Of a stretch of 64,000 nucleotides of DNA, positions 1 through 64,000 are shown piece after piece (position 1 is the stretch's first letter; each line of letters begins with the position of its first letter). The translations under genes were made by a program, and so were the position numbers. The DNA lies in the IMG/VR virus record IMGVR_UViG_3300034072_000926, positions 62,001 through 126,000 of that record. One strand, written 5' to 3'. The notes below the pieces were generated by a model. The model saw only the letters and a list, made by a program, of their open reading frames with translations, ran no database searches and was not told the DNA's origin.

Positions 1-288
1 TTCGGTGGAGAAATATCCTTCAGTGCGAAACGCACCATCACTCTCGCCGCGCCAGAACGACTTGTAGCCAAGCAAGTCAATTGCGATGAGCCGCTTGAGT
101 TCCTCAACCTTGAACCCCTTGCAGAGCTGAGACACTTCGCCCCTGGTCAGATACAAGTCATCAGGAGTTTCTGCCGATAGCTTCTTCATGATCAGCTTCG
201 TGTGGAAAGCCTTGAGGAAATTATAGGCCGGGCTGTCTTCGGTAATGACAGCGTAGCTCTTGCCGTCAATGACTTCGATATCATACAT
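1..288 (-). CDS. hypothetical protein, truncated by window start (MYDIEVIDGKSYAV...GYFSTE)
   Basis: Open frame from ATG at 288 to the window edge, overlapping the stop of the upstream gene; not in ORF track. Confidence 0.6.
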   Translation of the reverse strand, partial: MYDIEVIDGKSYAVITEDSPAYNFLKAFHTKLIMKKLSAETPDDLYLTRGEVSQLCKGFKVEELKRLIAIDLLGYKSFWRGESDGAFRTEGYFSTE

Positions 289-574
289 AAGGTCTTGCCT
301 CACAGATTAGATCGTCGTACCAGGTCAGTTTCGCAAGCACCGCGTCCTTGGGATTCTTGAACGAGATGTTTCGACCGCTTTTCATATCATCGATGCTATA
401 TAGATCAGTGGTATGGTTGTTCAACCATATTGTTTCCTGCATAGACGGCGAACGATTCAGACCCAATTGGGTCTTGAAACGCAGGTTGCGCTTGCGATGA
501 GGATGACGAAACACCTTGAGCTTGATGGCATCCTGGCGAGTCATTTTCTTCACGATGTCACTGAGCTTCTTCAT
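281..574 (-). CDS. small phage protein with C-terminal FKLxW-type motif (KDAVLAKLTW)
   Basis: ORF track; ATGA coupling with neighbour; shared motif. Confidence 0.7.
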   Translation of the reverse strand: MKKLSDIVKKMTRQDAIKLKVFRHPHRKRNLRFKTQLGLNRSPSMQETIWLNNHTTDLYSIDDMKSGRNISFKNPKDAVLAKLTWYDDLICEARPYV

Positions 575-798
575 CTTCCACCAAAGGTCAGCTTGAACAA
601 CATTGCAGTCTTATGATCCTTGAATGTCCAGTCCACCCAACAGTGGGTCTGATCATTACAAGCCTTGAACGAGTAGTCATGCCATACTGACAGACCCTTA
701 CCAAGCATCCAATGAGCACATTCGGGAAAGGCATCAACGACATTACTGCCGATGGGATAGCCGTCCTTGAGCTTAGAGGTCCGAACAGTGACGGTCAT
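571..798 (-). CDS. small phage protein with C-terminal FKLxW-type motif (KTAMLFKLTFGG)
   Basis: ORF track; ATGA overlaps on both sides; motif. Confidence 0.75.
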   Translation of the reverse strand: MTVTVRTSKLKDGYPIGSNVVDAFPECAHWMLGKGLSVWHDYSFKACNDQTHCWVDWTFKDHKTAMLFKLTFGGR

Positions 799-1082
799 TT
801 TCCGCCGAACCGCAACTTGAACAAAGCCGCGAGATCCTTGCTTGGGAAATAGAACTTAGTGACTTCGTATTCACCGTTCTCTGTCGAGCAGGACATATCG
901 AATCCGTGGGCATCGCACCAATCAACAACTTCAGGCCCAACCTTGTAGTTGAATGTGTCTCCATATTTGCCACAGGGAACCTTGATCAGGTACGGACGAA
1001 TATCGAAGACTAGTTCAAACTTTCCTTGCCGCTCCTTTTTAAGATTGGCAAGGAAAGCCTCGACTTGCTCTCTGGAAGCCAT
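795..1082 (-). CDS. small phage protein with C-terminal FKLxW-type motif (DLAALFKLRFGG)
   Basis: Start re-assigned to ATG 1082 (TAATG overlap with the cca stop). Confidence 0.7.
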   Translation of the reverse strand: MASREQVEAFLANLKKERQGKFELVFDIRPYLIKVPCGKYGDTFNYKVGPEVVDWCDAHGFDMSCSTENGEYEVTKFYFPSKDLAALFKLRFGGK

Positions 1083-2236
1083 TATTCGACCTCCAGCAGT
1101 TCTTCCTTGGTCTTCGTCCAGCGACTGAACGTCCAAGCCTGCTTCATCCGATTCAGCTTCTGACCCATTTCCGGACCGGGCTTCATGCCCATATCCAGCA
1201 AGTCCTTACCACGAACCGGGAAGGTCGGGATCTCGAAGTTGCGAGCATAATCGGCCAGCAACGTCTCGCCCTGCACTTCTGCAAAGCTCACGACATGATC
1301 CCGAGGGAACTCGTCCCGAGTCAGCATCACTTCGATCCGCTGTTCGTCCAGGAACACGCCGCGGTTGCGGATCATGTTCCGAACCTTTGCCTCTTCCGGC
1401 GAGCTCATCTTCCAGAACTTGAAGAACTTCTCTTCATCAGTGCTGGCGACCAGCGTAGCCAGTGCGGCCAGCGCATCATCGGCACGGGTCAGTTCAGCGG
1501 GGTTGAAGCGGAAGATGCCCAGTGCCCGATTGACCTGAGTCTTGAAGATCGCGTCCACGATCCGCGTCCGACCCGGCATCTTGGGATCCAGCAGCTTCTG
1601 CATTTCCAGCCAGAACCGCTCAACGCTTACGACGTTCAGCTTGTCCAGAACTTCACCCTCAGCGAAGATATCCAGCGTGTCCTGATCCATCGAAGCATCG
1701 AATCGTGCTGCGAAGCGGAAGTAGCGCAGGATACGCAGGTAGTCCTCTTCAACGCGCTTGCGCGCATCGCCGACGAACCGAACGACCTTGGCTTCCAGAT
1801 CCGCCCGACCATTGAAGTAGTCGAAGACTTCGCCCTTCATGTCCATCGACATTGCGTTGATGGTCAGGTCGCGCCGTTCTGCATCGACTTCGAAGCTGCG
1901 AGTGAATTCCACCGTTGCATGACGACCGTCAGTCTCAGTGTCGATCCGCAGCGTGGTGACTTCGAAGGGTTCGCCATCAACGACCAGCGTAGCCGTGCCG
2001 TGCTGGATACCGGTCGGGATAAAACCGAACTTGTTGATCTCTGCGATGATCTTCATTTCGTCCGGCGTTGCATCGGTTGCGAAGTCGATATCCTTGGGTT
2101 CCACACCCAGCAGCGCATCACGAACACAGCCGCCGACGAACCGGACCTCATGACCCGCCATATCGAAGGCTTTCATCAGCTTCTTCGTCTTCGGGGTCAT
2201 CAGTTTGTCCAGCATGTCGATCTCCTTGTTGTTCAT
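1082..2236 (-). CDS. cca: CCA tRNA nucleotidyltransferase (class II, poly(A) polymerase family)
   Basis: VGGCVRD, DIDFAT, EVTTLR, RRDLTINAM, EDYLRILRYFRF motifs; C-terminal FPVRGKDL..G.KPGPEMG. Confidence 0.93.
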   Translation of the reverse strand: MNNKEIDMLDKLMTPKTKKLMKAFDMAGHEVRFVGGCVRDALLGVEPKDIDFATDATPDEMKIIAEINKFGFIPTGIQHGTATLVVDGEPFEVTTLRIDTETDGRHATVEFTRSFEVDAERRDLTINAMSMDMKGEVFDYFNGRADLEAKVVRFVGDARKRVEEDYLRILRYFRFAARFDASMDQDTLDIFAEGEVLDKLNVVSVERFWLEMQKLLDPKMPGRTRIVDAIFKTQVNRALGIFRFNPAELTRADDALAALATLVASTDEEKFFKFWKMSSPEEAKVRNMIRNRGVFLDEQRIEVMLTRDEFPRDHVVSFAEVQGETLLADYARNFEIPTFPVRGKDLLDMGMKPGPEMGQKLNRMKQAWTFSRWTKTKEELLEVE

Positions 2237-2259
2237 GTAACGCTTCTAGCATGAACAGG

Positions 2260-2505
2260 TTAGGAGTCAACCGATATTATTTCTGTATTCCATGACAATT
2301 TTGCTAACATTGCGGTTTCTTTTGAAACTACTAAATGCCAAACAGCCGGCCCAGGCCACATTTCATGCTGGATTTTAACTCTTTCCAAACCCTTACTTCG
2401 AGAAGCATTTTCAATATCAAATTGCCATTCGGGTTCGTATCTGTCTAACCATTCTAATAATTCTTCAGTTTGGTTCGGCATTGCTTCTATGTAGAGATGG
2501 ATCAT
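2260..2505 (-). CDS. small phage protein with FKLxW-type motif (ETAMLAKLSW)
   Basis: ORF track; ATGA overlap with HNH gene; motif. Confidence 0.65.
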   Translation of the reverse strand: MIHLYIEAMPNQTEELLEWLDRYEPEWQFDIENASRSKGLERVKIQHEMWPGPAVWHLVVSKETAMLAKLSWNTEIISVDS

Positions 2506-3287
2506 ACCAGATCCTTCGGATCTACTGAACTATTTGCGATCTTCGCAAGACGCCGGTCTTCAATGACCTGCCAGCGACGAGCCATTTCAGCACGAACCTC
2601 ATCGACGGCTTGTTGCCATTCAGGCTTTACATAGAGCAAGACTGCGATCTTCCACATCAGCAGATTCTTAGCGTCTTTGCGCTTTTCCTTAACCTTGACC
2701 TTCTTCTCTTGAAGCCGGGCAGCTTTCATCTTGCAGTAGACGCGCCATGCCTCTGGATTCTGTCGCAGTTTCAGGAACTTGTTGAACTTCATGTCGCCGC
2801 GCAGGTTGTTGCACCCGCTACAGGACATCACAACATTGCTCAGGTGATCCGTGCCGCCTTTGCCTTGACACACGATATGCTCAAGGGTTGCTCGACGATT
2901 ATTGGAAATCGGAGTATCACCGGGAAGCCAGGATTTCTGACCACAGAAGTAGCAGAGGCCGCCTTGAAGATGAAACATCTTAGTGGTCTTGCGACGACGA
3001 GCATTGGTGAACTTTGTGTACCACTCCTCTTTCGCTTCAGGAGTCGTCCACTTTTTACGGACGGCGCGTCCGATTAGTTGAGTGTAGCTGATCCCACCCG
3101 AGAGCTTTCCAGGCTTTTTGCTTTGCACGACGGCAAAGTCGAACGGGAAAGACAATGGGCCAGAAGATCCAATAGTTCCAGTTGATGGAACCGCGGCGCT
3201 TGGGGCTGATTCCACACTTGACGACGTATGGGATGAGCAAGATGAGACACAGGACGAATACGACGTTTTTGCCTCTGTCGCTACCAC
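2502..3287 (-). CDS. HNH endonuclease (start uncertain; GTG 3128 is an alternative)
   Basis: CYFCG...TLEHIV..GKGGTD..SNVVMSCSGCNNLRG zinc-finger HNH motif. Confidence 0.85.
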   Translation of the reverse strand: MVATEAKTSYSSCVSSCSSHTSSSVESAPSAAVPSTGTIGSSGPLSFPFDFAVVQSKKPGKLSGGISYTQLIGRAVRKKWTTPEAKEEWYTKFTNARRRKTTKMFHLQGGLCYFCGQKSWLPGDTPISNNRRATLEHIVCQGKGGTDHLSNVVMSCSGCNNLRGDMKFNKFLKLRQNPEAWRVYCKMKAARLQEKKVKVKEKRKDAKNLLMWKIAVLLYVKPEWQQAVDEVRAEMARRWQVIEDRRLAKIANSSVDPKDLV

Positions 3288-3303
3288 CCGAAAACACTCC
3301 CAT
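3055..3303 (-). CDS. small putative membrane protein overlapping the 5' part of the HNH ORF
   Basis: GGAGGT Shine-Dalgarno just upstream of ATG 3303; two hydrophobic segments; C-ending codon bias. Confidence 0.5.
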   Translation of the reverse strand: MGVFSGGSDRGKNVVFVLCLILLIPYVVKCGISPKRRGSINWNYWIFWPIVFPVRLCRRAKQKAWKALGWDQLHSTNRTRRP

Positions 3304-3330
3304 AACTACCTCCGTTGCTCACCGCTTACG

Positions 3331-3552
3331 TTAGAGTCCGCCCCATGTCAACTTGAATAGTGACGCGATGTTAGGGTTGGCGAACATAAAATGGTGCTTG
3401 CCTTTGTGCGGTCCACAGTAGAGATAATCATGACGAATATTGAGGCCTTGCTCGTCAACCCAATCGATCAGGTCGGATATAGGGTGACTATCGCTGACTA
3501 GGATTTTGACCATATTTTCTAGTGGAATCAATACCGCCATTAGAAACCCCAA
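3331..3552 (-). CDS. small phage protein with FKLxW-type motif (NIASLFKLTWGG)
   Basis: ORF track; motif. Confidence 0.7.
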   Translation of the reverse strand: MGFLMAVLIPLENMVKILVSDSHPISDLIDWVDEQGLNIRHDYLYCGPHKGKHHFMFANPNIASLFKLTWGGL

Positions 3553-4235
3553 TTCTCACGTTCGTTCTCTTCCCTGAGGAGACGTTCGAGTTCATCATCC
3601 TCAAAATCGTCATCATCCTCGTTCAGACCTTCATGATCTGCGGTCTTACTGATCCACTTCTCTGCATCGAAGTCGTTGATCTCAAAGTCACGATACAGAC
3701 CAACAACCCTGACATGATAGAATGTCGAATTCTCGAAACTCTCATAGGTGACCTGCTGGCAATAGAGGCCGAACGCTGCCAAACCCTGAGTCAGAGCAAT
3801 CGAATCCATCATCTTCATGCCGACCCTAACATAAAAGTTGATGGTCAGATTGAATCCCGGTCCGTTGACCTCTTCTTCCGAATAGCCGTTGTGTCCATAT
3901 GTGGTCGAGATGTTATCGTCAGCCATAACGCTTACGATCTCGGCCTTATAGAAATTGAGACCTGCTCGGTCCTTATCCAGTATGTTGAACGGACAGGCTT
4001 GGACCTCGAATGGCTTTTGAAGCCATGCCTCAAGTTCATCCAGACTATGGAAGTTCTGAACGTCTTGGCGAATAGGCAAATATTGCCTGATTGCAAGACG
4101 CAATGACCGATAATCCTGAGCACGTTTGCCCCAGGACCCATTGATCAGAACAGTCATGTTGTCGAGCAGGCTATTGTAATAGTTCCGCCACATTCGTAGC
4201 GGATACTGCTCGTTTGTGACTAGGCTGCGTTTCAT
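3540..4235 (-). CDS. hypothetical protein with acidic tail
   Basis: 231-aa ORF with ATGA coupling to upstream gene. Confidence 0.7.
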   Translation of the reverse strand: MKRSLVTNEQYPLRMWRNYYNSLLDNMTVLINGSWGKRAQDYRSLRLAIRQYLPIRQDVQNFHSLDELEAWLQKPFEVQACPFNILDKDRAGLNFYKAEIVSVMADDNISTTYGHNGYSEEEVNGPGFNLTINFYVRVGMKMMDSIALTQGLAAFGLYCQQVTYESFENSTFYHVRVVGLYRDFEINDFDAEKWISKTADHEGLNEDDDDFEDDELERLLREENERENWGF

Positions 4236-5356
4236 CGCACTTCCTTGATCCGATTCATTAACGTGGACTTCTTGCCCTTATATTCGTCATGCTTCTTGAC
4301 AGTGCCCCTGATCCGAACACGCTTACCTTCCTTGCCACGGAATACTGGCTTAGTGGCGAACCACTTGTAGACATTGCCAGAGTGATCATGGAAGCTATGG
4401 AGGAAGCATGTATCGAGAGTCCGAACATTGTCCACGATGACTTCCACTTCAAGCTTCTGATCGATCACGCCTTGGAATTCACTGCTCAGGGGTCCAGTGC
4501 GATTGCGCGAATAATACACGCCTACGATCGAGGCCGCGATGCCAATGCTCCGTTCCTCGAGTGCTTCGCTGTTGGCGACTACATGGCAGTTGTGCTCATA
4601 GTCAGAGAGTTCGCCCTCGAGTCCCCGTGCCCAGTCAAGAGCAGCGTTTGCGAGGTTCCGTGCTGCGCTGGAGGCCAGAGGAAGCTGGCGGCTCATTGAG
4701 CCCCATACGCGATCTGAGGTGCTCTGATATCCAGTCTCACGAGCAACCCGGCGACTCACGAAGCCATTTTCCAGGATGCTTGATGCACAGAGGGTCATGA
4801 AGTCCTCAGTATCGATCCAGCGATAATCCCGAAGCGAAGAGGAGTCGAAATTGCGAACACCACGTGCAAATTCGCCGATACTGGCGACCAGTTCAGCCAT
4901 CTTGGCCCATTTGTCTGCGTCTCCGTGACCGAGGAAGTCCTTGAGGCACGAACTGCCAACTTGCTTGAAGCCATGATCTTCATGGAAGACCACGAACGTA
5001 TCACGCCGACGACGCTTGTGACCGCAATGGTCACAGGATGGATCACTGTGGCGATATTCCTCTGGGAGATCGCGAAGACCAGTGGTGCGGACGATATTGC
5101 CAGTCTCATTGCCGTGGTCGATTCGTGCCACAAACTCCCAGCCGTCCAGCTTGGGTTCGGGGAAGGCAACGAAGACCTCGTTGATACGATGTCCGTAGAA
5201 TTTGGATTGTTTGTTCTCTTCCTTGTGGAAGCCCACAACAGTGAGGAAGAGCCGCTCGCCGGTCAGACGCTTTGCGCGCTTGGCGAGAGTCTCGAGCTTG
5301 GCCTTAAACCATTCGAAGCCGTCTGCGGGAATTTCGTAAGTTTTGCCTTCAGCCAC
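4232..5356 (-). CDS. conserved phage protein with Cys/His metal-binding motif and probable C-terminal OB fold
   Basis: CDHCGHKRRR..QVGSSCLKDFLG; C-terminal IRGTVKKHDEYKGKKSTLMNR; AGGAG RBS and sigma70-like promoter upstream. Confidence 0.7.
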   Translation of the reverse strand: MAEGKTYEIPADGFEWFKAKLETLAKRAKRLTGERLFLTVVGFHKEENKQSKFYGHRINEVFVAFPEPKLDGWEFVARIDHGNETGNIVRTTGLRDLPEEYRHSDPSCDHCGHKRRRRDTFVVFHEDHGFKQVGSSCLKDFLGHGDADKWAKMAELVASIGEFARGVRNFDSSSLRDYRWIDTEDFMTLCASSILENGFVSRRVARETGYQSTSDRVWGSMSRQLPLASSAARNLANAALDWARGLEGELSDYEHNCHVVANSEALEERSIGIAASIVGVYYSRNRTGPLSSEFQGVIDQKLEVEVIVDNVRTLDTCFLHSFHDHSGNVYKWFATKPVFRGKEGKRVRIRGTVKKHDEYKGKKSTLMNRIKEVR

Positions 5357-5423
5357 GTTCGATCTCCTGTTGTGTTATTTCGTATCATAACATCAAACAG
5401 GATTGAGTCAACCAGAAAAGGTG

Positions 5424-5456
5424 AAGCCCCTATCAGTTCTACCAATAGGGGCTTTC
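5424..5456 (-). terminator. intrinsic terminator hairpin
   Basis: AAGCCCCTAT...ATAGGGGCTT inverted repeat after the stop at 5460. Confidence 0.6.
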
Positions 5457-5459
5457 TAA

Positions 5460-6413
5460 TTAGTCGTTAGGCGCTAATGCGTTCACATTGAATGTAGCGA
5501 CAACCGCAGGAGTTCCGTCCTTTGGAGTAGCAGTTGCGGTGATCTTATAGAGACCTTCCTTATAGCTAGGATGGATAAAGCTCACACGCTGGATGTTCTG
5601 AAGGATATCACCCTTTTCGCTCACATAGGAGTCTGTGATCGTGCCATACGGGCTATTGATCACAATAGTATCATTGCGATTTACTAGGAAGAAGTTACCG
5701 ATCGCGATCCCATCCTTCTCAAAAGCAATTGAGATATCATAGAGATCGGTCAGCTTATGATTGCCTGGATTCTGCTTTAGACCAAAAGCAAAGCGCAGGT
5801 TCCAATCTTCCTTGATCTGATTGCCAGAAGCATTCACTGCCTTAGACAATAGCTGGAAGGTATAGGTTCCGCTCACTGAGTCAGGATTGCCCGAAGACGA
5901 ACCCCTGAAGCCTGGACCAACTGCAACCTCAATACGACCGTCAGTTGCAACCTGCATCTTGTTGATAGGATTAGTATTACCAAGAAGCATGTAGGAAGTG
6001 CTTGGCTTGCGGAACTGGGTTCCAAGCGAGCTATTTGCAGTTGAGGTAGGAGCCACAACAGTTGCGGCCTCGATTGGGTTCTCGACAGTTTCGATCGTGA
6101 AGGCAGAGTTACCCGTTGCATTCCAGCTTGCCTGTTCGCCAGTGCTAGTAGTCAGAACTCGACCCTTGAAGCCGTCGACCTGAACGATCTGACCAACGCT
6201 ATTCATAACATTGACGCTCATTTCACCAGGGGCTAGATCTTCAGCGGGCTTTGCGACAAGCTTGGACCTCACTTCTTCACCATCGACGTTGATGATGAAT
6301 TCACGGGTTGCAGTCTGCTTTACGAGGTAACCCTCAACTTCGCTGCCGTCCACAATAGTCTTGCAACGGATCGCGTCTGGTCCAAAGAACTTCTTACTTA
6401 CAGGACGTCCCAT
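5460..6413 (-). CDS. putative virion protein, paralogous N-terminal domain to 6468-7139
   Basis: Starts MGRPVSKKFFG with AGGAG RBS; GYLVKQT motif shared with neighbour. Confidence 0.7.
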   Translation of the reverse strand: MGRPVSKKFFGPDAIRCKTIVDGSEVEGYLVKQTATREFIINVDGEEVRSKLVAKPAEDLAPGEMSVNVMNSVGQIVQVDGFKGRVLTTSTGEQASWNATGNSAFTIETVENPIEAATVVAPTSTANSSLGTQFRKPSTSYMLLGNTNPINKMQVATDGRIEVAVGPGFRGSSSGNPDSVSGTYTFQLLSKAVNASGNQIKEDWNLRFAFGLKQNPGNHKLTDLYDISIAFEKDGIAIGNFFLVNRNDTIVINSPYGTITDSYVSEKGDILQNIQRVSFIHPSYKEGLYKITATATPKDGTPAVVATFNVNALAPND

Positions 6414-6434
6414 ATCATTCTCCTTAATCAAAGA

Positions 6435-6462
6435 AATAGGGTAGTGTTTCCACTACCCTATT
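6435..6462 (-). terminator. intrinsic terminator hairpin (GAAA-type loop)
   Basis: AATAGGGTAGTG-TTTC-CACTACCCTATT, followed by a U-rich run on the minus strand. Confidence 0.65.
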
Positions 6463-6467
6463 GTCTA

Positions 6468-7139
6468 TTAGGCTACGGTCAGAGTGCCTGCATTCGAGGT
6501 GACCGAAGTTGCACCAGCTGCGCTAACAACGCAACGATACTGGTTGCCGTTCAGGCCAGTCGAGTTAGCAATGTTCAGGGTAGCTGCGGTTGCACCAGTG
6601 TAAACGCCGCCGTTCGAGACGTTGGCGAAAGCTGCTGCGCCGACTTTGACCTGCCACTGGTAGGTCAGAGTTGCACCCTGGGTAGCAGTTGCAGCGACCA
6701 CGAAAGTGGTAGCTGCTGGAGCGGTAACGCTGCGGTTGGTTGGCTGAGTAGTGATCGTGATCACTGGAGCAGGTAGCGAGAACGAGTCGCCAGTTGCTTC
6801 AGCTTCGACCTTGCCACCAGCTGCGGCAGCGAAGTCCCACTTTACCGTGGTGCCATCGTCTAGGGTTGCGGTGCGACCCTTGATGCTCTTCATAGCCTTG
6901 ACAGTGCCACCGGTGTTACGAGCAAAAACGACCATTTCGCCGTCTTCAAGTTCGCCAGCTTCCTTGACAACTAGATTGCAGCGACCCTTGGTTCCGTCGA
7001 CCATAACGTCGAAGGTGTGAGTGCCGGTCTGCTTAACGATGTAGCCGTAACCTTCGGCTTCGCCTTCGACCTTAGCGAGGACCTTGAACGAGGAACCTGC
7101 TTCGTCACCGAAGAACTTCTTATTGAGTGGACGTCCCAT
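6468..7139 (-). CDS. Ig-like domain virion (head/tail decoration) protein
   Basis: C-terminal ITTQP...LTYQWQ...NGNQYRCVVS...TSNAGTLTV immunoglobulin signature; TAAATA late promoter upstream. Confidence 0.8.
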   Translation of the reverse strand: MGRPLNKKFFGDEAGSSFKVLAKVEGEAEGYGYIVKQTGTHTFDVMVDGTKGRCNLVVKEAGELEDGEMVVFARNTGGTVKAMKSIKGRTATLDDGTTVKWDFAAAAGGKVEAEATGDSFSLPAPVITITTQPTNRSVTAPAATTFVVAATATQGATLTYQWQVKVGAAAFANVSNGGVYTGATAATLNIANSTGLNGNQYRCVVSAAGATSVTSNAGTLTVA

Positions 7140-7188
7140 GTGAATCTCCTAAATAGGCGTGGGTTTTACCTATTTAGTGGAAAATGGG

Positions 7189-7619
7189 CTATATGGACAA
7201 CTTCATGAGCATTATTCGACCTGGCGAGTCAGCGAGAGGAACGTCGAGGATTGACGCAACGTGTGGAATGCCGCGCATCAATTGCTCGTAGTCGACCATT
7301 CCATTTTCTTCCAGATTGAATCTGAACTTGTCGATCGTTGGCCAGTAATTGATCTTGTTTGCAGACAAGCTGCCAGGATGAGTGCCAATACCATCAAGGT
7401 AGGCCATGAAGACAAAGGCCACCTTCCACTGATCATGCTTGTCGATGAGTTCCCAGATCGAATATGAAAGCTTCTGTGCTGCGCGAGTAAGACGCCCGCG
7501 CTCGTAGCCTGTCATATGTTCGTATGACAGATTAGCCAGCCCTGTTGCGGCCTTGTGGCTGTTCGAGACGTTGCGGAGGACTCTCGTCTGCTTCACAACG
7601 TCTCGATAGAGAGATTCAA
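7189..7619 (-). CDS. hypothetical protein ending in GRIMLMKLSI (FKLxW-like tail)
   Basis: 3' part of ORF 7189-7779; start placed at TTG overlapping the NADAR stop (TTGA). Confidence 0.55.
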
Positions 7620-8110
7620 GCTCGTTCAAAGCGATCCCAGATCGGCTTGAGATCCTCACGAACTTGTGTGACAATCTCGCCCAGGAAGTTAGTGCCCAGC
7701 CAGGTCGTGCGATCCAGCGCACGAGGATCATTGGAATCCAGACCAATGCCCCAGATGTTGTCCCAGGGGCTTGCCTCAACTAGCGTGGTTCCATCCGTGC
7801 TGAACAGCCATTCCAGATAGTCCTGGTTCTGAGTGAACTTGGCCATATTGCCGCGATAGACAATGACCTTCATGTTTGCTTCCCAGATGGCTTTGTCGAA
7901 GCCCTTGACTAGTCGACCGGTGGCCTTCTGGACCTTGGGATTGTCGCTAGCCATGATGATCTTCAGTGCATCAGCATCGCCGAACAAGCGAGCCTTCTCT
8001 GCCATCATCCACTGCTCTGCGCAGTTGTATTCGACTTCGCCGATTACGAACGGACTAGGCGCCCACTGGCTTGCCATACCACCGTAAAAGAAAGTAAACT
8101 TTTCGCTCAT
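7616..8110 (-). CDS. NADAR (YbiA-like) family protein
   Basis: SQW.PS.F, YNCAEQWMMAEKA.LFGD, K..GR.V.GF, KFTQN, LVEASPWD.IWGIG, WLG.N.LG motifs. Confidence 0.92.
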   Translation of the reverse strand: MSEKFTFFYGGMASQWAPSPFVIGEVEYNCAEQWMMAEKARLFGDADALKIIMASDNPKVQKATGRLVKGFDKAIWEANMKVIVYRGNMAKFTQNQDYLEWLFSTDGTTLVEASPWDNIWGIGLDSNDPRALDRTTWLGTNFLGEIVTQVREDLKPIWDRFERA

Positions 8111-8304
8111 CACCAACCTCCCGGAACCATCAAATCTGTAGTTTGGGGTGGACCCTTTTGAGTCCTGTCCCAAGCAATAATGTCGCGAATATGTGCCAGG
8201 ATTTCTTCTGGCACAATTTGATTGCGCTTCGGCTTGCCATACTTCAAAGCGAGAGCATCTCGCTGTTTTTCTAGCTCTTGCCGAGTCTTAATCATTCGCA
8301 CCAT
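8110..8304 (-). CDS. hypothetical protein
   Basis: Short ORF filling the gap, overlapping both neighbours. Confidence 0.5.
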   Translation of the reverse strand: MVRMIKTRQELEKQRDALALKYGKPKRNQIVPEEILAHIRDIIAWDRTQKGPPQTTDLMVPGGW

Positions 8305-8717
8305 CCTGCTCGTTTGCCGCCAATATACGGTCTTGCATAACCCCTAGTGATCATCATGTCAGCCAATTTCTGACCACCGACGAAAACATCAGCGTCCACT
8401 CGACCGCCATACTTATCCCACTTGAGATTGGTCAATGTGACCTGACGCCCTGCGGCAACAATCACGCGGGTTGTGAATGCCTTGGCGGCCAGCGCATTGC
8501 GCTTCTCGCTCTCACACTTGCCGCGCATCTCAGGGGTGTCTATGCCCCTTACACGAACGCCGATGCGGCTAAGTTCCGGCGGCAATCCCGGCATATTGAT
8601 GTAGAAGGTATCACCATCATATACGCCGGTCACGGCATAATTGTAGGACGGTGCAGCGGTTGCCGGAGTTGCGACCAAAGCCGCAATAGCAAAAAGGGTG
8701 CTACGAATAAGTTTCAT
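8292..8717 (-). CDS. thermonuclease (SNase family) with signal peptide
   Basis: VYDGDT, VRVRGIDTPE, DKYGGR motifs; N-terminal AxA signal peptide. Confidence 0.9.
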   Translation of the reverse strand: MKLIRSTLFAIAALVATPATAAPSYNYAVTGVYDGDTFYINMPGLPPELSRIGVRVRGIDTPEMRGKCESEKRNALAAKAFTTRVIVAAGRQVTLTNLKWDKYGGRVDADVFVGGQKLADMMITRGYARPYIGGKRAGWCE

Positions 8718-8756
8718 AACACCCTTTTTACATATTTAGATTAGAACGTCAAGCCC

Positions 8757-9962
8757 TTATCGGGCGTTCAGTTCCTTCTGACGCTGCGCTGCGGAGATCA
8801 GACCTTTACGCAGGTTCTCCTGTGCGGCGACCAGGCGCTGTTCGCCTTCGGCGCGCTTTTGCTTGCCCTCAGCGACCAGGTCGATGGACTCGTTGATCGT
8901 CTCGAGCAGCTTTGCGTGAGCATGTTCGGCCGCTTCGACATCGTAGATGCCGCGTTCCATGGCCTTGCGAGCCACCCGATTGCTCTCGTTGAGCTGGTCA
9001 GCCGATTGCTTGATCAGGTCGTTGGTGAAGTCCGTCGCGGCATTAGTTGCCTTGCCGGCTTCGGCAGCACGCCATGCAGCAATCTGCACCGCCATCGTGC
9101 GCTTCCACATCGAGACGTTATTGAGGATCTGGCTCTGGATCTTCTGTGCCAGGCCCTTGTCGATTGCCTGCACGATACGGATGCTCGGCAGCGCCCGGAT
9201 GGTGTCATCGCGAGTCAGCAGCAGGTCATACCGACGACGTTCCAGTTCGTCGCGGGTTTCGGTCATATCCCGCAGTTCCTGCGCGTCGGCCATATCACCG
9301 CTTGCATTGGCCTTGGCTTCCAGTGCCGGAATATGAACGGTGTTGACTTCGTTCATCAGCCATTCGATGGCAGCAATCTGCTCATCCAGATTGTCCAGCA
9401 TCCCCAGGGTGGCCTGGTAGAGCTTGTCCATCGCGACCATGTCCTTGAGCATCTGGACACGATGGCCTTCCAGCACGTTCGAGGCTTGGATGATCTGGCC
9501 CTCGACGGTCTTGTATTTGTCGAGGAACTTCTGCAGAACACCGGCGCCGCCCAGCAGCTTTGCGAAGAAGCCGGGCTTCTTTGCTGTCGACAGTGCGCCG
9601 AAGTCCAGACCCTTCATGTCGCGGACCATGGCATTCAGTGCATCGCCGGCCGGACCTGCGTCCTTGGTGCGAACACCCTGCAGAAGCTGTTCCGAGACCT
9701 GCGTGGCATTCTTCTGCGCTTCGACGCCGAAAGTGATGATAGAGCCGCTGTCCTTGAGGTTGATTTTGCTGGCCAGTTCCCTGACACGAGCATCGGACAC
9801 CTTCGGAGCCGTCCGGCCGATTTGTTCATTCAGGGAGACGATTTCCTGTTCCCCGATCCCCGGAACGACCAGTGCATTCTGTGCTGTCGGCATAGGGAGA
9901 AGTTCGCCAGTCAGAGACGGGGTCTCCACGGCGGTAGTGGTCTTGGTCGGATCGCTTGCCAT
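8757..9962 (-). CDS. telA: toxic anion (tellurite) resistance protein TelA/KlaA family
   Basis: Coiled-coil 401 aa; FGVEAQ, KPGFFAKLLG, LPSIRIVQ, WK, TNDLI..SA, ERGIYDVE features; adjacent to XpaC. Confidence 0.85.
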   Translation of the reverse strand: MASDPTKTTTAVETPSLTGELLPMPTAQNALVVPGIGEQEIVSLNEQIGRTAPKVSDARVRELASKINLKDSGSIITFGVEAQKNATQVSEQLLQGVRTKDAGPAGDALNAMVRDMKGLDFGALSTAKKPGFFAKLLGGAGVLQKFLDKYKTVEGQIIQASNVLEGHRVQMLKDMVAMDKLYQATLGMLDNLDEQIAAIEWLMNEVNTVHIPALEAKANASGDMADAQELRDMTETRDELERRRYDLLLTRDDTIRALPSIRIVQAIDKGLAQKIQSQILNNVSMWKRTMAVQIAAWRAAEAGKATNAATDFTNDLIKQSADQLNESNRVARKAMERGIYDVEAAEHAHAKLLETINESIDLVAEGKQKRAEGEQRLVAAQENLRKGLISAAQRQKELNAR

Positions 9963-9967
9963 TTGTA

Positions 9968-10627
9968 TTAGATTCCCTCGTTGCTGAGACGGCTCTTCAT
10001 CACCGTCATATTCACGTCAAAATCCATGACGTCGTTGGACAGAAGCTTGTCGAGCAGCTTCTGAAAGTTGTCGTCGATGGTGTCCAACATATCGTCGAAC
10101 TGTGCCATCTGCTTCTGCGCCTCAATATTTCGAGCGCCGGTCTTGCTCAGTTGGGCATAACCTCGAACCAGCTTGATCGTCTCATCCAGGTAGCTGTTGA
10201 GCCAGCTCTGTGCGAGAAGAACGTCCTTGGGATCGATACGGAAATCCTCAATGATCTTCCGACCGATTGCATCAATATGCTTGATGCGCCGAATAGTGTT
10301 GGGAGCCTTGATCTGGGTTGCTTCTATGAGGATGCGGTCCAGCTTGTCGGTTCCAGTCTTGATCGCTTCCACGACCAGCTTGGGGTCGACCCCGGAGGTC
10401 CCTGCCTCAATGTCGTCCATACGCTTGTAGAGATCCTTGATCTCCTGTGCGGTTGCAGCCTTACGACCGGGCCAGAAATACCAGATGCCCAGGCCAGTTG
10501 CAGCGCTCAGCGGAGCAGCTAGTGCAAGGTCACCGATGAAGGAAAGTGGGAAAGCAGCCATGCCGCTTACGAACACACATGCGGCGCCTCCGAGGGCAGC
10601 AACTTTACTCACTACGTCTTTTGTCAT
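9968..10627 (-). CDS. XpaC-like (5-bromo-4-chloroindolyl phosphate hydrolysis) membrane protein
   Basis: N-terminal TM segments; DP.D...A..WL..YL and LL.NDVMDFDVN tail; typical partner of TelA. Confidence 0.8.
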   Translation of the reverse strand: MTKDVVSKVAALGGAACVFVSGMAAFPLSFIGDLALAAPLSAATGLGIWYFWPGRKAATAQEIKDLYKRMDDIEAGTSGVDPKLVVEAIKTGTDKLDRILIEATQIKAPNTIRRIKHIDAIGRKIIEDFRIDPKDVLLAQSWLNSYLDETIKLVRGYAQLSKTGARNIEAQKQMAQFDDMLDTIDDNFQKLLDKLLSNDVMDFDVNMTVMKSRLSNEGI

Positions 10628-10738
10628 TGTTTCCTCGCTTAACACTGGATCCCTTATAGCAAGAATTACCAGTATGTCTACCAAAGAAAAGAAAAGGGCG
10701 ACATTGCTGCCGCCCCTTTCCCAATTGTTCCGAAAAAC

Positions 10739-12490
10739 TTAGAGTTCGTCGGGATTGATACCAGCCAGCTTCTGCAGCTCTGCCTTTTCCTGTGCCGAAA
10801 TTGCTTCGGCCGAACCACGGGCCTTACGGACCGGAGCAGTCCTCACCGGCGCAGGAGCACCAACAACTTCCAGCGAACCATCTTCGTTCAGCGGAGCAGC
10901 GGCAGCTTCGACCAGACCGTTCAGACCACGGCTCAGGTCAACACCCAGTTCGCGAGCCATTTCGTCAATGACCGGAACCTGCAGTCGGTAACCCAGCATC
11001 GAGTTGGTCAGGTCAGTTGCGAGATTGCCAGTGGTCTGAGTGCCACTGATTGCGCCTTCGCCGGCCTGGCCACCAAGGCCGCCCAGACCACCCATCTGCA
11101 CAACGCGGATGCTGTCGACCTTCTCCATCGGCTTGGTCATCTTTTCCATGATGGTCGGCATGGATTCGATAAGCGCCTTGCGGAGGTTGTAAGCCATCTG
11201 CGCCGGAGTGACGACGTTAGCAGCTTCGTTGAGGGCGCGCTGACCTTCGGATTCAACTTCATAACGCTTTGCGTCAGCGTCGATGAGTCGTTCCTTGGCC
11301 TTAGCCTGCGAGTCGGCAGCTTCGAGCTCAGCAGCAGCCATAACGCGGATACGAGTTGCTTCCTGTTCAGCTGCCTGCTCTGCCTGGATGACCGCAACGC
11401 GCTTTGCACGTTCTGCCGAAGCCTCAGCTTCAACGGTCTTCACTGCTTCAGTTGCACGAACCTGTTCTGCACGAGCATTGTCTGCTGCTGCGCGGGCCTT
11501 CGATTCCTGCTCCGACTTCTCAGCAACAGCAATACGCGACTGCTGGCTTGCAATCTCGAGAGCCTGAGCTGCCTCAGTCTCAGAGACCTTGATTGCGCGC
11601 TCCTTAGCAACGCGAGCCTGTTCGGTCGTCTTGGCGGCTTCGATTTCGGCCAGGTCCGATTCACGCTTGCGCTCTGCACGGGTCTGAGCCAGTTCAGCTT
11701 CCTGAGCTGCACGACGGGTTTCGACTTCACGCTGCTGTTCGAGGGTAGCGAACTCGTTCTGCTGCTTGATTTCCAGCGAACGCTTGTTGGCTTCGAAGTT
11801 CTTCTGCTCAATCGCAACGCGGTTGTCAGCTTCGATTTCGTTACGCTCCTTACGACGCGTCTCAGTGACCTGAGTCAGCTTCGCAAGACCTTCAGCGTCG
11901 AAGGCGTTGTTGGGGTTGAAGAACTTAACGTCCGTCTGGTCAAGACCAGTCAGCGAGACCGATTCCAGTTCCAGGCCGTTCTTCTTCAGGTCTTCCGCAA
12001 CAGTGTTCTGAACCTTCTGAACGAAGTCACCGCGCTTTTCATGCAGGTCCTGCATGTCCATCGAAGCAGCCGCAGCGCGCAGGGCGTCGACGAACTTACC
12101 TTCGACCAGACCAGCAAGCTGATCAGGTGCCATCGTGCGACGGCCAAGGGTCTGTGCCGCAGTGGCAATTGCAGTAGCATCAGGCGCGACGCGAACATAG
12201 AACTCTGCACGAACGTCGACGCGCAGCCGGTCCTTGGTGATCAGCGAAGCTTCGCCACCGCCACGCTGAACAGTGAGGCGCAGGGTCTGCATATTGATCG
12301 GGATAGTTTCGTGCAGGATAGGAAGCACGATTGCACCGCCGTCCTTCACAACCTTTTCGCCGCCGAAACCGGTGCGGACGAAAGCCAGTTCCTTCGATGC
12401 ACGATGGAACATCTTGGTCATGATTAGGCCGAGGACGATAATTCCAAGGACAATCACGCCTGTAACAATTAGGCCAAACTGAAGACTCAT
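10739..12490 (-). CDS. flotillin / SPFH family protein (YqiK-like)
   Basis: N-terminal TM; AFVRTGFGG, LITKDRLRVDV.AEFYVRV, NGLELESVSLT, FNPNNAFDAEGL; AEA-rich coiled coil. Confidence 0.92.
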   Translation of the reverse strand: MSLQFGLIVTGVIVLGIIVLGLIMTKMFHRASKELAFVRTGFGGEKVVKDGGAIVLPILHETIPINMQTLRLTVQRGGGEASLITKDRLRVDVRAEFYVRVAPDATAIATAAQTLGRRTMAPDQLAGLVEGKFVDALRAAAASMDMQDLHEKRGDFVQKVQNTVAEDLKKNGLELESVSLTGLDQTDVKFFNPNNAFDAEGLAKLTQVTETRRKERNEIEADNRVAIEQKNFEANKRSLEIKQQNEFATLEQQREVETRRAAQEAELAQTRAERKRESDLAEIEAAKTTEQARVAKERAIKVSETEAAQALEIASQQSRIAVAEKSEQESKARAAADNARAEQVRATEAVKTVEAEASAERAKRVAVIQAEQAAEQEATRIRVMAAAELEAADSQAKAKERLIDADAKRYEVESEGQRALNEAANVVTPAQMAYNLRKALIESMPTIMEKMTKPMEKVDSIRVVQMGGLGGLGGQAGEGAISGTQTTGNLATDLTNSMLGYRLQVPVIDEMARELGVDLSRGLNGLVEAAAAPLNEDGSLEVVGAPAPVRTAPVRKARGSAEAISAQEKAELQKLAGINPDEL

Positions 12491-12511
12491 TACATTCTCC
12501 TACTGAGTCGG

Positions 12512-13156
12512 TTAAATCTTACGCACATTGAAGGCGTAGGAATTCTTGCTGTTAGGACCGATTAACACCGCGCTTTCTCCCACATCAATATTCTCGTCAC
12601 CTGTGGCGAAAACAAAAATGTAGTGGTCCTGACCATGCTGGTCGGTAACACGGAGTGATCCACTCACTTCGCTGGTTGCTGGTCCCATAACCAATACCCC
12701 GACCTGTCCCGTGAGACTCTCAATCGTAACGGCCGAGGTAATGTCCTGAGGCATTATGCGTGAGAACGCCGTAGAGCCCCAACGAACAAAGGGTAGGGTG
12801 AGAGCAGTCACGACCGGGATACTCAAGCCAAGGGGCGCGAGCGAACCAGAGAACCCACTGTAAGCCCATTGTGCGCTATACCCGAGAGCAGTGAATACAG
12901 TGCTGAAAATAACAATGAACACCATCGCGGGAACATGACCCGGATTGATCCAATTGAAGAATCCACCATCTACCTCGAGGTAGTCTGGGATGCCATTGTT
13001 ATTGAGGTCGGCGGTGAAATCGACATCACTATGGAAGATCGAAAGGCCGAGGATCAGACCGATGATCTCTACAAGGAATATCGCGGCCAATAGACAACCT
13101 GTGACCATGAAGGGCAGGTTAGCTGGGTCGGTGATGAATAAGATTAGGTCGTTCAT
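12512..13156 (-). CDS. YqiJ/NfeD-like membrane protein with C-terminal OB fold
   Basis: NLPF, G.VP.MVF TM segments; L.G..G and D.HGQ.HY motif; upstream of flotillin. Confidence 0.85.
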   Translation of the reverse strand: MNDLILFITDPANLPFMVTGCLLAAIFLVEIIGLILGLSIFHSDVDFTADLNNNGIPDYLEVDGGFFNWINPGHVPAMVFIVIFSTVFTALGYSAQWAYSGFSGSLAPLGLSIPVVTALTLPFVRWGSTAFSRIMPQDITSAVTIESLTGQVGVLVMGPATSEVSGSLRVTDQHGQDHYIFVFATGDENIDVGESAVLIGPNSKNSYAFNVRKI

Positions 13157-13191
13157 ATCTCGGGCATAACGACCCGATGACTATAACGTCA

Positions 13192-13491
13192 TTATTCTTT
13201 TGGTGGGAGAGCGTCTGCTAGTCTAGCAAGAACCTGGCCATGGCAAGGCGAGGGATGACACCAGCATCCAAGCTTCTTGCCCTTTAATTCATGGAGTGCA
13301 GCCATAAGGGTTGGCTGTTCAACGATCCAATCGGCAAATTGCTGGATAACTTCTTCACGGGTGCCATCACGACCAACGATAAATGGATTGCCCCACTTAG
13401 TCTTACGGTCAATGCGAACGTCAAAGTGATCCACCTTGAGGTTGACCACTGTGGTTGAGGGCGGGGGCCAGGAAAAGAGTTCGTCTGCCAT
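13192..13491 (-). CDS. DUF4326 family protein
   Basis: DV.IDR.TKWGNPF..G.DG.R, L.GK.LGCWCHP.PCHG.VL signature. Confidence 0.88.
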   Translation of the reverse strand: MADELFSWPPPSTTVVNLKVDHFDVRIDRKTKWGNPFIVGRDGTREEVIQQFADWIVEQPTLMAALHELKGKKLGCWCHPSPCHGQVLARLADALPPKE

Positions 13492-13651
13492 ACTTCTACT
13501 TATCGAGCAGACATGAGTAACCCAGGAGGTTTTTAATCCTCCTGGGTCATTCCGACCTTCGGCATTTGAGAGACTACCGAGGGCTGTGATTTATATAATG
13601 TGGGGAGAAGTGAGTTGCAAGACTTGCAATTGCAATAAGCAACTTAATCTG

Positions 13652-13724
13652 TGCTGTCTATGGGACTTGAACCCATGACCTCTTCATTACCAATGAAGTG
13701 CTACTACCACTGAGCTAAGACAGC
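13652..13724 (-). tRNA. tRNA-Thr(GGT), no encoded CCA
   Basis: GCTGTCT/AGACAGC acceptor stem; CTTCA-TTGGTAA-TGAAG anticodon arm; ATGGG-TTCAAGT-CCCAT T arm. Confidence 0.92.
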
Positions 13725-13770
13725 ATGTTCCGATGTTCTCTTTATAACACCGACACTCTTATTTAGCAAT

Positions 13771-14112
13771 TTATTTCAGGAGAAGATTTAGGGCTTTTGT
13801 CATATCATCGAAGGAAGCTGGCTTCTCAATGAGATTAAAACCATGATAGCAAGACGAGAGACGATGGAGTTCACCGGTGCAGATCAAACCCGGCGTGAGG
13901 GTCTTCCTCATCATATCAGCAACGGGTTCAGAAGTGCCATCAAGTAATGTCACGTCGAGGATCACTCCGGAGAAGCGATTCACTCTGATCAGTTCCATGG
14001 CCTCTTTAACAGTCCCGACCATGGCCGCGACGTCCACTCCCTCTTCTTTGCAGACTTCTTCCCAATATAATTGCAGGAAGGCCTCGTCTTCGACGATAAG
14101 GACAGTGGACAT
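13771..14112 (-). CDS. single-domain response regulator (receiver), SdrG/MrrA-like
   Basis: VLIVEDE, ILDVTL (phospho-Asp), P..ICTG (FATG-like), EKP motifs; no output domain. Confidence 0.88.
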   Translation of the reverse strand: MSTVLIVEDEAFLQLYWEEVCKEEGVDVAAMVGTVKEAMELIRVNRFSGVILDVTLLDGTSEPVADMMRKTLTPGLICTGELHRLSSCYHGFNLIEKPASFDDMTKALNLLLK

Positions 14113-14120
14113 GATAACTC

Positions 14121-14639
14121 CTAGAAACTGAGTTTCGCCAGCATAACCTGATCGACCGTCCCCTTGTCGAGGATCATTGCACTCGCTGGTTTGCCGACAC
14201 GGACAAGATCCGTTGCGGTATTGCCTTGGGCACTCTTGAAGAGCTTTGCGTAGATAGTGCCCTTGTCACTGATCTTCTTCACAGTGCCCATTACCATATC
14301 CACTCGGGCACCTTCTGTGCCGCGCGGGAAGATAATCGTATGACCAATCTCGATGGTGCGACCCATGAGATCATTGAAGCGGGGTGTCTCAGGATCTTCG
14401 GCAAAATGAGTGCCGCCCTTCCAATTCGGAAGGTGTTCTAGCTCGCTGCCTTTGATCCAGAATCCTCGACGCGTTCCGACGGCCAATTGATAATCATGCG
14501 CGCTGTAATATTTGGACCGGACACTCATGACGCGTCCGACGGTGCCTTCTCGAAGGCCAGCAATAACCCGCACGAATTGCGGACCATCTTCCATACTAGC
14601 AATAAGGGACATCGCTGCCTGGTAGTTATTGAGATTCAT
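14121..14639 (-). CDS. hypothetical protein (possible SH3-like barrels) ending VMLAKLSF
   Basis: ORF with GAGG RBS; D..GR.I.IG..I.F motif; FKLxW-like tail. Confidence 0.65.
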   Translation of the reverse strand: MNLNNYQAAMSLIASMEDGPQFVRVIAGLREGTVGRVMSVRSKYYSAHDYQLAVGTRRGFWIKGSELEHLPNWKGGTHFAEDPETPRFNDLMGRTIEIGHTIIFPRGTEGARVDMVMGTVKKISDKGTIYAKLFKSAQGNTATDLVRVGKPASAMILDKGTVDQVMLAKLSF

Positions 14640-14894
14640 TTGCGACCCTCAAGAAAAGTTTCGATCTGTAGCAGCGACCTTCGGATAACCCCTCAGGCAT
14701 TTTATTATTGCAACTAAAATGCGCGTTGCACGTTTTAGCATGTTGCGTTGCAAACTATTACAAGATATGGCATTAGTAAAGTGCTACCCGATAAAAAATC
14801 TAGGTTTTCTGTAGGTTACCACCTATAGCCTGGGAGAAGTCACAGAAAAGCGCAGGTTATTCCAAATAACCCACGCCCTTCTTGATTAACTATA

Positions 14895-15086
14895 TCAGTC
14901 CAGCAAATCTTCATCAAACTGAAGTCGGAAACGAAAAGCCTCATCAATTCCCGAGAAGCTGAGTTCGAGAGAGTCGTCATCTGCGTTAACGATTGCGCTC
15001 TGATCGACATGCTCATCCGCAAGCCACTTTACAACCTTATCCTTAGATGCGGCATCCACCCACAACGTCCATGTGCTTGCGACCAT
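14895..15086 (-). CDS. small protein with FKLxW-type motif (DEAFRFRLQF)
   Basis: GAGGT RBS; motif. Confidence 0.65.
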   Translation of the reverse strand: MVASTWTLWVDAASKDKVVKWLADEHVDQSAIVNADDDSLELSFSGIDEAFRFRLQFDEDLLD

Positions 15087-15189
15087 TTGTACCTCGTTTG
15101 TTTTGCTAAGAACTGATATCTAACGCCCAGAGCGTTCTTTTTCAATATATTCCTTAACAATATAGGTTAAGGTCAGGTGCATCAGCCAT

Positions 15190-15259
15190 GAGAAAAGGTG
15201 GCCCGTCCTGTTGTTCGGTGGAGCCATACCGCACCTAGGGAGTTGATCCCCTAGGGATT
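15190..15259 (-). repeat. second copy of the tmRNA 3' structured module (hairpin plus pseudoknot-like element plus U-tract)
   Basis: 46/50 identical to 16681-16730, with compensatory base changes. Confidence 0.85.
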
Positions 15260-15319
15260 GTGAGGCATAGGAGTCTACCGAAGCTTCTTCCTAACCTCGC
15301 TGCCGTTAGGCAGAAAATA

Positions 15320-15631
15320 TCAACAGCCGAGAGAGATTTTCTCAGCCTTTAGTTCATCAACTAGATCATTAAGACAGTCGACTTCACTATCGAAGATATC
15401 AGGAAAATCGGAAATAATACCTTGAATTTCGTAGATGACTTCAATGAGGTGATCTACATCCTCACATCGTCCAGAATAGCGAGCAACATCCTCATACGGG
15501 AGCTCAGCATCAGCGCCTTCAGGATCATACCCGATCTTGGCACGAGACTCTTCTACTGCCTTCTTAACAGCAGGGCAAACCTGCCCACTAACCATATTAG
15601 CGAGCAGGAGAACCAAGGCAACATCTGTCAT
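15320..15631 (-). CDS. hypothetical protein
   Basis: ORF coupled (TAATG) to upstream gene. Confidence 0.6.
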   Translation of the reverse strand: MTDVALVLLLANMVSGQVCPAVKKAVEESRAKIGYDPEGADAELPYEDVARYSGRCEDVDHLIEVIYEIQGIISDFPDIFDSEVDCLNDLVDELKAEKISLGC

Positions 15632-15822
15632 TAGACTTCCTTTGCCTTAAATGCTTCTGCTTTCTGCTCCATGCTCTTGAGCAAATTAAACAGCTTAGTG
15701 CCAGCAGCAATCATCTTGCCGTAAGCGGGATGGTCAGTGTTCTTGTGCATCCAATCCTCAAATTCTAATAGTTGTTCTTGAGACATGCTGGTGATCAGCG
15801 CATCTGCTTTATGTGTAGCCAT
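15631..15822 (-). CDS. hypothetical protein
   Basis: AAGGAG RBS; 63 aa. Confidence 0.6.
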   Translation of the reverse strand: MATHKADALITSMSQEQLLEFEDWMHKNTDHPAYGKMIAAGTKLFNLLKSMEQKAEAFKAKEV

Positions 15823-15989
15823 TGTATGTTCTCCTTAGCGACGGCGTCAATTACAGAATAATCCGATTGGCGCCTCCAGTCCATCGCTTGCTCAATAAAT
15901 ACAGTAGGTAAGTGGGAGGATCCGACCCCTCCCACAACCCGGCTTGGAGCATCCAGGCTGTCCCTTACTGGTATTTATTGGAGCCCATT

Positions 15990-16697
15990 ATGCGCCATCA
16001 GCACGACTACTATGGATTCGTCTATCTCTGGCGAGACTCTGAAACTAATCGATTCTATATCGGCAGTCATTACGGTAGCACAACCGACTCCTATATTGCG
16101 AGTTCCAAGTGGTTGAAATCCGCATATAAGAAGCGTCCTCATACCTTTAGGCGACGTATCCTTCAATACCTCACAACAGACGACAAGAAGCTGCTTCATC
16201 AAATAGAACAGGCTTGGCTTGATTTGATCAAGGATGAAGAATTAGGTAAGCGTTATTATAATCTTAAGAAATTCGCAGCCGGTGGGAATGGTTCTGCTAA
16301 TAAAGGTAAAACTAGAATTTCTTGGAGGAAAGGCTTGTCTAATGAAATGATCCAACTTCGTAAAGATGGTCTATTCTGTGTCATGTCTTGTGACAAGCCT
16401 AAGCCAAGAAACCAGAGGGTTACGAAGCCTAAAAAGGTAACTATTCCAAGGAAACCTACACCGATCATTGATAAGGACTGTGAACTTTGTGGAACAACTT
16501 TCCAAACAAAGAGAGCCGGTCGATTCTGTAGCAAATCTTGTTCAAACAAAAATAACGGAAAGAATGTAGACCGAGCAGCAAATGGTCGCAAAGGTTCCGA
16601 GAAGATGCGAGAGATTGCTACAAATCGTATTAGACATTACGATTCAGACGGATCATGGACTTGGATGTATAAAGAGAAAAGTGACCCGTCCTGTTGA
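15990..16697 (+). CDS. free-standing GIY-YIG (Seg-like) homing endonuclease with C-terminal Cys zinc finger
   Basis: GFVYLW...FYIGSH..Y..SS..F.R.IL..E...YYN; CELCG..FCSKSC; start at ATG 15990 with GGAG RBS. Confidence 0.85.
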   Translation: MRHQHDYYGFVYLWRDSETNRFYIGSHYGSTTDSYIASSKWLKSAYKKRPHTFRRRILQYLTTDDKKLLHQIEQAWLDLIKDEELGKRYYNLKKFAAGGNGSANKGKTRISWRKGLSNEMIQLRKDGLFCVMSCDKPKPRNQRVTKPKKVTIPRKPTPIIDKDCELCGTTFQTKRAGRFCSKSCSNKNNGKNVDRAANGRKGSEKMREIATNRIRHYDSDGSWTWMYKEKSDPSC

Positions 16698-17003
16698 TCG
16701 GTGGAGTCATACCGCACCTAAGGAGTTGATTGCCTTAGGAATTTTGCCAATTAGGCAGCCAGAGCTACTTCATTGGCGACAACTTCGTTGTCATTGACAG
16801 TTACGTCGTTGGTCTTTTAAGGAAACCACTCCTGTTATCTCTCGCAGCCGTTTGCGCACACGTCGATCCTAAGTTCAGGCCCATCATAACCGCTCTTTAC
16901 AGAGCCGAGTCACTTCTTAGGGCAGTGACTCTCAGTTATGGTGGACCTGCCGGGTACCGCCCCCGGGTCCGTTGATTGCTATTAAGCTTTGGTCATCAAT
17001 AAC
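16674..17003 (-). ncRNA. ssrA: circularly permuted (two-piece) tmRNA: acceptor piece about 17003-16939, intervening segment 16938-16883, coding piece 16882 to about 16674
   Basis: GGACCCGGGGGCGGTACCCGGCAGGTCCACCA 3' end precedes the GGGCCTGAACTTAGGATCGAC 5' end; acceptor stem has the G3-U pair; tag VNDNEVVANEVALAA* at 16798-16751. Confidence 0.92.
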
Positions 17004-17009
17004 AACACC

Positions 17010-17038
17010 ACTATAACAATGGTGTTACGGGCTGTCAA
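17010..17038 (-). promoter_or_regulatory. sigma70-type promoter of tmRNA
   Basis: TTGACA-N17-TATAGT immediately upstream of the acceptor piece. Confidence 0.8.
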
Positions 17039-17041
17039 GCC

Positions 17042-17341
17042 TTAATTAGCAGTCGCTGCCCTATATTGTTCGGCGGCGTCTTCCTTAGGTAGAGCACCAG
17101 CAACAATATGGGATTCACGAATCGAAACAGTTGCGTCATTATCTGCCGCAGCCATCCAAGGCGTGAACATCACACGAACCTGCGTTGGGTTCTCTGGATT
17201 CTCAGCCAAGACCATAGCGAGTGGATTCTTGACCTTGACTTCTGAAGGGGTGAATTCGACAACCAGCGCGATGATCTCTTCGCCCGTCGATAGCTTCATA
17301 GTCATAATGGTAGGCTCTGTGGCCTTCTTCTCATGTAGCAT
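17042..17341 (-). CDS. Sm-like fold phage protein
   Basis: KLSTGEEIIA...VKNP...FTPWM pattern typical of T4-like phage Sm-like proteins. Confidence 0.6.
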   Translation of the reverse strand: MLHEKKATEPTIMTMKLSTGEEIIALVVEFTPSEVKVKNPLAMVLAENPENPTQVRVMFTPWMAAADNDATVSIRESHIVAGALPKEDAAEQYRAATAN

Positions 17342-17350
17342 AGTAGGTCC

Positions 17351-17860
17351 TTATGGATGCTTTTGATTCAGTAGAGCTCGATGGAAGCCCTTATAATTGT
17401 CCAGAGTCATATAGCCTATGAACTTGCTGCCTGCGAACATTGGATAGCGTTCAAATTCACCAACCCTCAACACCGAGTCACCAAACCTCACAAATTCATC
17501 ATCGGCGATCAGAAATGAATCACCAGTGTTGACTTCTATCTTCCATTCTTTGTCGCCATATCCTGCACCGCCAATGAATGCAGGCGCACTATCCCATACC
17601 CTGACTTCGTAGGTCGGCTTGGGCAATGATTTGGCTTCTTCGTCGGCTGCAATTGCTTGAGCTAGACGAGCCTTGACATACATGTCTCGGTCTTCGACGG
17701 CACGAGCACTCTTGAGAGCGTCTCGAATCCATAGAGGCTGAGACAATGCGTCAATCTCATCATGTGTCATCTTGAACACATTATCTACGAGTTCCTGAAG
17801 TTGTGGCTTTTTCTTGGCCACAATCTTCAGAAATTCTAATGGGCTTTTGCCGGATCTCAT
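17351..17860 (-). CDS. hypothetical protein
   Basis: ATGA-coupled ORF. Confidence 0.65.
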   Translation of the reverse strand: MRSGKSPLEFLKIVAKKKPQLQELVDNVFKMTHDEIDALSQPLWIRDALKSARAVEDRDMYVKARLAQAIAADEEAKSLPKPTYEVRVWDSAPAFIGGAGYGDKEWKIEVNTGDSFLIADDEFVRFGDSVLRVGEFERYPMFAGSKFIGYMTLDNYKGFHRALLNQKHP

Positions 17861-18096
17861 GCAGACTTCTTGAAGTAAGCATCAAGATCGGTGAAACCGC
17901 CGATATACTGCTCACCTAGCCAGATCTGAGGAACCGTGCGAGGGGCTGCACCAGTAACTGCGGTCACTCGTTCGATGAGTTCTTCACGCAGGTCGATAGC
18001 CGAGAGTTCAGTATATTCAATACCCTTCTGAGTCAGAAGACGCTTTGCTGAGACGCAGTGTGGGCAGTTGGGCTTGGAGTAAACGATTGCAGTCAT
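17857..18096 (-). CDS. glutaredoxin
   Basis: YSKPNCPHC, TVPQI, IGGF motifs; next to nrdB. Confidence 0.95.
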   Translation of the reverse strand: MTAIVYSKPNCPHCVSAKRLLTQKGIEYTELSAIDLREELIERVTAVTGAAPRTVPQIWLGEQYIGGFTDLDAYFKKSA

Positions 18097-18097
18097 T

Positions 18098-18364
18098 TCA
18101 ATATCCTTCGATTATAATCTTGTTTTCTTCAACGATAATTTTGCAGTTCTTCTGAACGTGTCCAGTTTTTGCAAAGACTTCGACCATTGCTTCATAGGAT
18201 CCTTCCTCAATATCATGTTCACATGATATCACACCGGGAGTGAATCCTACTGGGACTTCATAGGGATTCTTGGCATCAAGATAGATCCTATGGGTAAGCT
18301 TGACCGAAGTTTCCACCTCGGTCAGCTTGTAGACATCCCCATCAATTGTGATACGAAACTTCAT
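18098..18364 (-). CDS. hypothetical protein
   Basis: ORF between nrdB and glutaredoxin. Confidence 0.6.
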   Translation of the reverse strand: MKFRITIDGDVYKLTEVETSVKLTHRIYLDAKNPYEVPVGFTPGVISCEHDIEEGSYEAMVEVFAKTGHVQKNCKIIVEENKIIIEGY

Positions 18365-19495
18365 TTAGAGCCTGAACGTGCTGAAGTCGTCGTCTTGTGC
18401 GTCTTGCTTAACGCCGCCAACCACGTAGCTGGAGATTTCAGTTTCCTGTGGGGCAACCTGAACCGACTTCGAGGCAATCCAAGAAGAAGTCCAAGGCAGT
18501 GGGTTGCGAGCAGGAATCTTAAACGGCGCAGTCAAACCGACGCCGCGCATACGAGTGCCAGCAATGTAGTCCACATACTCATTCAAGAGAGCCTCGTTAA
18601 GACCGATGATGCTGCCATCCTTGAACAGATACTTGGCCCAAGCCTTTTCCTGTGCAATAGCGCTCATATACATCGAGATAGCCTGTGCTTCAGTTTCCTG
18701 TGCAATCTGAACGAAGTCTGGATCATCGGACTTCAAGATGTTGCGAAGCAGGTTCTGAGTAGCAGCAAGATGCAGGTTCTCGTCACGCGCAATGAACTTG
18801 ATGATCTTTGCGTTACCTTCCATGCGCTTGTTTTCTGCAAATGCCCAGGAGCAAGCGAACGACACGTAGAAACGAACACCCTCAAGGATGTTGACACTCA
18901 TCATAGTCAGCCACAGCTTCTTCTTCAGCTCATAGAGGTCAACCTTGACTTCCTTGCCATTGACCTTGTGAGTGCCGACACCCAATAGGTCATACCACTT
19001 CGACGACTCAATGAGATCATCATAGTTGGCCGAGATGTCCTTGGCGCAATCGACGATTTCCTCGATGTGACCCATCGAATCGAAGACTTCTGAGGGGTTC
19101 GGATAGACGTTACGAATGATGTGAGTGTAGGAACGGCTATGAATCGTTTCATAGAATGCCCAAGTCTGTGTCCATGTTTCCATTTCAGGAAGACTGGTGA
19201 TCGAGCCAAAAGCCTGTGTTGGACTACGACCCTGAACCGAGTCGAGAAGGATCTGACGCTTTAGGTTTGAGGTAAAGATGTGCTTTTCATGATCGGACAG
19301 CTTTACAAAGTCGCCGCGATCAGTATTGAGATCCACTTCCTCTGGTCGCCAGAAAAAGCCCAGCTGCTGGCTGGTTAGATGTTCCAGTTCAGGATACTTG
19401 ACCTGGTCAAAACGCTGAATGTTCACTGGACCAGCAGGGTCGAAGAACATCCTAGCAGTTAGATGATTAGGTGCATTTAGGTTGAAGACGCTCAT
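18365..19495 (-). CDS. nrdB: ribonucleotide reductase class Ia beta subunit
   Basis: FFWRPEE, LDSVQGR, ETIHSRSY, LEGVRFYVSFACS, RDENLH, VAPQETEISSY. Confidence 0.97.
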   Translation of the reverse strand: MSVFNLNAPNHLTARMFFDPAGPVNIQRFDQVKYPELEHLTSQQLGFFWRPEEVDLNTDRGDFVKLSDHEKHIFTSNLKRQILLDSVQGRSPTQAFGSITSLPEMETWTQTWAFYETIHSRSYTHIIRNVYPNPSEVFDSMGHIEEIVDCAKDISANYDDLIESSKWYDLLGVGTHKVNGKEVKVDLYELKKKLWLTMMSVNILEGVRFYVSFACSWAFAENKRMEGNAKIIKFIARDENLHLAATQNLLRNILKSDDPDFVQIAQETEAQAISMYMSAIAQEKAWAKYLFKDGSIIGLNEALLNEYVDYIAGTRMRGVGLTAPFKIPARNPLPWTSSWIASKSVQVAPQETEISSYVVGGVKQDAQDDDFSTFRL

Positions 19496-19725
19496 TCGTC
19501 GGCCCCTTTCAATTTTTCGATTTCATTTTCAATATTGCGGAGACGAATGCTGATGTAGATTGACAAACAGTTTGCCAGACCTTCACGCCCGTTATTTGTC
19601 ACGATAGACGGAATCATCTGGTTATCCACTGCCACAGTAAAGGGCAGATGCAGTTGACCAGCCTTGTAAATCATCTGTTTCAAATATTCTCGCTCTTCCT
19701 CGAGAGCTTTGATTTGGGCGTTCAT
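19492..19725 (-). CDS. hypothetical protein
   Basis: AAGGAG RBS; ATGA overlap with nrdB. Confidence 0.6.
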   Translation of the reverse strand: MNAQIKALEEEREYLKQMIYKAGQLHLPFTVAVDNQMIPSIVTNNGREGLANCLSIYISIRLRNIENEIEKLKGADE

Positions 19726-19788
19726 CGCCTTCTCCTTATTCCAGTATAATACGGAACTCTGGCTGCAAAAGTCTATTTTAGGTAGAAC

Positions 19789-19815
19789 GACCCAGGGGTG
19801 ATAAGCCCCTGGGTC
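19789..19815 (-). terminator. hairpin terminator after nrdA
   Basis: GACCCAGGGG-TGATAAG-CCCCTGGGTC inverted repeat. Confidence 0.6.
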
Positions 19816-19822
19816 TGGACTT

Positions 19823-22129
19823 TTAGAGCTTGCAGGAATCGCAATCTTCGTCGTCTAGAATCTCTTCTAGTTCTTCATCACTCTTTGTCTCGTTGACGAC
19901 GAGGGTGACGTCTTCCTGACCGTCATAAGTGTTGAAGTAATAGAGGTTCTTGCCGCCATACTTGTAGAAGTTCAACAAGTCAGTGATCATGTCCTTCATG
20001 GAAATCTCACGATTCTCATAATGGTCAGGATTGTAGCTGGTGTTGACACTTGCGCTCTGATCCAGATACTTGTTAAGAACACAAGCAACCTTCAGATAAC
20101 CGGCAGGCCCGCGCTGATCCCAAAGTAGTTCATACTTGTTCTTCAGCTTGCCAATCTCAGGCACAACCTGCTTGAGCACGCCATGCTTGGAGACCTTCTC
20201 AGAAACCAGCGCACGAACAGGTTCAATGCCATTGGTCGAGTTGGACAACTGAGCAGAAGTCTCTGCGGGCATCAGAGCCATCAGAGTGGTATTGCGGATA
20301 CCATTCTTGATCAGCTGAGCACGGAGATCTTCCCAAGGCATACGAGTCGTTGGTTCGACTAGTTCATCCAGATCACGCTTGTAGGTGTCAATGGGCATAA
20401 CACCTTGGCTATACTTGGACTTGTAAGAACCTGGGCAGGCTCCCTTTTCCAAAGCCAGATCGGCTGAAGCCTTGATCAGGTAGTAGGACATGCCTTCCAT
20501 GTATTCGTCGACCAGTGGAAGAGCAGCATCGTCATACTTCAGACCATTCTTCGCAAGGAAGTAGGCCAGGTTGATGATACCAACGCCGAGAGGACGAAGT
20601 TCCTTCGTAGCAAGTTCTGCGGCCTTGACTGGGTAATTCTGGTAGCTGAGAATTTCATCAAGGAAGCGAACAACCAGCTTTGCAGGCTTTTCGAAATCAT
20701 GAGGTGTCTTGACACGACCCCAGTTGAGTGCGCTGAGGGTGCAAAGGCTGATGCGACCATTGGGATCGTCGAAGTGCTGCATTGGAACCGTAGGAAGTGT
20801 GATTTCCTGGCAGAGGTTGCTCTGCGTGATCGGAGCCAACTCAGGGATATACGAACCATGCGAGTTTGCGTGGTCAATGTTCATGAGGTAGATACGACCA
20901 GTTTCCTTACGCTCGGTCATGAACGTAATAAACACATCGAGGGCCTTCATTGACTTCTTACGAATCTTTGGATCAGCTTCGTAATGAGTGTAGAGGCGAT
21001 CAAACTCGTCCTGATCAGCATAGAACGCATCAAGGAGACCCGGAACATCCTTAGGTGAGAAGAACGTAATGTCTCCACCTTCCACAAGACGCTTATACAT
21101 CATGCGGTTAAACAGGAAGCTATAGTCGAGGTGACGAATACGATTCTGTTCAGTGCCCTTGTTGTTCTTCAGAACAATCAGGTCCTCAAATTCGTAATGC
21201 CAAAGCGGGAAGTGGACAGTAGCCGCACCACCGCGAACACCGCCTTGCGAACAGCTCTTAACTGCTGCCTGCATCCAGCGAACAAACGGCAAAAGACCAG
21301 TATGTTCAGCATCGCCATTGCGGATCTTCGAACCAAGAGCACGAACACGACCCATGTCAATACCAAGCCCTGCCTTCTGGCTGATATACTTGACAACGCT
21401 GCTATTTGTGGCAACGAGAGAATCAAGAGAGTCGTCAGTCGAAATGGTAACACACGAGCTGAACTGCTTCTGTGGCGTCCTCAGACCTGCCATGATGGGC
21501 GTAGGCAGGCTGATGTCGAACTGGCTTACTGCATCGTAGAAATCCTTGATGTAGTCCATGCGGGTATCCTTGGGATACGCCATGAAGCCAATCGCGCTGA
21601 TCAGAACCAGAGCAATCTGCGGGGTTTCAAAGAACTGACCGGTAACGCGGTCCTTGACGAGATACTTGCCGCGCCACTGTTCCATGCCAGCGTAGGCAAT
21701 CAAGTCGTCTCGCGTATGCTTGACGATCTTCTCAAGCTTCTTCCACTCTTCGTCGTTGAAGTTGTCGAGCAGTTCCTGAGTGTAATGACCCTCAGCGACA
21801 TTCTTCTCAACAACCTGCTTAACAGTCCAAGGCTCATAACGGCCATAGACTTCCTTACGAAGCTGGTAGCTAGCCAGACGACTAGCAACGAACTGGTAGT
21901 TTGGAGTTTCCTCGCTGATCAGTTCGCTTGCGCTCTTAACGAGCAGTTCGTGAATCTTGGTGCTCAAGACTCCGTCTTCTAGCTGAAGCTGGGCGCGGAG
22001 TTCTACCTCGGAAGGTGAAACACCGGCAAGGTCTTCGCAGGCCCAGAAGACAACCTTATGAATCTTTTCGAGGTCTAATGCCTCTTTGCGGCCGTCACGC
22101 TTGACAACCATAATTGGTGTGTTGCCCAT
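19823..22129 (-). CDS. nrdA: ribonucleotide reductase class Ia alpha subunit with ATP cone
   Basis: VVKRDG ATP cone, PTPIMAG, QFSSC, SQGGVRGGA, QSNLCQEI, MPAETS, C-terminal CDSC. Confidence 0.97.
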   Translation of the reverse strand: MGNTPIMVVKRDGRKEALDLEKIHKVVFWACEDLAGVSPSEVELRAQLQLEDGVLSTKIHELLVKSASELISEETPNYQFVASRLASYQLRKEVYGRYEPWTVKQVVEKNVAEGHYTQELLDNFNDEEWKKLEKIVKHTRDDLIAYAGMEQWRGKYLVKDRVTGQFFETPQIALVLISAIGFMAYPKDTRMDYIKDFYDAVSQFDISLPTPIMAGLRTPQKQFSSCVTISTDDSLDSLVATNSSVVKYISQKAGLGIDMGRVRALGSKIRNGDAEHTGLLPFVRWMQAAVKSCSQGGVRGGAATVHFPLWHYEFEDLIVLKNNKGTEQNRIRHLDYSFLFNRMMYKRLVEGGDITFFSPKDVPGLLDAFYADQDEFDRLYTHYEADPKIRKKSMKALDVFITFMTERKETGRIYLMNIDHANSHGSYIPELAPITQSNLCQEITLPTVPMQHFDDPNGRISLCTLSALNWGRVKTPHDFEKPAKLVVRFLDEILSYQNYPVKAAELATKELRPLGVGIINLAYFLAKNGLKYDDAALPLVDEYMEGMSYYLIKASADLALEKGACPGSYKSKYSQGVMPIDTYKRDLDELVEPTTRMPWEDLRAQLIKNGIRNTTLMALMPAETSAQLSNSTNGIEPVRALVSEKVSKHGVLKQVVPEIGKLKNKYELLWDQRGPAGYLKVACVLNKYLDQSASVNTSYNPDHYENREISMKDMITDLLNFYKYGGKNLYYFNTYDGQEDVTLVVNETKSDEELEEILDDEDCDSCKL

Positions 22130-22220
22130 ATTTTTCCTTGTTCTCTTTTTCTTAGGGCAGATATTTAGTGAGTCCAAAATTTCATTCTGTGGCGCGTTTA
22201 AGTGCTCTTAGAACTGCTAA

Positions 22221-22685
22221 TTAGACTTCCTGGTGTCCGCCCTCAGGGTTAACACGGTAGCTCACCAAATATGCACAATCTACCCTCTCAATGTCAAAAT
22301 TGATAACACTGGCATGGAGGTAATTTAGCGCCCATTTGTTATCAACCAGGAGAACCATCGTTTGAAACGATTCCTTTGAATTGCGGACATAATGTAGGCG
22401 CAAACGCTCAGGAGACCAACCCGCTAGGATGAGGGTCTGTTCCATGAGATATGCCTTTGCTGTATCGTCGAAATCACCCTGGCTGAGAAGTTCCCAAGGT
22501 GTTGGCCAAGCAGTCGTGTCGTCATAGTCTAGGACGTAGTTAGATGTAGGTGCCTGAGATACCCATACTGAAACAGCTTTTAGCTGGTCCATTTCTTCCA
22601 AATCGTTTAGGTTTTGACGGAAATCTCTCCAAGAAGTGAGTCGCTCACTAGGAGACAGTAGGAAGGGATTCATAGAACTCTCCAT
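22221..22685 (-). CDS. conserved hypothetical phage protein
   Basis: ERL..WR.FR and WPTPWEL motifs. Confidence 0.7.
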   Translation of the reverse strand: MESSMNPFLLSPSERLTSWRDFRQNLNDLEEMDQLKAVSVWVSQAPTSNYVLDYDDTTAWPTPWELLSQGDFDDTAKAYLMEQTLILAGWSPERLRLHYVRNSKESFQTMVLLVDNKWALNYLHASVINFDIERVDCAYLVSYRVNPEGGHQEV

Positions 22686-22693
22686 TAAGGAAT

Positions 22694-23344
22694 TTAGACT
22701 GCTTGGGTAGGTGGCGAAGGATCTACCTCAGGGGCAGACCATTCTCGTCCACTCAGCGATAGCGTTAGCTCAAGACCAAAATTGTTCCTAAACGCTAGCC
22801 AAGTAATACCTGTGTCAGCACCGGTCAGATCATAACGAGTTAACTGGAAATGACCAGTTGTGCTCGTAGGAAGATTTGCCGATCCGCCTGGCCAGTTCAA
22901 AGAACACATCGAGCCAGAAGTTAAGTTGACAACAGATTGATCTGGATCACTAGGATGAACGCAGACCGTCATAATGCCCATAAGCTTGACCGAACCACCG
23001 TTGCCATAGAGGCTAAAATCGTAAGTAGCAAAGTCACGTTCGTTATGGACGAAAAGTGGGAAGACGCTGGTCATGTTGCTGTTCGAGCCACACACCGCAG
23101 ACACAAGAGGTCCGTGATAGTAGACATCGCCGCCAATGCCACGCTGAATATCAAGTTCAGTTAGAAGCTTGATATTCTGATAGGGATAGGATTTCCTGCC
23201 AGACACGCTGGGATGAGTCTGTGCGCCGATGAAAACTTCACCAGTGTCAGTAGTCATTCCAATCTCGCCATCTTCTAGAGCATTAGGGAGTTCCCCGCTA
23301 GTGCCCCTTCGATGTTGGATCCTGGAGATCTGATAAACAGCCAT
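22694..23344 (-). CDS. putative virion/tail structural protein
   Basis: ISRIQHRRG...L..GEIG...DTGEVFIG N-terminal motif; TAAATA upstream. Confidence 0.65.
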   Translation of the reverse strand: MAVYQISRIQHRRGTSGELPNALEDGEIGMTTDTGEVFIGAQTHPSVSGRKSYPYQNIKLLTELDIQRGIGGDVYYHGPLVSAVCGSNSNMTSVFPLFVHNERDFATYDFSLYGNGGSVKLMGIMTVCVHPSDPDQSVVNLTSGSMCSLNWPGGSANLPTSTTGHFQLTRYDLTGADTGITWLAFRNNFGLELTLSLSGREWSAPEVDPSPPTQAV

Positions 23345-23416
23345 TCTGTCCTCCAATTTACCCTATATTTATTCTCCGCCGCTTGACTTAATCCTATTTC
23401 GTGCTAAAGATATCAT

Positions 23417-23815
23417 ATGAGCGATATTATTGTGCCACCGATCGGAACTAAGGTTGAAGTCCTCAGCCGTTATACTCTTCCTTGGATGAACGAGTATCGT
23501 CGTCCAACCGTTGGAGTAGTGGCCCATAGCAATTCATGGGACAAGCCAGGCACCTTCCGCCTCATTGGAACGGGAGGTATTGGCGAGGCTGTTGTCTCTC
23601 TGGATCGTCTCGAATACCTCAAGATTATCAAAGATTCAACAACGTCGACCACGGCAGCCAAAAGCGAAGTCTCGAGTTTCGAGATCAAAGGCAGTCAGGG
23701 CGATATCTATATCGTAACCTTAGACGGCGACAAGGCAAAATGCACATGTCCAGCTGGAAGCCATGGTCGAGTCTGTAAGCATATCAAGATGGCTCGGGAA
23801 GAGCACCATTCTTGA
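23417..23815 (+). CDS. SWIM zinc-finger protein
   Basis: GSQG..Y.V...CTCP......CKHI; TTGACT promoter upstream. Confidence 0.8.
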   Translation: MSDIIVPPIGTKVEVLSRYTLPWMNEYRRPTVGVVAHSNSWDKPGTFRLIGTGGIGEAVVSLDRLEYLKIIKDSTTSTTAAKSEVSSFEIKGSQGDIYIVTLDGDKAKCTCPAGSHGRVCKHIKMAREEHHS

Positions 23816-24479
23816 AGAAGATGTCGAGGCGACCTAGCCATTCATTGATAGCCGCCTCAAATTCCTCACCCTCAAAGACATATTCAGCATAGCTCAAGTC
23901 TCGAGCGACCATAAAGATCACTCCGCGCTTGATGTTCGTGCCAAACAGCTCGTTATGGGCGAGCGCATACGCGGCAAGCTGACAAGCATAATTGTTAATC
24001 TTGTCCTTGCTCTTCATCTTATTGGTCGTCTTGTAGTCCATGATGGCTGGTTCGCCATTATGAATTCCAATCAAGTCAGCCGTGCCTGCATACAAGCCTG
24101 GAAAGTAGAGCATCTCTTCCATTGCCCATACTTCGCTAACATTGATTAGACCACGTTCGATGATAACGTCTGCCATGTTGGTTGCCATCTTACGCACAAC
24201 ATTGGAACCACCTGGACGTTCTTCGCCCATCATGTAGTTCTCCAAATGAGTGTGCATCAGAGAGCCTAGACCCGCAGCTTCGTCACGGATCTGGTCTGCT
24301 TTCTTGTCACCAACCCAGGCGCGCCATTCCAAGAGACCAGATTTGTCCTCTGTGGCGCCAAGGATTGTGGTAACACTTGCGTGAGCCATACCCTTATCGC
24401 AGATATAATGCCTAGTGCCGTTCTCCTGCGTAACTCGCTCTAGGGTAGGATATTTGTAAAGATCGTTTTTTGGTATCAT
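23784..24479 (-). CDS. PD-(D/E)XK exonuclease (Cas4/YqaJ-like phage exonuclease)
   Basis: SVTTIL, G..MH..LE, YAGTADL, IMDYKT, QLAAYA motifs. Confidence 0.88.
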   Translation of the reverse strand: MIPKNDLYKYPTLERVTQENGTRHYICDKGMAHASVTTILGATEDKSGLLEWRAWVGDKKADQIRDEAAGLGSLMHTHLENYMMGEERPGGSNVVRKMATNMADVIIERGLINVSEVWAMEEMLYFPGLYAGTADLIGIHNGEPAIMDYKTTNKMKSKDKINNYACQLAAYALAHNELFGTNIKRGVIFMVARDLSYAEYVFEGEEFEAAINEWLGRLDIFFKNGALPEPS

Positions 24480-24583
24480 GTCTTTTTCTTTCTAGATATA
24501 CGGATTCTGGATGTGATTGTCTATATCCGATCTAGCCCAGACATGGGTGAAGCGGGGAATTGTCTCCCCGCTTCGTATTTACC

Positions 24584-26215
24584 TCAACGATAAGAAGTGC
24601 GAGTCGTGACCTTCTTCTTTCCTACAGCCTGACGAGCAGCAATCCTGAACTCATCCAAGCTACCATATTCCATTTCAGCTTGCTGAATGATGGCTTCGTG
24701 AATTGTTTCATTGTCATCGAAATGCTTCTGACAAACTGCACGAATAGCCTGGAAGACCGATGCCTGTGGATTGTTCTTCAGAGTTTCCTTCACAATACGC
24801 AGAGCAGCAGCCAACTGACCATTAGTTAAGCCGTGTTGGCCGGCCGCACTAGCCTCTTCCAGTTCCTCCTGCTCAAGTGCTTCAGCGAGCCCCTTAGATA
24901 GGGCCTCAAGACGTGCGCGGGTTTCATGCACGCTTGGCGTGCCTTGGTTCACATAGGACCCTTGCTGAACGCCTGCGAGCTTCGCAACTTCCTGAACCTG
25001 CTGGGCAAAGAAGACGTCTTCGGTCGTGTCTTCTTCAACGACTTCGTCCTCTTCGACTTCTTCGTGGAACTGACGATATTCACCAGTTGGCATAACGTCA
25101 ATGCCTAGCACATAGGCGCCTTCAGCAATCTCAATAGGATGTTCGCCACTTGCGACCTTAGTTGCAATCACGCGAGCATCGCCGTAAGTCGTGAAGCCTT
25201 CCTGGACTAGTTGAACCCTAGTGCCAGCTGTTGCCCACTTTGGCTGTTCGACTGTGCCGATATTTTCCATGATCTGGGTGTGAACCACCACTGCAAAGTT
25301 GTTAGCCTCCATGATGGCCTCCTCTAGTTCTTCTGTTTCATTAAGTTCTGGATCTCCTGCAAGGCCTTGCAGATCGCAATCACCTGTAGTGAGATCATCA
25401 ATGCTTTCGTCCATTTGTTCATCGAACTGGTCCTCAGTATCGGTCAAAAGCGCATCAGTTTCCATCATGTAATGGAGGGCCTGAGCTTTGAACTCTTCTT
25501 CTGACAAAGTGGAAAATTCCTGCATGTAAGGTGTTGCCTGATAGTGCCCATAGGCTCTTTCAAGAATAGTCTCAACTGGCAAACCTTCATCCATACCACC
25601 CCACTCTAGACATTCTAGAAGGTCACCTTTGTATAGACCATTTCCGATGTCAGCAAGACCTTCGGCGAGACTTTCAGAAATCTTTTTCGCAATCATAAGT
25701 GGACTCTTTACCCCTTGGGTCACATAACCCTTCCTCTTGAATTCAGCGAAGGTCTTTTCATTTGTTAGCATCGCACTGCTATTCGAGGCAGAGAATGCAA
25801 TGACCTGGAAGTGTTCCATATCAAACTCAGTCACGCCGCCATACATCACAGTTGGCTTGAACGTAACTTCTTTGAAAGCCTTGATTGCTTCATCCTTAGT
25901 CGAATAGCCAAGCATGACCTTGTCTTCGTCAAACTTCGAACCATCGACAGTTAGCTGATGAACCACATAGACCTTGGCGCCCTTCTTTGGATTCTTCCTC
26001 AGATAGCAATCAAGGTGTTCGCCGTCAGGACTATGGGTTCCCTTGATATAACCGTAATGTGCTGGGACTTTGATTGCCCATTCATCACCGGTCTTCTTGT
26101 TCTTGCCCCTGCGATAACCACCAGCAGGGACTTCAATGGAAATATCTAGTCCTTCGAAGTGCTGACGGCTATGAAGCTTCGCCTCATTGAGCTGTTTGAA
26201 AAATTCCATACTCAC
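24584..26215 (-). CDS. inorganic-pyrophosphatase-domain protein with acidic C-terminal region (putative internal head protein)
   Basis: ISIE...YRRG...HYGYIKGT...DGEHLDCY...Q...FDEDKVMLGY. Confidence 0.75.
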   Translation of the reverse strand: MSMEFFKQLNEAKLHSRQHFEGLDISIEVPAGGYRRGKNKKTGDEWAIKVPAHYGYIKGTHSPDGEHLDCYLRKNPKKGAKVYVVHQLTVDGSKFDEDKVMLGYSTKDEAIKAFKEVTFKPTVMYGGVTEFDMEHFQVIAFSASNSSAMLTNEKTFAEFKRKGYVTQGVKSPLMIAKKISESLAEGLADIGNGLYKGDLLECLEWGGMDEGLPVETILERAYGHYQATPYMQEFSTLSEEEFKAQALHYMMETDALLTDTEDQFDEQMDESIDDLTTGDCDLQGLAGDPELNETEELEEAIMEANNFAVVVHTQIMENIGTVEQPKWATAGTRVQLVQEGFTTYGDARVIATKVASGEHPIEIAEGAYVLGIDVMPTGEYRQFHEEVEEDEVVEEDTTEDVFFAQQVQEVAKLAGVQQGSYVNQGTPSVHETRARLEALSKGLAEALEQEELEEASAAGQHGLTNGQLAAALRIVKETLKNNPQASVFQAIRAVCQKHFDDNETIHEAIIQQAEMEYGSLDEFRIAARQAVGKKKVTTRTSYR

Positions 26216-26574
26216 CAGAAGATCCTCCAGAAGAAAGTGTTACCAGTGCTGGTATTCTTTAGCGGGGTCACCTGATAGCCGAGATCAACGAAGTTCTTCT
26301 GCACGATATCAATCTGTTCCTTAAGGCTACGATTATCAAGGTCAGCAAAGAGAACGCCGTAATAGTCACGAGCATCAATCTTTGCTTCATTGAGGGGATC
26401 ATAGCTCAATGGATCAGTCATTGGGCTGACAATGCTCTTGCCAACTTCTACAGAGAGTTCGCCAGCTTCAATAGCCTGATAGATAGCTTCCTCAAGAGCA
26501 CGAATCTCAGCATGAATTGCTAGATTGTTCCTCGAGCCTGCACGGGCTTCTGCGGCCGTGGGGAATGTGTTCAT
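26212..26574 (-). CDS. conserved hypothetical late protein
   Basis: ATGA-coupled; F..LGY.V...TGNTF.W.I.W tail. Confidence 0.7.
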   Translation of the reverse strand: MNTFPTAAEARAGSRNNLAIHAEIRALEEAIYQAIEAGELSVEVGKSIVSPMTDPLSYDPLNEAKIDARDYYGVLFADLDNRSLKEQIDIVQKNFVDLGYQVTPLKNTSTGNTFFWRIFW

Positions 26575-26939
26575 AGTTCATCACCTTTTCGGTCAATCGA
26601 GCGGAGAGCAGCAGAACGAACAGCTTTATCGTCCTTTTCTGCTTGCTTCTGATCCACTTGTCGTCCAGCGGTTGGATTGTCGATGAATACGCTCATTTGT
26701 CCAGTTTCTGGATCAGGCGTAACATTGATACCCTGAACACCCTTAAGAGCCTGGTTCACCAATTCAGGCGAAGCGGCGGTTCCTTCCAGGTCAGGGTTAG
26801 CGGACAATAGGTCAACAACCTGCTGAACCGTAATAGTTTCAGCACCTTGGGCTTTAAGCGATGCCACGACGTCGAGGATAGCGTTCTTGGCAACATCCAA
26901 GACTCCCATATCTTCGACTACAATTTCATTCCAACGCAT
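26571..26939 (-). CDS. hypothetical late protein (MRWNEI N-terminus)
   Basis: GGAGG RBS; TAAATA promoter at 26962-26967. Confidence 0.7.
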   Translation of the reverse strand: MRWNEIVVEDMGVLDVAKNAILDVVASLKAQGAETITVQQVVDLLSANPDLEGTAASPELVNQALKGVQGINVTPDPETGQMSVFIDNPTAGRQVDQKQAEKDDKAVRSAALRSIDRKGDEL

Positions 26940-27015
26940 TAGTGCCTCCTAAATTGTCCACTATTTACACTTTAGTCATGGTAAAGCCCCGACGTTTCCG
27001 CCGGGGCCCTATCTA

Positions 27016-29331
27016 TTACTTGTTCAGCTTAGGATTGATCGAGATCTTCTTAGCTGGGGTAGGATTGATCGAGATCTTCTTCGCAGGAGTTGGGTTAATG
27101 GAAACCTTCTTCGCAGGAGTTGGATTGATCGAGACCTTCTTCGATGGAGCAGGGGTTACCTGTGCGACCAGGTCATCCATTTCCTTGTTGCCCTGGTTCA
27201 TCATGTTGGCCTTAACGCCGGTCATGACCTTGTCCAGTGCTGGGCTTGCGGCAGCAGGAGCAGCGGATCCCATTGCAGCAGCAGCGCCCATACCAAGAGC
27301 AGCCTTCTTCAGCTTGTCCTTGAAACCTTCGTCAACCTTCTCTTCGGTCGACTCTTCCTTTGGTTCTTCGGCATCCTTCTTGGCAAATGGATTACCCTTT
27401 GGCTTTTCGGCAGCTTCTGGAGCCTTTGAACCACCAACTTCATCAGCCTTTGGCTCTGCGGCCTTTTCGCCACCCTCGGTCTTTGCAGCACCGGCTGGGT
27501 TGCTCTTCAGCTTCTGATAGTCGGTCGAGAATGGCTCGCCCTTATACTGGCCCATAGTGTCTACTGGCCAATGAGCAGCGTTGATGTTCTCGTTAACTGC
27601 TTCGTCGCCGTTCAGTTCGCTCGATGCAGCGGCAGCAAATTCACCAGCGTTCTTTGGAGTCTTGCCATCCTGCTTCATCTTGTTCAGCATCTTGTTCGCA
27701 ACATTGCGCTCCTGACCAGTCATACCAGTCATTGCACTCTGAACGCTCTGGTTAGCAGCAGACTTGTTGGTGCCCATCTTGCCTGCCATCTTTGCCATTG
27801 CCGAACCGGCGACCTTCTGGTCCTGAGTCGAAAGAGCAGTGAATTCACGAAGCTTACGAACACTGTAGGCTGCTGGGCTTGCACCGAATTCTGCAGTGAA
27901 AGCTTCAACCAGTGCTAGAGTTGCGTTCTCATCGCCTTCCATCAGACCGGCCTTAGAAGCCATCAGATTCGAAAACTCACGAACGAACTTTGCAGCATTG
28001 CCCTTTCCTTCGCTCTGGATCGAAGCTTCAATCAGCCGAGCGACCGAACGAGCAGCTAGAGTTGCCTCAGAAACTTCTTCGTCACCCTTTGCCTTCTCAC
28101 GACGTGCCGACTTACGAGCAGCAAAGCGATCTGCCTTGTCGTCGTCTTCGTCGTTACCCTTGCGGAAGGTCTTGCCTTCGTCTAGCTCATCCTCGCCTTT
28201 ACCCTTTTCCTTGCGGGCAGACTTACGAGCAGCAAAACGTTCAGCCTTGTCATCTTCGTCGTCATTCTTGCGGAAAGTCTTACCTTCGTTGGTCTGCTTT
28301 GCCTGAGCAACAGCATCCTGGTATGCCTTTTCCTGTTCGTAATCATCCATCGACAACTGGCTCGAACCAGCTACGCGGTGATAATCGTAACCCTTCTTTG
28401 CAATAGCACCAACGCTACCGACAGAAGCTAGAGCGGCCGCACCAAGAGCAGCATTCTTTAGGCCCCTAGTGAACTTGCCTTCAACGATGTCTAGGTCTGC
28501 ACTCTGGGTGAAGGTTGGTTCGGCGAGCTGTGCCATTGCAGCGGCACCATGCTTCTTCTTACCAATCCAACCTGCCAGCTTAACTGGATCAGCGGCTGCC
28601 TTCTTTGCAACGCTCGATGCGAAGCTCTTGAAATGATCTTCTGGCATGCCCATTGCTGCTTCGTTGAGAACCCAATCAATCAGGCTTTCTAGCGACTCAG
28701 TTTCAAGTAGCCTGCGACCAGCAGCTTCTAGGATGATGGATTCGTTCAGGGCCTTACCGCCTTCAACGCTTTCCTTCTTTGCACGACCGAGTGGTTCTTC
28801 AACTGGACCAGCGGCAGCATCAGCTGCACCGAAATCGTCCATTGCACCATCGAGGTCAGCCGACATATCGTCACCGGCTGGTTCTGCGAATGGATCAGCC
28901 GCTGGTGCTTCTGCACCAACATCAGCTGCCATATCATTAGCTGGAAGCTTACCTTCAAGACGCATAATGGAATTGCCCATTTCGTCCTTTGCACGACGAA
29001 CAGTGTTCATCGCGTTGGTGATTGCTTCCTGTGCAGAAGCTTCGAAGGTGTGAGCGCCGTCCTGGCCGAAGGTTGCCTTCATCTTGTCGACGAGTGGGAA
29101 GAGATCCTGTGCGTTCATCTTTGCCAGGTCTTCTGCCATGTTCTGCAGCTTGTGCATCATGTCCTGAGCGGCAAGGATGAGTTCAGCCTGATCCAGGTCG
29201 TTCTCAAGTAGGGTGGCCATGCCAGATGGCTGAGCTGCTTCTTCCAGCTTACGAGCAGCCACTAGACGAGCCTGCACGTTTGCAACCTCCTCCTTGATCG
29301 CCTGAAGCTTTTCAAACTTAGTCTTGTTCAT
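27016..29331 (-). CDS. large acidic putative prohead core/internal protein with repeats
   Basis: LLE..L.QAE..LAAQD N-terminal domain; many (L/I/V)xE motifs; internal and C-terminal repeats. Confidence 0.7.
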   Translation of the reverse strand: MNKTKFEKLQAIKEEVANVQARLVAARKLEEAAQPSGMATLLENDLDQAELILAAQDMMHKLQNMAEDLAKMNAQDLFPLVDKMKATFGQDGAHTFEASAQEAITNAMNTVRRAKDEMGNSIMRLEGKLPANDMAADVGAEAPAADPFAEPAGDDMSADLDGAMDDFGAADAAAGPVEEPLGRAKKESVEGGKALNESIILEAAGRRLLETESLESLIDWVLNEAAMGMPEDHFKSFASSVAKKAAADPVKLAGWIGKKKHGAAAMAQLAEPTFTQSADLDIVEGKFTRGLKNAALGAAALASVGSVGAIAKKGYDYHRVAGSSQLSMDDYEQEKAYQDAVAQAKQTNEGKTFRKNDDEDDKAERFAARKSARKEKGKGEDELDEGKTFRKGNDEDDDKADRFAARKSARREKAKGDEEVSEATLAARSVARLIEASIQSEGKGNAAKFVREFSNLMASKAGLMEGDENATLALVEAFTAEFGASPAAYSVRKLREFTALSTQDQKVAGSAMAKMAGKMGTNKSAANQSVQSAMTGMTGQERNVANKMLNKMKQDGKTPKNAGEFAAAASSELNGDEAVNENINAAHWPVDTMGQYKGEPFSTDYQKLKSNPAGAAKTEGGEKAAEPKADEVGGSKAPEAAEKPKGNPFAKKDAEEPKEESTEEKVDEGFKDKLKKAALGMGAAAAMGSAAPAAASPALDKVMTGVKANMMNQGNKEMDDLVAQVTPAPSKKVSINPTPAKKVSINPTPAKKISINPTPAKKISINPKLNK
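27031..27150 (-). repeat. 4 x 30-bp in-frame tandem repeat (PAKK[V/I]SINPT)
   Basis: Directly visible units starting at 27031, 27061, 27091 and 27121. Confidence 0.9.
28082..28287 (-). repeat. two in-frame direct repeats of about 100 bp (EGKTFRK..DEDDDKA.RFAARKSAR.EK.KG)
   Basis: Visible in both DNA and protein. Confidence 0.85.
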
Positions 29332-29343
29332 ACGATTTGCTCC

Positions 29344-29646
29344 TTAAGCGGAAGTCTTGTTTCGCTTGATACGCTTTGGCGCTACTTCGGAAAGGAAAAT
29401 GCCAAGAGCTTCCTGAATGAGAACAGCCTCATTGTATTGAGGATTTTCATTGTAGGAATTGAAAGCAGATTCAGAGATGATCTTGCTTCGCTGTTGGCCA
29501 TATGCCTCATGAAGGCTCTGGAGTTCTGCTAGGCTTTCAAAAGCCGAGAAATCAATCGTTACCCCGTGGGTAGATTCTAGGACATTCAAGATCCTAGACA
29601 AACGATAGCTTGAGCTCGTTTTGAGGTCATCGATGACCATAAGCAT
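29344..29646 (-). CDS. hypothetical late protein
   Basis: TAAATA at 29677-29682; ORF track. Confidence 0.6.
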   Translation of the reverse strand: MLMVIDDLKTSSSYRLSRILNVLESTHGVTIDFSAFESLAELQSLHEAYGQQRSKIISESAFNSYNENPQYNEAVLIQEALGIFLSEVAPKRIKRNKTSA

Positions 29647-29742
29647 CCTTCCAGTTAGCGCGCTGCGTTAGTCTCATATTTAGCGCGGACGTCTGTCAGT
29701 CAGCAGGAAACAACTAGCATAATGCCAGTCGTTTCCCAATAA

Positions 29743-30471
29743 TTAACGGATGGATTCTAGAATGCTCTTGATCTGATCCTGAGCCGCAAGCGCATTGGCC
29801 TTTGCGACATTGAAACGATCCTTGAACACATTGGCGGCAGCAGTTTCGCCTAGGTTAATCGACTGCTGATAACGAGACTTGTGCTTACCAGTCTCAATGC
29901 GATTACGATTGTAATCTTCTTCCAGTTCTAGAACTTCCTGAACTTTTGCAGAGTCAAGACCCTGGCCCTTGTTCATCAGCTTCATAATTGCGGTTGCAGC
30001 TTCCTTGATAACCAGGTCACTAACAACGTCTTTACGGCTTGCATCAACAACCGAGAAGCGATTTACTTCCTTGCCATTGCTTTCCTGGATGGATACCAAT
30101 ACAGTGAATGGACCATTACTAGCTGCCGGGGCGGGTGCAAAGTGAGAAGCTTCAACGAGAGGCTGACGCTGTGGCTGAGTTGGTTCATCGCCACCGAGTG
30201 CGCTCATCTTCTCGAGCAAGGTCTTCATTGCGTCAACTTCTTCGCGACTTGTGCCGAAGCTTGGCATGTAGGGCTGTGCAGGAGGGGCCTGACGGCTCTC
30301 ATATAGTGGACGCTGAGTTCCAGCATGGCCACCAGTGTAATGGGCTTGCTGAGGTTGCTGAACGGCAGGAACATTTGAGCCGCCGCCATTGCCACCATTC
30401 ATAATCTGCAGAAGGCGAGCCATTTCAGCTTTTTCTTGATTGCTTGGGCCCATCGGAATTAGATTTGACAT
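29743..30471 (-). CDS. hypothetical late/virion protein
   Basis: 242-aa ORF; LYE/LVE motifs. Confidence 0.7.
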   Translation of the reverse strand: MSNLIPMGPSNQEKAEMARLLQIMNGGNGGGSNVPAVQQPQQAHYTGGHAGTQRPLYESRQAPPAQPYMPSFGTSREEVDAMKTLLEKMSALGGDEPTQPQRQPLVEASHFAPAPAASNGPFTVLVSIQESNGKEVNRFSVVDASRKDVVSDLVIKEAATAIMKLMNKGQGLDSAKVQEVLELEEDYNRNRIETGKHKSRYQQSINLGETAAANVFKDRFNVAKANALAAQDQIKSILESIR

Positions 30472-30472
30472 A

Positions 30473-30703
30473 TTATCTCCAAAGGTCGTCGAGTTTGCTT
30501 ACCACATAGTAGATGTTTCCATCACGTTGGGTTCTTTCCAGAACGCCACGGCTGACCATCTTGCGGGCAACTTCACGTTGACGTTCATCTAGCTCTTTAC
30601 GCTGGATGAATTGCCCCTCCTGAGATTCAATCAAATCAATCAGACCCTGCTCCTCTTGGGAAACAGGGATCTGAAGTCCGCCGCGAATCTCATGGAAGCG
30701 CAT
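30473..30703 (-). CDS. small conserved protein, possible winged helix (MRFHEI N-terminus)
   Basis: L.ERQREVARKMVSRGVL.R. Confidence 0.65.
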   Translation of the reverse strand: MRFHEIRGGLQIPVSQEEQGLIDLIESQEGQFIQRKELDERQREVARKMVSRGVLERTQRDGNIYYVVSKLDDLWR

Positions 30704-30706
30704 GGT

Positions 30707-32032
30707 TTACTTCTTACGGCGTTCGCCGAGGTAATCGCGACCCATCATCTGCACCTGATTAGTCAGGTCTTGCAGCTTCTGGATCAGGCTCTTGTATTCG
30801 GAGAGACGAATGTCTGCCAGCATGGTCTGAATGTTGTTCAGGCCGTCTTCAATCTGGCTCATTGCGTCGCTCTGTGTAGGAGCCATTGGCATTGCACCCG
30901 GCATACCCATTGGCTCAACTGGATCAGTACCAAGGGCACCTGGGATACCGGCGTCTGCAGGAATCTCTGCATCAAGGTCGCTGCCCATATCTACTGGTTC
31001 TGCGCCCGCAGGAGCAATCTCTGGAGCATCTAGGTCTCCAAGCTCTTCGGGTTCCCCACCGACTGGACCCGCAGCCAAAACACCCTCTGGATCAATCTCA
31101 GGGGCATCAGCAACTTCAATACCTGCAATGTCGTCATCCATCAGAGGCAGACCTGCGAGTTCGCGCAGGCGGAAGAGTGGGTTTACTTTGTTCATACCAA
31201 TTACTCCTTCGTCTAGGCGGCTCACTTCAGTCTCAGCTACCATTTCAAGCTGGCCGTTCATAATAACGCCGATTGTTCCGTTTGGTCCATGTGGGATCTT
31301 GACCTGGCCGGTTACACCGCCAACGTTCACATCCTCACCAATTGCGAATTCGATCTCCTCGTCGAAACGAGGCTTGTGCTTGGCACCACGACCGTGCTTG
31401 TCTACCTTACGAGCGTCGACGCCATCTTTGTGGTAGCCGGCCTTACCAGCAACCGGCATAGCAGCAAGTGGATTGCGCTGCTTCATAGTTGCCATCTTTT
31501 CACGAGCTTCACGCTCACGCTTCTTTGAATTCTTGCTCATCTTCTCTTCAATCTCAATGGAATCACGAACTGTTGGCTTGCGGAGGATCTCCGACAGAGC
31601 GCGACCAGTGCGATAAGCACCTTCACGATCATTGCACTCAATGCGGTAGTTTACAGGACTGGTTGCCTGATAAGCAACTTCATTCTCGTCCAACCAATCC
31701 AGAACGCGATCACGGGTTTGTTCAGTAACTTCGACCGCATAGGTGAAGCCTTCATCAACGCGAGTCATAACACCGAAGGTTTCGTCCAGTGCCTTGCCTT
31801 CGCGGATGCTTTCCCATTGTGCGTTCAGGAGATCGTTGCTCATTGCAGCCTCATTCTTTAACTTGATACCATATTTACCTAAAAGAGAATTCACTCGAAC
31901 AGTATTCCTGCTCTTGATCGCATCGACCAATGCCATAAGGATATTGCCTTCGATTTGTGCCTCCAGGTCATTAGCAGTTTTCTCATCCACACCCTTGCTT
32001 ACAAGGTAGTCGGTCAAGTCGAACTTATCCAT
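30707..32032 (-). CDS. acidic putative internal head protein
   Basis: LDE/VDE motifs, RLRELAG motif, SH3-like segment. Confidence 0.65.
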   Translation of the reverse strand: MDKFDLTDYLVSKGVDEKTANDLEAQIEGNILMALVDAIKSRNTVRVNSLLGKYGIKLKNEAAMSNDLLNAQWESIREGKALDETFGVMTRVDEGFTYAVEVTEQTRDRVLDWLDENEVAYQATSPVNYRIECNDREGAYRTGRALSEILRKPTVRDSIEIEEKMSKNSKKREREAREKMATMKQRNPLAAMPVAGKAGYHKDGVDARKVDKHGRGAKHKPRFDEEIEFAIGEDVNVGGVTGQVKIPHGPNGTIGVIMNGQLEMVAETEVSRLDEGVIGMNKVNPLFRLRELAGLPLMDDDIAGIEVADAPEIDPEGVLAAGPVGGEPEELGDLDAPEIAPAGAEPVDMGSDLDAEIPADAGIPGALGTDPVEPMGMPGAMPMAPTQSDAMSQIEDGLNNIQTMLADIRLSEYKSLIQKLQDLTNQVQMMGRDYLGERRKK

Positions 32033-32198
32033 TCTTCTTTCCCTTCTTTACGTGAATACGGGTCTTGATCTTAGGACCACGATTCTCTTGGATGATCTGC
32101 TCAAATTGAAGAGACCATAGGTATGAAGCCTGTTCACGGATATTTCCAGCGACAGGCGTAATAAGAGGCTCATCGCCAAACAGCTCAGAAAGAGTCAT
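32025..32198 (-). CDS. small protein, 57 aa (MTLSELFGDE...KKGKKNG)
   Basis: Below ORF-track cutoff; TAAATA at 32232-32237; overlaps the next start. Confidence 0.55.
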   Translation of the reverse strand: MTLSELFGDEPLITPVAGNIREQASYLWSLQFEQIIQENRGPKIKTRIHVKKGKKNG

Positions 32199-32305
32199 TG
32201 GTTGCTCACAGGTTCAAAGTTGGATCCGTGGTATTTAGCTTATCGTGCAATCTGCGGAGCAATGTAGCTAGTTAAAGCAACATACCCAAAAAACGCACTT
32301 TACGG

Positions 32306-32311
32306 TAAATA
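32306..32311 (+). promoter_or_regulatory. T4-like late promoter core TAAATA for the holin-like/PAS operon
   Basis: TAAATA about 30 nt upstream of ATG 32342, with GGAG RBS; same motif precedes many late genes. Confidence 0.6.
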
Positions 32312-32341
32312 ACGGTAACGGTTCGCGTAGGGAGACTACAT

Positions 32342-32587
32342 ATGGGTGATCTATTCAAAAGTGTAGTCGAAATGATCGCGAAGGGCGAAGCAGGAGCTCT
32401 GACGGCTATTCTCCTAGCTATCATTGGTGTCTTGGGTTGGTATTGTTTTCGCCTGATGAAGCAACTGGAAAAGAAGGACGAGAAGATCTATAAGATCATC
32501 GACGACTATTCCAAGAACAACATCACTATCACTGACGCTCTAAACGGCCTCAAGACGGTGCTTATTGAGATTAAGGCAAAGCTCTAA
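32342..32587 (+). CDS. single-TM small membrane protein, BhlA/UviB holin-like architecture
   Basis: TM segment ALTAILLAIIGVLGWYCF followed by charged coiled coil KKDEKIYKIIDD...IEIKAKL. Confidence 0.6.
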   Translation: MGDLFKSVVEMIAKGEAGALTAILLAIIGVLGWYCFRLMKQLEKKDEKIYKIIDDYSKNNITITDALNGLKTVLIEIKAKL

Positions 32588-34248
32588 TGTGGTTTAAAGA
32601 TCGGAAGGAAAAGAAGAAGCAGCGTGAAGCTGTTTTGAAAGCGGCGCTTGACTCTAGCGAAGCCCTTGAAAAGGCCGCTAAAGGCACGATGAACCTTGCC
32701 GAAGATGTAACCAAAACCCTTCAAAGCAAAATTGACGACTATGCTCGGCAGATTGACCAAACGTCTAGTCTGCTGAGCGACGCTCTCATTCTAGTTGATG
32801 ACCACGGAGTCATCGAAAGTTTCAATCCAGCGGCTGAAAAGATGTTTGGTATTGCTAGGAGACATATCAGGGGGAAGAGCATTTCTAAGCTCTTCGAATT
32901 CCCCAAAGATACTATCATCGACCCAGTGTTCATGGATGAACTAACCGTAAAGGTCAATGAGAATGATCCTGCAGCCACTGTCCATTATGAAGACTTCATG
33001 GGCATCCGTAAAGATGGCATGACTTTCCATGTGGACGTCAGTGCCAGCAAATTCACCAGGAACAACTCGAAAGTCCATTACATCATCCTAGTCCACGATG
33101 TGACCCACAAGGTGGCGAATAGCAAAATGGTCGAAGATCTTGCTCAGAGGAACATGGAACTCCTTGCTACCATTGATGCATCAAATACCGGATTCATTAT
33201 CCTAAGCCCTGATGGTAGCGACTTCAAGATCAACTTCGTCAACATGGGCTTTAGTCGTCTCACTGGGTATTCTAGGACTCAGATCAAGAATATGAGCCTT
33301 ATGGATCTTCTTGGCATCGAGCAAACTTTCTGGTCGGTTCGTCGTAGCCTTCTTGAACAGAAAGAAGCACGTCACGAAGTCCAGCTAGAGATCGGAACAT
33401 GTCAGACTATCTGGTTTGACATTCAGATCACACCAGTGTTCAACGATGGTATCTGTAGTCAGTGGATCTTAGTGTTCTATGACACTACTGCACTAAAGAA
33501 AGCATATCACGATCTCAGGAAGAGCGAATCACATTTCAAGGCGTTTAGTGATGCAAGTTCCGAGTCCATGCTTATCCACAACTTTGGTCAGGTCATTGAT
33601 TGGAACGATCGCCTCAACGCATTGACTGGCTATACAGATGAAGAGATTGAGAAACTCATGCCTCTTGATCTTGTCCATCCTCTCGAACGTGAGAAGATCA
33701 GAGAAGAGGTTCATTTAACTGGTAACAATAGCTATGAAACGCTATTCATGACCAAACAAGGCGATGTTCGTGAGGTTGCAATCAACAGTCGTTCCATTGA
33801 ATGGGATAACACTGATGCAAGGATTTCAATTGTTCGAGATGTAACCGAATACAAGGATATCGAGACTCAGTTGAAGACTGCAAGGGAGCGTTATCGCACG
33901 GTCATCGATAACACGATCGATATGGTCATTTGCTTCAATAGCGATTTCGAGATTACCTTCTCGAATCAGACCTTCCGTGACTACTATGAAGTAGAGCTAG
34001 AAGACATCAATGGGTTCTCACTCTTGGAGATCATCCCTGAGACTGACCATAAGAAGTTCAAGGAATATATGATGGAGATCGCCCCTGGGAATGATGTTCG
34101 TCGAGGTATTCACCGTGTCCAGCGTCATGGAGACATTAGGATGCAGGATTGGATCGACCGTGGCATCTTTGATGAAGATGGAAATCTCATTGAAATTCAG
34201 AGTGTTGCTCGAGACGTAACTAGCCTTTTGCCTCCACCTACTACTTGA
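32587..34248 (+). CDS. multi-PAS sensor protein (4 PAS domains, no output domain)
   Basis: Four PAS S-box units (FNPAAEKMFG, VNMGFSRLTGYS, WNDRLNALTGYT, FSNQTF) ending in HDVT, YDTT, RDVT and RDVT; stop 8 aa after the last. Confidence 0.9.
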   Translation: MWFKDRKEKKKQREAVLKAALDSSEALEKAAKGTMNLAEDVTKTLQSKIDDYARQIDQTSSLLSDALILVDDHGVIESFNPAAEKMFGIARRHIRGKSISKLFEFPKDTIIDPVFMDELTVKVNENDPAATVHYEDFMGIRKDGMTFHVDVSASKFTRNNSKVHYIILVHDVTHKVANSKMVEDLAQRNMELLATIDASNTGFIILSPDGSDFKINFVNMGFSRLTGYSRTQIKNMSLMDLLGIEQTFWSVRRSLLEQKEARHEVQLEIGTCQTIWFDIQITPVFNDGICSQWILVFYDTTALKKAYHDLRKSESHFKAFSDASSESMLIHNFGQVIDWNDRLNALTGYTDEEIEKLMPLDLVHPLEREKIREEVHLTGNNSYETLFMTKQGDVREVAINSRSIEWDNTDARISIVRDVTEYKDIETQLKTARERYRTVIDNTIDMVICFNSDFEITFSNQTFRDYYEVELEDINGFSLLEIIPETDHKKFKEYMMEIAPGNDVRRGIHRVQRHGDIRMQDWIDRGIFDEDGNLIEIQSVARDVTSLLPPPTT

Positions 34249-34291
34249 CAAAAGGTTATAAGACTTTACTCTAAAGCCTAAGGAGTAAGTC

Positions 34292-34408
34292 ATGTCATCA
34301 CAAATCCCAGCCTACCGATTCAAGATCATCCACAAGGATGACAATGTAACCGTGCGATGTAATGACATATTGCTCGCTGCTATCAAAGAAGCGAAGAAAT
34401 CATCCTGA
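34292..34408 (+). CDS. 38-aa peptide MSSQIPAYRFKIIHKDD...
   Basis: TTGACA promoter-like element near 34245, AAGGAG RBS and downstream terminator. Confidence 0.5.
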   Translation: MSSQIPAYRFKIIHKDDNVTVRCNDILLAAIKEAKKSS

Positions 34409-34415
34409 TACAAGA

Positions 34416-34441
34416 AAACGCCAGTGTTTCCACTGGCGTTC
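34416..34441. terminator. hairpin terminator between convergent genes
   Basis: AACGCCAGTG-TTTC-CACTGGCGTT. Confidence 0.65.
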
Positions 34442-34465
34442 CTCGTTTTCGGACTTTCTAAAAAC

Positions 34466-34783
34466 TTAGAAAGTGAATGCCGAAATCACAACTGCGAAAC
34501 CGCAAGCAGCGGTAACTTCGTTCGAGAACGCAGTCAGGTCGCCGAAGATTTCGTTGTGCTCAACAGCGAAGTTGAGAACAGTTGCCGATGGGGTGCCCAT
34601 AACAACAGGCTGTGCGCGGATCGAGATTGCTTCGATCAGCTTGTCCATCTTAACCGAGTGCTGCTCTTCGTCGCCAACTAGGGTGGTCAGACCGCCCGAA
34701 GCAACAGTAGCAGTGAACATTGGCAGGCCGCCAGACAGGAACTGATCTGGGGTCTTTGCGAAGCCGTGAACCTTCTGAGTCAT
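34466..34783 (-). CDS. small putative virion structural protein
   Basis: TATAAATA at 34819-34826; AGGAG RBS; high-expression codon usage. Confidence 0.7.
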   Translation of the reverse strand: MTQKVHGFAKTPDQFLSGGLPMFTATVASGGLTTLVGDEEQHSVKMDKLIEAISIRAQPVVMGTPSATVLNFAVEHNEIFGDLTAFSNEVTAACGFAVVISAFTF

Positions 34784-34839
34784 TGTAAAATCTCCTAAAA
34801 GAGAGTTTCTGTTAACTCTATTTATACAATCACAGAGTT

Positions 34840-35043
34840 CTAACGACGGATAATAGCAGGGGCTACTTCAGAGGTCTTCTTGCGCTTCTTCTTACGTTCA
34901 GCAGCATCGTAGATACCCTTGTGGCCATTCGGATCAAAGCCAGCACCAATCCCACCAACACTGGTCGCTACATTGCCTGATGCCGATGCGCCGGCGGTTG
35001 CCGTTTCGAGAATAGGGGTCGCTACGATTTCTGTCCAACGCAT
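34840..35043 (-). CDS. small putative internal head protein (MRWTEI...ILE/TATAGASASG)
   Basis: Capsid-targeting-like N-terminus; TAATG coupling. Confidence 0.6.
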   Translation of the reverse strand: MRWTEIVATPILETATAGASASGNVATSVGGIGAGFDPNGHKGIYDAAERKKKRKKTSEVAPAIIRR

Positions 35044-35948
35044 TATTTCACCTGTAATCCGAGATCCTTGAATGAGTCAGGTATTTCAACCTTCAAGCTA
35101 TTTAAGCGCTCATGATAGATATTACGGATTGTGTTGCAGTCCTCCCAGGTGTAAATGCGACGACAGGTCATCCAGAGACCTTCAATGGTTTTCATTTCAG
35201 AACCATTAAGATAAGGACGTTCACCGAACAACAGTTCTGGCATTAACGCAGGATCATTTATAACTTCTCGGGTGGCAGGAAGAGCTGACGGGAAGATTTG
35301 AAGAAACTCATCCTTCGAGACTTCCTTGAAGTCCTGAACTCGACCCTTGCCGTCCTTACGCATAGGACGATAGCGATAGCGCCATACACAACCACGATCA
35401 TGAAAGAACGTTGGACCCACTCGAGCAATGACTTTACCATCGTCTTCTAACACCCAATCACTGTTGAAGGCCACAATAGCCTTGATCATTTCTGTTCGGT
35501 ACAACCCCTTATAGTTTGAAGTATCTTGCGGCTGTCGATACCAGGGTATACTGGCCAAAGTCAGGGCCGGAGAGAAGTAGGAGAACTCCTGCCACTCGAA
35601 GTTGCCGAACATGAAGTCAATCTGCACATATCCGTTGTCAGGATTGCCGTCAATAGGGACCGCCGTGAAGATCTGATTATTACCAGGACGAGGCTTAACG
35701 TGGTCCTCTCCCAAGAAGGCGATCAGCTGACTAGCGACCTTTGCCTGGTCATAACGAGTAATCTCGAGGTTGAGATCAATGTCGCCGGAGTCAGGATTCT
35801 TTCCTGCACTACCCAGCATAGCTTCGCGTAACTCAGAGGTTTTGTTGAGGGTGTAGTCGGGCCACTTCTTTTCTAGCCAGAACAACGTGTGTTCTATCTC
35901 TTGTCGAAGGATCCGTCGGGTAACTCCCTCGAATGCTTTACCGCCCAT
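35043..35948 (-). CDS. DNA polymerase beta-superfamily nucleotidyltransferase
   Basis: LGSAGK...SGDIDL and VQIDFMF catalytic motifs. Confidence 0.75.
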   Translation of the reverse strand: MGGKAFEGVTRRILRQEIEHTLFWLEKKWPDYTLNKTSELREAMLGSAGKNPDSGDIDLNLEITRYDQAKVASQLIAFLGEDHVKPRPGNNQIFTAVPIDGNPDNGYVQIDFMFGNFEWQEFSYFSPALTLASIPWYRQPQDTSNYKGLYRTEMIKAIVAFNSDWVLEDDGKVIARVGPTFFHDRGCVWRYRYRPMRKDGKGRVQDFKEVSKDEFLQIFPSALPATREVINDPALMPELLFGERPYLNGSEMKTIEGLWMTCRRIYTWEDCNTIRNIYHERLNSLKVEIPDSFKDLGLQVK

Positions 35949-37137
35949 CTTCGATTCTCTTTCTCGTATCGTAGAACATGTTCAGAGTTCGTTGGTGCAA
36001 ATCCTCATGCAGATAACTGATCCTGTTGGCTTCGGATAAGTCAAACATATTCGGGTTAAGGACCAACTTATGTCTCGATGCTTTGTATCTCTCTAATAGC
36101 ACATCCAGGCGCTCAAGTCGCTTTGCTTTTGGCCAATCCTTTGTCCGGCTCAAGAAACTCGGTCGATTAGGACGCCGACCACCTACAATCCAGTATTTCA
36201 CAAGATGTGTAAACTTGTTTAGTTCGGCGAAGCGTGGATTGTTCATCTTGAACTTCAATCCAGAAGATTCAACAACCATTCCTTCGTGTAGGGAATACCA
36301 ACTACTATGTCCGAGATTTATATATCGGAGATGATGGTTAGTGATGACCTGGTGTGCTATCCGTTCTTTAATGGATTTAATGACATTATGATAATGGGTT
36401 TTGATTACGATGCGTTCTGTCTTGATCTGTTCTTTTAGTTCAGACCATTTACGACCATTAGTCTTAGGATGAGTCCTAGCGAGACTGGCTTCCAATATGT
36501 CTTGATAAGTGAACTCATCAACATTGCTCATTCGCTGAGAGAACGAAATAAGCAACTGATATGCAGCGGTTATAGTGTCATTGAGCTCGCTAGTTCTGTT
36601 CTCGTTAACCTTTTGATTCACCGCGAAGCCACAAATAGTCGGATTATTAATCTCGCTGAGTGTCCTACCATCTAGAGAGACTTGGGTTTTCGGTAGAAGA
36701 TTCGTTCGGAACGTCTTGATCAATTTCTCAGTTTCGCGGGAGACCATGAAGTTCGAATATGTAATAACGATCTTGAATCTAGAATGCTCCCAAGTATGAT
36801 AAGGAACACTATTAGGGAGTTCGCCCTGGATGATCTCTGCCCCGAAGGTGTTTCCCTTTTCGATGAGACCGAGACTTATGAGTTCGCTGACAAGCATCAT
36901 CGAGCAATGATGAGCGTGATGATATGTCTGAGCCCAACACTCGTCCGGCCATTCTGCTAGACTATAACAGGGAGGCGCACCCTTGCGCTTGGAAAAGAAT
37001 CGACCCTCCTCATCAAGACCAAACTCAAGCGAGGAGCCATCTAGCTTCTCACTGATTGTCCAGCCGCGATTGAACGAATCCAGTAGTGTCTGGATCGGGA
37101 GATCTTCTATGTGAGGTAGACTGGTCATGCCCTGCAT
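35938..37137 (-). CDS. RNA/DNA ligase-like nucleotidyltransferase
   Basis: PHIEDL, SEKLDGS (KxDG), AEII, EGMVV, FK motifs. Confidence 0.7.
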   Translation of the reverse strand: MQGMTSLPHIEDLPIQTLLDSFNRGWTISEKLDGSSLEFGLDEEGRFFSKRKGAPPCYSLAEWPDECWAQTYHHAHHCSMMLVSELISLGLIEKGNTFGAEIIQGELPNSVPYHTWEHSRFKIVITYSNFMVSRETEKLIKTFRTNLLPKTQVSLDGRTLSEINNPTICGFAVNQKVNENRTSELNDTITAAYQLLISFSQRMSNVDEFTYQDILEASLARTHPKTNGRKWSELKEQIKTERIVIKTHYHNVIKSIKERIAHQVITNHHLRYINLGHSSWYSLHEGMVVESSGLKFKMNNPRFAELNKFTHLVKYWIVGGRRPNRPSFLSRTKDWPKAKRLERLDVLLERYKASRHKLVLNPNMFDLSEANRISYLHEDLHQRTLNMFYDTRKRIEDGR

Positions 37138-37166
37138 TTAGCATAGGCATGACCTCAGGTCAATTT

Positions 37167-38012
37167 TTAGGTGCGGCTGCGGAGAAGTGCAAAACCGATC
37201 ATCGACAGGATTTTTCTCTCCTTGTCGGTAAATTCGCTAGGCTTCCTAGTCATGCTGGCTTTACGCAATAAAGCGGAAACGGTCTGTGGGCTGATACCCA
37301 TAGCGTCCAGACCACGCATCATTTCTTTCGTGTCGTATTGACCGCTTGGCTTCTTGCCGCCTTCGTTCTTTCCGAGGTCAGCATTCATATTGATGCCACC
37401 GCGACCACCCTTCATGATACCAGCTTGAGCAGCCTGTGCGATTGCATCGGCTTTGTCATTTGCTGGTCCATTGTAGAGATAATTGTCGTTGATACGGGCT
37501 GCACTGGCGTTCATCATAATGTCGACGACATCATCGGGTAGCGGGACAGTCTCATCGTAGTCTTCCGCTTCGTTGGTCTTCTTACCGACTTCGCCATAGT
37601 CGCTCAGCTTTGTGTTGAGATCCTTAGGAAGAGGACGACCATCCTCTTCTTGTTCAGCGCCAGTCTTGATTGTCTTTTCGATTGGCTTTTCTTCAGCATT
37701 AGGCTCTGCAGGTTCATCAGACCCTTGACGCAAATTCGCCTTGTGCATCACAAAGTCAATGTCTTCGTCCGTGAAGCCAATCCTGTGAGTCATGAAACGA
37801 TCCATGTCCTCAAGGGTGCCTTCTCGATCTGTCTGGCCTAGCCAAGTGAGCCACTGCTTTTTGAGGTCACTGGCAAGCTTCTTGCGTTCCTTGTCGCCAA
37901 GACGACGCTTGATCTTATTCTTGAGATTTCCCACCCAACCTTCGTTGACAGGAGTTTCGCAAGACTCAAGGAGATTAAGGACTTGTCGCATCCTTTCGCT
38001 GTCATTTGACAT
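37167..38012 (-). CDS. hypothetical late/internal protein
   Basis: MR..LNLLE and VNE/G motifs; start re-assigned to MSNDSE. Confidence 0.65.
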   Translation of the reverse strand: MSNDSERMRQVLNLLESCETPVNEGWVGNLKNKIKRRLGDKERKKLASDLKKQWLTWLGQTDREGTLEDMDRFMTHRIGFTDEDIDFVMHKANLRQGSDEPAEPNAEEKPIEKTIKTGAEQEEDGRPLPKDLNTKLSDYGEVGKKTNEAEDYDETVPLPDDVVDIMMNASAARINDNYLYNGPANDKADAIAQAAQAGIMKGGRGGINMNADLGKNEGGKKPSGQYDTKEMMRGLDAMGISPQTVSALLRKASMTRKPSEFTDKERKILSMIGFALLRSRT

Positions 38013-38274
38013 TCTTTTTCTTCTCCTCATCCTTACGGAATTCACGAATCTTGCGATTAAATTTGTCTGGGTCACGATTCTTGATAGCACCTAATAGGCG
38101 ACGTTGCAACTCATCAGCTTCCTCTTCAGAGAAAGTTTCCGAAATCAAGTTCATGAGATTAACCGCACTAGCGATCACATTAGTCGCTCGTGCTTCTAAG
38201 ATTTGGTGCCTATCCCTCTGAGGGACGAAGAGATCGAGCTCTTCGATTAAGCTTTTTACGCGAGCGTCTTTCAT
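38002..38274 (-). CDS. conserved hypothetical phage protein
   Basis: SLIEEL...E.RA.NVI.SA.NL...L.RRL..AI...DP.KF. Confidence 0.7.
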   Translation of the reverse strand: MKDARVKSLIEELDLFVPQRDRHQILEARATNVIASAVNLMNLISETFSEEEADELQRRLLGAIKNRDPDKFNRKIREFRKDEEKKKNVK

Positions 38275-38280
38275 CGGCCC

Positions 38281-38562
38281 TTACTCCTTGGAGAATCCAG
38301 AATAGCGTTCCAATAGTCGCTCTAACATATTGGCAGCGAGTGCTAAACCCTCTTCGACGCCACGAGCGTAGTCCAGATTGTCGTCCGACTCACTGTAACT
38401 GCGAAGTTTGAAAATCATATCATTAACATCTTCTAAAAGATATGGAGAGTCATCGAGGTCAGGGACCTCGATGGTCTCCAGAATCATGTCGTCCTCCTGG
38501 GACATCGTGGTGCTTTCAGTTAACCTGAAATACCTCCTAATGTCATCGGGTTGACTGTCCAT
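38281..38562 (-). CDS. hypothetical protein
   Basis: AGGAG RBS; TAAATA at 38591. Confidence 0.65.
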   Translation of the reverse strand: MDSQPDDIRRYFRLTESTTMSQEDDMILETIEVPDLDDSPYLLEDVNDMIFKLRSYSESDDNLDYARGVEEGLALAANMLERLLERYSGFSKE

Positions 38563-38602
38563 TCATGACTCTCCTAACTGGCGCGCACCCTATTTAGCAG
38601 AA

Positions 38603-40123
38603 TCACTTATTGAGCTTCTTTGCAAAAGCACGGAGTGCGGCTCCATCCATCTGCATCTTTCCAGCTGCTGACGGAACAGGAACTGGGTTCCTTTGCAGAA
38701 CAGGATTCAATGCTGCATCACCTTTTGGCAATGTAGGATCCTTCTCAGGTGAGAAGGAAGTGCCAATTGACTTAGGAACAACGGTCGAAACATTGCCCTT
38801 TAGACCAGCTGCAATGGGCGACATGCCTGAACTGCGACCCTCGGCCATTTCCTGCGGAGCATCAGTGATCCTCAGTGTATTGGGATCAATCTTAAGGAAG
38901 ATCTTCTGACCAACACCAGATGACGAACGAGTCTTAAGGAACTGAATCTGATATTCGCCACGTTCTTTCATAGCCGCAGTTGTGAGGATCGCCATCACGT
39001 TATCCGCGGTGTTGATCTTCGAGATACCGCCTGCAATGTGGCTTGCGTCGAAGTCTTGTTCCTGAATAGAAGCACGGTTGAGCTGCGATGCAGTCGCACA
39101 AAGGATGTTCCATTCGACTGCAAGAGCACGAAGTTCTTCAGATGTGAACTTGTCCTTAATGAACTGGTCACTGACGTTAATCTTACCACTGTTCGGGTGC
39201 ATCAGGTCAAGGTAGTCGACCACGATAGCATCAGGGCGCGCACCTGTCTGAATCTCAAATTCCTGCAGGTATGCACGAATGTCATTCGCCGTGGTGCCGG
39301 CCATCGGCAGCTTCTTAATTTGAAGCTTGCCCCACTTGTGAGCCTTGCCACCACTCTTACGCATCATACCAAGGCGCATCGCAACTTCGTCGATGTCCTT
39401 AAAGATCTGCTTCGTCGGCATCTCGGTGATCATTGCGTCATAGCGAAGACCAACGAGTTCTTCAGAAAGTTCCATCGTGATGTAGATCACGCTCAAGCCC
39501 ATCTGCACCCAGTTAAGCGCAAGGTTCTGTAAGAACAGTGATTTACCCGTACCAGGTCCACCGCAGAAGAAGCTGATTTCACCTCGGTTGAAACCACCAT
39601 AAAGCTTGGAGTCAATGTCCTTCCAGCCAGTTGGTGTGGTATCAGTCTTATCCCTCATGCGTTCTAGACGCTCTTTGGGATCCATGAAATAGTCGGTGCC
39701 TAGTTCAGTCTGTAGACTGATCAGCATGTTCTCTTTTGAACGGCGTTCTAGTTCAGCATAGTCGCCCTTGGAGATCAACTGAGGACCTTCAAAGACAAGA
39801 GCTTCCATGGCCTTATGACGACAGAAATCTGCAATCGTGTTCAGGAACCATTCAACGTGATTCGACTGAACATTTGGGATAATTGGCGTATCAATCCCAG
39901 TCTCTGCCGTGACCTGTTCAGGTGTAGGTAGAGCACGGTATTCGTTTGTGAACTTCTGGATATAGCGAACTGCCGGACGTAGGCGCTCATTCCAGTATTC
40001 GGGCTTTACGATATTCTGACAACGAACATAGGCGCTGTTGTCAGTAAGCATGAACTGAATGAGGACCTTCTGGACCTCTTCGCTATATTCCTTGAGCTCT
40101 GTTTGTTCTTTTCTCTGGCTCAC
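38603..40123 (-). CDS. replicative DnaB-like helicase (T4 gp41-like)
   Basis: PTGW..ID..LYGG, GGPGTGKS, YITMELSE, VVDYLDL, TASQLNR, KTRSS. Confidence 0.93.
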   Translation of the reverse strand: MSQRKEQTELKEYSEEVQKVLIQFMLTDNSAYVRCQNIVKPEYWNERLRPAVRYIQKFTNEYRALPTPEQVTAETGIDTPIIPNVQSNHVEWFLNTIADFCRHKAMEALVFEGPQLISKGDYAELERRSKENMLISLQTELGTDYFMDPKERLERMRDKTDTTPTGWKDIDSKLYGGFNRGEISFFCGGPGTGKSLFLQNLALNWVQMGLSVIYITMELSEELVGLRYDAMITEMPTKQIFKDIDEVAMRLGMMRKSGGKAHKWGKLQIKKLPMAGTTANDIRAYLQEFEIQTGARPDAIVVDYLDLMHPNSGKINVSDQFIKDKFTSEELRALAVEWNILCATASQLNRASIQEQDFDASHIAGGISKINTADNVMAILTTAAMKERGEYQIQFLKTRSSSGVGQKIFLKIDPNTLRITDAPQEMAEGRSSGMSPIAAGLKGNVSTVVPKSIGTSFSPEKDPTLPKGDAALNPVLQRNPVPVPSAAGKMQMDGAALRAFAKKLNK

Positions 40124-40139
40124 AGGACCTCCTGGTCTC

Positions 40140-41171
40140 TTATACTAAGCGTTGCCGCCTTACACCTATTTCTAGCTTATTCTTTGTCATTGCATCAATA
40201 ATTGACCACACCGTATAGAGTTTTCCGTAAGCTTTTACCGCATCTGCGGCGTCCTTGATGCCAGTGTCCCAACGAGGAAAGGACACATACCATCCCTCAC
40301 TGAGGGCAGTATCAACAAGCTTACCGCCTTGTTCTACGCGGTCGGGAACAACAATGATTTTCTTGCCAGTTTGATTAAGCCAACGTGCTTGGTCAGGCAT
40401 GACCTTGTCACCAAGCATCGCAATACCATTTATCGCGATACCATCGAAGGGTCCTTCACAGACGAATAGAAATTCCCAGTCCTTCTTGATCGCTTCGGTG
40501 TTGAAGAGATAACGAGGCTGGACTTCACTAAAGTATCGCATTGGTGACGAATTGTCGATCACACGAGCAGTCCAACCGACGACTTCATGTTCCCAGAAGA
40601 AGGGAATGATAACTCGACGATTCAATCCATTTGTCTTCTCAGGTGTCCAATAGAAGTCTGCCCCTAAGAGGACTTCATCACCACGAGTTGACAAGTAGGC
40701 AAGAGCATCGAGGAAGTCTGGATCGGTTAGTTCATGCTCGAGCCAGAACGTGATTGGTTTGGCACCCTTAGGCAAAGGCACTGGCTTGAACTCTAGTCGC
40801 TCGAGAAGTTCACGAGGGGCCATGGAGACCAACTCACCCTTCTCAAGCATGTTCTTCCTCAGTTCCTCAACATAGAAACCAAGCCAATCAAGTTCTTCCT
40901 TAGGCATACCCAGCCACTGGAAGTAATCTTTCCACTTTGTAGTGAATCGACTTCCAGGTGTCCAAGCAGTCTTAAAGCCACAGTTGAAGCAGGAGATTGT
41001 TGTTCGACCGTCGAAGTCAAACATCAATCCTCCACGCTTCTTAGTATCAGGTCGGGACTGTCCGTTATGAATGCAGCATGGACCATTGAATCTCATCCAC
41101 CTACTAGGAGTGGATTGCGCTCCAGATATATGCTTGATTAGGGCATCGTAGACGAGAGTCAAAGGGTTCAT
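40140..41171 (-). CDS. DNA primase (gp61/DnaG-like, Zn finger plus TOPRIM)
   Basis: PCCIH...CFNCGF, RVIIPF, VGWTAR, VCEGPFD, KDAADAV. Confidence 0.88.
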   Translation of the reverse strand: MNPLTLVYDALIKHISGAQSTPSRWMRFNGPCCIHNGQSRPDTKKRGGLMFDFDGRTTISCFNCGFKTAWTPGSRFTTKWKDYFQWLGMPKEELDWLGFYVEELRKNMLEKGELVSMAPRELLERLEFKPVPLPKGAKPITFWLEHELTDPDFLDALAYLSTRGDEVLLGADFYWTPEKTNGLNRRVIIPFFWEHEVVGWTARVIDNSSPMRYFSEVQPRYLFNTEAIKKDWEFLFVCEGPFDGIAINGIAMLGDKVMPDQARWLNQTGKKIIVVPDRVEQGGKLVDTALSEGWYVSFPRWDTGIKDAADAVKAYGKLYTVWSIIDAMTKNKLEIGVRRQRLV

Positions 41172-42922
41172 TAGAGTTCAAACAATCCATCGTTCATGAT
41201 AGCCAGCTTTGGCTTGTTTTCGGCCAGGGTTGCAGCTTCTGCTTCCTTCCTAGCCTTCGTGACCTGCTTGTGTTCCTTGATGTCACCCAACTCGAAAGTT
41301 GAATAGTCAAGAACGCCACGTTCTGCATTGTCACTTGCAAGATAGTTCAGGATCTTACGATTCTTCTCAAGGTAGTCGTTGTAGTTCTCAACCTTGAAAG
41401 CTTCCTCGATGACACCCTTGAGCTCAAGCAACTGGGCCGGAACCTTCGCGGGATCATTCGAGTCGTAGAGTTCCTGAGACTCATAAACGCCTTCTAGGTG
41501 AACCTGGACGTTATGATTCATCAGCATTGCATAGGTAACAACGTCCCATGTCGAAGTGAACTTAGGGTCCACGTTGACACAGATATCACCCATTGTGAGG
41601 CGCTTGCCGATTTCAGTCTCAACAAAGCGAGAACCTTCGACACCCTTGAGACGTTCGTCGAACATGTCCTTCAGAACATCAAGGAAGGGACGATCAGCTT
41701 CCGAGCCCTTAGCAGGGAGAGGAATCTTCTGTCCGTTCTCATCCAACTTATAGACAATCCTGTCCTTACCTGTCGATATCATTTCGTGACCGATTTGTTC
41801 AATACCGTCCTTATCGAAATAGGTATTGGTAGGCAGGTAGTGACGACCGTCTAGCTTCTCACCCTGAATTGACCAGCTGTCCTTGTTCAGGTTATAGCCG
41901 AGGAAGACCTTGCCATAAGCTGCTAGGGTGAAGGGTGACGAAACGTCATAGGAGATCGTGAAGTTCGGATTGATCTGTTCACGAACCTGACGCTGGATGG
42001 TGGTATAGATGCAACCGTGCTGGAACTTGCCAACACCAAGAAAGTGCATCCAGTCCTTGTCCTGCAGGAGACCGTCATCCCTCATATTGAGGATACGACC
42101 CAAGCCCATCTCAAAGTTTTCCTTGTGATGGCTTGCAAGCGACCAACCCTCAAAGGGATAGTGCTTGACGTTCTCATACCAAATCTTAGATTCGGTTGGA
42201 TTACGACCCTGAACAACATTTAGGAACTTCGTTGCGCCAGGAACTCGGTTAGCCACGAAGTAATCGTTGTTGATGATCGTCTGCAACATACAGGCGTAAT
42301 AGAGACGATCATTGATGTCATTGACGTTGCCACCATTCTTGATAATAAGGGCATCGAGTGCCGCCTTATTATTGAAATCCGGAGACTGGAAGGTTTCCAT
42401 CTTCGGAGTACCATCTTCGTTGAAGATCTTCTTCTTGTTGGCGTCAATGGCTTGCAAGAAGCCAGTCGTCGATTCAAGACGCTCAAGGTGACGGTCGATG
42501 TTACCAAGACCAATACCACCAGTTGGGAAGTCGAGGACCATTGACCAATCACAGTTGGCTTCCATCCAGCGCATCATCTTCTCGCGGGTCTTATCGCCCT
42601 CGAACTTGATCGCGCCTGTCTGGATCTGAAATCCACCAGAGTCGCCCAACACCGTGAACATGCCAGGTGTGCGATCACGACCAGTAACCATGTCCTTGCG
42701 ATGCGTGACTGCATTGCCCTTAGCAGCCTGTCCGGCCGAATATAGAGCGCTGTTCAGATAGAACAGGTTCGTGTTCGAATCAAAGAAATTCAAATCACTA
42801 CGAGGGATAGGTGGCTCCCTCTTTGGGTTTTCCGCATTCACGTAGCGGACATACATTTCTGAGATAGCCGGTGTGAACCGAGCATAATCTCGATATCTCT
42901 TGGAATAGTCAATACCGGACAT
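41171..42922 (-). CDS. tRNA-guanine transglycosylase superfamily protein (DpdA-like 7-deazaguanine DNA transglycosylase candidate)
   Basis: GDSGGFQ, LDFP, VVQG, HFLG, SYD.SSP motifs. Confidence 0.8.
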   Translation of the reverse strand: MSGIDYSKRYRDYARFTPAISEMYVRYVNAENPKREPPIPRSDLNFFDSNTNLFYLNSALYSAGQAAKGNAVTHRKDMVTGRDRTPGMFTVLGDSGGFQIQTGAIKFEGDKTREKMMRWMEANCDWSMVLDFPTGGIGLGNIDRHLERLESTTGFLQAIDANKKKIFNEDGTPKMETFQSPDFNNKAALDALIIKNGGNVNDINDRLYYACMLQTIINNDYFVANRVPGATKFLNVVQGRNPTESKIWYENVKHYPFEGWSLASHHKENFEMGLGRILNMRDDGLLQDKDWMHFLGVGKFQHGCIYTTIQRQVREQINPNFTISYDVSSPFTLAAYGKVFLGYNLNKDSWSIQGEKLDGRHYLPTNTYFDKDGIEQIGHEMISTGKDRIVYKLDENGQKIPLPAKGSEADRPFLDVLKDMFDERLKGVEGSRFVETEIGKRLTMGDICVNVDPKFTSTWDVVTYAMLMNHNVQVHLEGVYESQELYDSNDPAKVPAQLLELKGVIEEAFKVENYNDYLEKNRKILNYLASDNAERGVLDYSTFELGDIKEHKQVTKARKEAEAATLAENKPKLAIMNDGLFEL

Positions 42923-42975
42923 TAACTGCCTCTCTTATAGGGTTAACCTCACTATAGGCTAACCTATTTAGGCAG

Positions 42976-43812
42976 TCAATTTCTAAACACCAGTTTGGTA
43001 ATTTTACCTTCGTCGGCAGGTAGAACATATGGGTTGAATTCCAGCTGTTCATACTTGTTGATCAAGTAGACACGAACCCACATGAAGTTGCCTTCAAAGG
43101 TAAAAGCTTCGGTAGAAGTCTGATGATCATATTCCCTGACTTCGATATCGAACCAGTTAAGTTCGGTTGGAACACTAGGCTCCAAACTCCCTTGGATCTT
43201 GAAGTGGCCAGAGAAGTTATCGAGGAATGCAACAAGGGTATGGACCCCTGAGGTGTTGTTTCGCTGGAGCGAGCCCTCTAGAGCGCTTGAAACGCGGATA
43301 GATGTATCAAGACCGTCAATCTCTGCATTGGTCAATGACAGAGCTTCGTAGGGGATTTCCACACTAGGCTGGGGATCGAAGATAGGACCCTGTGCTAGTT
43401 CAAAGAAACCAGTCTGACTTTCAAAGGTGTCCATGTAGAGCATGTGAGTGCTACCATCAACATTGGTGACTTGAACGCTATAGGAATAGGTCTGGAGAAA
43501 CCAATCGGCCGTAACATCAGGCAACAAGATTAGCTTGCAGATACCCTTTGCTTCGTCGATGACTTTGAGCTCCTGTTGGAAAAGAAGCTGACTTGTCTTC
43601 TGGTCAAAGAAATTGACCTTTGCGGTCCTACCCATCATGTTGACAGGCTTTCGATCGGCGTTCCTAACTACGAACTCGATATCATTCTGGACGTCTTTGA
43701 AGACACGGAAATCATTGCTGTTCATAGGCAGGTTCCAATTCACAACTCCACTGGGAAATTCCCTAAGGGTCAGTTCTACTCGTCGCTTCTTATCAAAGAG
43801 AAAAACGGTCAT
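42976..43812 (-). CDS. putative virion (baseplate/tail) structural protein
   Basis: Beta-rich; N.I.F.V.N.DRKP and G...IQGSL...W motifs; late promoter at 43858-43863. Confidence 0.6.
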   Translation of the reverse strand: MTVFLFDKKRRVELTLREFPSGVVNWNLPMNSNDFRVFKDVQNDIEFVVRNADRKPVNMMGRTAKVNFFDQKTSQLLFQQELKVIDEAKGICKLILLPDVTADWFLQTYSYSVQVTNVDGSTHMLYMDTFESQTGFFELAQGPIFDPQPSVEIPYEALSLTNAEIDGLDTSIRVSSALEGSLQRNNTSGVHTLVAFLDNFSGHFKIQGSLEPSVPTELNWFDIEVREYDHQTSTEAFTFEGNFMWVRVYLINKYEQLEFNPYVLPADEGKITKLVFRN

Positions 43813-43885
43813 TATTGCCCCTCAAGAAAGCCCAAACGGAAAGGGCTAAATACCCTGTATTTATTGTAGGAAACAAGGTCGCAAA

Positions 43886-44251
43886 GTGTTGCCGCAACTA
43901 GAAAACTTCCCATTCCTGACCCTTGGTCGATACCTCGATCAAGAATATCTTGGCATCGTGGGCAACTCAGATAATCAGATCACCTCGATCTATATCTATA
44001 ACTCCTTGCCAAATGAGGAGGCCAAGAAACTGTTCTTGCAGCTTGGCGATGAATGGTGGTGGGAAACCAATCGTCAAATTCCTATCAATGTCGTGCTGAA
44101 GGATCGCTGGGCTGTTTTCCGTCCATACCTGAAGACATTCATCACAAGCGACTTCGAGATCCTAAAGGGTCCATCGGTCAGCTTGGATGATGTTATGGTC
44201 AAACGTGTTCGTCGCCGTCAGATTCAGCTCGTCCGTAAACAGGAAGACTAA
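43886..44251 (+). CDS. conserved hypothetical phage protein
   Basis: FPFLT..Y...EY.GI, FL.LG.EWWWETNR.IPIN; late promoter at 43847-43852. Confidence 0.75.
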   Translation: MLPQLENFPFLTLGRYLDQEYLGIVGNSDNQITSIYIYNSLPNEEAKKLFLQLGDEWWWETNRQIPINVVLKDRWAVFRPYLKTFITSDFEILKGPSVSLDDVMVKRVRRRQIQLVRKQED

Positions 44252-44634
44252 AAGGATAGCCTGAACCTCAGTGCATCTATGAGGTTCTCAAATGTCCAGA
44301 TAAACGTCAACTGACTGACGTGTTCCATTCTGATAGAGAAGTCCCACTTGCCTAAGGCATTGTCTTGGATCCAATCTGTCATCTCATCAAAATATTTGTA
44401 GACAGTGCTATAACTCTTGAAGTCGTGCCTTAGGACGACTTTGTGATCTAGCTCACTTCCGTAATAGTTGACAAATCGTCCAGAGTGAAGATCAAGCTCG
44501 TCATATCTGAGCTTTGACATCTTCACACTATAGAGTATCTGTTCATTCGGATAGACAGAAGATATCACATCAACTGTCAACCACAAGCCGTCATGCTGGC
44601 TTGCGATTACAGTCTCATACCTCCGGTTCTGCAT
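44248..44634 (-). CDS. protein with FKLxW-type tail (IDALRFRLSF)
   Basis: W..DNA.GKW...F.N..DA..FRL.F. Confidence 0.6.
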   Translation of the reverse strand: MQNRRYETVIASQHDGLWLTVDVISSVYPNEQILYSVKMSKLRYDELDLHSGRFVNYYGSELDHKVVLRHDFKSYSTVYKYFDEMTDWIQDNALGKWDFSIRMEHVSQLTFIWTFENLIDALRFRLSF

Positions 44635-45214
44635 TGACTTTGTCGAGAAGCAGGTTGAGTTGGACAACAATCACATGCGCGTAGGAAATAGCGTGTGCCT
44701 TCTTGAACGCATAGTCATCATCAGCTAGTGGATCGACTTGCCAAATCTCTCTTTCGAGTTCCTCAAAAGGCAATCCCATGAGGTGTTGCTTACCTGGACG
44801 GATTACCGCGAGAACCATCGCGAGTTCAAGAATCGATTTCGGAGCATAAGCCGCTGTTAGTTCTGCCCATCGTCCTAGCTGGAAGAGTTGCCCAACTATG
44901 TCTTCATCAGTAAGGAGTTCCCACATGGGTTCCCTAGAGATCAGATCATCAAGATGCGCTTCGTCTCGAACATCCTTGTAGACGTTGAGATTCAGGAAGT
45001 CGATTTTGAAATAGCCTCGAGATTCTGCTTCCTCGTAAGGTATGCCTGAGAACCCCGTAAGTGGATCCTGAGGGATCGCTTGGAAATAGACACCCACGTT
45101 ATGTCGGCGCAATTCTCCGTTCTGTACCATGCTCGCAGGGATACAGAGAAGCCCCTCTAGTGCTTTGTCTCGATTCTGGAAGTCAATGTCAACGTCGGGA
45201 ACGAACTTACCCAT
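44615..45214 (-). CDS. minimal DNA polymerase III alpha (DnaE)-like protein
   Basis: PDVDIDF, H..GV, FKIDFL, LFQL, L.M.LAVIRPG, YAFKKAHAISYA. Confidence 0.85.
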   Translation of the reverse strand: MGKFVPDVDIDFQNRDKALEGLLCIPASMVQNGELRRHNVGVYFQAIPQDPLTGFSGIPYEEAESRGYFKIDFLNLNVYKDVRDEAHLDDLISREPMWELLTDEDIVGQLFQLGRWAELTAAYAPKSILELAMVLAVIRPGKQHLMGLPFEELEREIWQVDPLADDDYAFKKAHAISYAHVIVVQLNLLLDKVNAEPEV

Positions 45215-45486
45215 TAGAGGAACCTTAGCTTAAAGAGAACGGCGAGATCAGGGCGGTCTCGAAAGTCTACTCCACCCTTCTCGGGGAGACCTACTAGGTT
45301 TTGCTCGGCTACAAAGAAATCAACCTTATGGAGATCGAACCATTCCTTGAGTTCCTCACTCTTAGGATGGCCTTCTAGATAGTTGAAATCAAAATACAAA
45401 GAATCTTCACGCTGACTAAATTCAGCCAATTCTTCTTCTGCGATTTCAGCTAGGATGCGAGTTAATTTGTGAGAGTTTCTACCCAT
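45214..45486 (-). CDS. small protein with FKLxW-type tail (DLAVLFKLRFL)
   Basis: TAATG coupling to mini-DnaE; motif. Confidence 0.7.
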   Translation of the reverse strand: MGRNSHKLTRILAEIAEEELAEFSQREDSLYFDFNYLEGHPKSEELKEWFDLHKVDFFVAEQNLVGLPEKGGVDFRDRPDLAVLFKLRFL

Positions 45487-45509
45487 ATCACCAGGTTTAC
45501 AGAAACAGG

Positions 45510-45860
45510 TTACTTGGCGTCAATCTTATTCGCTAGATCACGGTCAATATCACGAAGCTTGTTCATAATGCGATTGTTCGCCTTGATGAGACGGTTCATC
45601 TTATTTTCCATATCCTGCAGCTTCTTGCGAGCTTCTTTCAGCTGAGTTTCCAGCTGCTCGACATATTCAGCGCGAGGGAAACTATGGAGTTGTCCATCAA
45701 TCTCGACCGTCTTGGTGTGGGCATTCTGTGCCTTCAGACCACCGATGACACGACTAGCCATCTTCTCAGCAGACACAGGTTTTGTAGGGGAGGCCTTTAC
45801 GTCCTTACCGTGGTAAAGGTCCCCGCCATACATCGAAGAATAGAAATTATCGTCGCTCAT
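45510..45860 (-). CDS. coiled-coil hypothetical protein
   Basis: ORF track; heptad-rich C-terminus. Confidence 0.65.
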   Translation of the reverse strand: MSDDNFYSSMYGGDLYHGKDVKASPTKPVSAEKMASRVIGGLKAQNAHTKTVEIDGQLHSFPRAEYVEQLETQLKEARKKLQDMENKMNRLIKANNRIMNKLRDIDRDLANKIDAK

Positions 45861-45868
45861 ATGAATAC

Positions 45869-46570
45869 TTAGCGAAGATTCTTGATCCAGTCCTTCAATT
45901 CCTGAAGGATTTTGTTCGTATTCGCTGGAGGTCCAGGAGGACCCTGGTCTCCCTTATCGCCCTTAGGGCCCTGCGGACCAGTCATTCCAGTAGCACCTAC
46001 AGGTCCAGTAGGACCAACAAGACTTGATGTCAAAGTGGCACCGGTTGTAGATATTGATGTCGCGTGACCATGATAGGTAGAGGCTGGCGAGATAGTGTTA
46101 TTATATGTGTTGAAACCATATTTGCTCGACAGAGCAGAGGTCATAGATTCAATTGCTCGCTTCCTAGCAATCTCTTCAACCTTCTCAGAGTCGGTAATCT
46201 TAACTGCGGTTACAAGCTTAGAAACTGCACGATGCATCGCGGCTTGTGCTTCTTCGAAGTTCTTAAGAACGCCTTCGTAGAGAGGATTGAGCTGATCATC
46301 ACGAGCAATGTCAATCATGATGTCAAGGTTCTCGACCGGATCATATCCTCGTGGATAGAAGCTCTTCATCGCAGATAGCTTTTCGTTATGGTCTGCTTCT
46401 AGGATCTCGCGCTGTCTACGATATTCATCAGCCGCTTCTTGCTGCTCAATCGTTGGAATTTGGATGTTCTGCCATCCAGTTCCAGTATAGACGTGGGTAG
46501 TGTTATTGATCGACATCAAATCGCCTATTACGGCGCTCGTTGTCAAATTAGGTGTTGAGGTTAGACTCAT
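45869..46570 (-). CDS. protein with short collagen-like (G-X-Y) stretch
   Basis: [30 protein letters not shown]; start at ATGA overlap 46570. Confidence 0.65.
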
Positions 46571-47301
46571 ACTCCTGCATCCTCCAAGATTGCTTTTATC
46601 TGTTCTACCTCTTCTTTGTTGTCTCGCAGCTTTCCGGTCCAAAATAATGGATTGATCCATTCCTTGACCATGCCTAACTGCTCATCAGACATACGTTCGA
46701 AGAGAGGTTGACCTACACCACAATACAGTAGCCAGGGACTGATACGTCCCTTTCGGATCCACTGTGTGGCAACTGGGGTAGGCACCTTGCGGAAGAAGTC
46801 TACCCAATTCTCATTATACTCTCGTCCCCACTGTTCCATGAGCAGGATGTTTCGCTCAACAGCCTTCATGGGCGACTCTTTCTTAGCCAGTTCTCGGATC
46901 CAAGATTCATACCAAACCTCGTTGACCCAGTCGTCTAACTTGATATTGCTCTTGATGAGCATTTCCACAAAGCCAGAAGCCTCGATGGCGCCAATGTGCT
47001 CAACATACCTACCAAACTTCGTGAAGGCAGTGAAATACTGGCTATCCATAAAATCCCGATAGGTTTTCTCTTTCTTCGAACGCAAGCTGAGAGTATAGAA
47101 CTTCTGGAAGGCCATAAAACCAATCCTGATATACTTCTCATCACGCCAAAGCCAACGACGCTTCTTCTCACATAGGTGATTGATAAGGCTCTTCTCACGA
47201 ACGAAGTCCTTATTGCAGAACTCGCACTTGTGAGTTGGTTCAATAACTGCTGGCGTCGCTTTGGCCTTAGATGGAGTTGCCTTCTTTGCCACGTTAGCCA
47301 T
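46567..47301 (-). CDS. C2H2-type zinc-finger conserved phage protein
   Basis: CEFCNKDF.RE.SL..H.CE; G.ISPW motif. Confidence 0.75.
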   Translation of the reverse strand: MANVAKKATPSKAKATPAVIEPTHKCEFCNKDFVREKSLINHLCEKKRRWLWRDEKYIRIGFMAFQKFYTLSLRSKKEKTYRDFMDSQYFTAFTKFGRYVEHIGAIEASGFVEMLIKSNIKLDDWVNEVWYESWIRELAKKESPMKAVERNILLMEQWGREYNENWVDFFRKVPTPVATQWIRKGRISPWLLYCGVGQPLFERMSDEQLGMVKEWINPLFWTGKLRDNKEEVEQIKAILEDAGV

Positions 47302-47854
47302 TGGTTTTCTTAAACTCTTCGACAAGAGGTTTGATTTCAACATCCGATAGGGCCATGCCCTTGAGCAAGTCCTTCAGAGTATCAACTGTGAACTTGCTCT
47401 TGAAGATCTTGAGCTCTTCATCACTCAACTGAGGATGAATCTGTAGGAAGACCTGATCTAGCTTCGAGACCGACTTCTTACGACCTGCCATCGCGATCCA
47501 GCCATGCTTATAGGGCTGGCCTGATCCAGCAGCACACATCAGTCGCCATAGTAGTTCAGGATGCTTAGAGATTTCCCAAAAGCCAACGTTCACAAACGAG
47601 TTGACCATGAGGATGTTCTCTGCCGCAGCATCAGATGTCACTGAGGCATAACCTGGCGGATCATAGGAGTTCGGGTTCTGGATCACACTCTGCCACTTCA
47701 TAGCAACGAGTGGAGAGAAGGTCTTTGCTAGTTCTTCAGGTTGCTGTTCGAGCCAGTCGAACACCTTATAATCCGCATAGAGCATCTCATCCTTAATGTC
47801 CAGGCTTGGCTTCTTCTCACCAGCTGGCTTCTTTGTTGTTTTCTTCGTAGCCAT
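47294..47854 (-). CDS. putative clamp-loader small subunit-like protein
   Basis: FSP...KW, N..VN..FW...KHPEL.W.L pattern; replication cluster context. Confidence 0.5.
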   Translation of the reverse strand: MATKKTTKKPAGEKKPSLDIKDEMLYADYKVFDWLEQQPEELAKTFSPLVAMKWQSVIQNPNSYDPPGYASVTSDAAAENILMVNSFVNVGFWEISKHPELLWRLMCAAGSGQPYKHGWIAMAGRKKSVSKLDQVFLQIHPQLSDEELKIFKSKFTVDTLKDLLKGMALSDVEIKPLVEEFKKTNG

Positions 47855-48132
47855 TATTGTCCTGACCAGGTTAGTTTGAACATCAACGCTTCTTCTTTGG
47901 TTTCGAAGCAGACAAGAGTTAATCCTGCCTTATGCTTACTTTCCCATTTATCCTCACCTGGTGAGACAACAATGAGGGGAAGTCGTTTCAACATGCCAAG
48001 TTCGCCTTCTTGGCTGACTATGAAACTTTTGCCCTTTACATTCTCCTTGAACCACGTCAGAAGTTCACCAGATACAATTGCCTCGTGATTATAGTCCCAC
48101 CATACCGTCCAGGCGTTTGGAATTTCACTCAT
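47854..48132 (-). CDS. small protein with FKLxW motif (EEALMFKLTWSGQ)
   Basis: Tandem paralog of 48129-48383 (VWWD, W..EN..G, FKLTW.GQ). Confidence 0.75.
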   Translation of the reverse strand: MSEIPNAWTVWWDYNHEAIVSGELLTWFKENVKGKSFIVSQEGELGMLKRLPLIVVSPGEDKWESKHKAGLTLVCFETKEEALMFKLTWSGQ

Positions 48133-48383
48133 TGTCCTACCCAGGTTAGCTTAAACATCATTGCATCTTTTGGGCACTCGAACATGCAAAGCATGATCTC
48201 CTTACCTATGTTATCTTCCTTTACAGTTGACAAACTATCAACTTGATACAAACTCAGACTACCACCGGACAGGAAATAGTAATGACCTTCCAGATTGTCC
48301 AAGCACCATTGATTAATTGGTTCATCAGTAGAGGAATGATCCCACCAAACGCAATAGGGTTGAGCAATTTTTCGCATACCCAA
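48129..48383 (-). CDS. small protein with FKLxW motif (KDAMMFKLTWVGQ)
   Basis: Tandem paralog; TTGACA promoter-like element near 48410. Confidence 0.75.
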   Translation of the reverse strand: MGMRKIAQPYCVWWDHSSTDEPINQWCLDNLEGHYYFLSGGSLSLYQVDSLSTVKEDNIGKEIMLCMFECPKDAMMFKLTWVGQ

Positions 48384-48413
48384 TCCTATTGCATCTTGGT
48401 GGTTTATGTCAAT

Positions 48414-48701
48414 TTATCGGACGCTCTTGCTGCCGATATAATCGAGGGCTGTGGCACGCCAATGATGTGTCCATCGCCTAACATCCTGTGGTCTAAAATC
48501 CCTGTTGACCAACTGGATATCTACCCTCCAGAAGTAGTCCCGAATCTGTCGATGCCATTCCCCGAGGCTTCCCGGTTCAAACTGCTTCTCGACAAAAACA
48601 CTTGCTACCTCTTTCATCATCATCTCGCTGATTTCAGCAACGAGTTCGGCGCGACTAGGTGGTTCTAGATCCACGCCAGGTAGAAGAATTAATTTTCCCA
48701 T
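48414..48701 (-). CDS. hypothetical protein
   Basis: TAATG coupled. Confidence 0.55.
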   Translation of the reverse strand: MGKLILLPGVDLEPPSRAELVAEISEMMMKEVASVFVEKQFEPGSLGEWHRQIRDYFWRVDIQLVNRDFRPQDVRRWTHHWRATALDYIGSKSVR

Positions 48702-49201
48702 TACACCAGATTAGTAATATCTAGAGCTTCTGGAATCTTGTTCGTATCCTTGACAAAGAAGCAACACTGAGGTGTTGGCGAATCATCAAGAGGCACGGAC
48801 AGAAGATGACCATACTTCAGCTTAGGGAAATACCACTTTACGTCAGGGAATACGTTCATGATCTCAATGTCATGGAAGTGTGGCATATATCCACTAATCG
48901 GGTTGATACTAAAGGCTTCAAAGGGACGGTCGTTGATCTGTTTCAGACTAATGATCTCCAGATCACCAGTATCCTTGTCACCAATTACAATGCTCCAATC
49001 CATTGGCATCTGGAGCCTATACTTTCCGAGTCGTAGATCAACTGCCGGGCTGTTGAAAGACTCGAGGAACAGCAATGGGATGAAAATATAGTCAATGTTC
49101 TGCTGGTCACTATAATCTAGGACGCAATAGCGGATATCATCAACTTCATCCGGAATGTTGTTCATTTCAAACGTGGTATTATCGGTTGTAAGGATTCTCA
49201 T
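48701..49201 (-). CDS. conserved hypothetical protein downstream of UvsW
   Basis: MRILT, FIPL.FLESFNSPA, WYFPKLK motifs; ATGA coupled. Confidence 0.75.
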   Translation of the reverse strand: MRILTTDNTTFEMNNIPDEVDDIRYCVLDYSDQQNIDYIFIPLLFLESFNSPAVDLRLGKYRLQMPMDWSIVIGDKDTGDLEIISLKQINDRPFEAFSINPISGYMPHFHDIEIMNVFPDVKWYFPKLKYGHLLSVPLDDSPTPQCCFFVKDTNKIPEALDITNLV

Positions 49202-50691
49202 GATAGTTCCTTGAGGTAGTCAATCTTCCTCACCGAGTGAGGATAGTTGGCTTCCTTGTAGATTTTCTTTCGTGCCGTGACGTGCTTGGCAGAGAACTTG
49301 CAGGTCGACGCAATGTCGTAGATCTGCACATAGTCCTTGTCCTTTGCTTTACGAATACCACGACCAATCGACTGAATAACTCGAACAAACGACTTACCAG
49401 GTTCGACCAGGATTAGATTGAAAATACGAGGGATATTGATACCGACGGCTGCAACGCCGTAGGATGCGATAACGATTTGGTTAGTGCCCTGTCCAATTTC
49501 CTCATAGGCTTCCTTACGATCAGAGGCCTTGGAGCCACCGAAGACGAAGGTTGCTTCTGGCATTCGCTCAGCGAGCTGGTTACCAGTTTCAATGCGGTTA
49601 ATTAGAACCAGAGTGTTACCCGTTAGAGCTGTCTTCTGTGTGAATTCACTAATCCAGTCCAAATGGTTAGGATCAGTAACTAGGAAGTTGTTCTCTTCGT
49701 GGAAGGAATCAAACTCCACAGTATCCATTAGCTGCATGATATCCACGTGACACTGAGCAAGAACGCCCATGTCCATGAGATCCTTTGCAGCGAGACGATT
49801 TACAACATCGCCTAGCGATGCTAAGATGGAAGTGAACTCGTGCTCTTCCTTAGGAACGGTTCCGGTCAATCCCCAACGGATCGGCACATTTGCGAACGGG
49901 CCGCAGAGCAGCGCCTTCAGCTTATCAGCCTTTGCCATATGGGTTTCGTCAACCATGACCGCGACAACGTCCTTAGTGAACGTGTCAAGATCCTGTTGGG
50001 TTGGCTTGAGCTTGTTCTTCTTGGAATTCTTATCCAAGATGTCTAGGCTCTGCCAGGTGCAAATCGTATGCGTCTTACCATAGTCTTTGCGGTCGCCATA
50101 ATAGACGCCCACATCCAGACCTAGGTTCTTATAGTCGGCTTCAGTCTGATCCACGAGGCTCTTGTTTGGAACGATAACGATCGTCCTACCATGTGCCTCA
50201 CATAGATGACTCAGGCTTGCAGTGAGGAGTGTCTTACCAGCACCAGTTGCAATTTCCTGAATACATTGTGGATTCTCAAGGAATGCTCTAATGATCTCAA
50301 CCTGATAGTCACGCAGCTTAATAGGCTGGCCTTCTACCGGATGACCCTTTGGCCATACTGGATTAGGAGCATTGTTGTAGATGTAATCTTCGTCAATAAA
50401 CGGAAACTCGAAAGTCCTTGGGACACGATGGTCTTCAAGTTCAATCTCATACCCATCAGCAATGACAATGTCCAAGACCTTGTCTAGAAGATTTACGTGA
50501 GTATTCCCGTTGATAGCAAAAAAGCTGACACACCCGTCCCACCTACCAAGCTTGAAAGCTGGCATGTGACGAGCGGCGTGGATAAAAAATTTCAGCTTGG
50601 CATTACAGGCACGCCGTGTAGCTGGATCCAAGCCTTCAAATGTTGCGTTCACCTCATCCTTGATGATGAGTTTGCACTTCTTGATTGTCAT
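49198..50691 (-). CDS. uvsW: UvsW-like SF2 DNA helicase
   Basis: LRDYQ, ATGAGKT, VDETH, GLTGT, GINIP, QSIGRG.R. Confidence 0.92.
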   Translation of the reverse strand: MTIKKCKLIIKDEVNATFEGLDPATRRACNAKLKFFIHAARHMPAFKLGRWDGCVSFFAINGNTHVNLLDKVLDIVIADGYEIELEDHRVPRTFEFPFIDEDYIYNNAPNPVWPKGHPVEGQPIKLRDYQVEIIRAFLENPQCIQEIATGAGKTLLTASLSHLCEAHGRTIVIVPNKSLVDQTEADYKNLGLDVGVYYGDRKDYGKTHTICTWQSLDILDKNSKKNKLKPTQQDLDTFTKDVVAVMVDETHMAKADKLKALLCGPFANVPIRWGLTGTVPKEEHEFTSILASLGDVVNRLAAKDLMDMGVLAQCHVDIMQLMDTVEFDSFHEENNFLVTDPNHLDWISEFTQKTALTGNTLVLINRIETGNQLAERMPEATFVFGGSKASDRKEAYEEIGQGTNQIVIASYGVAAVGINIPRIFNLILVEPGKSFVRVIQSIGRGIRKAKDKDYVQIYDIASTCKFSAKHVTARKKIYKEANYPHSVRKIDYLKELS

Positions 50692-50730
50692 GCGACCCCT
50701 TTTTTGTTCTATTATCGCGGGTCGTAGGAA

Positions 50731-50771
50731 AGCCCTACTGTATGCTCCAGTATATGGAGTCCAGTAGGGCT
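50731..50771. promoter_or_regulatory. long hairpin between late promoter (50808-50813) and uvsW
   Basis: AGCCCTACTG...CAGTAGGGCT enclosing CTCCA...TGGAG. Confidence 0.45.
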
Positions 50772-50831
50772 CTGTCTATAATCTGGAGAAACGGTTCACC
50801 GCTCTCCTATTTACCGCCAAAATCGGCGGAT

Positions 50832-52352
50832 TCACGTAAGTTGTTGAAATAATTCTTGTTCAAAGGTGGACTTGATGACCGTCAAGACTAACCTGGTTCC
50901 AGAAGCAGTTGCAGCCTCAGATATTGCCTGATATTCTTCTTTGTCGAATGGCAATTCAGGCATGAACAGATATGCTGCCTTATTGAGCAAATCGGGATAG
51001 GTTATGAGATCTTCCATCGTGACAATGAGGTTGGAAACAGGTTTAACATCATAAACCCTCTTCCAAATCACTCCAGGCATTACAAGACCCGTGAACCCCA
51101 TAACATCCATTTCAGGTTCATCACCGATGGTCCGAATTGCTGTTCCGAACTGAAGGCGCAATGCACGGACGAGATCAGGGTTTTCAGCAAGGAATAAAGA
51201 GCGAGTTAGTCTATTCGCGATGCTACCATGAACGCCTTTGAGGTGCTGTCCTTTTAGGGTTGCCCACTGTGGCGTTCTAAGGGCCCCTATAAGCCCCGCA
51301 GAAGCTCTGTCACCGCCTATAGCGCTCTGCACTATCTCAGGTAGCTTTCGTCCCTCTGACTGCTCTAGGTCCCGTTCACGGGTGTGTAAACGGATAAGTC
51401 CAGAGCTTTTATTCTGCTTCGCCAATAATGTAGGTAAACTGGTCTCATAGAAGGTCAGTGGACCGGTAGTCGTTGCATCATTCAACAAGTCACTAGACAC
51501 GCCAACGATATTGAGAAGCTTGATATAGTCCAAATTGACATAGCTTCTCTTTGCCAAATATTCTTCGGCAGCTTTCGTCTCAATGCTATTTAGAATAGTT
51601 GAGATAGTGGTAGAAGGCCAGAGCATTTTATTGATGATCTCGGACAGGAATTGACTTGCTTGACTCCCCGGCAAAAGGAGCGAAGACATAATGTCTCGAC
51701 CAGACGATAGTGGCAGATGGTTGATGTTCTGAAGGAATAGCGGGCAAGGGACTTCGTTGAATAGAGCAGCAACCTGCGTTGACCACTTATAGGGAAGCGC
51801 CCCCGGTCCTTCTAGCTCTTCCACAAATGTCCTATCGACGGTGACATTGGCAAAGAAGTCGTTCCAGATCAATCCACTGTAATTGGTAATGAAGACATCG
51901 GCCGTGAAATCAGCATCTTCAGTGAACTGAATGCCATCTGGATACTTGACCGCCGACGAATGATAGCGAGGATTGCCGAAGATAGAAATCTTCGCATCCG
52001 GCATCACTGCGCGAAAGAGATCAACCCAATCCGTATAGCTCTTAGTCTGAGCCAGTACCAAGACTTTCGAAGATGGCTTCAGCCATAGATCTGCCATCGC
52101 GACATGTCGGGCTTCTTCAGATTTGGAACAGAGAACCATTGCCCTACCGTTCCAATCACGAATATGCTGGATTGTCGAAACTGCATTGTTGGGAAGATCG
52201 AATGGGAAGTCAAAGAGATCTTCCTTTGAAACGATATCCTGCATGGCTAGGTCGACTAGCTTCTCATCAAAACTGATCTTGTTCAGAGTCGAGTAATTGA
52301 TCAAGCGACGAGCCATACCAGGCGTCGCATTCAGAGTTTTTACGTCAAACAT
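50832..52352 (-). CDS. degenerate SNF2-like helicase-fold protein
   Basis: KVLVLA.......W...F, VFITNY.GL; VEEL in place of DEAH; no Walker A. Confidence 0.5.
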   Translation of the reverse strand: MFDVKTLNATPGMARRLINYSTLNKISFDEKLVDLAMQDIVSKEDLFDFPFDLPNNAVSTIQHIRDWNGRAMVLCSKSEEARHVAMADLWLKPSSKVLVLAQTKSYTDWVDLFRAVMPDAKISIFGNPRYHSSAVKYPDGIQFTEDADFTADVFITNYSGLIWNDFFANVTVDRTFVEELEGPGALPYKWSTQVAALFNEVPCPLFLQNINHLPLSSGRDIMSSLLLPGSQASQFLSEIINKMLWPSTTISTILNSIETKAAEEYLAKRSYVNLDYIKLLNIVGVSSDLLNDATTTGPLTFYETSLPTLLAKQNKSSGLIRLHTRERDLEQSEGRKLPEIVQSAIGGDRASAGLIGALRTPQWATLKGQHLKGVHGSIANRLTRSLFLAENPDLVRALRLQFGTAIRTIGDEPEMDVMGFTGLVMPGVIWKRVYDVKPVSNLIVTMEDLITYPDLLNKAAYLFMPELPFDKEEYQAISEAATASGTRLVLTVIKSTFEQELFQQLT

Positions 52353-53014
52353 CAGCTATCCAAAACCTTTATGCAATTGAGCCAATTGTCCAACATATCA
52401 TCGTCCTTTACCGTGACCTTGATCTTATCATCGACCACAGTTGCTTCACTGTCCTGCCCTTCGGCATTGGACACTTCCATGAAATACTGAGTGACCGTAT
52501 CATCAAATGCAAACTTGTGTCGCTTGATAAGATTCATCACAGTCTTCCAGTTGCCCGAATTGACATCAACAATCCATAGCTTGTGGTCACGATCAAACAT
52601 AGGATAGCGTTCGACGAAATGATTAGTCGAACCACACTTCTTCAGATCGCTTACGATGTTCTGACTGTATTTGCAGCGAAAGACCAGCTTGTTATTCCCG
52701 GCCCATCGAACCTCTCTCGCGAGGGGTTCGGATTGGTAAGGAGGCCTACGATATTTCGGAGCAGCAATGAGGATATCAATATCATTCTCGACCAAACCAA
52801 CTGCAATGAGGTGTGGCTTATAGCGAGCGATCAGACGCATCACTACATCACCTTGAGACGTCGAGATCGCGCTGTTGTCGAAGACTCGGCGAACAACATC
52901 ATTGATGAATTGGAGGTCCCAAGTGTCCTTGATCTGATATGTGATCGTGCCTATTGTTCGCGGCTTATCACAAATCTTTTTTAACTTCTCAAGACCGTCC
53001 TCGACTGTAAGCAT
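52352..53014 (-). CDS. HARP-like domain protein
   Basis: F.CKYSQNIV..LK...FDRDHKLWIV. Confidence 0.55.
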   Translation of the reverse strand: MLTVEDGLEKLKKICDKPRTIGTITYQIKDTWDLQFINDVVRRVFDNSAISTSQGDVVMRLIARYKPHLIAVGLVENDIDILIAAPKYRRPPYQSEPLAREVRWAGNNKLVFRCKYSQNIVSDLKKCGSTNHFVERYPMFDRDHKLWIVDVNSGNWKTVMNLIKRHKFAFDDTVTQYFMEVSNAEGQDSEATVVDDKIKVTVKDDDMLDNWLNCIKVLDS

Positions 53015-53378
53015 TGTCCGCCTTTACCAAATCCGTAACCGATATACGGACTAGCATAGCATCATCGGCAGATGCAAAATTCATATAGAGTCGATTTCGA
53101 TAATCTGTTGGACTGAATGACTCTTCCTCTGGTTCTCCGAGCGCATCCTCACCTAGAAACCATACCCAGTGTTCCTTAACGAGCGGACCGATCAAAGACA
53201 ACTTACGATGCAGGATTTTCCTGAAGGTCCCAGTGTCAAACATTAACACTGAGCCAAGATCTGTCTTGTAGGTATATGGGAATGAGAAATGTGAGAGCGA
53301 CCGAACCCGTTGTGCAGAGTAAGGCATATTCGAGCAGATTTCGCTCGTTAATCCAGTCGGTCCAGAACAGTAATCCAT
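52989..53378 (-). CDS. hypothetical protein with FKLxW-like tail (FASADDAMLVRISV)
   Basis: ORF track; TTGACA near 53410. Confidence 0.55.
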   Translation of the reverse strand: MDYCSGPTGLTSEICSNMPYSAQRVRSLSHFSFPYTYKTDLGSVLMFDTGTFRKILHRKLSLIGPLVKEHWVWFLGEDALGEPEEESFSPTDYRNRLYMNFASADDAMLVRISVTDLVKADNAYSRGRS

Positions 53379-53417
53379 CCCAATAGGATATAGGGAAAGG
53401 AAGAAATGTCAAGAGAA

Positions 53418-53445
53418 AACCGAGAGGATCGAAACCCTCTCGGTT
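53418..53445 (-). terminator. intrinsic terminator after uvsY
   Basis: AACCGAGAGG-ATCGAAAC-CCTCTCGGTT plus U-run on the minus strand. Confidence 0.65.
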
Positions 53446-53453
53446 AAGCGAAG

Positions 53454-53942
53454 TTAACGACTGTTGTGGTTGTTGCCAACCTCGTAATCTTCAAAGCCAG
53501 CAGCCTTAAGGCGAGTTAGGTTGCTGATCTGCCAGTTCTTAGCATCCAGCCCCTTCATAATCGCTAGATACTGGTTGCGAACCAGTGCAATCTGATTGAC
53601 TAGGAGAGCAATCTCAATGACCTTGTCATCGGCGTCGGCATACTTCTCAGCATCTCGGCTGCTCAGTGACCTCGCATAATGCTCCAAATACTTCTTGAAC
53701 GCTGCGCCCTTGACCTGATTCATACGAATCTCAAGATAGCGTAGGATGGCTTCAACTTCTTGAAGTTGACCAAAGCGTTCAGCTGTGATACCAGGGAGCC
53801 GGCTGCTGGCCTTCTCGATGCTACCCTTCAATTGGGTCTCATACTTTGCTGCCTCTAGTTCTCCCTCATAGTAGATGATTGCATCAATCAACGGTGAGAA
53901 ATCATTAGGATCGGCAGTTACCTTGCTATACCACTTGCTCAT
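53454..53942 (-). CDS. uvsY: recombination mediator UvsY-like protein
   Basis: YLEHY.R.LSSRDAEKY.D, K.WQI.N..RL..AG; next to uvsX. Confidence 0.8.
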   Translation of the reverse strand: MSKWYSKVTADPNDFSPLIDAIIYYEGELEAAKYETQLKGSIEKASSRLPGITAERFGQLQEVEAILRYLEIRMNQVKGAAFKKYLEHYARSLSSRDAEKYADADDKVIEIALLVNQIALVRNQYLAIMKGLDAKNWQISNLTRLKAAGFEDYEVGNNHNSR

Positions 53943-53999
53943 TTGTTTTCCTTATAATGGCTTCACCTAATATAAAGAATAGGTGAAGCCATTTCAATA

Positions 54000-54236
54000 T
54001 CAATCCTGATCGCCATATGGATCGTAGTCATCATCGTTGGACTCTTCATCCAACATCATCGTCAAAGCTTCATCGAGGTAATCACATTCGCCCTCAAGGT
54101 CTGCCTTTTCAATGTCGATGCCATATTCTTCAAATAGCCTCAGGATCTGTAGGGCTGCATCCTGGCGCTTACCAGTTGCAATCAAGTCCCTTATATAATC
54201 CCAAAGCTCAACAATCAGTTTACTTTCGCTATTCAT
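54000..54236 (-). CDS. small acidic conserved protein
   Basis: ORF between uvsX and uvsY. Confidence 0.65.
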   Translation of the reverse strand: MNSESKLIVELWDYIRDLIATGKRQDAALQILRLFEEYGIDIEKADLEGECDYLDEALTMMLDEESNDDDYDPYGDQD

Positions 54237-54238
54237 TC

Positions 54239-55342
54239 TTAATCTTCGCTCTCGGCGTCCTCTGCGGCCAGTCGGGCAAGCTCTTCCGCCTTGGCGGCCG
54301 CTTCTGCTGCTTCGCGACGCTCGAAGTGAGTTGGGAACTCGAGCATCACCATATCTAGCAGATCATTGGAGATTTGCTTGCGGAAATACTTATGCTCAGT
54401 GCCGTCTAGAGCGGTGTACTTCAGCTTGTTACCGTCCTTGACGAACAAGGCCTTGGCTTCAAACATTTCGAGAAGTCCACTGTAGGGATTCATACCAGAG
54501 TCCCAAGGAATCTTGACCTCAACCGATTCAAACGGCTTGTTGTAGCGAGTCTTCATGACCTTGATCGCGCTACGGATACCGCGAACTTCGCTGACCTTGT
54601 TACCGTCTTCGTCTTCCTTTAACTTCAGCTTACGCATCGCGCAAACAATCGAGGAAGCGTAGATGAAGCCCTGGCCACCAGTGATCTTGTCATCTGGATT
54701 GAACATGTCCTGGCTCGCATAGGAGTGGTTAGTTGCCACGAGACCAATGTCCCATTCACCGAACATATTGACGCAGTTACGAACCAGTGCGTTAAGAGCC
54801 TTAGGCTTACGACCCATGTCACCCTTCAGGTCACCAGCTTCGAACTGATTAACGTCAGTCGGAGTCAGGAGCATACCCAGGGAGTCAACGATGAAGAGAA
54901 CCTTCGGACGGTCTTCACGAGGAACACTCGAGTAGGTCGACTTGAAATTCTTCATGAAATCGCTGATGATCTTTGCAACGTCGTCAATCATTGCGGCGTT
55001 GATTTTCAGCAGCTTATCTTCGCTAACGTCCACGTCTAGCGCGGTTAGCCAGTCCGAGTCAAGTGCGTTCTCAGAGTCGATGAGAACTACGAAGTAGCCT
55101 GCATCCTGAGCGTTCTTGACCAAGTTACCAGAAGCGATGTAGGACTTACCCGAACCCGATTCGCCGGCGAACATTGTCACCTTGCCAAGTGGAATGCCCT
55201 TAGTGAAGTCGCCACTGATTGCATAGTTGAGGGCATAATTGCCCGTAGAGACCCAATACTTTGGGTCATTAAAGCCGACGGAAATTCCGTCGAGGCCCTT
55301 AGTGATGTCTTTCCTAAACTTGGATAGATCAACTGGCTTCAT
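54239..55342 (-). CDS. uvsX: RecA-like recombinase UvsX
   Basis: STGNYALN, GESGSGKS, IDSENA, VDSLG, GDMGR, KTRY.KPF. Confidence 0.93.
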   Translation of the reverse strand: MKPVDLSKFRKDITKGLDGISVGFNDPKYWVSTGNYALNYAISGDFTKGIPLGKVTMFAGESGSGKSYIASGNLVKNAQDAGYFVVLIDSENALDSDWLTALDVDVSEDKLLKINAAMIDDVAKIISDFMKNFKSTYSSVPREDRPKVLFIVDSLGMLLTPTDVNQFEAGDLKGDMGRKPKALNALVRNCVNMFGEWDIGLVATNHSYASQDMFNPDDKITGGQGFIYASSIVCAMRKLKLKEDEDGNKVSEVRGIRSAIKVMKTRYNKPFESVEVKIPWDSGMNPYSGLLEMFEAKALFVKDGNKLKYTALDGTEHKYFRKQISNDLLDMVMLEFPTHFERREAAEAAAKAEELARLAAEDAESED

Positions 55343-55465
55343 AGCTTTTGTTCTCTTTCTTGTCTGGAGCCAAAGTGTCATTGCCGTCTATTTCACCGGC
55401 ATCCTCCGAACCACGCGGCATGACACGCCCGCTTCAATGTGGTCACCAGGACGATCTAGTTGCTT

Positions 55466-55759
55466 TTAGGCAGCAACCACGCCTAGAATCTGAGATTCTT
55501 CCATGATCATCAGCTTTTCGCCTTCGACCTGGATTTCGCTTCCGGACCATTTGCCGTAAACGACTTTGTCGCCAACCTGAACTGTATTGGCAATGAAGGT
55601 GCCGTTCTCGTAACGACCGGGACCGGTTGCTACAACGATGCCTTCCATAGGCTTTTCCTGTGCCACGCTAGGGATCAGGATACCACCCGCAGTTTCAGTC
55701 ATCGCATCTACTGGACGCACCAGGACACGGTCAGCCAAAGGCTTAAATGACATCTTCAA
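55466..55759 (-). CDS. groES: co-chaperonin GroES
   Basis: KPLADRVLV, TAGGILIP, G.VVATGPG, VGDKV.YGKWSG.E, E..ILGV. Confidence 0.95.
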   Translation of the reverse strand: MKMSFKPLADRVLVRPVDAMTETAGGILIPSVAQEKPMEGIVVATGPGRYENGTFIANTVQVGDKVVYGKWSGSEIQVEGEKLMIMEESQILGVVAA

Positions 55760-55813
55760 TTCCTTTAGGAAAGAGTAGGGGAGGGCTAAGGAGCCAACCC
55801 TCCCCCGAGAGGT

Positions 55814-56827
55814 TTACTGACCTAGACCAGCCTGCTTTTCCTTGATGCGACGGAGGATTTCCGAAGCGTCAGGGGTGCCAGCCGGGCGGGCAGCAGGAGC
55901 AGCTTCTTCAGCCGCAGGAGCCGGAGCCTGTGCGCGCTGTAGAGCAGCAAAAGGATCAGCCGCCGGAGCAGCAGGTGCAGCAGGAGCCTGAGCTACTGGA
56001 GCCTGAGCCTGAGGAGCAGCAGGTGCGCTGTTCCAGTTACCACCGCCCGATGGCTTGTAGAAGTTAGCCCAACGTGCTGGATCATAGGCTTCATCGTTAA
56101 CCGAAGCGTGGAACATTTCCTTGATTGCTTCAAGCTGTTCAGCCGTTGGCTTAGCAGGCAGGAAGTCCTTCAGGTTGTTCAGACCGTGCGTGTCAATCGC
56201 AGCAGCTTCTTCACCGTTCAGCGAACGAGTCTTGAACGACCAGTTCGAGGTCGAGTAGTTTGCGAAACCACCCTTGCTGGTCTTTACCAGCTTGAAATCG
56301 CGACCCGAAACGTAGTCGGTTGGCAGGTCTTCCATTTCAGGATTCATCAGCGAGCTCTTGATGATTTCGAAGATGCTGGTGTTGATCATGAAACGACGGA
56401 TTGGGTTCTCAGGAGTTTCCTTCTCCTCGAAGCCGCTCTGAACCACAAAGCCCTGGAAGAGGTAGGACTTCTTCTTCCAATACTTACGAGCCAGGTTCTG
56501 CAGGCTCTCGTCCTTCCACCAAGGGCGGGTCTCTGCCAAGATGGGGCAGGTCTCGCCATACATTTCCATGCAAGGAACCTGAACCATAACTTCGCGGTCA
56601 TGCTCGCCCTTCACGCCCTGGAAAGGCAGCTTGATGACCAGTCGTTCGGCCCAGAAAAATGTGTTGTTTGGATCGCCGTCTGGGAGGAAGCGGATCATGG
56701 ACTGACCGCCTTCGGGTAGGTTCCAGAACGGATACATGGAGTTGTCACCGCCGGTGCGGTTGCCGTTACCTTCGGCCTTGGTCTGCTGAGCGAGAAGCTT
56801 TGCGCGGATTTCGTCTAGCGTTGCCAT
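55814..56827 (-). CDS. single-stranded DNA-binding protein (T4 gp32-like)
   Basis: IRFLPD, PC.E..GE.CP, ARKYWKK.SY, GRDF.L.K...GF.NY..S. Confidence 0.92.
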   Translation of the reverse strand: MATLDEIRAKLLAQQTKAEGNGNRTGGDNSMYPFWNLPEGGQSMIRFLPDGDPNNTFFWAERLVIKLPFQGVKGEHDREVMVQVPCMEMYGETCPILAETRPWWKDESLQNLARKYWKKKSYLFQGFVVQSGFEEKETPENPIRRFMINTSIFEIIKSSLMNPEMEDLPTDYVSGRDFKLVKTSKGGFANYSTSNWSFKTRSLNGEEAAAIDTHGLNNLKDFLPAKPTAEQLEAIKEMFHASVNDEAYDPARWANFYKPSGGGNWNSAPAAPQAQAPVAQAPAAPAAPAADPFAALQRAQAPAPAAEEAAPAARPAGTPDASEILRRIKEKQAGLGQ

Positions 56828-57049
56828 AGTGGGTGGTCCCTTCTTATCTTTATTGGGCTATCTTTTGAGCCATTTTATTGTTATAAACGGAGCAACCATT
56901 CCCGATTGTTCCGATATACTATTTATACAATCTGGTGTCCAGATTTGCAAAATATTTCTGGTGTAACCTAACTTTTTCTAGCATTTCTGCCGGTTTAGCC
57001 TTGCTACTCCTCTTTTATACGAAAATAGGTGAGTGTTGTCTATATAGAA

Positions 57050-57084
57050 AGATAGCGTGGTTCAGTCTCCCAAACCACGCTATC
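57050..57084 (-). terminator. intrinsic terminator
   Basis: GATAGCGTGGTT...AACCACGCTATC plus U-run on the minus strand. Confidence 0.65.
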
Positions 57085-57096
57085 TAGAGTGCTTTC

Positions 57097-60000
57097 TTAC
57101 TTACGGAAGTTTGCGTTCTTGAGAACCCTTTCAAGCTCTTCACGGAACATTGCGTCGCCTTCGTCAACCTTCACATCGTCAACGAAATCTTCGCTCTTGT
57201 CGCCGCCGAGAACTTCTTCAGTTTCGTGGAACCTATCGCGATAACGCTCATATTCATAATCACCACGATCAGCATCACGGGCTGCTAATTCTTGGTAGAT
57301 TTCGTCAACTAGGTTTGCCTGAGTCGATGCACTCACCTGGTCAATGATGTCTTCACCGTTGTCTTTACGAACAATACTGTAGATCGAAATACCTCCGCCG
57401 TAGTTCACATCAGGTTCGGCTGGCTCATTTTCGAACTCAACAGTGACCTCAATGTCATCTTCTAGATCAGTGCTGATGAAAGTGTCAATGCTGTTATTCG
57501 ACACCGCTTCATTGATTCCTTCGGCCATTTCAAGTGGATCTTCGCCACCGATGCAACGTCCGTTCTCATAGGAAACAATCGTCTTGTCATCCATCCAGTC
57601 AGAGATACGATAGTTACCATTGCCAAGATCATCAACGTGCTGAACAAAGCCACCCTTACTCTCTTCACGTGCCTGACGAGCAAGCCTCATCAGCGCCATA
57701 CGTGGTGGAGGAGAAACTTCGTCAATTTCTTCACCGTGGATCTGAACAACAGGTAGTTCCAAGATAGCATCCTTGAGGAATACGCTCAGAACAGCAGCCA
57801 GCTGATTCTTGAAGTTGTATTCTTCCTCATCAACATCGTCCTGACCGACTCCTGGATCAACACCGAAGGATTCGGGGTCAGCTAGAACCTTAGACGCAAA
57901 TTCACGAAGCTGAGCAAGGACTTCATCAATCTTGTTGTCTTCGACGTGGGCAACTTCTAGAACGCTCTGAAGAGTCTCATCCATATCAAATGGCCTGCGG
58001 TATGCACCGGCCTTCGTTAGAACACCCTTGTTCATCGTTACAGTCTTGTTCTCTGGAAGACGTGCATGGGCATTATCAAATGCCACCTTTGCGTTCTTGT
58101 CATCAAGAGCAACAACCTTACCCGAACCGTAAGCCTTGTGAGTGACACGATCACCGACAGAGAGCTCCGAGTTAAAATCTGGATTGGTTGGCGCTGCCTT
58201 GTCCATAACTGGCATTCCGTTCGAGAAGTTAGGTGCTTCTAGGACGGATTCTGGATCAAAGCCTTCGAACCATGCCGATAGCTCTTCCTCTTCCTTAACG
58301 CCACCTAGTGCGCCAATCTTGTCCATGTCGTCAACGTGCATTTCCTTGACTCCGCCGTTCATGAATTCGATGGTTGCGATGTCGCCGTCCATGCCAACAA
58401 CCTTGCCCGAGCCTAGATCGGTCGAAACGTGGTTGCCAATCTCAATACCATGACCCATCGGCATCTGATCCTCGGATGCAAACTCATACATGGATTCAGA
58501 AATGTTCCAGCCGTGCTGTTCTAGCAATGGCTTAACGTGCTTCTCGAAGAGATCCTTTGCCTCAGTGACAATGAAGCCTTCAGTGCCCTGATATCCCACA
58601 ATATCATCGTCTTCGAAAGCCTTCACAATCTGATGGATGATACCCTTGATGAAGTAGCTTGCTGGCATTGGCTCAACCTTGTCCTCAGGACCAATCGAAC
58701 CATCAACAAACTCGCTCATACCAGCTTCGTCTAGGAAGGTTTCGCCATCAAAGTTGTCGATGAAGTATTCCAACGAATGCTCAACCTTCGAGTAATTGTC
58801 ATTGATCGGATCGTTGCTCTCGTAGAAGGTTTCATCCACATCATCACCGTCATCCATGAACTTGGTCAGAGTCGAAACCAGCTTGGTCTTAACAGTCTGC
58901 TCAGCACCATCTAGCTTCTTACCTTCTGCCAGCTTATCAATGATATTGCTGACATAATTTAGAGTAGCAATGTTCGAGAGCTTGTTCTGGCTTACAAAGA
59001 GATCGAGGTAGAAGCGATCCTGAACCGTCGAATCATTTGGGCTGAAAGTCGGGAAGTGATCAGGGAGATCTGGGATCTGAACCTGGCCGTTTAGGATTGC
59101 ACGAAGACCGTCAGCTAGTTCGCCGATGCTCTTCTTCTGATCGCCATCCATATCACCAGTTTCGCCAGATGCTGCATAACGTGCATTGGTCCACTGAGTT
59201 GCATAGTCCAAGAATACGTCATTTTCGTTGATCTGATATGCAGATTCAACTAGGTCTAGATAACCCATCGCATCCTCAAAGACAGTGCCTTCCATAAAGG
59301 CAATGTTGGAACCAAGCTGGATCCAATTAGCAGCATCATAGCCATACTCAGAGGCAAGAGCTTCGACTAGAGCGTCAGCAGCGGCTTCCTCGAGAGTGAT
59401 AACACCATGAAACATTTCATTAATGTTGGTCATCTTTTCACCCATTGTTAGCAGAGCGACTGGCATCAAAGACTCTGCCAGAGCGTGGTTAGAATCAATC
59501 ATTAGAAGTCCTTGGAGACGGGAAATTTCCTGACCCAGCGAATCATCCTCAGATAGCGTAACGGTAGTCACCGGAAGACCTGCTTCCACGACCTTTGGAT
59601 ATCCTTTAGGACGAGACATGGTCACGAATGCCTTACGGATCTCCATAATCCTTCCCTTGATGCTAGGACGTAGTGCTAGGGCACTTTCATCAAGAGCATT
59701 CCTCGAATGAAGGATGTAACGATTTAGCTTAGATAGCTGTAGGGATTCACATGCGAGCTGAACCATCGAAATACTGGTTTCATCATGTGGCTTACCACCT
59801 TGTGCAATATGTTGTGCGAATGCACGACCTGCAGAGAGGTGATTTTCAGGAAACTTGAAACGCTCGCCATGTGCCGTCTCAACGAACAAGCTGAGAATGT
59901 TACGACCACGGCTTCCAATTACACCCTCACGGACAGGAACTGTGTGACGGATGATAAGCTTCGTTGGACCAATCTTCTGGTAGGATGTCTTTGTTGAACC

Positions 60001-60357
60001 CCACATTGCAGCTTCGGTCATAGAAGCCTGATACGCAAAATCCTTTGGACGCAATTCACGGCCAAACTTACGGACATTGAGCAATACATTGAAACGCGAC
60101 GTGATCTTGCGGAGGGTGCTAATGAGCTTGCTGGCCTTCTTAACGTCAGTTGATTGGCTCAAATAGATCTTAACTTCTGAATCTGAACCAGCTTCGATGA
60201 CGCTGATCATGATATTGCCAGGAACTGCGAAGACACGACGAGCCTGTGAAGGCTCGAAGGTCTGATTGCCTGTCTCGTCATATAGAGTCAAGGTCATTCC
60301 AAGACCCTTGAGGACCTGGAAGAGTTCTTCACTCAGACTGTCAAACAATGCGCTCAT
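57097..60357 (-). CDS. 1086-aa acidic late protein (putative head/internal protein) with two SH3/Tudor-like modules
   Basis: GSTKTSYQ, R.I..LFVE...GERFKFP..HL..GRA.A.H...GG.P.D N-terminal block; TAAATA at 60380. Confidence 0.7.
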   Translation of the reverse strand: MSALFDSLSEELFQVLKGLGMTLTLYDETGNQTFEPSQARRVFAVPGNIMISVIEAGSDSEVKIYLSQSTDVKKASKLISTLRKITSRFNVLLNVRKFGRELRPKDFAYQASMTEAAMWGSTKTSYQKIGPTKLIIRHTVPVREGVIGSRGRNILSLFVETAHGERFKFPENHLSAGRAFAQHIAQGGKPHDETSISMVQLACESLQLSKLNRYILHSRNALDESALALRPSIKGRIMEIRKAFVTMSRPKGYPKVVEAGLPVTTVTLSEDDSLGQEISRLQGLLMIDSNHALAESLMPVALLTMGEKMTNINEMFHGVITLEEAAADALVEALASEYGYDAANWIQLGSNIAFMEGTVFEDAMGYLDLVESAYQINENDVFLDYATQWTNARYAASGETGDMDGDQKKSIGELADGLRAILNGQVQIPDLPDHFPTFSPNDSTVQDRFYLDLFVSQNKLSNIATLNYVSNIIDKLAEGKKLDGAEQTVKTKLVSTLTKFMDDGDDVDETFYESNDPINDNYSKVEHSLEYFIDNFDGETFLDEAGMSEFVDGSIGPEDKVEPMPASYFIKGIIHQIVKAFEDDDIVGYQGTEGFIVTEAKDLFEKHVKPLLEQHGWNISESMYEFASEDQMPMGHGIEIGNHVSTDLGSGKVVGMDGDIATIEFMNGGVKEMHVDDMDKIGALGGVKEEEELSAWFEGFDPESVLEAPNFSNGMPVMDKAAPTNPDFNSELSVGDRVTHKAYGSGKVVALDDKNAKVAFDNAHARLPENKTVTMNKGVLTKAGAYRRPFDMDETLQSVLEVAHVEDNKIDEVLAQLREFASKVLADPESFGVDPGVGQDDVDEEEYNFKNQLAAVLSVFLKDAILELPVVQIHGEEIDEVSPPPRMALMRLARQAREESKGGFVQHVDDLGNGNYRISDWMDDKTIVSYENGRCIGGEDPLEMAEGINEAVSNNSIDTFISTDLEDDIEVTVEFENEPAEPDVNYGGGISIYSIVRKDNGEDIIDQVSASTQANLVDEIYQELAARDADRGDYEYERYRDRFHETEEVLGGDKSEDFVDDVKVDEGDAMFREELERVLKNANFRK

Positions 60358-60400
60358 AGATACCCTCCACTAAGTCTGATATTTAGCAGAAGACTAACCC

Positions 60401-61984
60401 TTAGAATGCAATCGGCATCGGCGCGTTGCTTGGATCGTTGTCGTCAGAAACAACCTTGAGGTTCGATTCAATGACGTCTTCCCAGTCGGCGCAGATCTGA
60501 AGTAGTCGCACAATCTGAAGGGTGCTCATGACCAAGTCGTCATTTACGCCAATCTTGCCCTTGTAGGAGCCGCCACCACGCACAAAGTTCTTGAGCTCCG
60601 TGAGGAGCGCACGACTCTTGAGCGTCATCCTACGGGTTTCTACAAGCGTCTTGAAGCGAGAACATGCCGTCATCTTCGTGCGGGTATTTGTATTCAGACC
60701 TTTACGACCACGACCGCCGCCGGACTTCCTAGGCTCATGAGTGAAAATACCAGGGAAGTTCTCTTCGCCGATATTGTCAATCTGAACCAGTGCCGCTTCA
60801 CCGAGACTATTGTTCTCAACAGTCCAGTAGATCTCTGGGTCACCATCCTGATCAGGATTGTTTCGTAGAGTGTGATGGATGTAGAGCAAAGCCTTACGTA
60901 GAATCTCGACCTGATCCTGTGTGATTGTCTTATTGTGACGCCACTCAGCAACCTGTGTCATTGTGCTCAAGTTGAACACTTGGATAGCCGCAAAGTCACT
61001 TCCCGTTCCCATCGAAGGGTCGAGAGTTGCGCCATAGATGTGATTAGCCTGTGGCTCTTCGAACCAACGCATCTGTCCAATCTTGAACAGTGGATCTTGC
61101 GGACTCAAGTTAGCGAGGGTAATTGGATTGACAAGGGTTTCGTCTTCCGAAACGAACTTGCATTCATATTCTCGCTGGAACTTTTCCTCGCCTAGCTGCT
61201 GACGCTGTGTCGTTGCCCATGCTTCGTCACGAGTTGGGTTCTTGTCCCAAGTGATTTCCAGAGGCATGTAGCCGTTACGTCCAAGACCGCCAGGGATAAC
61301 ATCACCATTGTCGTCGATGTTGTTCTTTGCGCCGAACCAGATTTCTGCAAACTGATCTTCGTCATTGTTTGGCGTCGAAGTGATGATGCAGCTACCACCC
61401 GTCGACAGGGTTGGCGCAATAGCTGACCAGAACTCAACTGCCTTGTTTGGCTGCACGAACGCAAATTCGTCCAGGTATAGAAGCGAGATCGAGAGACCAC
61501 GACCTGCGTCCTTGGAAGTTGCGCGACTGATGATCCTGGAACCGTTATCAAAAGCGATTGTGCCCTTGTTGTATTCCACAACACCGCTACGCAGCCAGTT
61601 GAATTGTTCGAGGTTTTCGTAAGCAAAACGAATACGATCCATAATTTCAAGAGCAGAAACGAACTTGTTCGCTGCGATCAAAATAGTCGTATCAGGTTCG
61701 AACATTGCCTTCCAGAGCAAGAAGCCTGCTGCACAAGTTGTCTTACCCATCTGACGAGCCGTCAGAGCAATGGTATAACGATTCTTGTGGAAGCTATCGA
61801 TCATCTCTTCCTGGTAGGGCCATAGTTTGAATGGCACACGACCCTGGGTAGGATGCTGGATCTTGACGTAGTTCTTACAAAAATAGATAGGGTCACTCAT
61901 GCACTTGCGGAGTTCTTCAATCTGATTGATATTGAAGCGATCCTTGCTATAACCCTTCTTGATGATTTCGATTTCTTTTGCCAT
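60401..61984 (-). CDS. terL: terminase large subunit (T4 gp17-like)
   Basis: DPIYF..NY, YQEE, ARQMGKT, LYLDEFAF, ITSTPN, F.REYEC.F, DPS.G.G.D, DDLVMS. Confidence 0.96.
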   Translation of the reverse strand: MAKEIEIIKKGYSKDRFNINQIEELRKCMSDPIYFCKNYVKIQHPTQGRVPFKLWPYQEEMIDSFHKNRYTIALTARQMGKTTCAAGFLLWKAMFEPDTTILIAANKFVSALEIMDRIRFAYENLEQFNWLRSGVVEYNKGTIAFDNGSRIISRATSKDAGRGLSISLLYLDEFAFVQPNKAVEFWSAIAPTLSTGGSCIITSTPNNDEDQFAEIWFGAKNNIDDNGDVIPGGLGRNGYMPLEITWDKNPTRDEAWATTQRQQLGEEKFQREYECKFVSEDETLVNPITLANLSPQDPLFKIGQMRWFEEPQANHIYGATLDPSMGTGSDFAAIQVFNLSTMTQVAEWRHNKTITQDQVEILRKALLYIHHTLRNNPDQDGDPEIYWTVENNSLGEAALVQIDNIGEENFPGIFTHEPRKSGGGRGRKGLNTNTRTKMTACSRFKTLVETRRMTLKSRALLTELKNFVRGGGSYKGKIGVNDDLVMSTLQIVRLLQICADWEDVIESNLKVVSDDNDPSNAPMPIAF

Positions 61985-62031
61985 AATGAGAGGGAGCCAG
62001 ACAGGGTGGTCTGGCTCCTAGTTCTTTCCTA

Positions 62032-63741
62032 TTAGTCGAAGGTCTTTACAGACAGCTTCTTCGTTGGGGAGATGCCGTGTTGAGCAAGACGTGCTTCAAG
62101 ACCGGCGCGGTCATTCTGGTATTCAGCCATAGTGAACGAATCCACTACCTTACCCTCACGATACTTCTGACCGGAAGAAGTTGGAGTCACAACAGTGACT
62201 AGAGTTCCTGGCTTGGTGTTATCGCTGCCAGCAACATAATTGAGACCCCACTTACCCGAGCGGTTGATAGCGAGGATAACCACACCATCGTGCTGGAAGT
62301 ATTCGTGGGTTCCGAGATCATTGAGGCTTGCATAGCCGCAATCAGTGTTTAGGAAGAAGGGAGGGCCATACTGACGGGAATTGCGCTGATACGAGTCAGC
62401 ACCACCACGGCCATATTCCTGAAGGAGGCTTTCCATCGTGACTTCTGCCTCGACTTCAACGTCTTCCTCAACATTGCGAGCTTCTGCTTCCCTTACATAA
62501 TCAGAAAAACTCTTTGGCTTCGTTGCTTCTTCAATAGTCTCAAAATCGTTCTGTGCAAGATACACAATTGCTTTGCCACCTTGATAATGAACAAGCCAAA
62601 CATCCTTAACCATTGGATCTGGTTCTGCAGATGCGCCATTAAGACGATCACCTAGGTTGCTCCATGCGCTTAGTGCCGAAATAGCACCCTCTTCTGTATC
62701 AGGGAACTGCTCTTCCGAAAGTGGGTTGTCACCTGAACGTGCAGGAACAACCTTTGTGTCAGGTTGGACTGGCTTGCGATCAGCAACACCTGCATATTCA
62801 TGCGGATGAGCATCGTGTTCACGATAATCATATTCTGCTTCTTCAACTTGTTCATTCTTAGGAGTCTTCAACCAACCAGTATTAGCAGTCGAGATGTTAC
62901 CATATTGCCCGGTCCATTCACCGACCTTTTGATGGTTATCGTCAAAAGCAGTTCTTGATCCGTAGCCGTCAAAGTCTACAGTGTAACCATACTTTTTAGC
63001 AGCAGAATACCACGTATTTGCGTCATTGTATTCTAAATCAGAACCATGATCTTTATCAACTGGAATGCTATACCCAGCATTAGCCATGTCCTTTAGGAGG
63101 TCTCCGACCGTCCAATCTGGCTTATTGCTTGGATATTCCTGATAGACGTCTTCTGCGTAGTCTTCCCATTCAGCTGCATCATAGTTGTTAGTTTCTCCTT
63201 CCAAACTAGCAATAGTTTTGCCGCACAGGATAGCAAAATCCCAAACCTCAGATGGCCATTGAATCTTAGAAGATTTATCAAAAGCCTCGTCAATTTCAGA
63301 ACCAGCAAGGGCTAAGTTGCCATCAGCATCAACGGTTGCATCCACTGGTTCATCGAAGCCGATTTCAGTATCACATGCTGCGTCAACACATGGCTCCTCA
63401 ACAGGAACAGGAACAGGATCAACAATGTGGTCATCGTCTGCTTCTGCATCAAGAGCATCTACTTCCTGATCAGCTGCCGCAAAATCTGGTTCCAAGAGCT
63501 GCATAATCGAACGCAGATTAGGAGCCTGGATCGTTGTGCTCATGCCGCCTTCCGAATTGTCAACGACTAGCGATGCTGCGCCATTGAAGTGATTCGAAGC
63601 ACCTGCGATACCGGCGTTCTTGAGCATTGCAGCAAGGGCAACAGTGTCATCGGCAGTGAAAGTGGTGGTTGCAGTCATGTCACCTTCGGTATGTGAAAGG
63701 TTGAGAGTTGCAGCCTCATCAAGCTTTTTCTTATCGGTCAT
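62032..63741 (-). CDS. acidic putative internal head protein
   Basis: Start at MTDKKKLDE; repeated LDE/IDE/VEE/IEE/LQE motifs. Confidence 0.6.
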   Translation of the reverse strand: MTDKKKLDEAATLNLSHTEGDMTATTTFTADDTVALAAMLKNAGIAGASNHFNGAASLVVDNSEGGMSTTIQAPNLRSIMQLLEPDFAAADQEVDALDAEADDDHIVDPVPVPVEEPCVDAACDTEIGFDEPVDATVDADGNLALAGSEIDEAFDKSSKIQWPSEVWDFAILCGKTIASLEGETNNYDAAEWEDYAEDVYQEYPSNKPDWTVGDLLKDMANAGYSIPVDKDHGSDLEYNDANTWYSAAKKYGYTVDFDGYGSRTAFDDNHQKVGEWTGQYGNISTANTGWLKTPKNEQVEEAEYDYREHDAHPHEYAGVADRKPVQPDTKVVPARSGDNPLSEEQFPDTEEGAISALSAWSNLGDRLNGASAEPDPMVKDVWLVHYQGGKAIVYLAQNDFETIEEATKPKSFSDYVREAEARNVEEDVEVEAEVTMESLLQEYGRGGADSYQRNSRQYGPPFFLNTDCGYASLNDLGTHEYFQHDGVVILAINRSGKWGLNYVAGSDNTKPGTLVTVVTPTSSGQKYREGKVVDSFTMAEYQNDRAGLEARLAQHGISPTKKLSVKTFD

Positions 63742-63742
63742 T

Positions 63743-64000
63743 TTAGCCCTTCCTCTTGACGTTCTCGTCATAGTTTCCGTGAACGGCAGTTAGGTTGGGC
63801 TTCTCAGCCTTAGCACCTGCCTTCTTTGTGTTGACATGAACAGGCTTCACAGTATCGTGATCCTTGTTGAAGTCATCAGCTACAGTCCTGTCCTTCGGAT
63901 TCAGCCAAGAGAACTTGTTCGTCTTCTTGACTTCCTCGATTGCAGGAATATCCTTGGAGTCTTCGTCGGCCTTGATCTGAGCAAGATAGTTCAGGAACTT
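63743..64000 (-). CDS. C-terminal part of a hypothetical protein (...HGNYDENVKRKG*)
   Basis: Open frame from the window end to TAA at 63743. Confidence 0.6.
   Translation of the reverse strand, partial: KFLNYLAQIKADEDSKDIPAIEEVKKTNKFSWLNPKDRTVADDFNKDHDTVKPVHVNTKKAGAKAEKPNLTAVHGNYDENVKRKG

What the first reader, a model, noticed from the sequence alone, without database searches (positions are those of the whole stretch)
281..53378. Dispersed family of about 13 small proteins sharing a C-terminal F-x(3-5)-A-x-x-F-K-L-x-W/F motif
Seen: otherwise divergent ORFs end in or near the same signature. They are 281 (FKNPKDAVLAKLTW), 571 (FKDHKTAMLFKLTFGG), 795 (FPSKDLAALFKLRFGG), 2260 (SKETAMLAKLSW), 3331 (FANPNIASLFKLTWGG), 7189 (GRIMLMKLSI), 14121 (DQVMLAKLSF), 14895 (FSGIDEAFRFRLQF), 44248 (FENLIDALRFRLSF), 45214 (FRDRPDLAVLFKLRF), 47854 (FETKEEALMFKLTW), 48129 (FECPKDAMMFKLTW) and 52989 (FASADDAMLVRISV). 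Many also carry an upstream 'W...' helix (EVVDWCD, LLEWLD, LIDWVD, VVKWLA, LTWFKEN, NQWCLDN). They occur in tandem clusters, are inserted between core replication genes, and several follow sigma70-like promoters. Inference: either a small alpha/beta domain expanded as a diversified effector repertoire, or a shared C-terminal docking or targeting helix that attaches variable N-terminal cargo to one common partner. The motif also appears on longer unrelated proteins (7189, 14121), which favours a portable tag.
Basis: partly seen in the sequence, partly recalled or inferred. Interest (0 to 1): 0.78.

Follow-up and report, generated by a model that had tools for sequence, protein, structure and literature searches.

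The report
Expanded small-protein family in jumbo phage
The shared C-terminal signature is real, but it is the core helix of a complete small domain that defines an undescribed protein family, which has multiplied to dozens of divergent copies (59 in the cultured Sinorhizobium phage Phosso, roughly 9% of its genes) in a group of about 400-470 kb phages; what the family does is unknown.

Summary
The full motif F-x(4-6)-A-x-x-[FAVM][KR][LI]-x-[WFVI] occurs 11 times in the six-frame ORFs, always within 20 residues of a stop, against 0.43 expected from shuffles. ORFs 7189 and 14121 are not members. 14121 belongs to a separate conserved 173-aa family, and 7189 is an ORFan.

The motif is not a portable tag. 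It is helix alpha2 of a roughly 60-70 residue beta-beta-alpha-beta-beta-alpha domain (AlphaFold pLDDT 81). Its other hallmark is an invariant Trp in helix alpha1, 19-55 residues upstream of the motif's Phe. Third codon positions vary freely at the motif, so the constraint acts on the protein.

The family has no Pfam, PHROG or NCBIfam model and no convincing structural relative. The window lies on a 465-kb metagenomic jumbo-phage contig with at least 29 copies in about 87 kb sampled. A related 416-kb contig has at least 53 domain copies in about 50 kb. The cultured Sinorhizobium phage Phosso has 59 copies, with 0 in decoys.

Paralogs are only about 25-35% identical, differ widely in charge, have no conserved catalytic-type residues, and vary in presence between related phages. 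The most likely role is a diversified set of non-enzymatic binding modules for host takeover or counter-defence. That role is inferred, not shown.

The parts
795..1082 (-). Family member, 95 aa, ends ...ALFKLRFGGK. Its ATG overlaps the stop of the CCA-adding enzyme gene (1082-2236) by 1 nt. First gene of a three-gene chain.
   Evidence: Independent whole-domain HMM E 1.7e-10. External C-terminal HMM E 3.3e-7. Ortholog P0008. Start and stop context.
571..798 (-). Family member, 75 aa, ends ...AMLFKLTFGGR. It has a 4-nt ATGA overlap with 795-1082.
   Evidence: HMM E 3.2e-9 and 4e-11. Identical to database protein P0003.
281..574 (-). Family member, 97 aa, with motif ...FKNPKDAVLAKLTW followed by 12 more residues. 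It has a 4-nt overlap with 571-798.
   Evidence: HMM E 8.7e-11 and 3.7e-7.
2260..2505 (-). Family member, 81 aa, with motif ...SKETAMLAKLSW plus 9 residues. It has a 4-nt overlap with the HNH endonuclease gene 2502-3287.
   Evidence: HMM E 0.003 and 6.6e-9 with the A3 profile, which contains this protein (P0005) among its rows and is therefore not independent evidence. Weak with the C-terminal profile alone (E 0.34). Neighbour annotated as HNH.
3331..3540 (-). Family member, 69 aa (P0006), ends ...ASLFKLTWGGL. This is the copy that was modelled.
   Evidence: AlphaFold pLDDT 81.4: strands 4-7, 10-16, 39-45 and 48-53, helices 21-30 and 56-66. HMM E 5.5e-9.
14895..15086 (-). Divergent member, 63 aa, with motif ...FSGIDEAFRFRLQF plus 6 residues and Trp helix KVVKWLADEH.
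   Evidence: External C-terminal HMM E 0.002. Fully independent whole-domain HMM only E 1.5. Relatives P0039 and P0137 carry the same FRFR[LM]QF variant.
44248..44634 (-). Family member, 128 aa by analogy with P0002 (an internal ATG at 44520 would give 90 aa). It ends ...ALRFRLSF at the stop. The domain is the C-terminal ~90 aa, and the gene lies directly downstream of the DNA polymerase fragment gene 44615-45214.
   Evidence: HMM E 2.2e-8. P0002 is a near-identical 128-aa protein on a 389-kb contig. Neighbour is phrog_11778 DNA polymerase.
45214..45486 (-). Family member, 90 aa, ends ...AVLFKLRFL. It lies directly upstream of the DNA polymerase fragment gene. It is absent at this position in the related locus L003; L020 does not reach this junction.
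   Evidence: HMM E 2.3e-6. Synteny comparison. Phosso gene 436 holds the same position upstream of the DnaE-like gene 437.
47854..48132 (-). Family member, 92 aa (P0001), ends ...ALMFKLTWSGQ. It forms a tandem pair with 48129-48377. No counterpart exists in the related loci L020, L003 and L034.
   Evidence: HMM E 2.3e-10. Synteny.
48129..48377 (-). Family member, 82 aa, ends ...AMMFKLTWVGQ. Orthologs are kept at this position in three related contigs at 46-52% identity, while most flanking genes are clearly more conserved.
   Evidence: HMM E 1.1e-13. AlphaFold pLDDT 70 with a disordered loop at residues 40-57. Synteny and dN.
52989..53243 (-). Borderline member, 84 aa from the ATG at 53243 (129 aa if it starts at 53378). 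Motif ...FASADDAMLVRISV followed by 15 residues.
   Evidence: External C-terminal HMM E 0.0098. Whole-domain HMMs E 0.04. Leave-one-out test failed. L003 has a homolog at 35% identity.

Best explanation
What is shown. The ORFs are paralogs of one undescribed family of small, soluble proteins built on a single domain of about 60-70 residues with the order beta-beta-alpha-beta-beta-alpha. The 'C-terminal signature' is helix alpha2. It follows strand beta3 (the conserved Phe), starts with an N/D-x-x-D cap, and presents Ala, Leu, Phe, Leu and Trp, presumably to the hydrophobic core. The invariant Trp of helix alpha1 always accompanies it. The family has expanded to dozens of very divergent copies per genome in Phosso-like jumbo phages, whose only cultured host is an alphaproteobacterium. 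Copies are often chained by overlapping stop and start codons.

What is inferred. Almost all conserved positions are hydrophobic or helix-capping. The beta2-beta3 region varies in length, net charge ranges from acidic to basic, and no catalytic-type residues are conserved. The proteins therefore most likely act as non-enzymatic binding modules: a constant scaffold with variable surfaces. They would be made inside the infected cell, each engaging a different host or phage macromolecule for host takeover or counter-defence.

Confidence is about 0.9 for the domain-family part and about 0.35 for the binder/counter-defence role.
For: Enrichment of the motif at C-termini. Independent profiles recover the members. 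A profile search of 1.84 billion representatives gives 182 hits at E<=0.001, mostly covering profile positions about 18-70 and nearly all 60-130 aa long. The invariant Trp and Ala and the >90% conserved F53, F62, K63 and L64 are mapped on the model's secondary structure. The Trp-to-Phe spacing ranges from 19 to 55 residues, and the long insert in the 48129 protein is the low-confidence loop of its model. Synonymous positions are free at 132 motif sites, with all 4 Ala and all 6 Leu codons used. There are no Pfam, PHROG or NCBIfam hits. Copy numbers: 22 domain hits in 7.2 kb of L028, at least 53 domain copies in about 50 kb sampled of one 416-kb contig, and 59 in the complete Phosso genome with 0 decoy hits. 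Paralogs within a genome are about 25-35% identical, and some have orthologs at 44-72% in other contigs. Domain pI spans 4.6-9.5 between the 10th and 90th percentiles, with no hydrophobic run of 15 or more residues. Presence varies between related phages, and the member compared has the highest dN of eight genes compared. Longer copies carry no known fused domains.
Against: No experiment or informative homolog bears on function. Outside the C-terminal 14 residues, the window copies alone are too divergent for leave-one-out detection, so the whole-domain claim rests on external homologs and on predicted structures. The coordinates of those models could not be inspected for contacts. dS is saturated, so positive selection could not be tested. 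Promoter-like sites are not enriched. The metatranscriptome contigs that overlap members do not prove transcription. Clustering near tRNA and translation genes in Phosso would also fit an RNA-related role.
Confidence: 0.6

Rival explanations
1. Portable C-terminal docking or targeting helix. A short amphipathic helix is attached to unrelated N-terminal cargo and brings all of it to one common partner, for example a protease, chaperone or compartment.
For: After removing the last ~14 residues, leave-one-out profiles of the window copies no longer recognise one another. N-terminal extensions differ greatly in length and sequence. K63 and T65 of the helix are conserved polar residues that could be a contact site. 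Phosso is annotated with ClpP, Clp ATPases and ClpS, which read terminal signals (the connection is my inference).
Against: The motif always comes with the invariant Trp helix 19-55 residues upstream of the Phe, and database matches span about 50 profile positions. AlphaFold places the helix inside one compact domain. The two 'unrelated longer proteins' are not members. No fusions to known domains were found. The residues after the Trp vary in length and sequence, which is unlike a terminal degron.
Confidence: 0.12
2. Small RNA- or tRNA-binding domain. The family would be an RRM/KH/ACT-like module that acts on tRNA or mRNA, multiplied alongside the phage's large tRNA and translation gene set.
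For: The best structural alignments are to RRM, KH, ACT, eIF1 and DCoH-type two-layer alpha/beta sandwiches (Z 5-6.5; Foldseek lists uL23). Window copies 795/571/281 directly follow the CCA-adding enzyme, and four Phosso copies follow its nucleotidyl transferase. Seventeen Phosso copies lie in the first 21 kb, interspersed with tRNA genes. Others lie among aminoacyl-tRNA synthetase, RNA ligase and peptidyl-tRNA hydrolase genes.
Against: The Z-scores are below the tool's stated noise level of 7-8, and all Foldseek E-values are above 0.05. Domain pI ranges from 4.6 to 9.5 and about half the copies are acidic. No conserved basic or aromatic surface patch exists beyond one Lys. Many copies lie in replication or unannotated regions.
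Confidence: 0.12
3. Nucleotide-level element. The similarity would reflect a conserved DNA or RNA signal at gene ends (ribosome-binding site, terminator or recombination site) rather than selection on protein.
For: The optional Gly-Gly after the Trp is G-rich DNA placed just upstream of the next gene's ATG. Copies with a GG tail have a downstream start within -10..+12 nt in 31 of 37 cases, against 78 of 145 for other tails (Fisher p 7e-4). The upstream contexts in the window read GGTGGAAG-ATG, GGCGGAAA-ATG and GGTAGGACA-ATG.
Against: Within the core motif, third codon positions are near maximal entropy while the amino acids are fixed: Ala uses 4 codons, Leu 6, Thr 4, and Lys uses AAA and AAG about equally. 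The motif is conserved in copies with no closely following gene. This reading can explain at most the GG tail.
Confidence: 0.03
4. Chance resemblance among unrelated short ORFs.
For: The 5-residue core alone is barely enriched overall: 20 observed against 14 expected. This is how 7189 and 14121 came to be included.
Against: There are 11 full-motif hits against 0.43 expected, all C-terminal. Reversed-sequence decoys score nothing in the window or in Phosso. Hundreds of homologs exist elsewhere.
Confidence: 0.01

Closest known systems
Lineage-specific expansion of a small domain in a jumbo phage, e.g. the ~35-copy zinc ribbon of Bacillus phage G (Iyer et al. 2021, PMC7824862, read)
   Same: One very small domain is multiplied to tens of divergent copies within a single giant phage genome. 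Its function is unknown and it is suggested to be a binding module.
   Different: The fold is different: an alpha/beta sandwich without metal ligands rather than a zinc ribbon. The copy number is higher (59 in Phosso). The family is shared by a whole group of phages and a few prophages rather than confined to one phage. The passages of that survey returned by my keyword search do not mention it.
Multigene families of large eukaryotic DNA viruses (African swine fever virus MGF110/360/505, poxvirus Bcl-2-like families). From my own knowledge, not tested here.
   Same: These are arrays of highly divergent paralogs with a conserved scaffold. Copy number varies between related viruses, and their roles lie in host interaction and immune evasion.
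   Different: The hosts and folds are unrelated. For the phage family no phenotype is known, and the analogy is conceptual only.
Tandem arrays of polymorphic-toxin immunity proteins (SUKH and Imm families) and clustered anti-defence genes of phages. From my own knowledge.
   Same: These are small, soluble, non-enzymatic alpha/beta proteins in strings of non-identical paralogs. They evolve fast and are gained and lost between relatives.
   Different: No sequence or profile link exists. The single Imm51 hit at E 0.012 among 59 scanned sequences is at chance level. No toxin or defence partner has been identified.
Two-layer alpha/beta sandwich folds (ACT, RRM, KH, DCoH/PCD, the C-terminal domain of the MoaD-related protein 1v8c)
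   Same: They share a four-stranded antiparallel sheet covered on one side by two helices, with 55-65 residues aligning at 2.1-3.5 A.
   Different: Z is at most 6.5, below the aligner's noise level. Sequence identity is 3-11%. The strand order starts with a hairpin instead of beta-alpha-beta, and none of these families' sequence motifs is present.
LAGLIDADG homing-endonuclease half-domain (I-DmoI, I-AniI, bI3 maturase)
   Same: Foldseek repeatedly lists them. The beta-beta-alpha-beta-beta-alpha order equals a LAGLIDADG half-domain without its first helix. Like free-standing endonuclease genes, the copies sit between core genes.
   Different: E-values are 0.17-0.97 and TM 0.4-0.5. The defining N-terminal LAGLIDADG helix with its catalytic acidic residue is absent, and the proteins are about 70 aa rather than 170 or more.

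Membership tests
The family itself (profile of 122 relatives, alignment A3; informally 'W...FKLTW domain') | C-terminal helix motif F-x(4-6)-[DE]-A-[ML]-L-F-K-L-T-W or a close variant, within 20 residues of the stop | tested here: met
   Met by 11 ORFs. 7189 and 14121 have only ML-x-KLS-[IF] and lack the invariant Ala and the Phe.
The family itself | Invariant Trp in helix alpha1 (E-[VLI]-x-[DE]-W-[LC]-x-[ED]-N), 19-55 residues before the conserved Phe | tested here: met
   The Trp column is invariant in A1, A2 and A3, with spacing statistics. In 52989 the context is atypical (HWVWF).
The family itself | Significant match to a profile built without any window sequence | tested here: met
   Eight ORFs score E<1e-5 and 2260 scores E 0.003. 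52989 (E 0.04) and 14895 (E 1.5) are borderline. The best decoy scores E 2.4. With the external C-terminal profile, 10 of 11 score E<0.01.
The family itself | Predicted beta-beta-alpha-beta-beta-alpha domain with the motif as the last helix | tested here: met
   Two AlphaFold models: pLDDT 70 for the 48129 protein, whose first strand was not resolved into a hairpin, and 81 for the 3331 protein. The other members were not modelled.
Any curated family in Pfam-A, PHROGs v4 or NCBIfam 20 | Score above the family threshold | tested here: not met
   No family is shared by more than one of 59 scanned members, and all E-values are >=0.0026. PDB sequence profile search: best E 0.31.
Portable short C-terminal tag, degron or docking motif | The same motif on proteins whose remaining parts are unrelated in fold or carry other known domains | tested here: not met
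   The motif always co-occurs with the Trp helix. The candidate carriers 7189 and 14121 were rejected. The longer copies that were scanned show no Pfam domain.
Ubiquitin-like / ThiS-MoaD proteins (considered because many copies end ...WGG-x) | Beta-grasp fold and Gly-Gly at, or processed to, the extreme C-terminus | tested here: not met
   Among the 150 listed representatives the commonest endings leave one residue (46) or three residues (37, typically G-G-x) after the Trp. In alignment A3, Gly fills the first position after the Trp in 47% of rows; the second position is occupied in 58% of rows and is Gly in 73% of those. The model is a helix-packed sandwich, not a beta-grasp. The 1v8c match is to its non-MoaD C-terminal domain, residues 85-165.
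LAGLIDADG homing endonucleases | N-terminal LAGLIDADG helix carrying a catalytic Asp/Glu, and a ~90-100 residue half-domain that dimerises or is duplicated | tested here: not met
   No helix precedes strand 1 in the models. Foldseek E 0.17-0.97.
RRM / KH / ACT-type nucleic-acid or ligand-binding domains | Fold match well above background, plus family motifs (RNP1/RNP2, GXXG, ligand-binding Gly loop) | tested here: inconclusive
   Z 5-6.5 is below the stated noise level of 7-8. No Pfam match was found. Binding itself is not testable here.
Viral lineage-specific multigene family | Many divergent paralogs per genome, partly in tandem arrays, with copy number varying between relatives | tested here: met
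   59 copies in Phosso. 22 domain hits in 7.2 kb of L028. Paralog identity is about 25-35%. 47854 is absent from L020, L003 and L034, and 45214 is absent at its position in L003.
Anti-defence or host-takeover proteins | Demonstrated inhibition of, or binding to, a host protein, and early expression | not testable with these tools
   Only indirect evidence: small size, fast divergence, gain and loss, and location outside structural modules.

The most novel reading that the evidence does not exclude
The family is a phage counterpart of the immune-evasion multigene families of large eukaryotic viruses. A constant beta-beta-alpha-beta-beta-alpha scaffold, held together by the Trp helix and the FKLTW helix, would display a hypervariable beta2-beta3 hairpin and variable termini. 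Each of the ~60 copies per genome would neutralise a different host defence or housekeeping protein. This would make it the largest binder repertoire known in a phage, and it could be studied directly in Phosso on Sinorhizobium meliloti.
Probability: 0.3. Interest if true: 0.8.

Novelty: new member of a known kind. Interest (0 to 1): 0.55.

Why it matters
Jumbo phages are full of unannotated small genes. Here roughly 9% of the genes of a cultured 469-kb phage, and comparable shares of related metagenomic phages, collapse into one recognisable domain family that no curated library holds. A profile for it would annotate hundreds of 'hypothetical proteins' at once. The family's size, divergence and turnover also mark it as a prime candidate for the genes that decide how these phages deal with their hosts. 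Because Phosso and its non-pathogenic host are in culture, the question can be tested directly.

Tried and rejected
1. A megablast of window 1-8000 against GenBank phages found nothing.

2. A tblastn of single members against GenBank phages gave nothing for the 47854 protein or P0015. Only P0022 revealed Phosso. A Phosso member used as query again found only Phosso.

It was replaced by a degenerate DNA pattern for DAMLFKLTW.

4. Fold searches in PDB, AFDB clusters, BFVD and the ESM Atlas, plus VIA-align wide, gave no match above noise. The afdb_swissprot search was not accepted.

5. The ESM Atlas feature search returned only unnamed viral clusters.

6. dN/dS failed because dS is saturated.

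7. Context in the Rhizobium prophage was uninformative: nine of ten neighbouring proteins had no PHROG match and the tenth matched a family of unknown function.

8. Pfam scans of longer family proteins, looking for fused domains, found none.

9. Literature searches for the motif, for jumbo-phage paralog families and for Phosso, and reads of the Atu_ph07 and AP-J-162 papers, found no description of the family.

10. The Ubl (C-terminal GG) and LAGLIDADG ideas were considered and rejected (see the membership tests).

Full report
**What is in the window.** Nearly all genes lie on the minus strand. The window includes a CCA-adding enzyme, an HNH endonuclease, a DnaB-like helicase, a primase, a DNA polymerase fragment, a second helicase, and UvsY-like and UvsX-like proteins. 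There is no nucleotide match in GenBank phages. A 771-aa protein matches Sinorhizobium phage Phosso (469 kb), and more weakly Agrobacterium phage Atu_ph07 and PA5oct. Locus L029, from IMG/VR contig 3300034072_000926 (465,259 bp), overlaps window 1-522 at 100% identity. The window protein P0006 is also recorded on a 465,259-bp contig. The window is therefore a piece of that uncultured jumbo phage. Gene order mirrors Phosso at about 310-370 kb.

**Check of the observation.** All 13 ORFs exist as described.
- The full motif F-x(4-6)-A-x-x-[FAVM][KR][LI]-x-[WFVI] occurs 11 times in 1095 six-frame ORFs. All 11 are on the minus strand and within 20 residues of a stop. The shuffle expectation is 0.43 +/- 0.67, with a maximum of 3.
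- The 5-residue core alone is barely enriched (20 versus 14). This explains how two false members entered the list.
- A C-terminal profile built only from non-window relatives ranks the 11 ORFs as the 11 best hits of the window. It does not report 7189 or 14121 even at E 1000.
- A whole-domain profile built from 196 copies in other loci and in Phosso, with no window sequence, finds eight ORFs at E<1e-5. It scores 2260 at 0.003, 52989 at 0.04 and 14895 at 1.5. The best decoy scores 2.4.
- 14895 carries the full motif and the Trp helix, and it has relatives with the same FRFR[LM]QF variant. I count it as a divergent member and 52989 as borderline.

**The two longer proteins.** 14121 has 34 homologs of about 173 aa at 45-100% identity. 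All end in their own conserved ...VRVGKP-x-SAMI-x-DKGTVDQVMLAKL-x-x-F. A profile-profile comparison with the family gives probability 0.6%. 7189 (more likely 7189-7629, 146 aa) has a single near-identical relative and no family signal.

**Tag or domain?** Within the window alone the signal is concentrated at the end. Leave-one-out profiles recognise 10 of 11 members, but none convincingly once the last ~14 residues are removed. External data settle the matter.
- A profile search of 1.84 billion representative proteins returns 182 hits at E<=0.001. Nearly all are 60-130 aa, and the matches mostly run from about profile position 18 to 70, that is, from the Trp helix to the end.
- In an alignment of 122 members the Trp of helix alpha1 and the Ala of the motif are invariant. 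F53, F62, K63 and L64 exceed 90% conservation. Helix alpha1 has its own pattern, E-[VLI]-x-[DE]-W-[LC]-x-[ED]-N.
- AlphaFold with this alignment gives a compact model (pLDDT 81.4). It has strands 4-7 and 10-16, helix 21-30, strands 39-45 and 48-53, and helix 56-66. A second member gives the same helix-strand order (its first strand not resolved into a hairpin), with a disordered insert between strands.
- The conserved positions are the hydrophobic residues of beta3, alpha1 and alpha2, plus an N/D-x-x-D helix cap. The Trp-to-Phe distance varies from 19 to 55 residues.
- Longer proteins contain two or three copies of the domain or unannotated extensions. No known domain is fused.

**Protein-level or DNA-level conservation?** At 132 non-redundant motif sites the amino acids are fixed while third codon positions are almost random. 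Ala uses four codons, Leu six and Thr four, and Lys uses AAA and AAG about equally. Selection therefore acts on the protein. One exception concerns the optional Gly-Gly after the Trp. Copies with this tail are followed by a gene start within -10..+12 nt in 31 of 37 cases, against 78 of 145 for other tails (p 7e-4), usually as an ATGA overlap. In the window the GG codons form GGTGGA-, GGCGGA- and GGTAGGA-type sequences just upstream of the next ATG. The 'GG' may therefore partly serve as a ribosome-binding site for translational coupling. This is an inference.

**Distribution and size of the family.**
- A degenerate DNA pattern for DAMLFKLTW finds 36 loci in IMG/VR. About two-thirds lie on contigs of 104-465 kb, often several per contig. 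It also finds two alphaproteobacterial genomes, Rhizobium sp. 2MFCol3.1 and Novosphingobium guangzhouense. The Rhizobium copy lies in a 33-kb predicted prophage; the Novosphingobium locus was not examined for one.
- Scanning these loci shows dense arrays. There are 22 domain hits in 7.2 kb (L028), 16 in 7.3 kb (L021), and at least 53 domain copies in about 50 kb sampled from one 416-kb contig.
- The window's own genome has 10 more copies on the opposite strand 6.7-11.2 kb beyond the window's left end (L029). Eight more lie in two other sampled pieces. The total is at least 29 in about 87 kb.
- The only GenBank phage found with the family is Sinorhizobium phage Phosso. I fetched its whole genome. 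It has 59 ORFs at E<0.01 (40 at E<1e-4) and none among reversed decoys. That is roughly 9% of its ~665 annotated genes, and the copies whose annotation rows I checked are labelled hypothetical.
- Some positions are shared with the window. Copies sit directly after the nucleotidyl transferase and directly before a small DnaE-like fragment.

**Evolution.** Copies within one genome are only about 25-35% identical, and several have orthologs at 44-72% identity in other contigs. The expansion is therefore old and the copies are individually retained. In three related contigs the ortholog of 48129 keeps its place at 46-52% identity, whereas most neighbouring genes are clearly better conserved: 59-99% in L020, 43-87% in L003 and 53-89% in L034. 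Its dN of 0.40 against L020 is the highest of eight genes compared (0.03-0.35). 47854 has no counterpart in any of the three, and 45214 has none at the one junction that could be examined (L003). dS is saturated, so the type of selection cannot be stated.

**Comparison with known families.** There is no Pfam, PHROG or NCBIfam model and no PDB relative by sequence. Fold searches give only weak, generic matches.
- Foldseek's best E is 0.19 in PDB, 0.06 in AFDB clusters and 0.056 in BFVD. The top AFDB and BFVD hits are uncharacterised proteins, the BFVD ones from phages.
- The ESM Atlas's nearest clusters are unnamed viral ones, at TM 0.76-0.79.
- VIA-align's best Z is 6.5, to ACT, RRM, KH and DCoH-type sandwiches, below its noise level.
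- LAGLIDADG half-domains recur in the lists, but the defining first helix is missing.
- A ubiquitin-like reading prompted by the GG tail fails on both fold and tail position.

Conceptually the closest precedent is the ~35-copy zinc-ribbon expansion of phage G described by Iyer et al. 2021 (PMC7824862). Multigene families of large eukaryotic viruses are a further analogy, from my own knowledge. The Atu_ph07 and AP-J-162 papers do not mention such a family, and no paper on Phosso is in the library.

**How it most likely works.**
- Shown: this is a single-domain family with a conserved hydrophobic core and variable surfaces. It has no transmembrane-length hydrophobic run (15 or more residues), pI from 4.6 to 9.5, and no conserved Cys, His or Ser or other catalytic-type set. 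The genes are embedded in non-structural regions and often translationally coupled.
- Inferred: the proteins are intracellular, non-enzymatic binding modules whose variable hairpin and termini give each copy its own target. The most plausible purpose is host takeover or counter-defence.
- The main rivals are a common docking face and an RNA- or tRNA-related role suggested by the neighbourhood of tRNA and translation genes. Neither is excluded.

**Other evidence.**
- Expression evidence is weak. Wastewater metatranscriptome contigs at >=99% identity overlap members at 45242-45692, 47704-48078 and 47982-48145, and a further contig (48353-48515) covers the first codons and upstream region of the 48129 gene. 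However, DNA carry-over cannot be excluded.
- Sigma70-like sites are not enriched.
- Near-identical phage DNA, with all the family genes of the 44-49 kb segment, is present in two further DNA runs.

**Verdict.** The favoured 'tag' interpretation is wrong and the 'expanded small domain' interpretation is right. The family is undescribed and unusually large, and it can be studied experimentally in Phosso. Its function remains an inference.

Noticed in passing
L029:1664-6242 (+), i.e. about 6.7-11.2 kb to the left of window position 1: A further array of 10 family genes lies on the opposite strand, on the same 465-kb contig just outside the window. The cluster at the window's left end (795/571/281) therefore sits within about 7-12 kb of a larger, oppositely oriented array of the same family.
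   Followed up: partly
window 571-577, 795-801, 48129-48135 and family arrays in L001-L036 and Phosso: The optional Gly-Gly after the motif's Trp gives G-rich DNA just upstream of the next gene's ATG (ATGA overlaps). GG-tailed copies are coupled to a downstream start far more often than others: 31/37 versus 78/145. In 21 other cases a candidate downstream ATG is formed by the Thr-Trp codons themselves (ACA-TGG).
   Followed up: partly
window 14121-14639 (-): This is a conserved single-copy protein of about 173 aa found on many jumbo-phage contigs (315-958 kb). It has its own strongly conserved C-terminus ...VRVGKP-x-SAMI-x-DKGTVDQVMLAKL-x-x-F. Some homologs carry a precomputed Pfam PF23835 label, which my scan did not reproduce. 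Its function is unknown.
   Followed up: partly
window 44615-45214 (-); Phosso genes 138 and 437: A stand-alone protein of about 190 aa matches only a DNA polymerase family (phrog_11778, annotated DnaE-like in Phosso). It is present twice in Phosso, and each copy is preceded by family members. It looks like a conserved polymerase fragment or accessory subunit.
   Followed up: no
window 15912-16697 (+) and 2502-3287 (-): There are two probable free-standing endonuclease genes. The first is a plus-strand ORF in a minus-strand region whose sequence reads like a GIY-YIG motif (my reading, not scanned). The second is an HNH endonuclease lying between two family members (scanned).
   Followed up: partly
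window 45494 and 45994: There is strain variation in other sequencing runs. One base is missing at 45494, just upstream of the 45214 member's start, in three runs. An 18-nt insertion lies behind 45994, inside gene 45869-46660, whose product ends in collagen-like G-x-x repeats.
   Followed up: no
window 44000-49000: DNA at >=99% identity to this phage occurs in runs labelled as single organisms (coded A and B), in an indoor metagenome, and in fragments in wastewater metatranscriptomes. The single-organism runs could point to the host or to contamination.
   Followed up: partly
window 8757-12490 (-): By position, genes 8757-9962 and 10739-12490 correspond to the pair annotated in Phosso as a toxic anion resistance (TelA-like) protein and an SPFH-domain protein. 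This is an unusual membrane-stress gene set for a phage. The window proteins themselves were not scanned.
   Followed up: no
Phosso PV764938.1 1-21000 and 417000-469473: Phosso carries very large tRNA arrays, including an annotated tRNA-Pyl(cta), interleaved with small hypothetical genes. Seventeen family copies lie in the first 21 kb, but only two in the 417-469 kb tRNA region.
   Followed up: partly

What the first reader, a model, noticed from the sequence alone, without database searches (positions are those of the whole stretch)
32300..34248. Late holin-like membrane protein translationally coupled to an output-less four-PAS sensor
Seen: a two-gene plus-strand operon inside a minus-strand late block. 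It has its own TAAATA late-promoter core (32306) and a TAATG stop/start overlap. Gene 1 (81 aa) has one TM helix and a charged coiled coil. Gene 2 (553 aa) has an N-terminal coiled coil and four PAS domains, and ends 8 aa after the last DVT motif, where a histidine kinase or GGDEF domain would normally begin. PAS1 resembles FixL-type PAS but lacks an obvious heme-ligating His; PAS2 is LOV-like but lacks GxNCRFLQ. Known: BhlA/UviB holins have this TM plus coiled-coil layout, and PAS domains bind small ligands and dimerise. Inference: this may be a phage sensing module in which the PAS array binds the membrane protein via the coiled coils and links host metabolic or redox state to lysis timing. 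Alternatively it could be a dominant-negative decoy of host PAS kinases. I know of no described phage system like this.
Basis: partly seen in the sequence, partly recalled or inferred. Interest (0 to 1): 0.82.

Follow-up and report, generated by a model that had tools for sequence, protein, structure and literature searches.

The report
Jumbo-phage membrane-anchored PAS sensor pair
A group of giant bacteriophages carries a conserved, late-expressed gene pair: a tiny membrane protein followed by a four-PAS-domain sensor with no enzymatic output. Its function is untested, but it probably lets the phage read the state of the infected cell at the membrane, possibly to time lysis.

Summary
Gene 1 (32342..32587, 81 aa, one TM helix) overlaps gene 2 (32587..34248, 553 aa) in TAATG. 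Gene 2 is a long N-terminal helix plus four PAS domains and nothing else. The window lies in a 465-kb Atu_ph07-like jumbo phage.

The pair is not a truncated kinase. The small gene is followed by a PAS-only gene in all 22 related viral loci that hold downstream DNA. It is also followed by one in Agrobacterium phage Atu_ph07, Sinorhizobium phage Phosso and several distant metagenomic relatives. The PAS count varies (1 to 4), but the N-terminal helix plus PAS1 is constant.

TAAATA lies 14-54 nt upstream of gene 1 in every jumbo-phage locus. It is a genome-wide, intergenic, gene-oriented motif, and the genome encodes a T4 gp55-like late sigma factor.

The holin idea is unproven. Gene 1 matches no holin family, including BhlA, and is not next to the lysozyme. 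Its Atu_ph07 orthologue (gp48) was detected by mass spectrometry in virion preparations.

Best reading: a membrane anchor docking a cytoplasmic PAS sensor, with an output at the membrane. Lysis timing is the leading but untested output. No published description was found.

The parts
32232..32237 (-). TAAATA late-promoter core (read on the minus strand) for the divergent gene 32025..32198
   Evidence: sequence. One search places the motif 39 nt upstream of that gene.
32306..32311 (+). TAAATA late-promoter core of the operon
   Evidence: present 14-54 nt upstream of gene 1 in the window and in all 25 loci L002-L027; 126 sites in the genome, 68% of them in the 12% that is intergenic. 59 genes carry it 10-60 nt upstream in sense, against 6-23 for control hexamers.
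32330..32334 (+). GGGAG ribosome-binding site of gene 1
   Evidence: GGAGAC is conserved in close relatives.
32342..32587 (+). Gene 1: 81-aa bitopic membrane protein, predicted N-out/C-in
   Evidence: The family has 186 clusters, nearly all 78-105 aa.
32390..32449 (+). Gene 1 transmembrane helix (residues 17-36)
   Evidence: 19-residue Kyte-Doolittle score 2.08. K+R average 0.66 before the helix and 4.38 in the 15 residues after it; helix 17-57.
32486..32584 (+). Gene 1 conserved cytoplasmic helix-turn-helix motif (residues 49-81, consensus I-I-D-D-Y-x-K-G-N ... E-I-K-x-K-L)
   Evidence: Its 3' end also holds the AAGG ribosome site of gene 2.
32587..34248 (+). Gene 2: 553-aa cytoplasmic protein with an N-terminal helix and four PAS domains, no output domain
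32599..32772 (+). Gene 2 N-terminal helix (residues 5-62); proposed docking or output element
   Evidence: invariant or near-invariant S23, L27, A30, A31, T34, A38, V41, L45 fall on one helical face; pLDDT about 50; its length covaries with the gene 1 linker.
32782..33099 (+). PAS1 (residues 66-171), present in every family member
33187..33483 (+). PAS2 (residues 201-299), LOV-like without the Cys or flavin motif; found only in the four-PAS subclade
   Evidence: sequence.
33565..33840 (+). PAS3 (residues 327-418)
   Evidence: 22 positions at least 98% conserved among 56 orthologues.
33922..34215 (+). PAS4 (residues 446-543), the best conserved PAS domain
   Evidence: 27 positions at least 98% conserved.
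34292..34408 (+). Third small ORF (38 aa, AAGGAG ribosome site); variable and probably dispensable
   Evidence: contigs from related strains replace 34236-34404.
34417..34450 (+). Intrinsic terminator ending the plus-strand operon
   Evidence: 10-pair stem with 6 G-C pairs, followed by a T run.

Best explanation
The locus is a late operon: TAAATA promoter, gene 1, gene 2, a variable small ORF, then a terminator. I read it as encoding a membrane-tethered intracellular sensor.

Gene 1 is a bitopic inner-membrane protein. It has a short acidic N-terminus outside, one TM helix, and a variable-length helical spacer. A strongly conserved helix-turn-helix motif sits in the cytoplasm.

Gene 2 is made in step with gene 1 through the TAATG overlap. 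It is a soluble protein whose conserved N-terminal helix docks on the cytoplasmic hairpin of gene 1. A conserved Trp and a basic cluster at its tip would lie at the membrane. Its PAS array (1 to 4 domains depending on lineage) binds a cytoplasmic ligand or partner.

The N-terminal helix, not a catalytic domain, is the output. Changes in the PAS array would alter how gene 1 behaves in the membrane. The most likely target is the timing of membrane permeabilisation at the end of infection. Gene 1 would then act as holin or holin regulator and gene 2 as a cytoplasmic antiholin-like modulator.

Shown here:
- the gene structure and the four PAS folds;
- conservation of the pair and its tight coupling;
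- the promoter motif;
- absence of any kinase or cyclase domain;
- expression of the Atu_ph07 orthologue of gene 1 as a protein.

Inferred: topology, the gene 1-gene 2 complex (my estimate about 0.6), and lysis timing as the output (about 0.25).
For: Structure and PAS content.

The pair is conserved:
- A gene 2 homologue follows the small gene in 22 of 22 IMG/VR loci that hold downstream DNA, with a 1- or 4-base overlap or a gap of at most 29 nt.
- The same holds in Atu_ph07 and Phosso.
- It also holds in distant relatives found by profile search.

Distribution: gene 1 and the PAS domains are single-copy in the genome. A pattern-limited scan of genomes from 185,579 prokaryote species found no gene 1 relative.

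No output partner: the phage genome has no HisKA and no GGDEF.

Orthologue gap: about 60 PAS-only orthologue clusters of 550-567 aa are followed by a gap down to cellular kinases at 26% identity or less.

Docking:
- Conservation concentrates in the gene 1 C-terminal motif and the gene 2 N-terminal helix.
- That helix is predicted with low confidence when modelled alone.
- Gene 1 linker length and gene 2 N-terminal length covary: Spearman 0.70, n=23, and all five long-linker cases pair with longer helices.

Topology.

Late timing. A gp55-like gene is present. Atu_ph07 gp694 resembles T4 gp55.

Protein made: gp48 of Atu_ph07 gave 3 peptides and 37% coverage.

Room for a holin: no holin is known in Atu_ph07 and its lysis mechanism is described as unknown. 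The lysozyme here is solitary. UniRef's automatic name for gp48 is 'Holin'. Language-model features resemble BhlA clusters at score 0.89, which is a lead only.
Against: - No interaction was tested. The multimer prediction could not be run here.
- The length covariation is not corrected for phylogeny, and some anchor positions were set by hand.
- Gene 1 matches no holin family, and its fold search was empty.
- Gene 1 diverges only somewhat faster than the large terminase (95/88/43/36% identity against 94/91/54/57%). I consider that slow for a holin (own knowledge).
- The gene 1 C-terminal motif is slightly better conserved than its TM helix, the reverse of the BhlA family.
- Gene 1 is about 48 kb from the lysozyme.
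- gp48 was reported as virion-associated, and the pair sits inside a virion-protein module.
- No cofactor or ligand motif was recognised in any PAS domain.
- Metatranscriptome contigs are shallow and also cover the intergenic DNA, so they do not prove transcription.
Confidence: 0.4

Rival explanations
1. Gene 1 is a small virion-associated protein of these hairy jumbo phages, for example a membrane-active ejection or assembly component. Gene 2 is a non-packaged partner that holds or regulates it in the producing cell. The pair would then have nothing to do with lysis.
For: - Atu_ph07 gp48 was found by ESI-MS/MS of a virion preparation, and the PAS protein gp49 was not.
- gp48 lies in the CDS 31-76 cluster, where 29 proteins were detected.
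- The window's neighbours are homologues of gp44, gp46 and gp50, all detected.
- In distant relatives the pair follows genes of PHROG 'virion structural protein' families on the same strand.
- Gene 1 is conserved about as well as a core structural gene.
Against: - The mass-spectrometry sample was only PEG-purified. It also held a RecA-like protein, SSB, terminase and ribonucleotide reductase, so membrane debris could carry a late membrane protein.
- Three peptides is no more than SSB gave.
- I know of no precedent for a PAS array acting as a chaperone of a virion protein.
- The gene 1 topology and positive-inside pattern fit a resident inner-membrane protein.
Confidence: 0.2
2. The pair interferes with host signalling. 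The membrane anchor places a PAS-only protein next to host membrane sensor kinases, where it heterodimerises with their PAS domains. It acts as a dominant-negative decoy or activator and rewires a host two-component pathway late in infection.
For: - PAS domains dimerise and heterodimerise. The closest solved folds include PpsR, HIF/ARNT and NifL, which signal through protein partners.
- The PAS number and sequence change quickly between lineages, as expected for host-specific targets.
- The window also encodes a stand-alone CheY-like receiver at 13771..14112.
- A true gene 1 relative lies next to PAS, HisKA, HATPase and receiver genes on another contig.
Against: - The nearest cellular kinases share only 26% identity or less. 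This is poor mimicry for a decoy.
- Expression from a late promoter leaves little time to profit from rewired transcription.
- The most conserved parts are the phage-specific N-terminal helix and gene 1, not the PAS surfaces.
- The receiver-like gene is missing from Atu_ph07 and one other relative that keep the pair.
Confidence: 0.15
3. The pair is a late-made membrane device against other phages or against host defence. It would act in superinfection exclusion or abortive-infection control, with the PAS array sensing a second infection or a defence signal.
For: - Small late membrane proteins with cytoplasmic partners do such jobs in T4 (Imm, Sp, rII; own knowledge).
- In locus L022, rIIA and rIIB homologues lie directly beside the pair.
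Against: - The rII neighbourhood occurs in one lineage only.
- The PADLOC defence-system library was not searched here, so a match to known defence systems is untested.
- Strict conservation across a deep phage clade fits a core life-cycle function better than an arms-race gene.
Confidence: 0.08
4. Gene 2 is a decaying remnant of a captured sensor histidine kinase, and gene 1 is an unrelated small ORF.
For: [quoted passage not shown]
- The best non-phage matches are PAS kinases.
Against: - All relatives, down to 23% identity, end a few residues after the last PAS domain with intact frames.
- The pair is conserved and overlapping.
- Gene 1 is under strong constraint, and its orthologue is made as a protein.
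Confidence: 0.02

Closest known systems
T4 holin T with its antiholins RI (periplasmic) and RIII (cytoplasmic): lysis inhibition (own knowledge of the T4 literature)
   Same: A T4-like phage with gp55-type late transcription. A late single-TM membrane protein whose soluble domain could be bound by a small-signal-responsive partner. The holin gene lies apart from the lysozyme gene. This is the logic proposed here.
   Different: No sequence relation was found: Pfam Phage_holin_T was not detected, although that search also rang in no control genome. T is N-in with a large periplasmic domain, whereas gene 1 is predicted N-out with a cytoplasmic domain. RI and RIII are not PAS proteins. No function has been tested here.
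BhlA/UviB holin-like peptides (Pfam PF10960; SPbeta yomB)
   Same: Size of 70-80 aa, a short N-tail ending in G-(G)-P, one TM helix, then a basic stretch and a charged helical C-terminus. Language-model features are similar, score 0.89.
   Different: No significant sequence match: 1 of 21 members at E=0.09, 0.6% probability against SPbeta BhlA, and 67% over 15 columns with the TM unaligned at family-versus-family level. BhlA sits beside an endolysin and a second holin; gene 1 sits beside a PAS gene. BhlA occurs in Bacillota prophages, whereas no gene 1 relative was found in prokaryote genomes.
VqmA-Phage of vibriophage VP882 (PMC8284805)
   Same: A phage-encoded PAS-domain receptor that reads a small molecule to decide when to kill the host.
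   Different: VqmA-Phage has one PAS domain fused to a DNA-binding domain. It acts as a transcription factor in a temperate plasmid-like phage. Here there are up to four PAS domains, no DNA-binding domain, a membrane partner, late expression, and a lytic jumbo phage.
PAS-array regulators that signal through protein partners: PpsR (4hh2) and NifL-NifA (9qq6)
   Same: Tandem PAS domains joined by helices whose output is binding to another protein. They are among the best structural matches.
   Different: These are cellular proteins with extra HTH or GHKL-type domains. They have no membrane anchor partner and share only 9-15% identity in the structural alignments.
Multi-PAS sensor histidine kinases (the GenBank label of Atu_ph07 gp49)
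   Same: PAS S-box domains. The best cellular sequence matches are such kinases.
   Different: HisKA and HATPase_c are absent from the protein in every relative. HisKA is absent from the whole phage genome. The label is wrong.

Membership tests
PAS domain superfamily (Pfam PAS_9, PAS, PAS_4, PAS_3, PAS_8) | Significant profile match above the curated cut-off | tested here: met
   PAS_9 130 bits (cut-off 27) with four stretches; four separate matches in the genome, all inside gene 2, three of them over the cut-off.
PAS domain superfamily | Five-stranded antiparallel sheet with flanking helices; structural match to solved PAS domains | tested here: met
   four alpha/beta modules with pLDDT 80-93. 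DosP, Brucella LOV-HK, FixL and PpsR at E of 1e-16 to 1e-12.
Sensor histidine kinase | HisKA dimerisation/phosphoacceptor domain and HATPase_c catalytic domain | tested here: not met
   no such domain, and the protein ends 8 aa after PAS4; the same in all phage relatives; no HisKA anywhere in the 465-kb genome.
LOV (flavin-binding PAS) | GxNCRFLQ motif with the adduct-forming Cys | tested here: not met
   The sequence of PAS2 has NMSLMDLLG at that place.
FixL-type haem PAS | Proximal His on the F-alpha helix | tested here: not met
   PAS1 has no His in the corresponding segment, and that segment is the most variable part of PAS1 across the family. Haem binding by another residue cannot be excluded.
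BhlA/UviB holin-like family (PF10960) | Profile match to PF10960 | tested here: not met
   1 of 21 members at E=0.089; 0.6% probability; 67% probability over 15 columns outside the TM helix.
BhlA/UviB holin-like family (PF10960) | N-terminal TM helix followed by a charged helical C-terminus, 60-90 aa | tested here: met
   This is a resemblance of layout only.
Holins (functional class) | Small membrane protein made late | tested here: met
Holins (functional class) | Gene placed in a lysis cassette with the endolysin or spanin | tested here: not met
   the only PF00959 lysozyme is about 48 kb away between structural-type genes. This is not decisive, because T4 also separates its holin and lysozyme genes (own knowledge).
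Holins (functional class) | Timed, lethal permeabilisation of the inner membrane that releases the endolysin | not testable with these tools
   Needs expression and complementation assays.
T4-type late transcription unit | Late-promoter core TATAAATA at -10 and a gp55-type sigma factor in the genome | tested here: met
   A six-base core TAAATA, not the full octamer. It is enriched and oriented and conserved upstream of gene 1. A gp55-like gene scores E=6.5e-6. Timing itself was not measured.
Virion structural proteins | Detected in purified particles | tested here: inconclusive
   the Atu_ph07 orthologue gp48 was detected, but in a PEG-purified sample that also held replication enzymes.

The most novel reading that the evidence does not exclude
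These jumbo phages carry a dedicated lysis clock input. A cytoplasmic multi-PAS sensor reads the energetic, redox or metabolic state of the infected cell. Through its N-terminal helix it holds or releases a new type of single-TM holin. Lysis is then timed by host physiology rather than by holin accumulation alone.
Probability: 0.22. Interest if true: 0.85.

Novelty: new variant of a known kind. Interest (0 to 1): 0.6.

Why it matters
Few phage-encoded sensors of host state are known; VP882 VqmA is the PAS-domain example I found in the literature, and I know of arbitrium receptors from my own reading. Those I know of act on lysogeny decisions through DNA-binding outputs.

This unit is different. 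It is deeply conserved and late-expressed, and sits at the membrane of strictly lytic giant phages. It has up to four PAS domains and no recognisable output.

The lysis machinery of Atu_ph07-like phages is unknown (PMC6102473). If the pair controls lysis timing, it would fill that gap and add a new mode of holin regulation.

If it acts instead on host kinases or on virion assembly, it would still be the first defined role for a PAS array in a virulent phage. Two cultured phages, Atu_ph07 and Phosso, make the question directly testable.

Tried and rejected
- Paralogy of gene 1 and gene 2. I suspected it from a shared I-D-D-Y stretch. hhalign gave 0.2% probability, so I rejected it.
- Homology of gene 1 to BhlA. 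Tested with SPbeta BhlA alone and with a 23-sequence BhlA alignment against a 45-sequence gene 1 alignment. It is not established.
- Foldseek of the gene 1 model against viral structures: no hit at E of 0.001 or better.
- Megablast of the region against cultured phages: no match. tblastn of gene 1 alone found only a fragment in Phosso.
- Pfam holin T and SLT in the genome: none. The holin T search rang in no control genome, so it is a weak negative.
- Scan of 185,579 species genomes for gene 1: no relative. The wider alignment A8 was too diverse to seed that scan.
- Metatranscriptomes: four wastewater RNA runs hold near-identical fragments at depth 2-10. They also cover the intergenic promoter region, so they may be DNA carry-over and give no transcript ends.
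I repeated it without that row.
- The HP motif in PAS3. I considered it as a haem ligand, but dismissed it because I recall HP-x-D as the generic PAS_3 motif at that position (own knowledge).
Full report
WHAT IS THERE

The window is bases 62001-126000 of a 465,259-bp viral record that CheckV rates as complete. On the plus strand, gene 1 runs 32342..32587 (81 aa) and gene 2 runs 32587..34248 (553 aa). Stop and start overlap in TAATG. TAAATA lies at 32306-32311 and a GGGAG ribosome site at 32330-32334.

After gene 2 comes a 38-aa ORF (34292..34408) with an AAGGAG ribosome site. It is followed by a 10-pair hairpin with a T run at 34417-34450. Both flanks are minus-strand genes, and three of them have their own TAAATA. 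The intergenic region 32199-32341 therefore holds two divergent promoter cores.

THE TWO PROTEINS

Gene 2:
- It matches five PAS models in Pfam, up to four stretches each, and nothing else.
- AlphaFold2 with a 21-sequence alignment (mean pLDDT 77) gives a helix at residues 5-62. Four PAS folds follow at 66-171, 201-299, 327-418 and 446-543, joined by helices.
- Foldseek finds multi-PAS proteins: DosP, Brucella LOV-HK, PpsR, FixL, MmoS, HIF/ARNT and NifL.
- It ends 8 residues after PAS4.

Gene 1:
- It has one hydrophobic segment (residues 18-36).
- Across 65 family members the N-tail is acidic: K+R average 0.66 and D+E 1.77. The 15 residues after the helix are basic, with K+R 4.38. This predicts N-out/C-in.
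- The model (pLDDT 76) is helix 17-57, a turn at 58-62, then helix 63-80.

RELATIVES

Among cultured phages only Agrobacterium phage Atu_ph07 (490 kb) and Sinorhizobium phage Phosso (469 kb) have a gene 2 homologue (27-32% identity). In both it is preceded by an overlapping 81-aa gene on a plus-strand island between minus-strand genes. All three small proteins align without gaps.

A scan of IMG/VR with the small protein found 24 loci, most of them on contigs of 100-608 kb. In every one of the 22 loci that hold downstream DNA, a gene 2 homologue follows. In 20 of them it is the next plus-strand ORF, with a 1- or 4-base overlap or a gap of at most 29 nt.

A profile search of 1.84 billion representatives found 186 clusters, almost all 78-105 aa. 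Four distant members that I looked up have a gene 2-like neighbour:
- P0140 and P0113 are followed by PAS proteins of 359 and 373 aa.
- P0100 is followed by a 181-aa protein that matches the N-terminal helix and the start of PAS1 (84% probability).
- P0147 is followed by a protein, cut at 395 aa by the contig end, that carries the PAS1 S-box.
- A fifth member, P0086, is followed after about 200 nt by a 153-aa protein with no Pfam hit.

A scan of genomes from 185,579 prokaryote species, seeded with a single conserved-peptide pattern, found no relative.

Gene 2 relatives have 283-567 aa, which is two, three or four PAS domains (one in the 181-aa case), and never an output domain. About 60 clusters of full-length four-PAS orthologues (44-100% identity) are followed by a sharp drop. 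Cellular PAS kinases appear only at 26% identity or less and E of 1e-29 or worse. The 'recently truncated kinase' refutation is therefore not met, and the GenBank label of Atu_ph07 gp49 as a histidine kinase is wrong. The phage genome has no HisKA and no GGDEF domain.

WHERE CONSERVATION LIES

In gene 1 the best-conserved part is the C-terminal motif (consensus I-I-D-D-Y-x-K-G-N-x-T-L-T-E-A-L ... E-I-K-x-K-L). The spacer between the TM helix and this motif varies from 19 to 42 residues.

In gene 2 the residues invariant across the whole family lie mostly in the N-terminal helix: S23, L27, A30, A31, T34, A38, V41 and L45. Their 3-4 residue spacing puts them on one helical face. Further invariant residues lie in the first half of PAS1. 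A Trp at position 2-3 followed by basic residues is nearly invariant.

AlphaFold2 models this conserved helix with pLDDT of only about 50, as expected for an element that needs a partner. Gene 1 spacer length and gene 2 N-terminal length covary: Spearman 0.70, p=2e-4, n=23. All five long-spacer proteins pair with longer helices, 89-118 against 80-90. This test is not corrected for phylogeny, and I set some anchor positions by hand, so I treat it as suggestive.

Among 56 four-PAS orthologues, PAS4 and PAS3 are the best-conserved domains. They have many conserved His, Arg, Trp and Cys residues, so they are the likeliest ligand or partner sites.

LATE EXPRESSION

TAAATA occurs 14-54 nt upstream of gene 1 in the window and in all 25 loci L002-L027, although these intergenic regions are otherwise unalignable. 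In the 465-kb genome it occurs 126 times, and 68% of the sites fall in the 12% that is intergenic. It lies 10-60 nt upstream in sense of 59 genes, against 6-23 genes for seven control hexamers. One of those genes is the 1086-aa virion structural protein at 57097..60357.

The genome encodes a T4 gp55-like protein (E=6.5e-6). Atu_ph07 gp694 was likewise matched to gp55. Late timing is thus well supported by inference, but it has not been measured. The metatranscriptome data are too shallow and probably contaminated with DNA.

IS GENE 1 A HOLIN?

For:
- It is small, bitopic, charged at the C-terminus and late.
- Atu_ph07 has no identified holin, and its lysis mechanism is called unknown.
- The lysozyme here is solitary, as in T4.
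- UniRef's automatic name for gp48 is 'Holin'.
- A language-model search places BhlA clusters among its neighbours.

Against:
- It matches no holin family in Pfam, NCBIfam or PHROGs.
- Comparison with BhlA is negative or inconclusive.
- Gene 1 diverges only somewhat faster than the large terminase: 95/88/43/36% identity against 94/91/54/57% in the same genomes. Gene 2 diverges much faster, at 84/62/25/28%.
- Its cytoplasmic motif is slightly better conserved than its TM helix, unlike BhlA.

The only experimental datum concerns Atu_ph07 gp48. Its computed mass of 9,108 Da matches the 9.11 kDa in the published table. It was detected by ESI-MS/MS with 3 peptides and 37% coverage, and the PAS protein gp49 was not listed. 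That sample was PEG-purified and also contained RecA-like, SSB, terminase and ribonucleotide reductase proteins. It proves the protein is made but does not settle where it resides.

The pair sits in a module of proteins detected in that sample. The window's neighbours are homologues of gp44, gp46 and gp50. Distant relatives have 'virion structural protein' PHROG families upstream.

CONCLUSION

I favour a membrane anchor (gene 1) docking a cytoplasmic PAS sensor (gene 2) through the two conserved helical elements. My confidence in that complex is about 0.6. The output would be exerted at the inner membrane late in infection.

Control of lysis timing is the leading specific output, at about 0.25. 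A virion-associated role for gene 1 (0.2) and interference with host PAS kinases (0.15) are live rivals.

The closest known logic is T4 holin T with its antiholins. The closest known phage PAS sensor is VqmA-Phage of VP882 (PMC8284805). The pair is a member of neither family.

Noticed in passing
window 13771..14112 (-): A 113-aa stand-alone CheY-like receiver. It has an acidic N-terminal pocket, an I-L-D phosphoacceptor-like site, and T and K-P motifs. Pfam Response_reg scores 28 bits, just under the 30.2 cut-off. Homologues exist in 3 of 5 related jumbo phages but not in Atu_ph07. The phage has no HisKA domain of its own.
   Followed up: partly
window 34292..34408 (+): A third small ORF (38 aa, strong AAGGAG site) lies between the PAS gene and the terminator. 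Relatives have different small ORFs at this place. Contigs from two wastewater runs replace 34236-34404 with about 26 other bases, so the ORF looks dispensable.
   Followed up: partly
L040 10001-15086 (ENA contig of 74 kb, GC 54-68%): A true gene 1 family member (119 aa, hhalign 96.7% over TM helix and C-motif) is followed by several genes. They are an 85-aa coiled-coil ORF, a 208-aa PAS protein, a PAS_3-HisKA ORF, a HATPase_c ORF and a receiver. This may be a lineage in which the small membrane protein accompanies a complete, perhaps frameshifted, PAS kinase pathway. Whether the contig is cellular or viral is unclear.
   Followed up: partly
window 60401..61984 (-), with G002 and G005 (Atu_ph07): The large terminase is one intact 526-aa gene here. 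In a 436-kb relative its two matching pieces lie about 970 nt apart inside one 874-aa open frame, which looks like an intein. In Atu_ph07 they lie in two separate ORFs (gp109 and gp110).
   Followed up: no
window 24584..26215 (-): The N-terminus of this 542-aa protein matches Pfam InPase (PF18823, 2e-33). PHROGs assigns the same stretch to 'minor head protein', 'DarB-like antirestriction' and 'endolysin' families. The annotations conflict.
   Followed up: no
window 22694..23356 (-): This 220-aa protein has an Mtd_N domain, the N-terminus of the major tropism determinant (PF18454, 4e-10). It may be a receptor-binding or diversity-generating target protein.
   Followed up: no
L022 5212-8220 (-): In one distant relative (a 425-kb contig), rIIB and rIIA homologues lie convergent and directly downstream of the PAS gene (PHROG E of 2e-79 and 1e-25). 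This was not seen in the other lineages examined.
   Followed up: no
window 35043..37137 (-): Two overlapping minus-strand genes lie downstream of the operon. One has a weak RNA-ligase match (PF09414, E=0.0014, below the cut-off). Both are conserved in Phosso (47% and 28% identity). So not every gene in this 'late block' is a plausible structural gene.
   Followed up: no
G000:C1:141940-142311 (+), outside the window: The only PF00959 lysozyme of the genome (142 aa, 175 bits) sits in a TAAATA-driven operon between two large structural-type genes. No small membrane gene lies beside it. It corresponds in position to Atu_ph07 gp141.
   Followed up: partly
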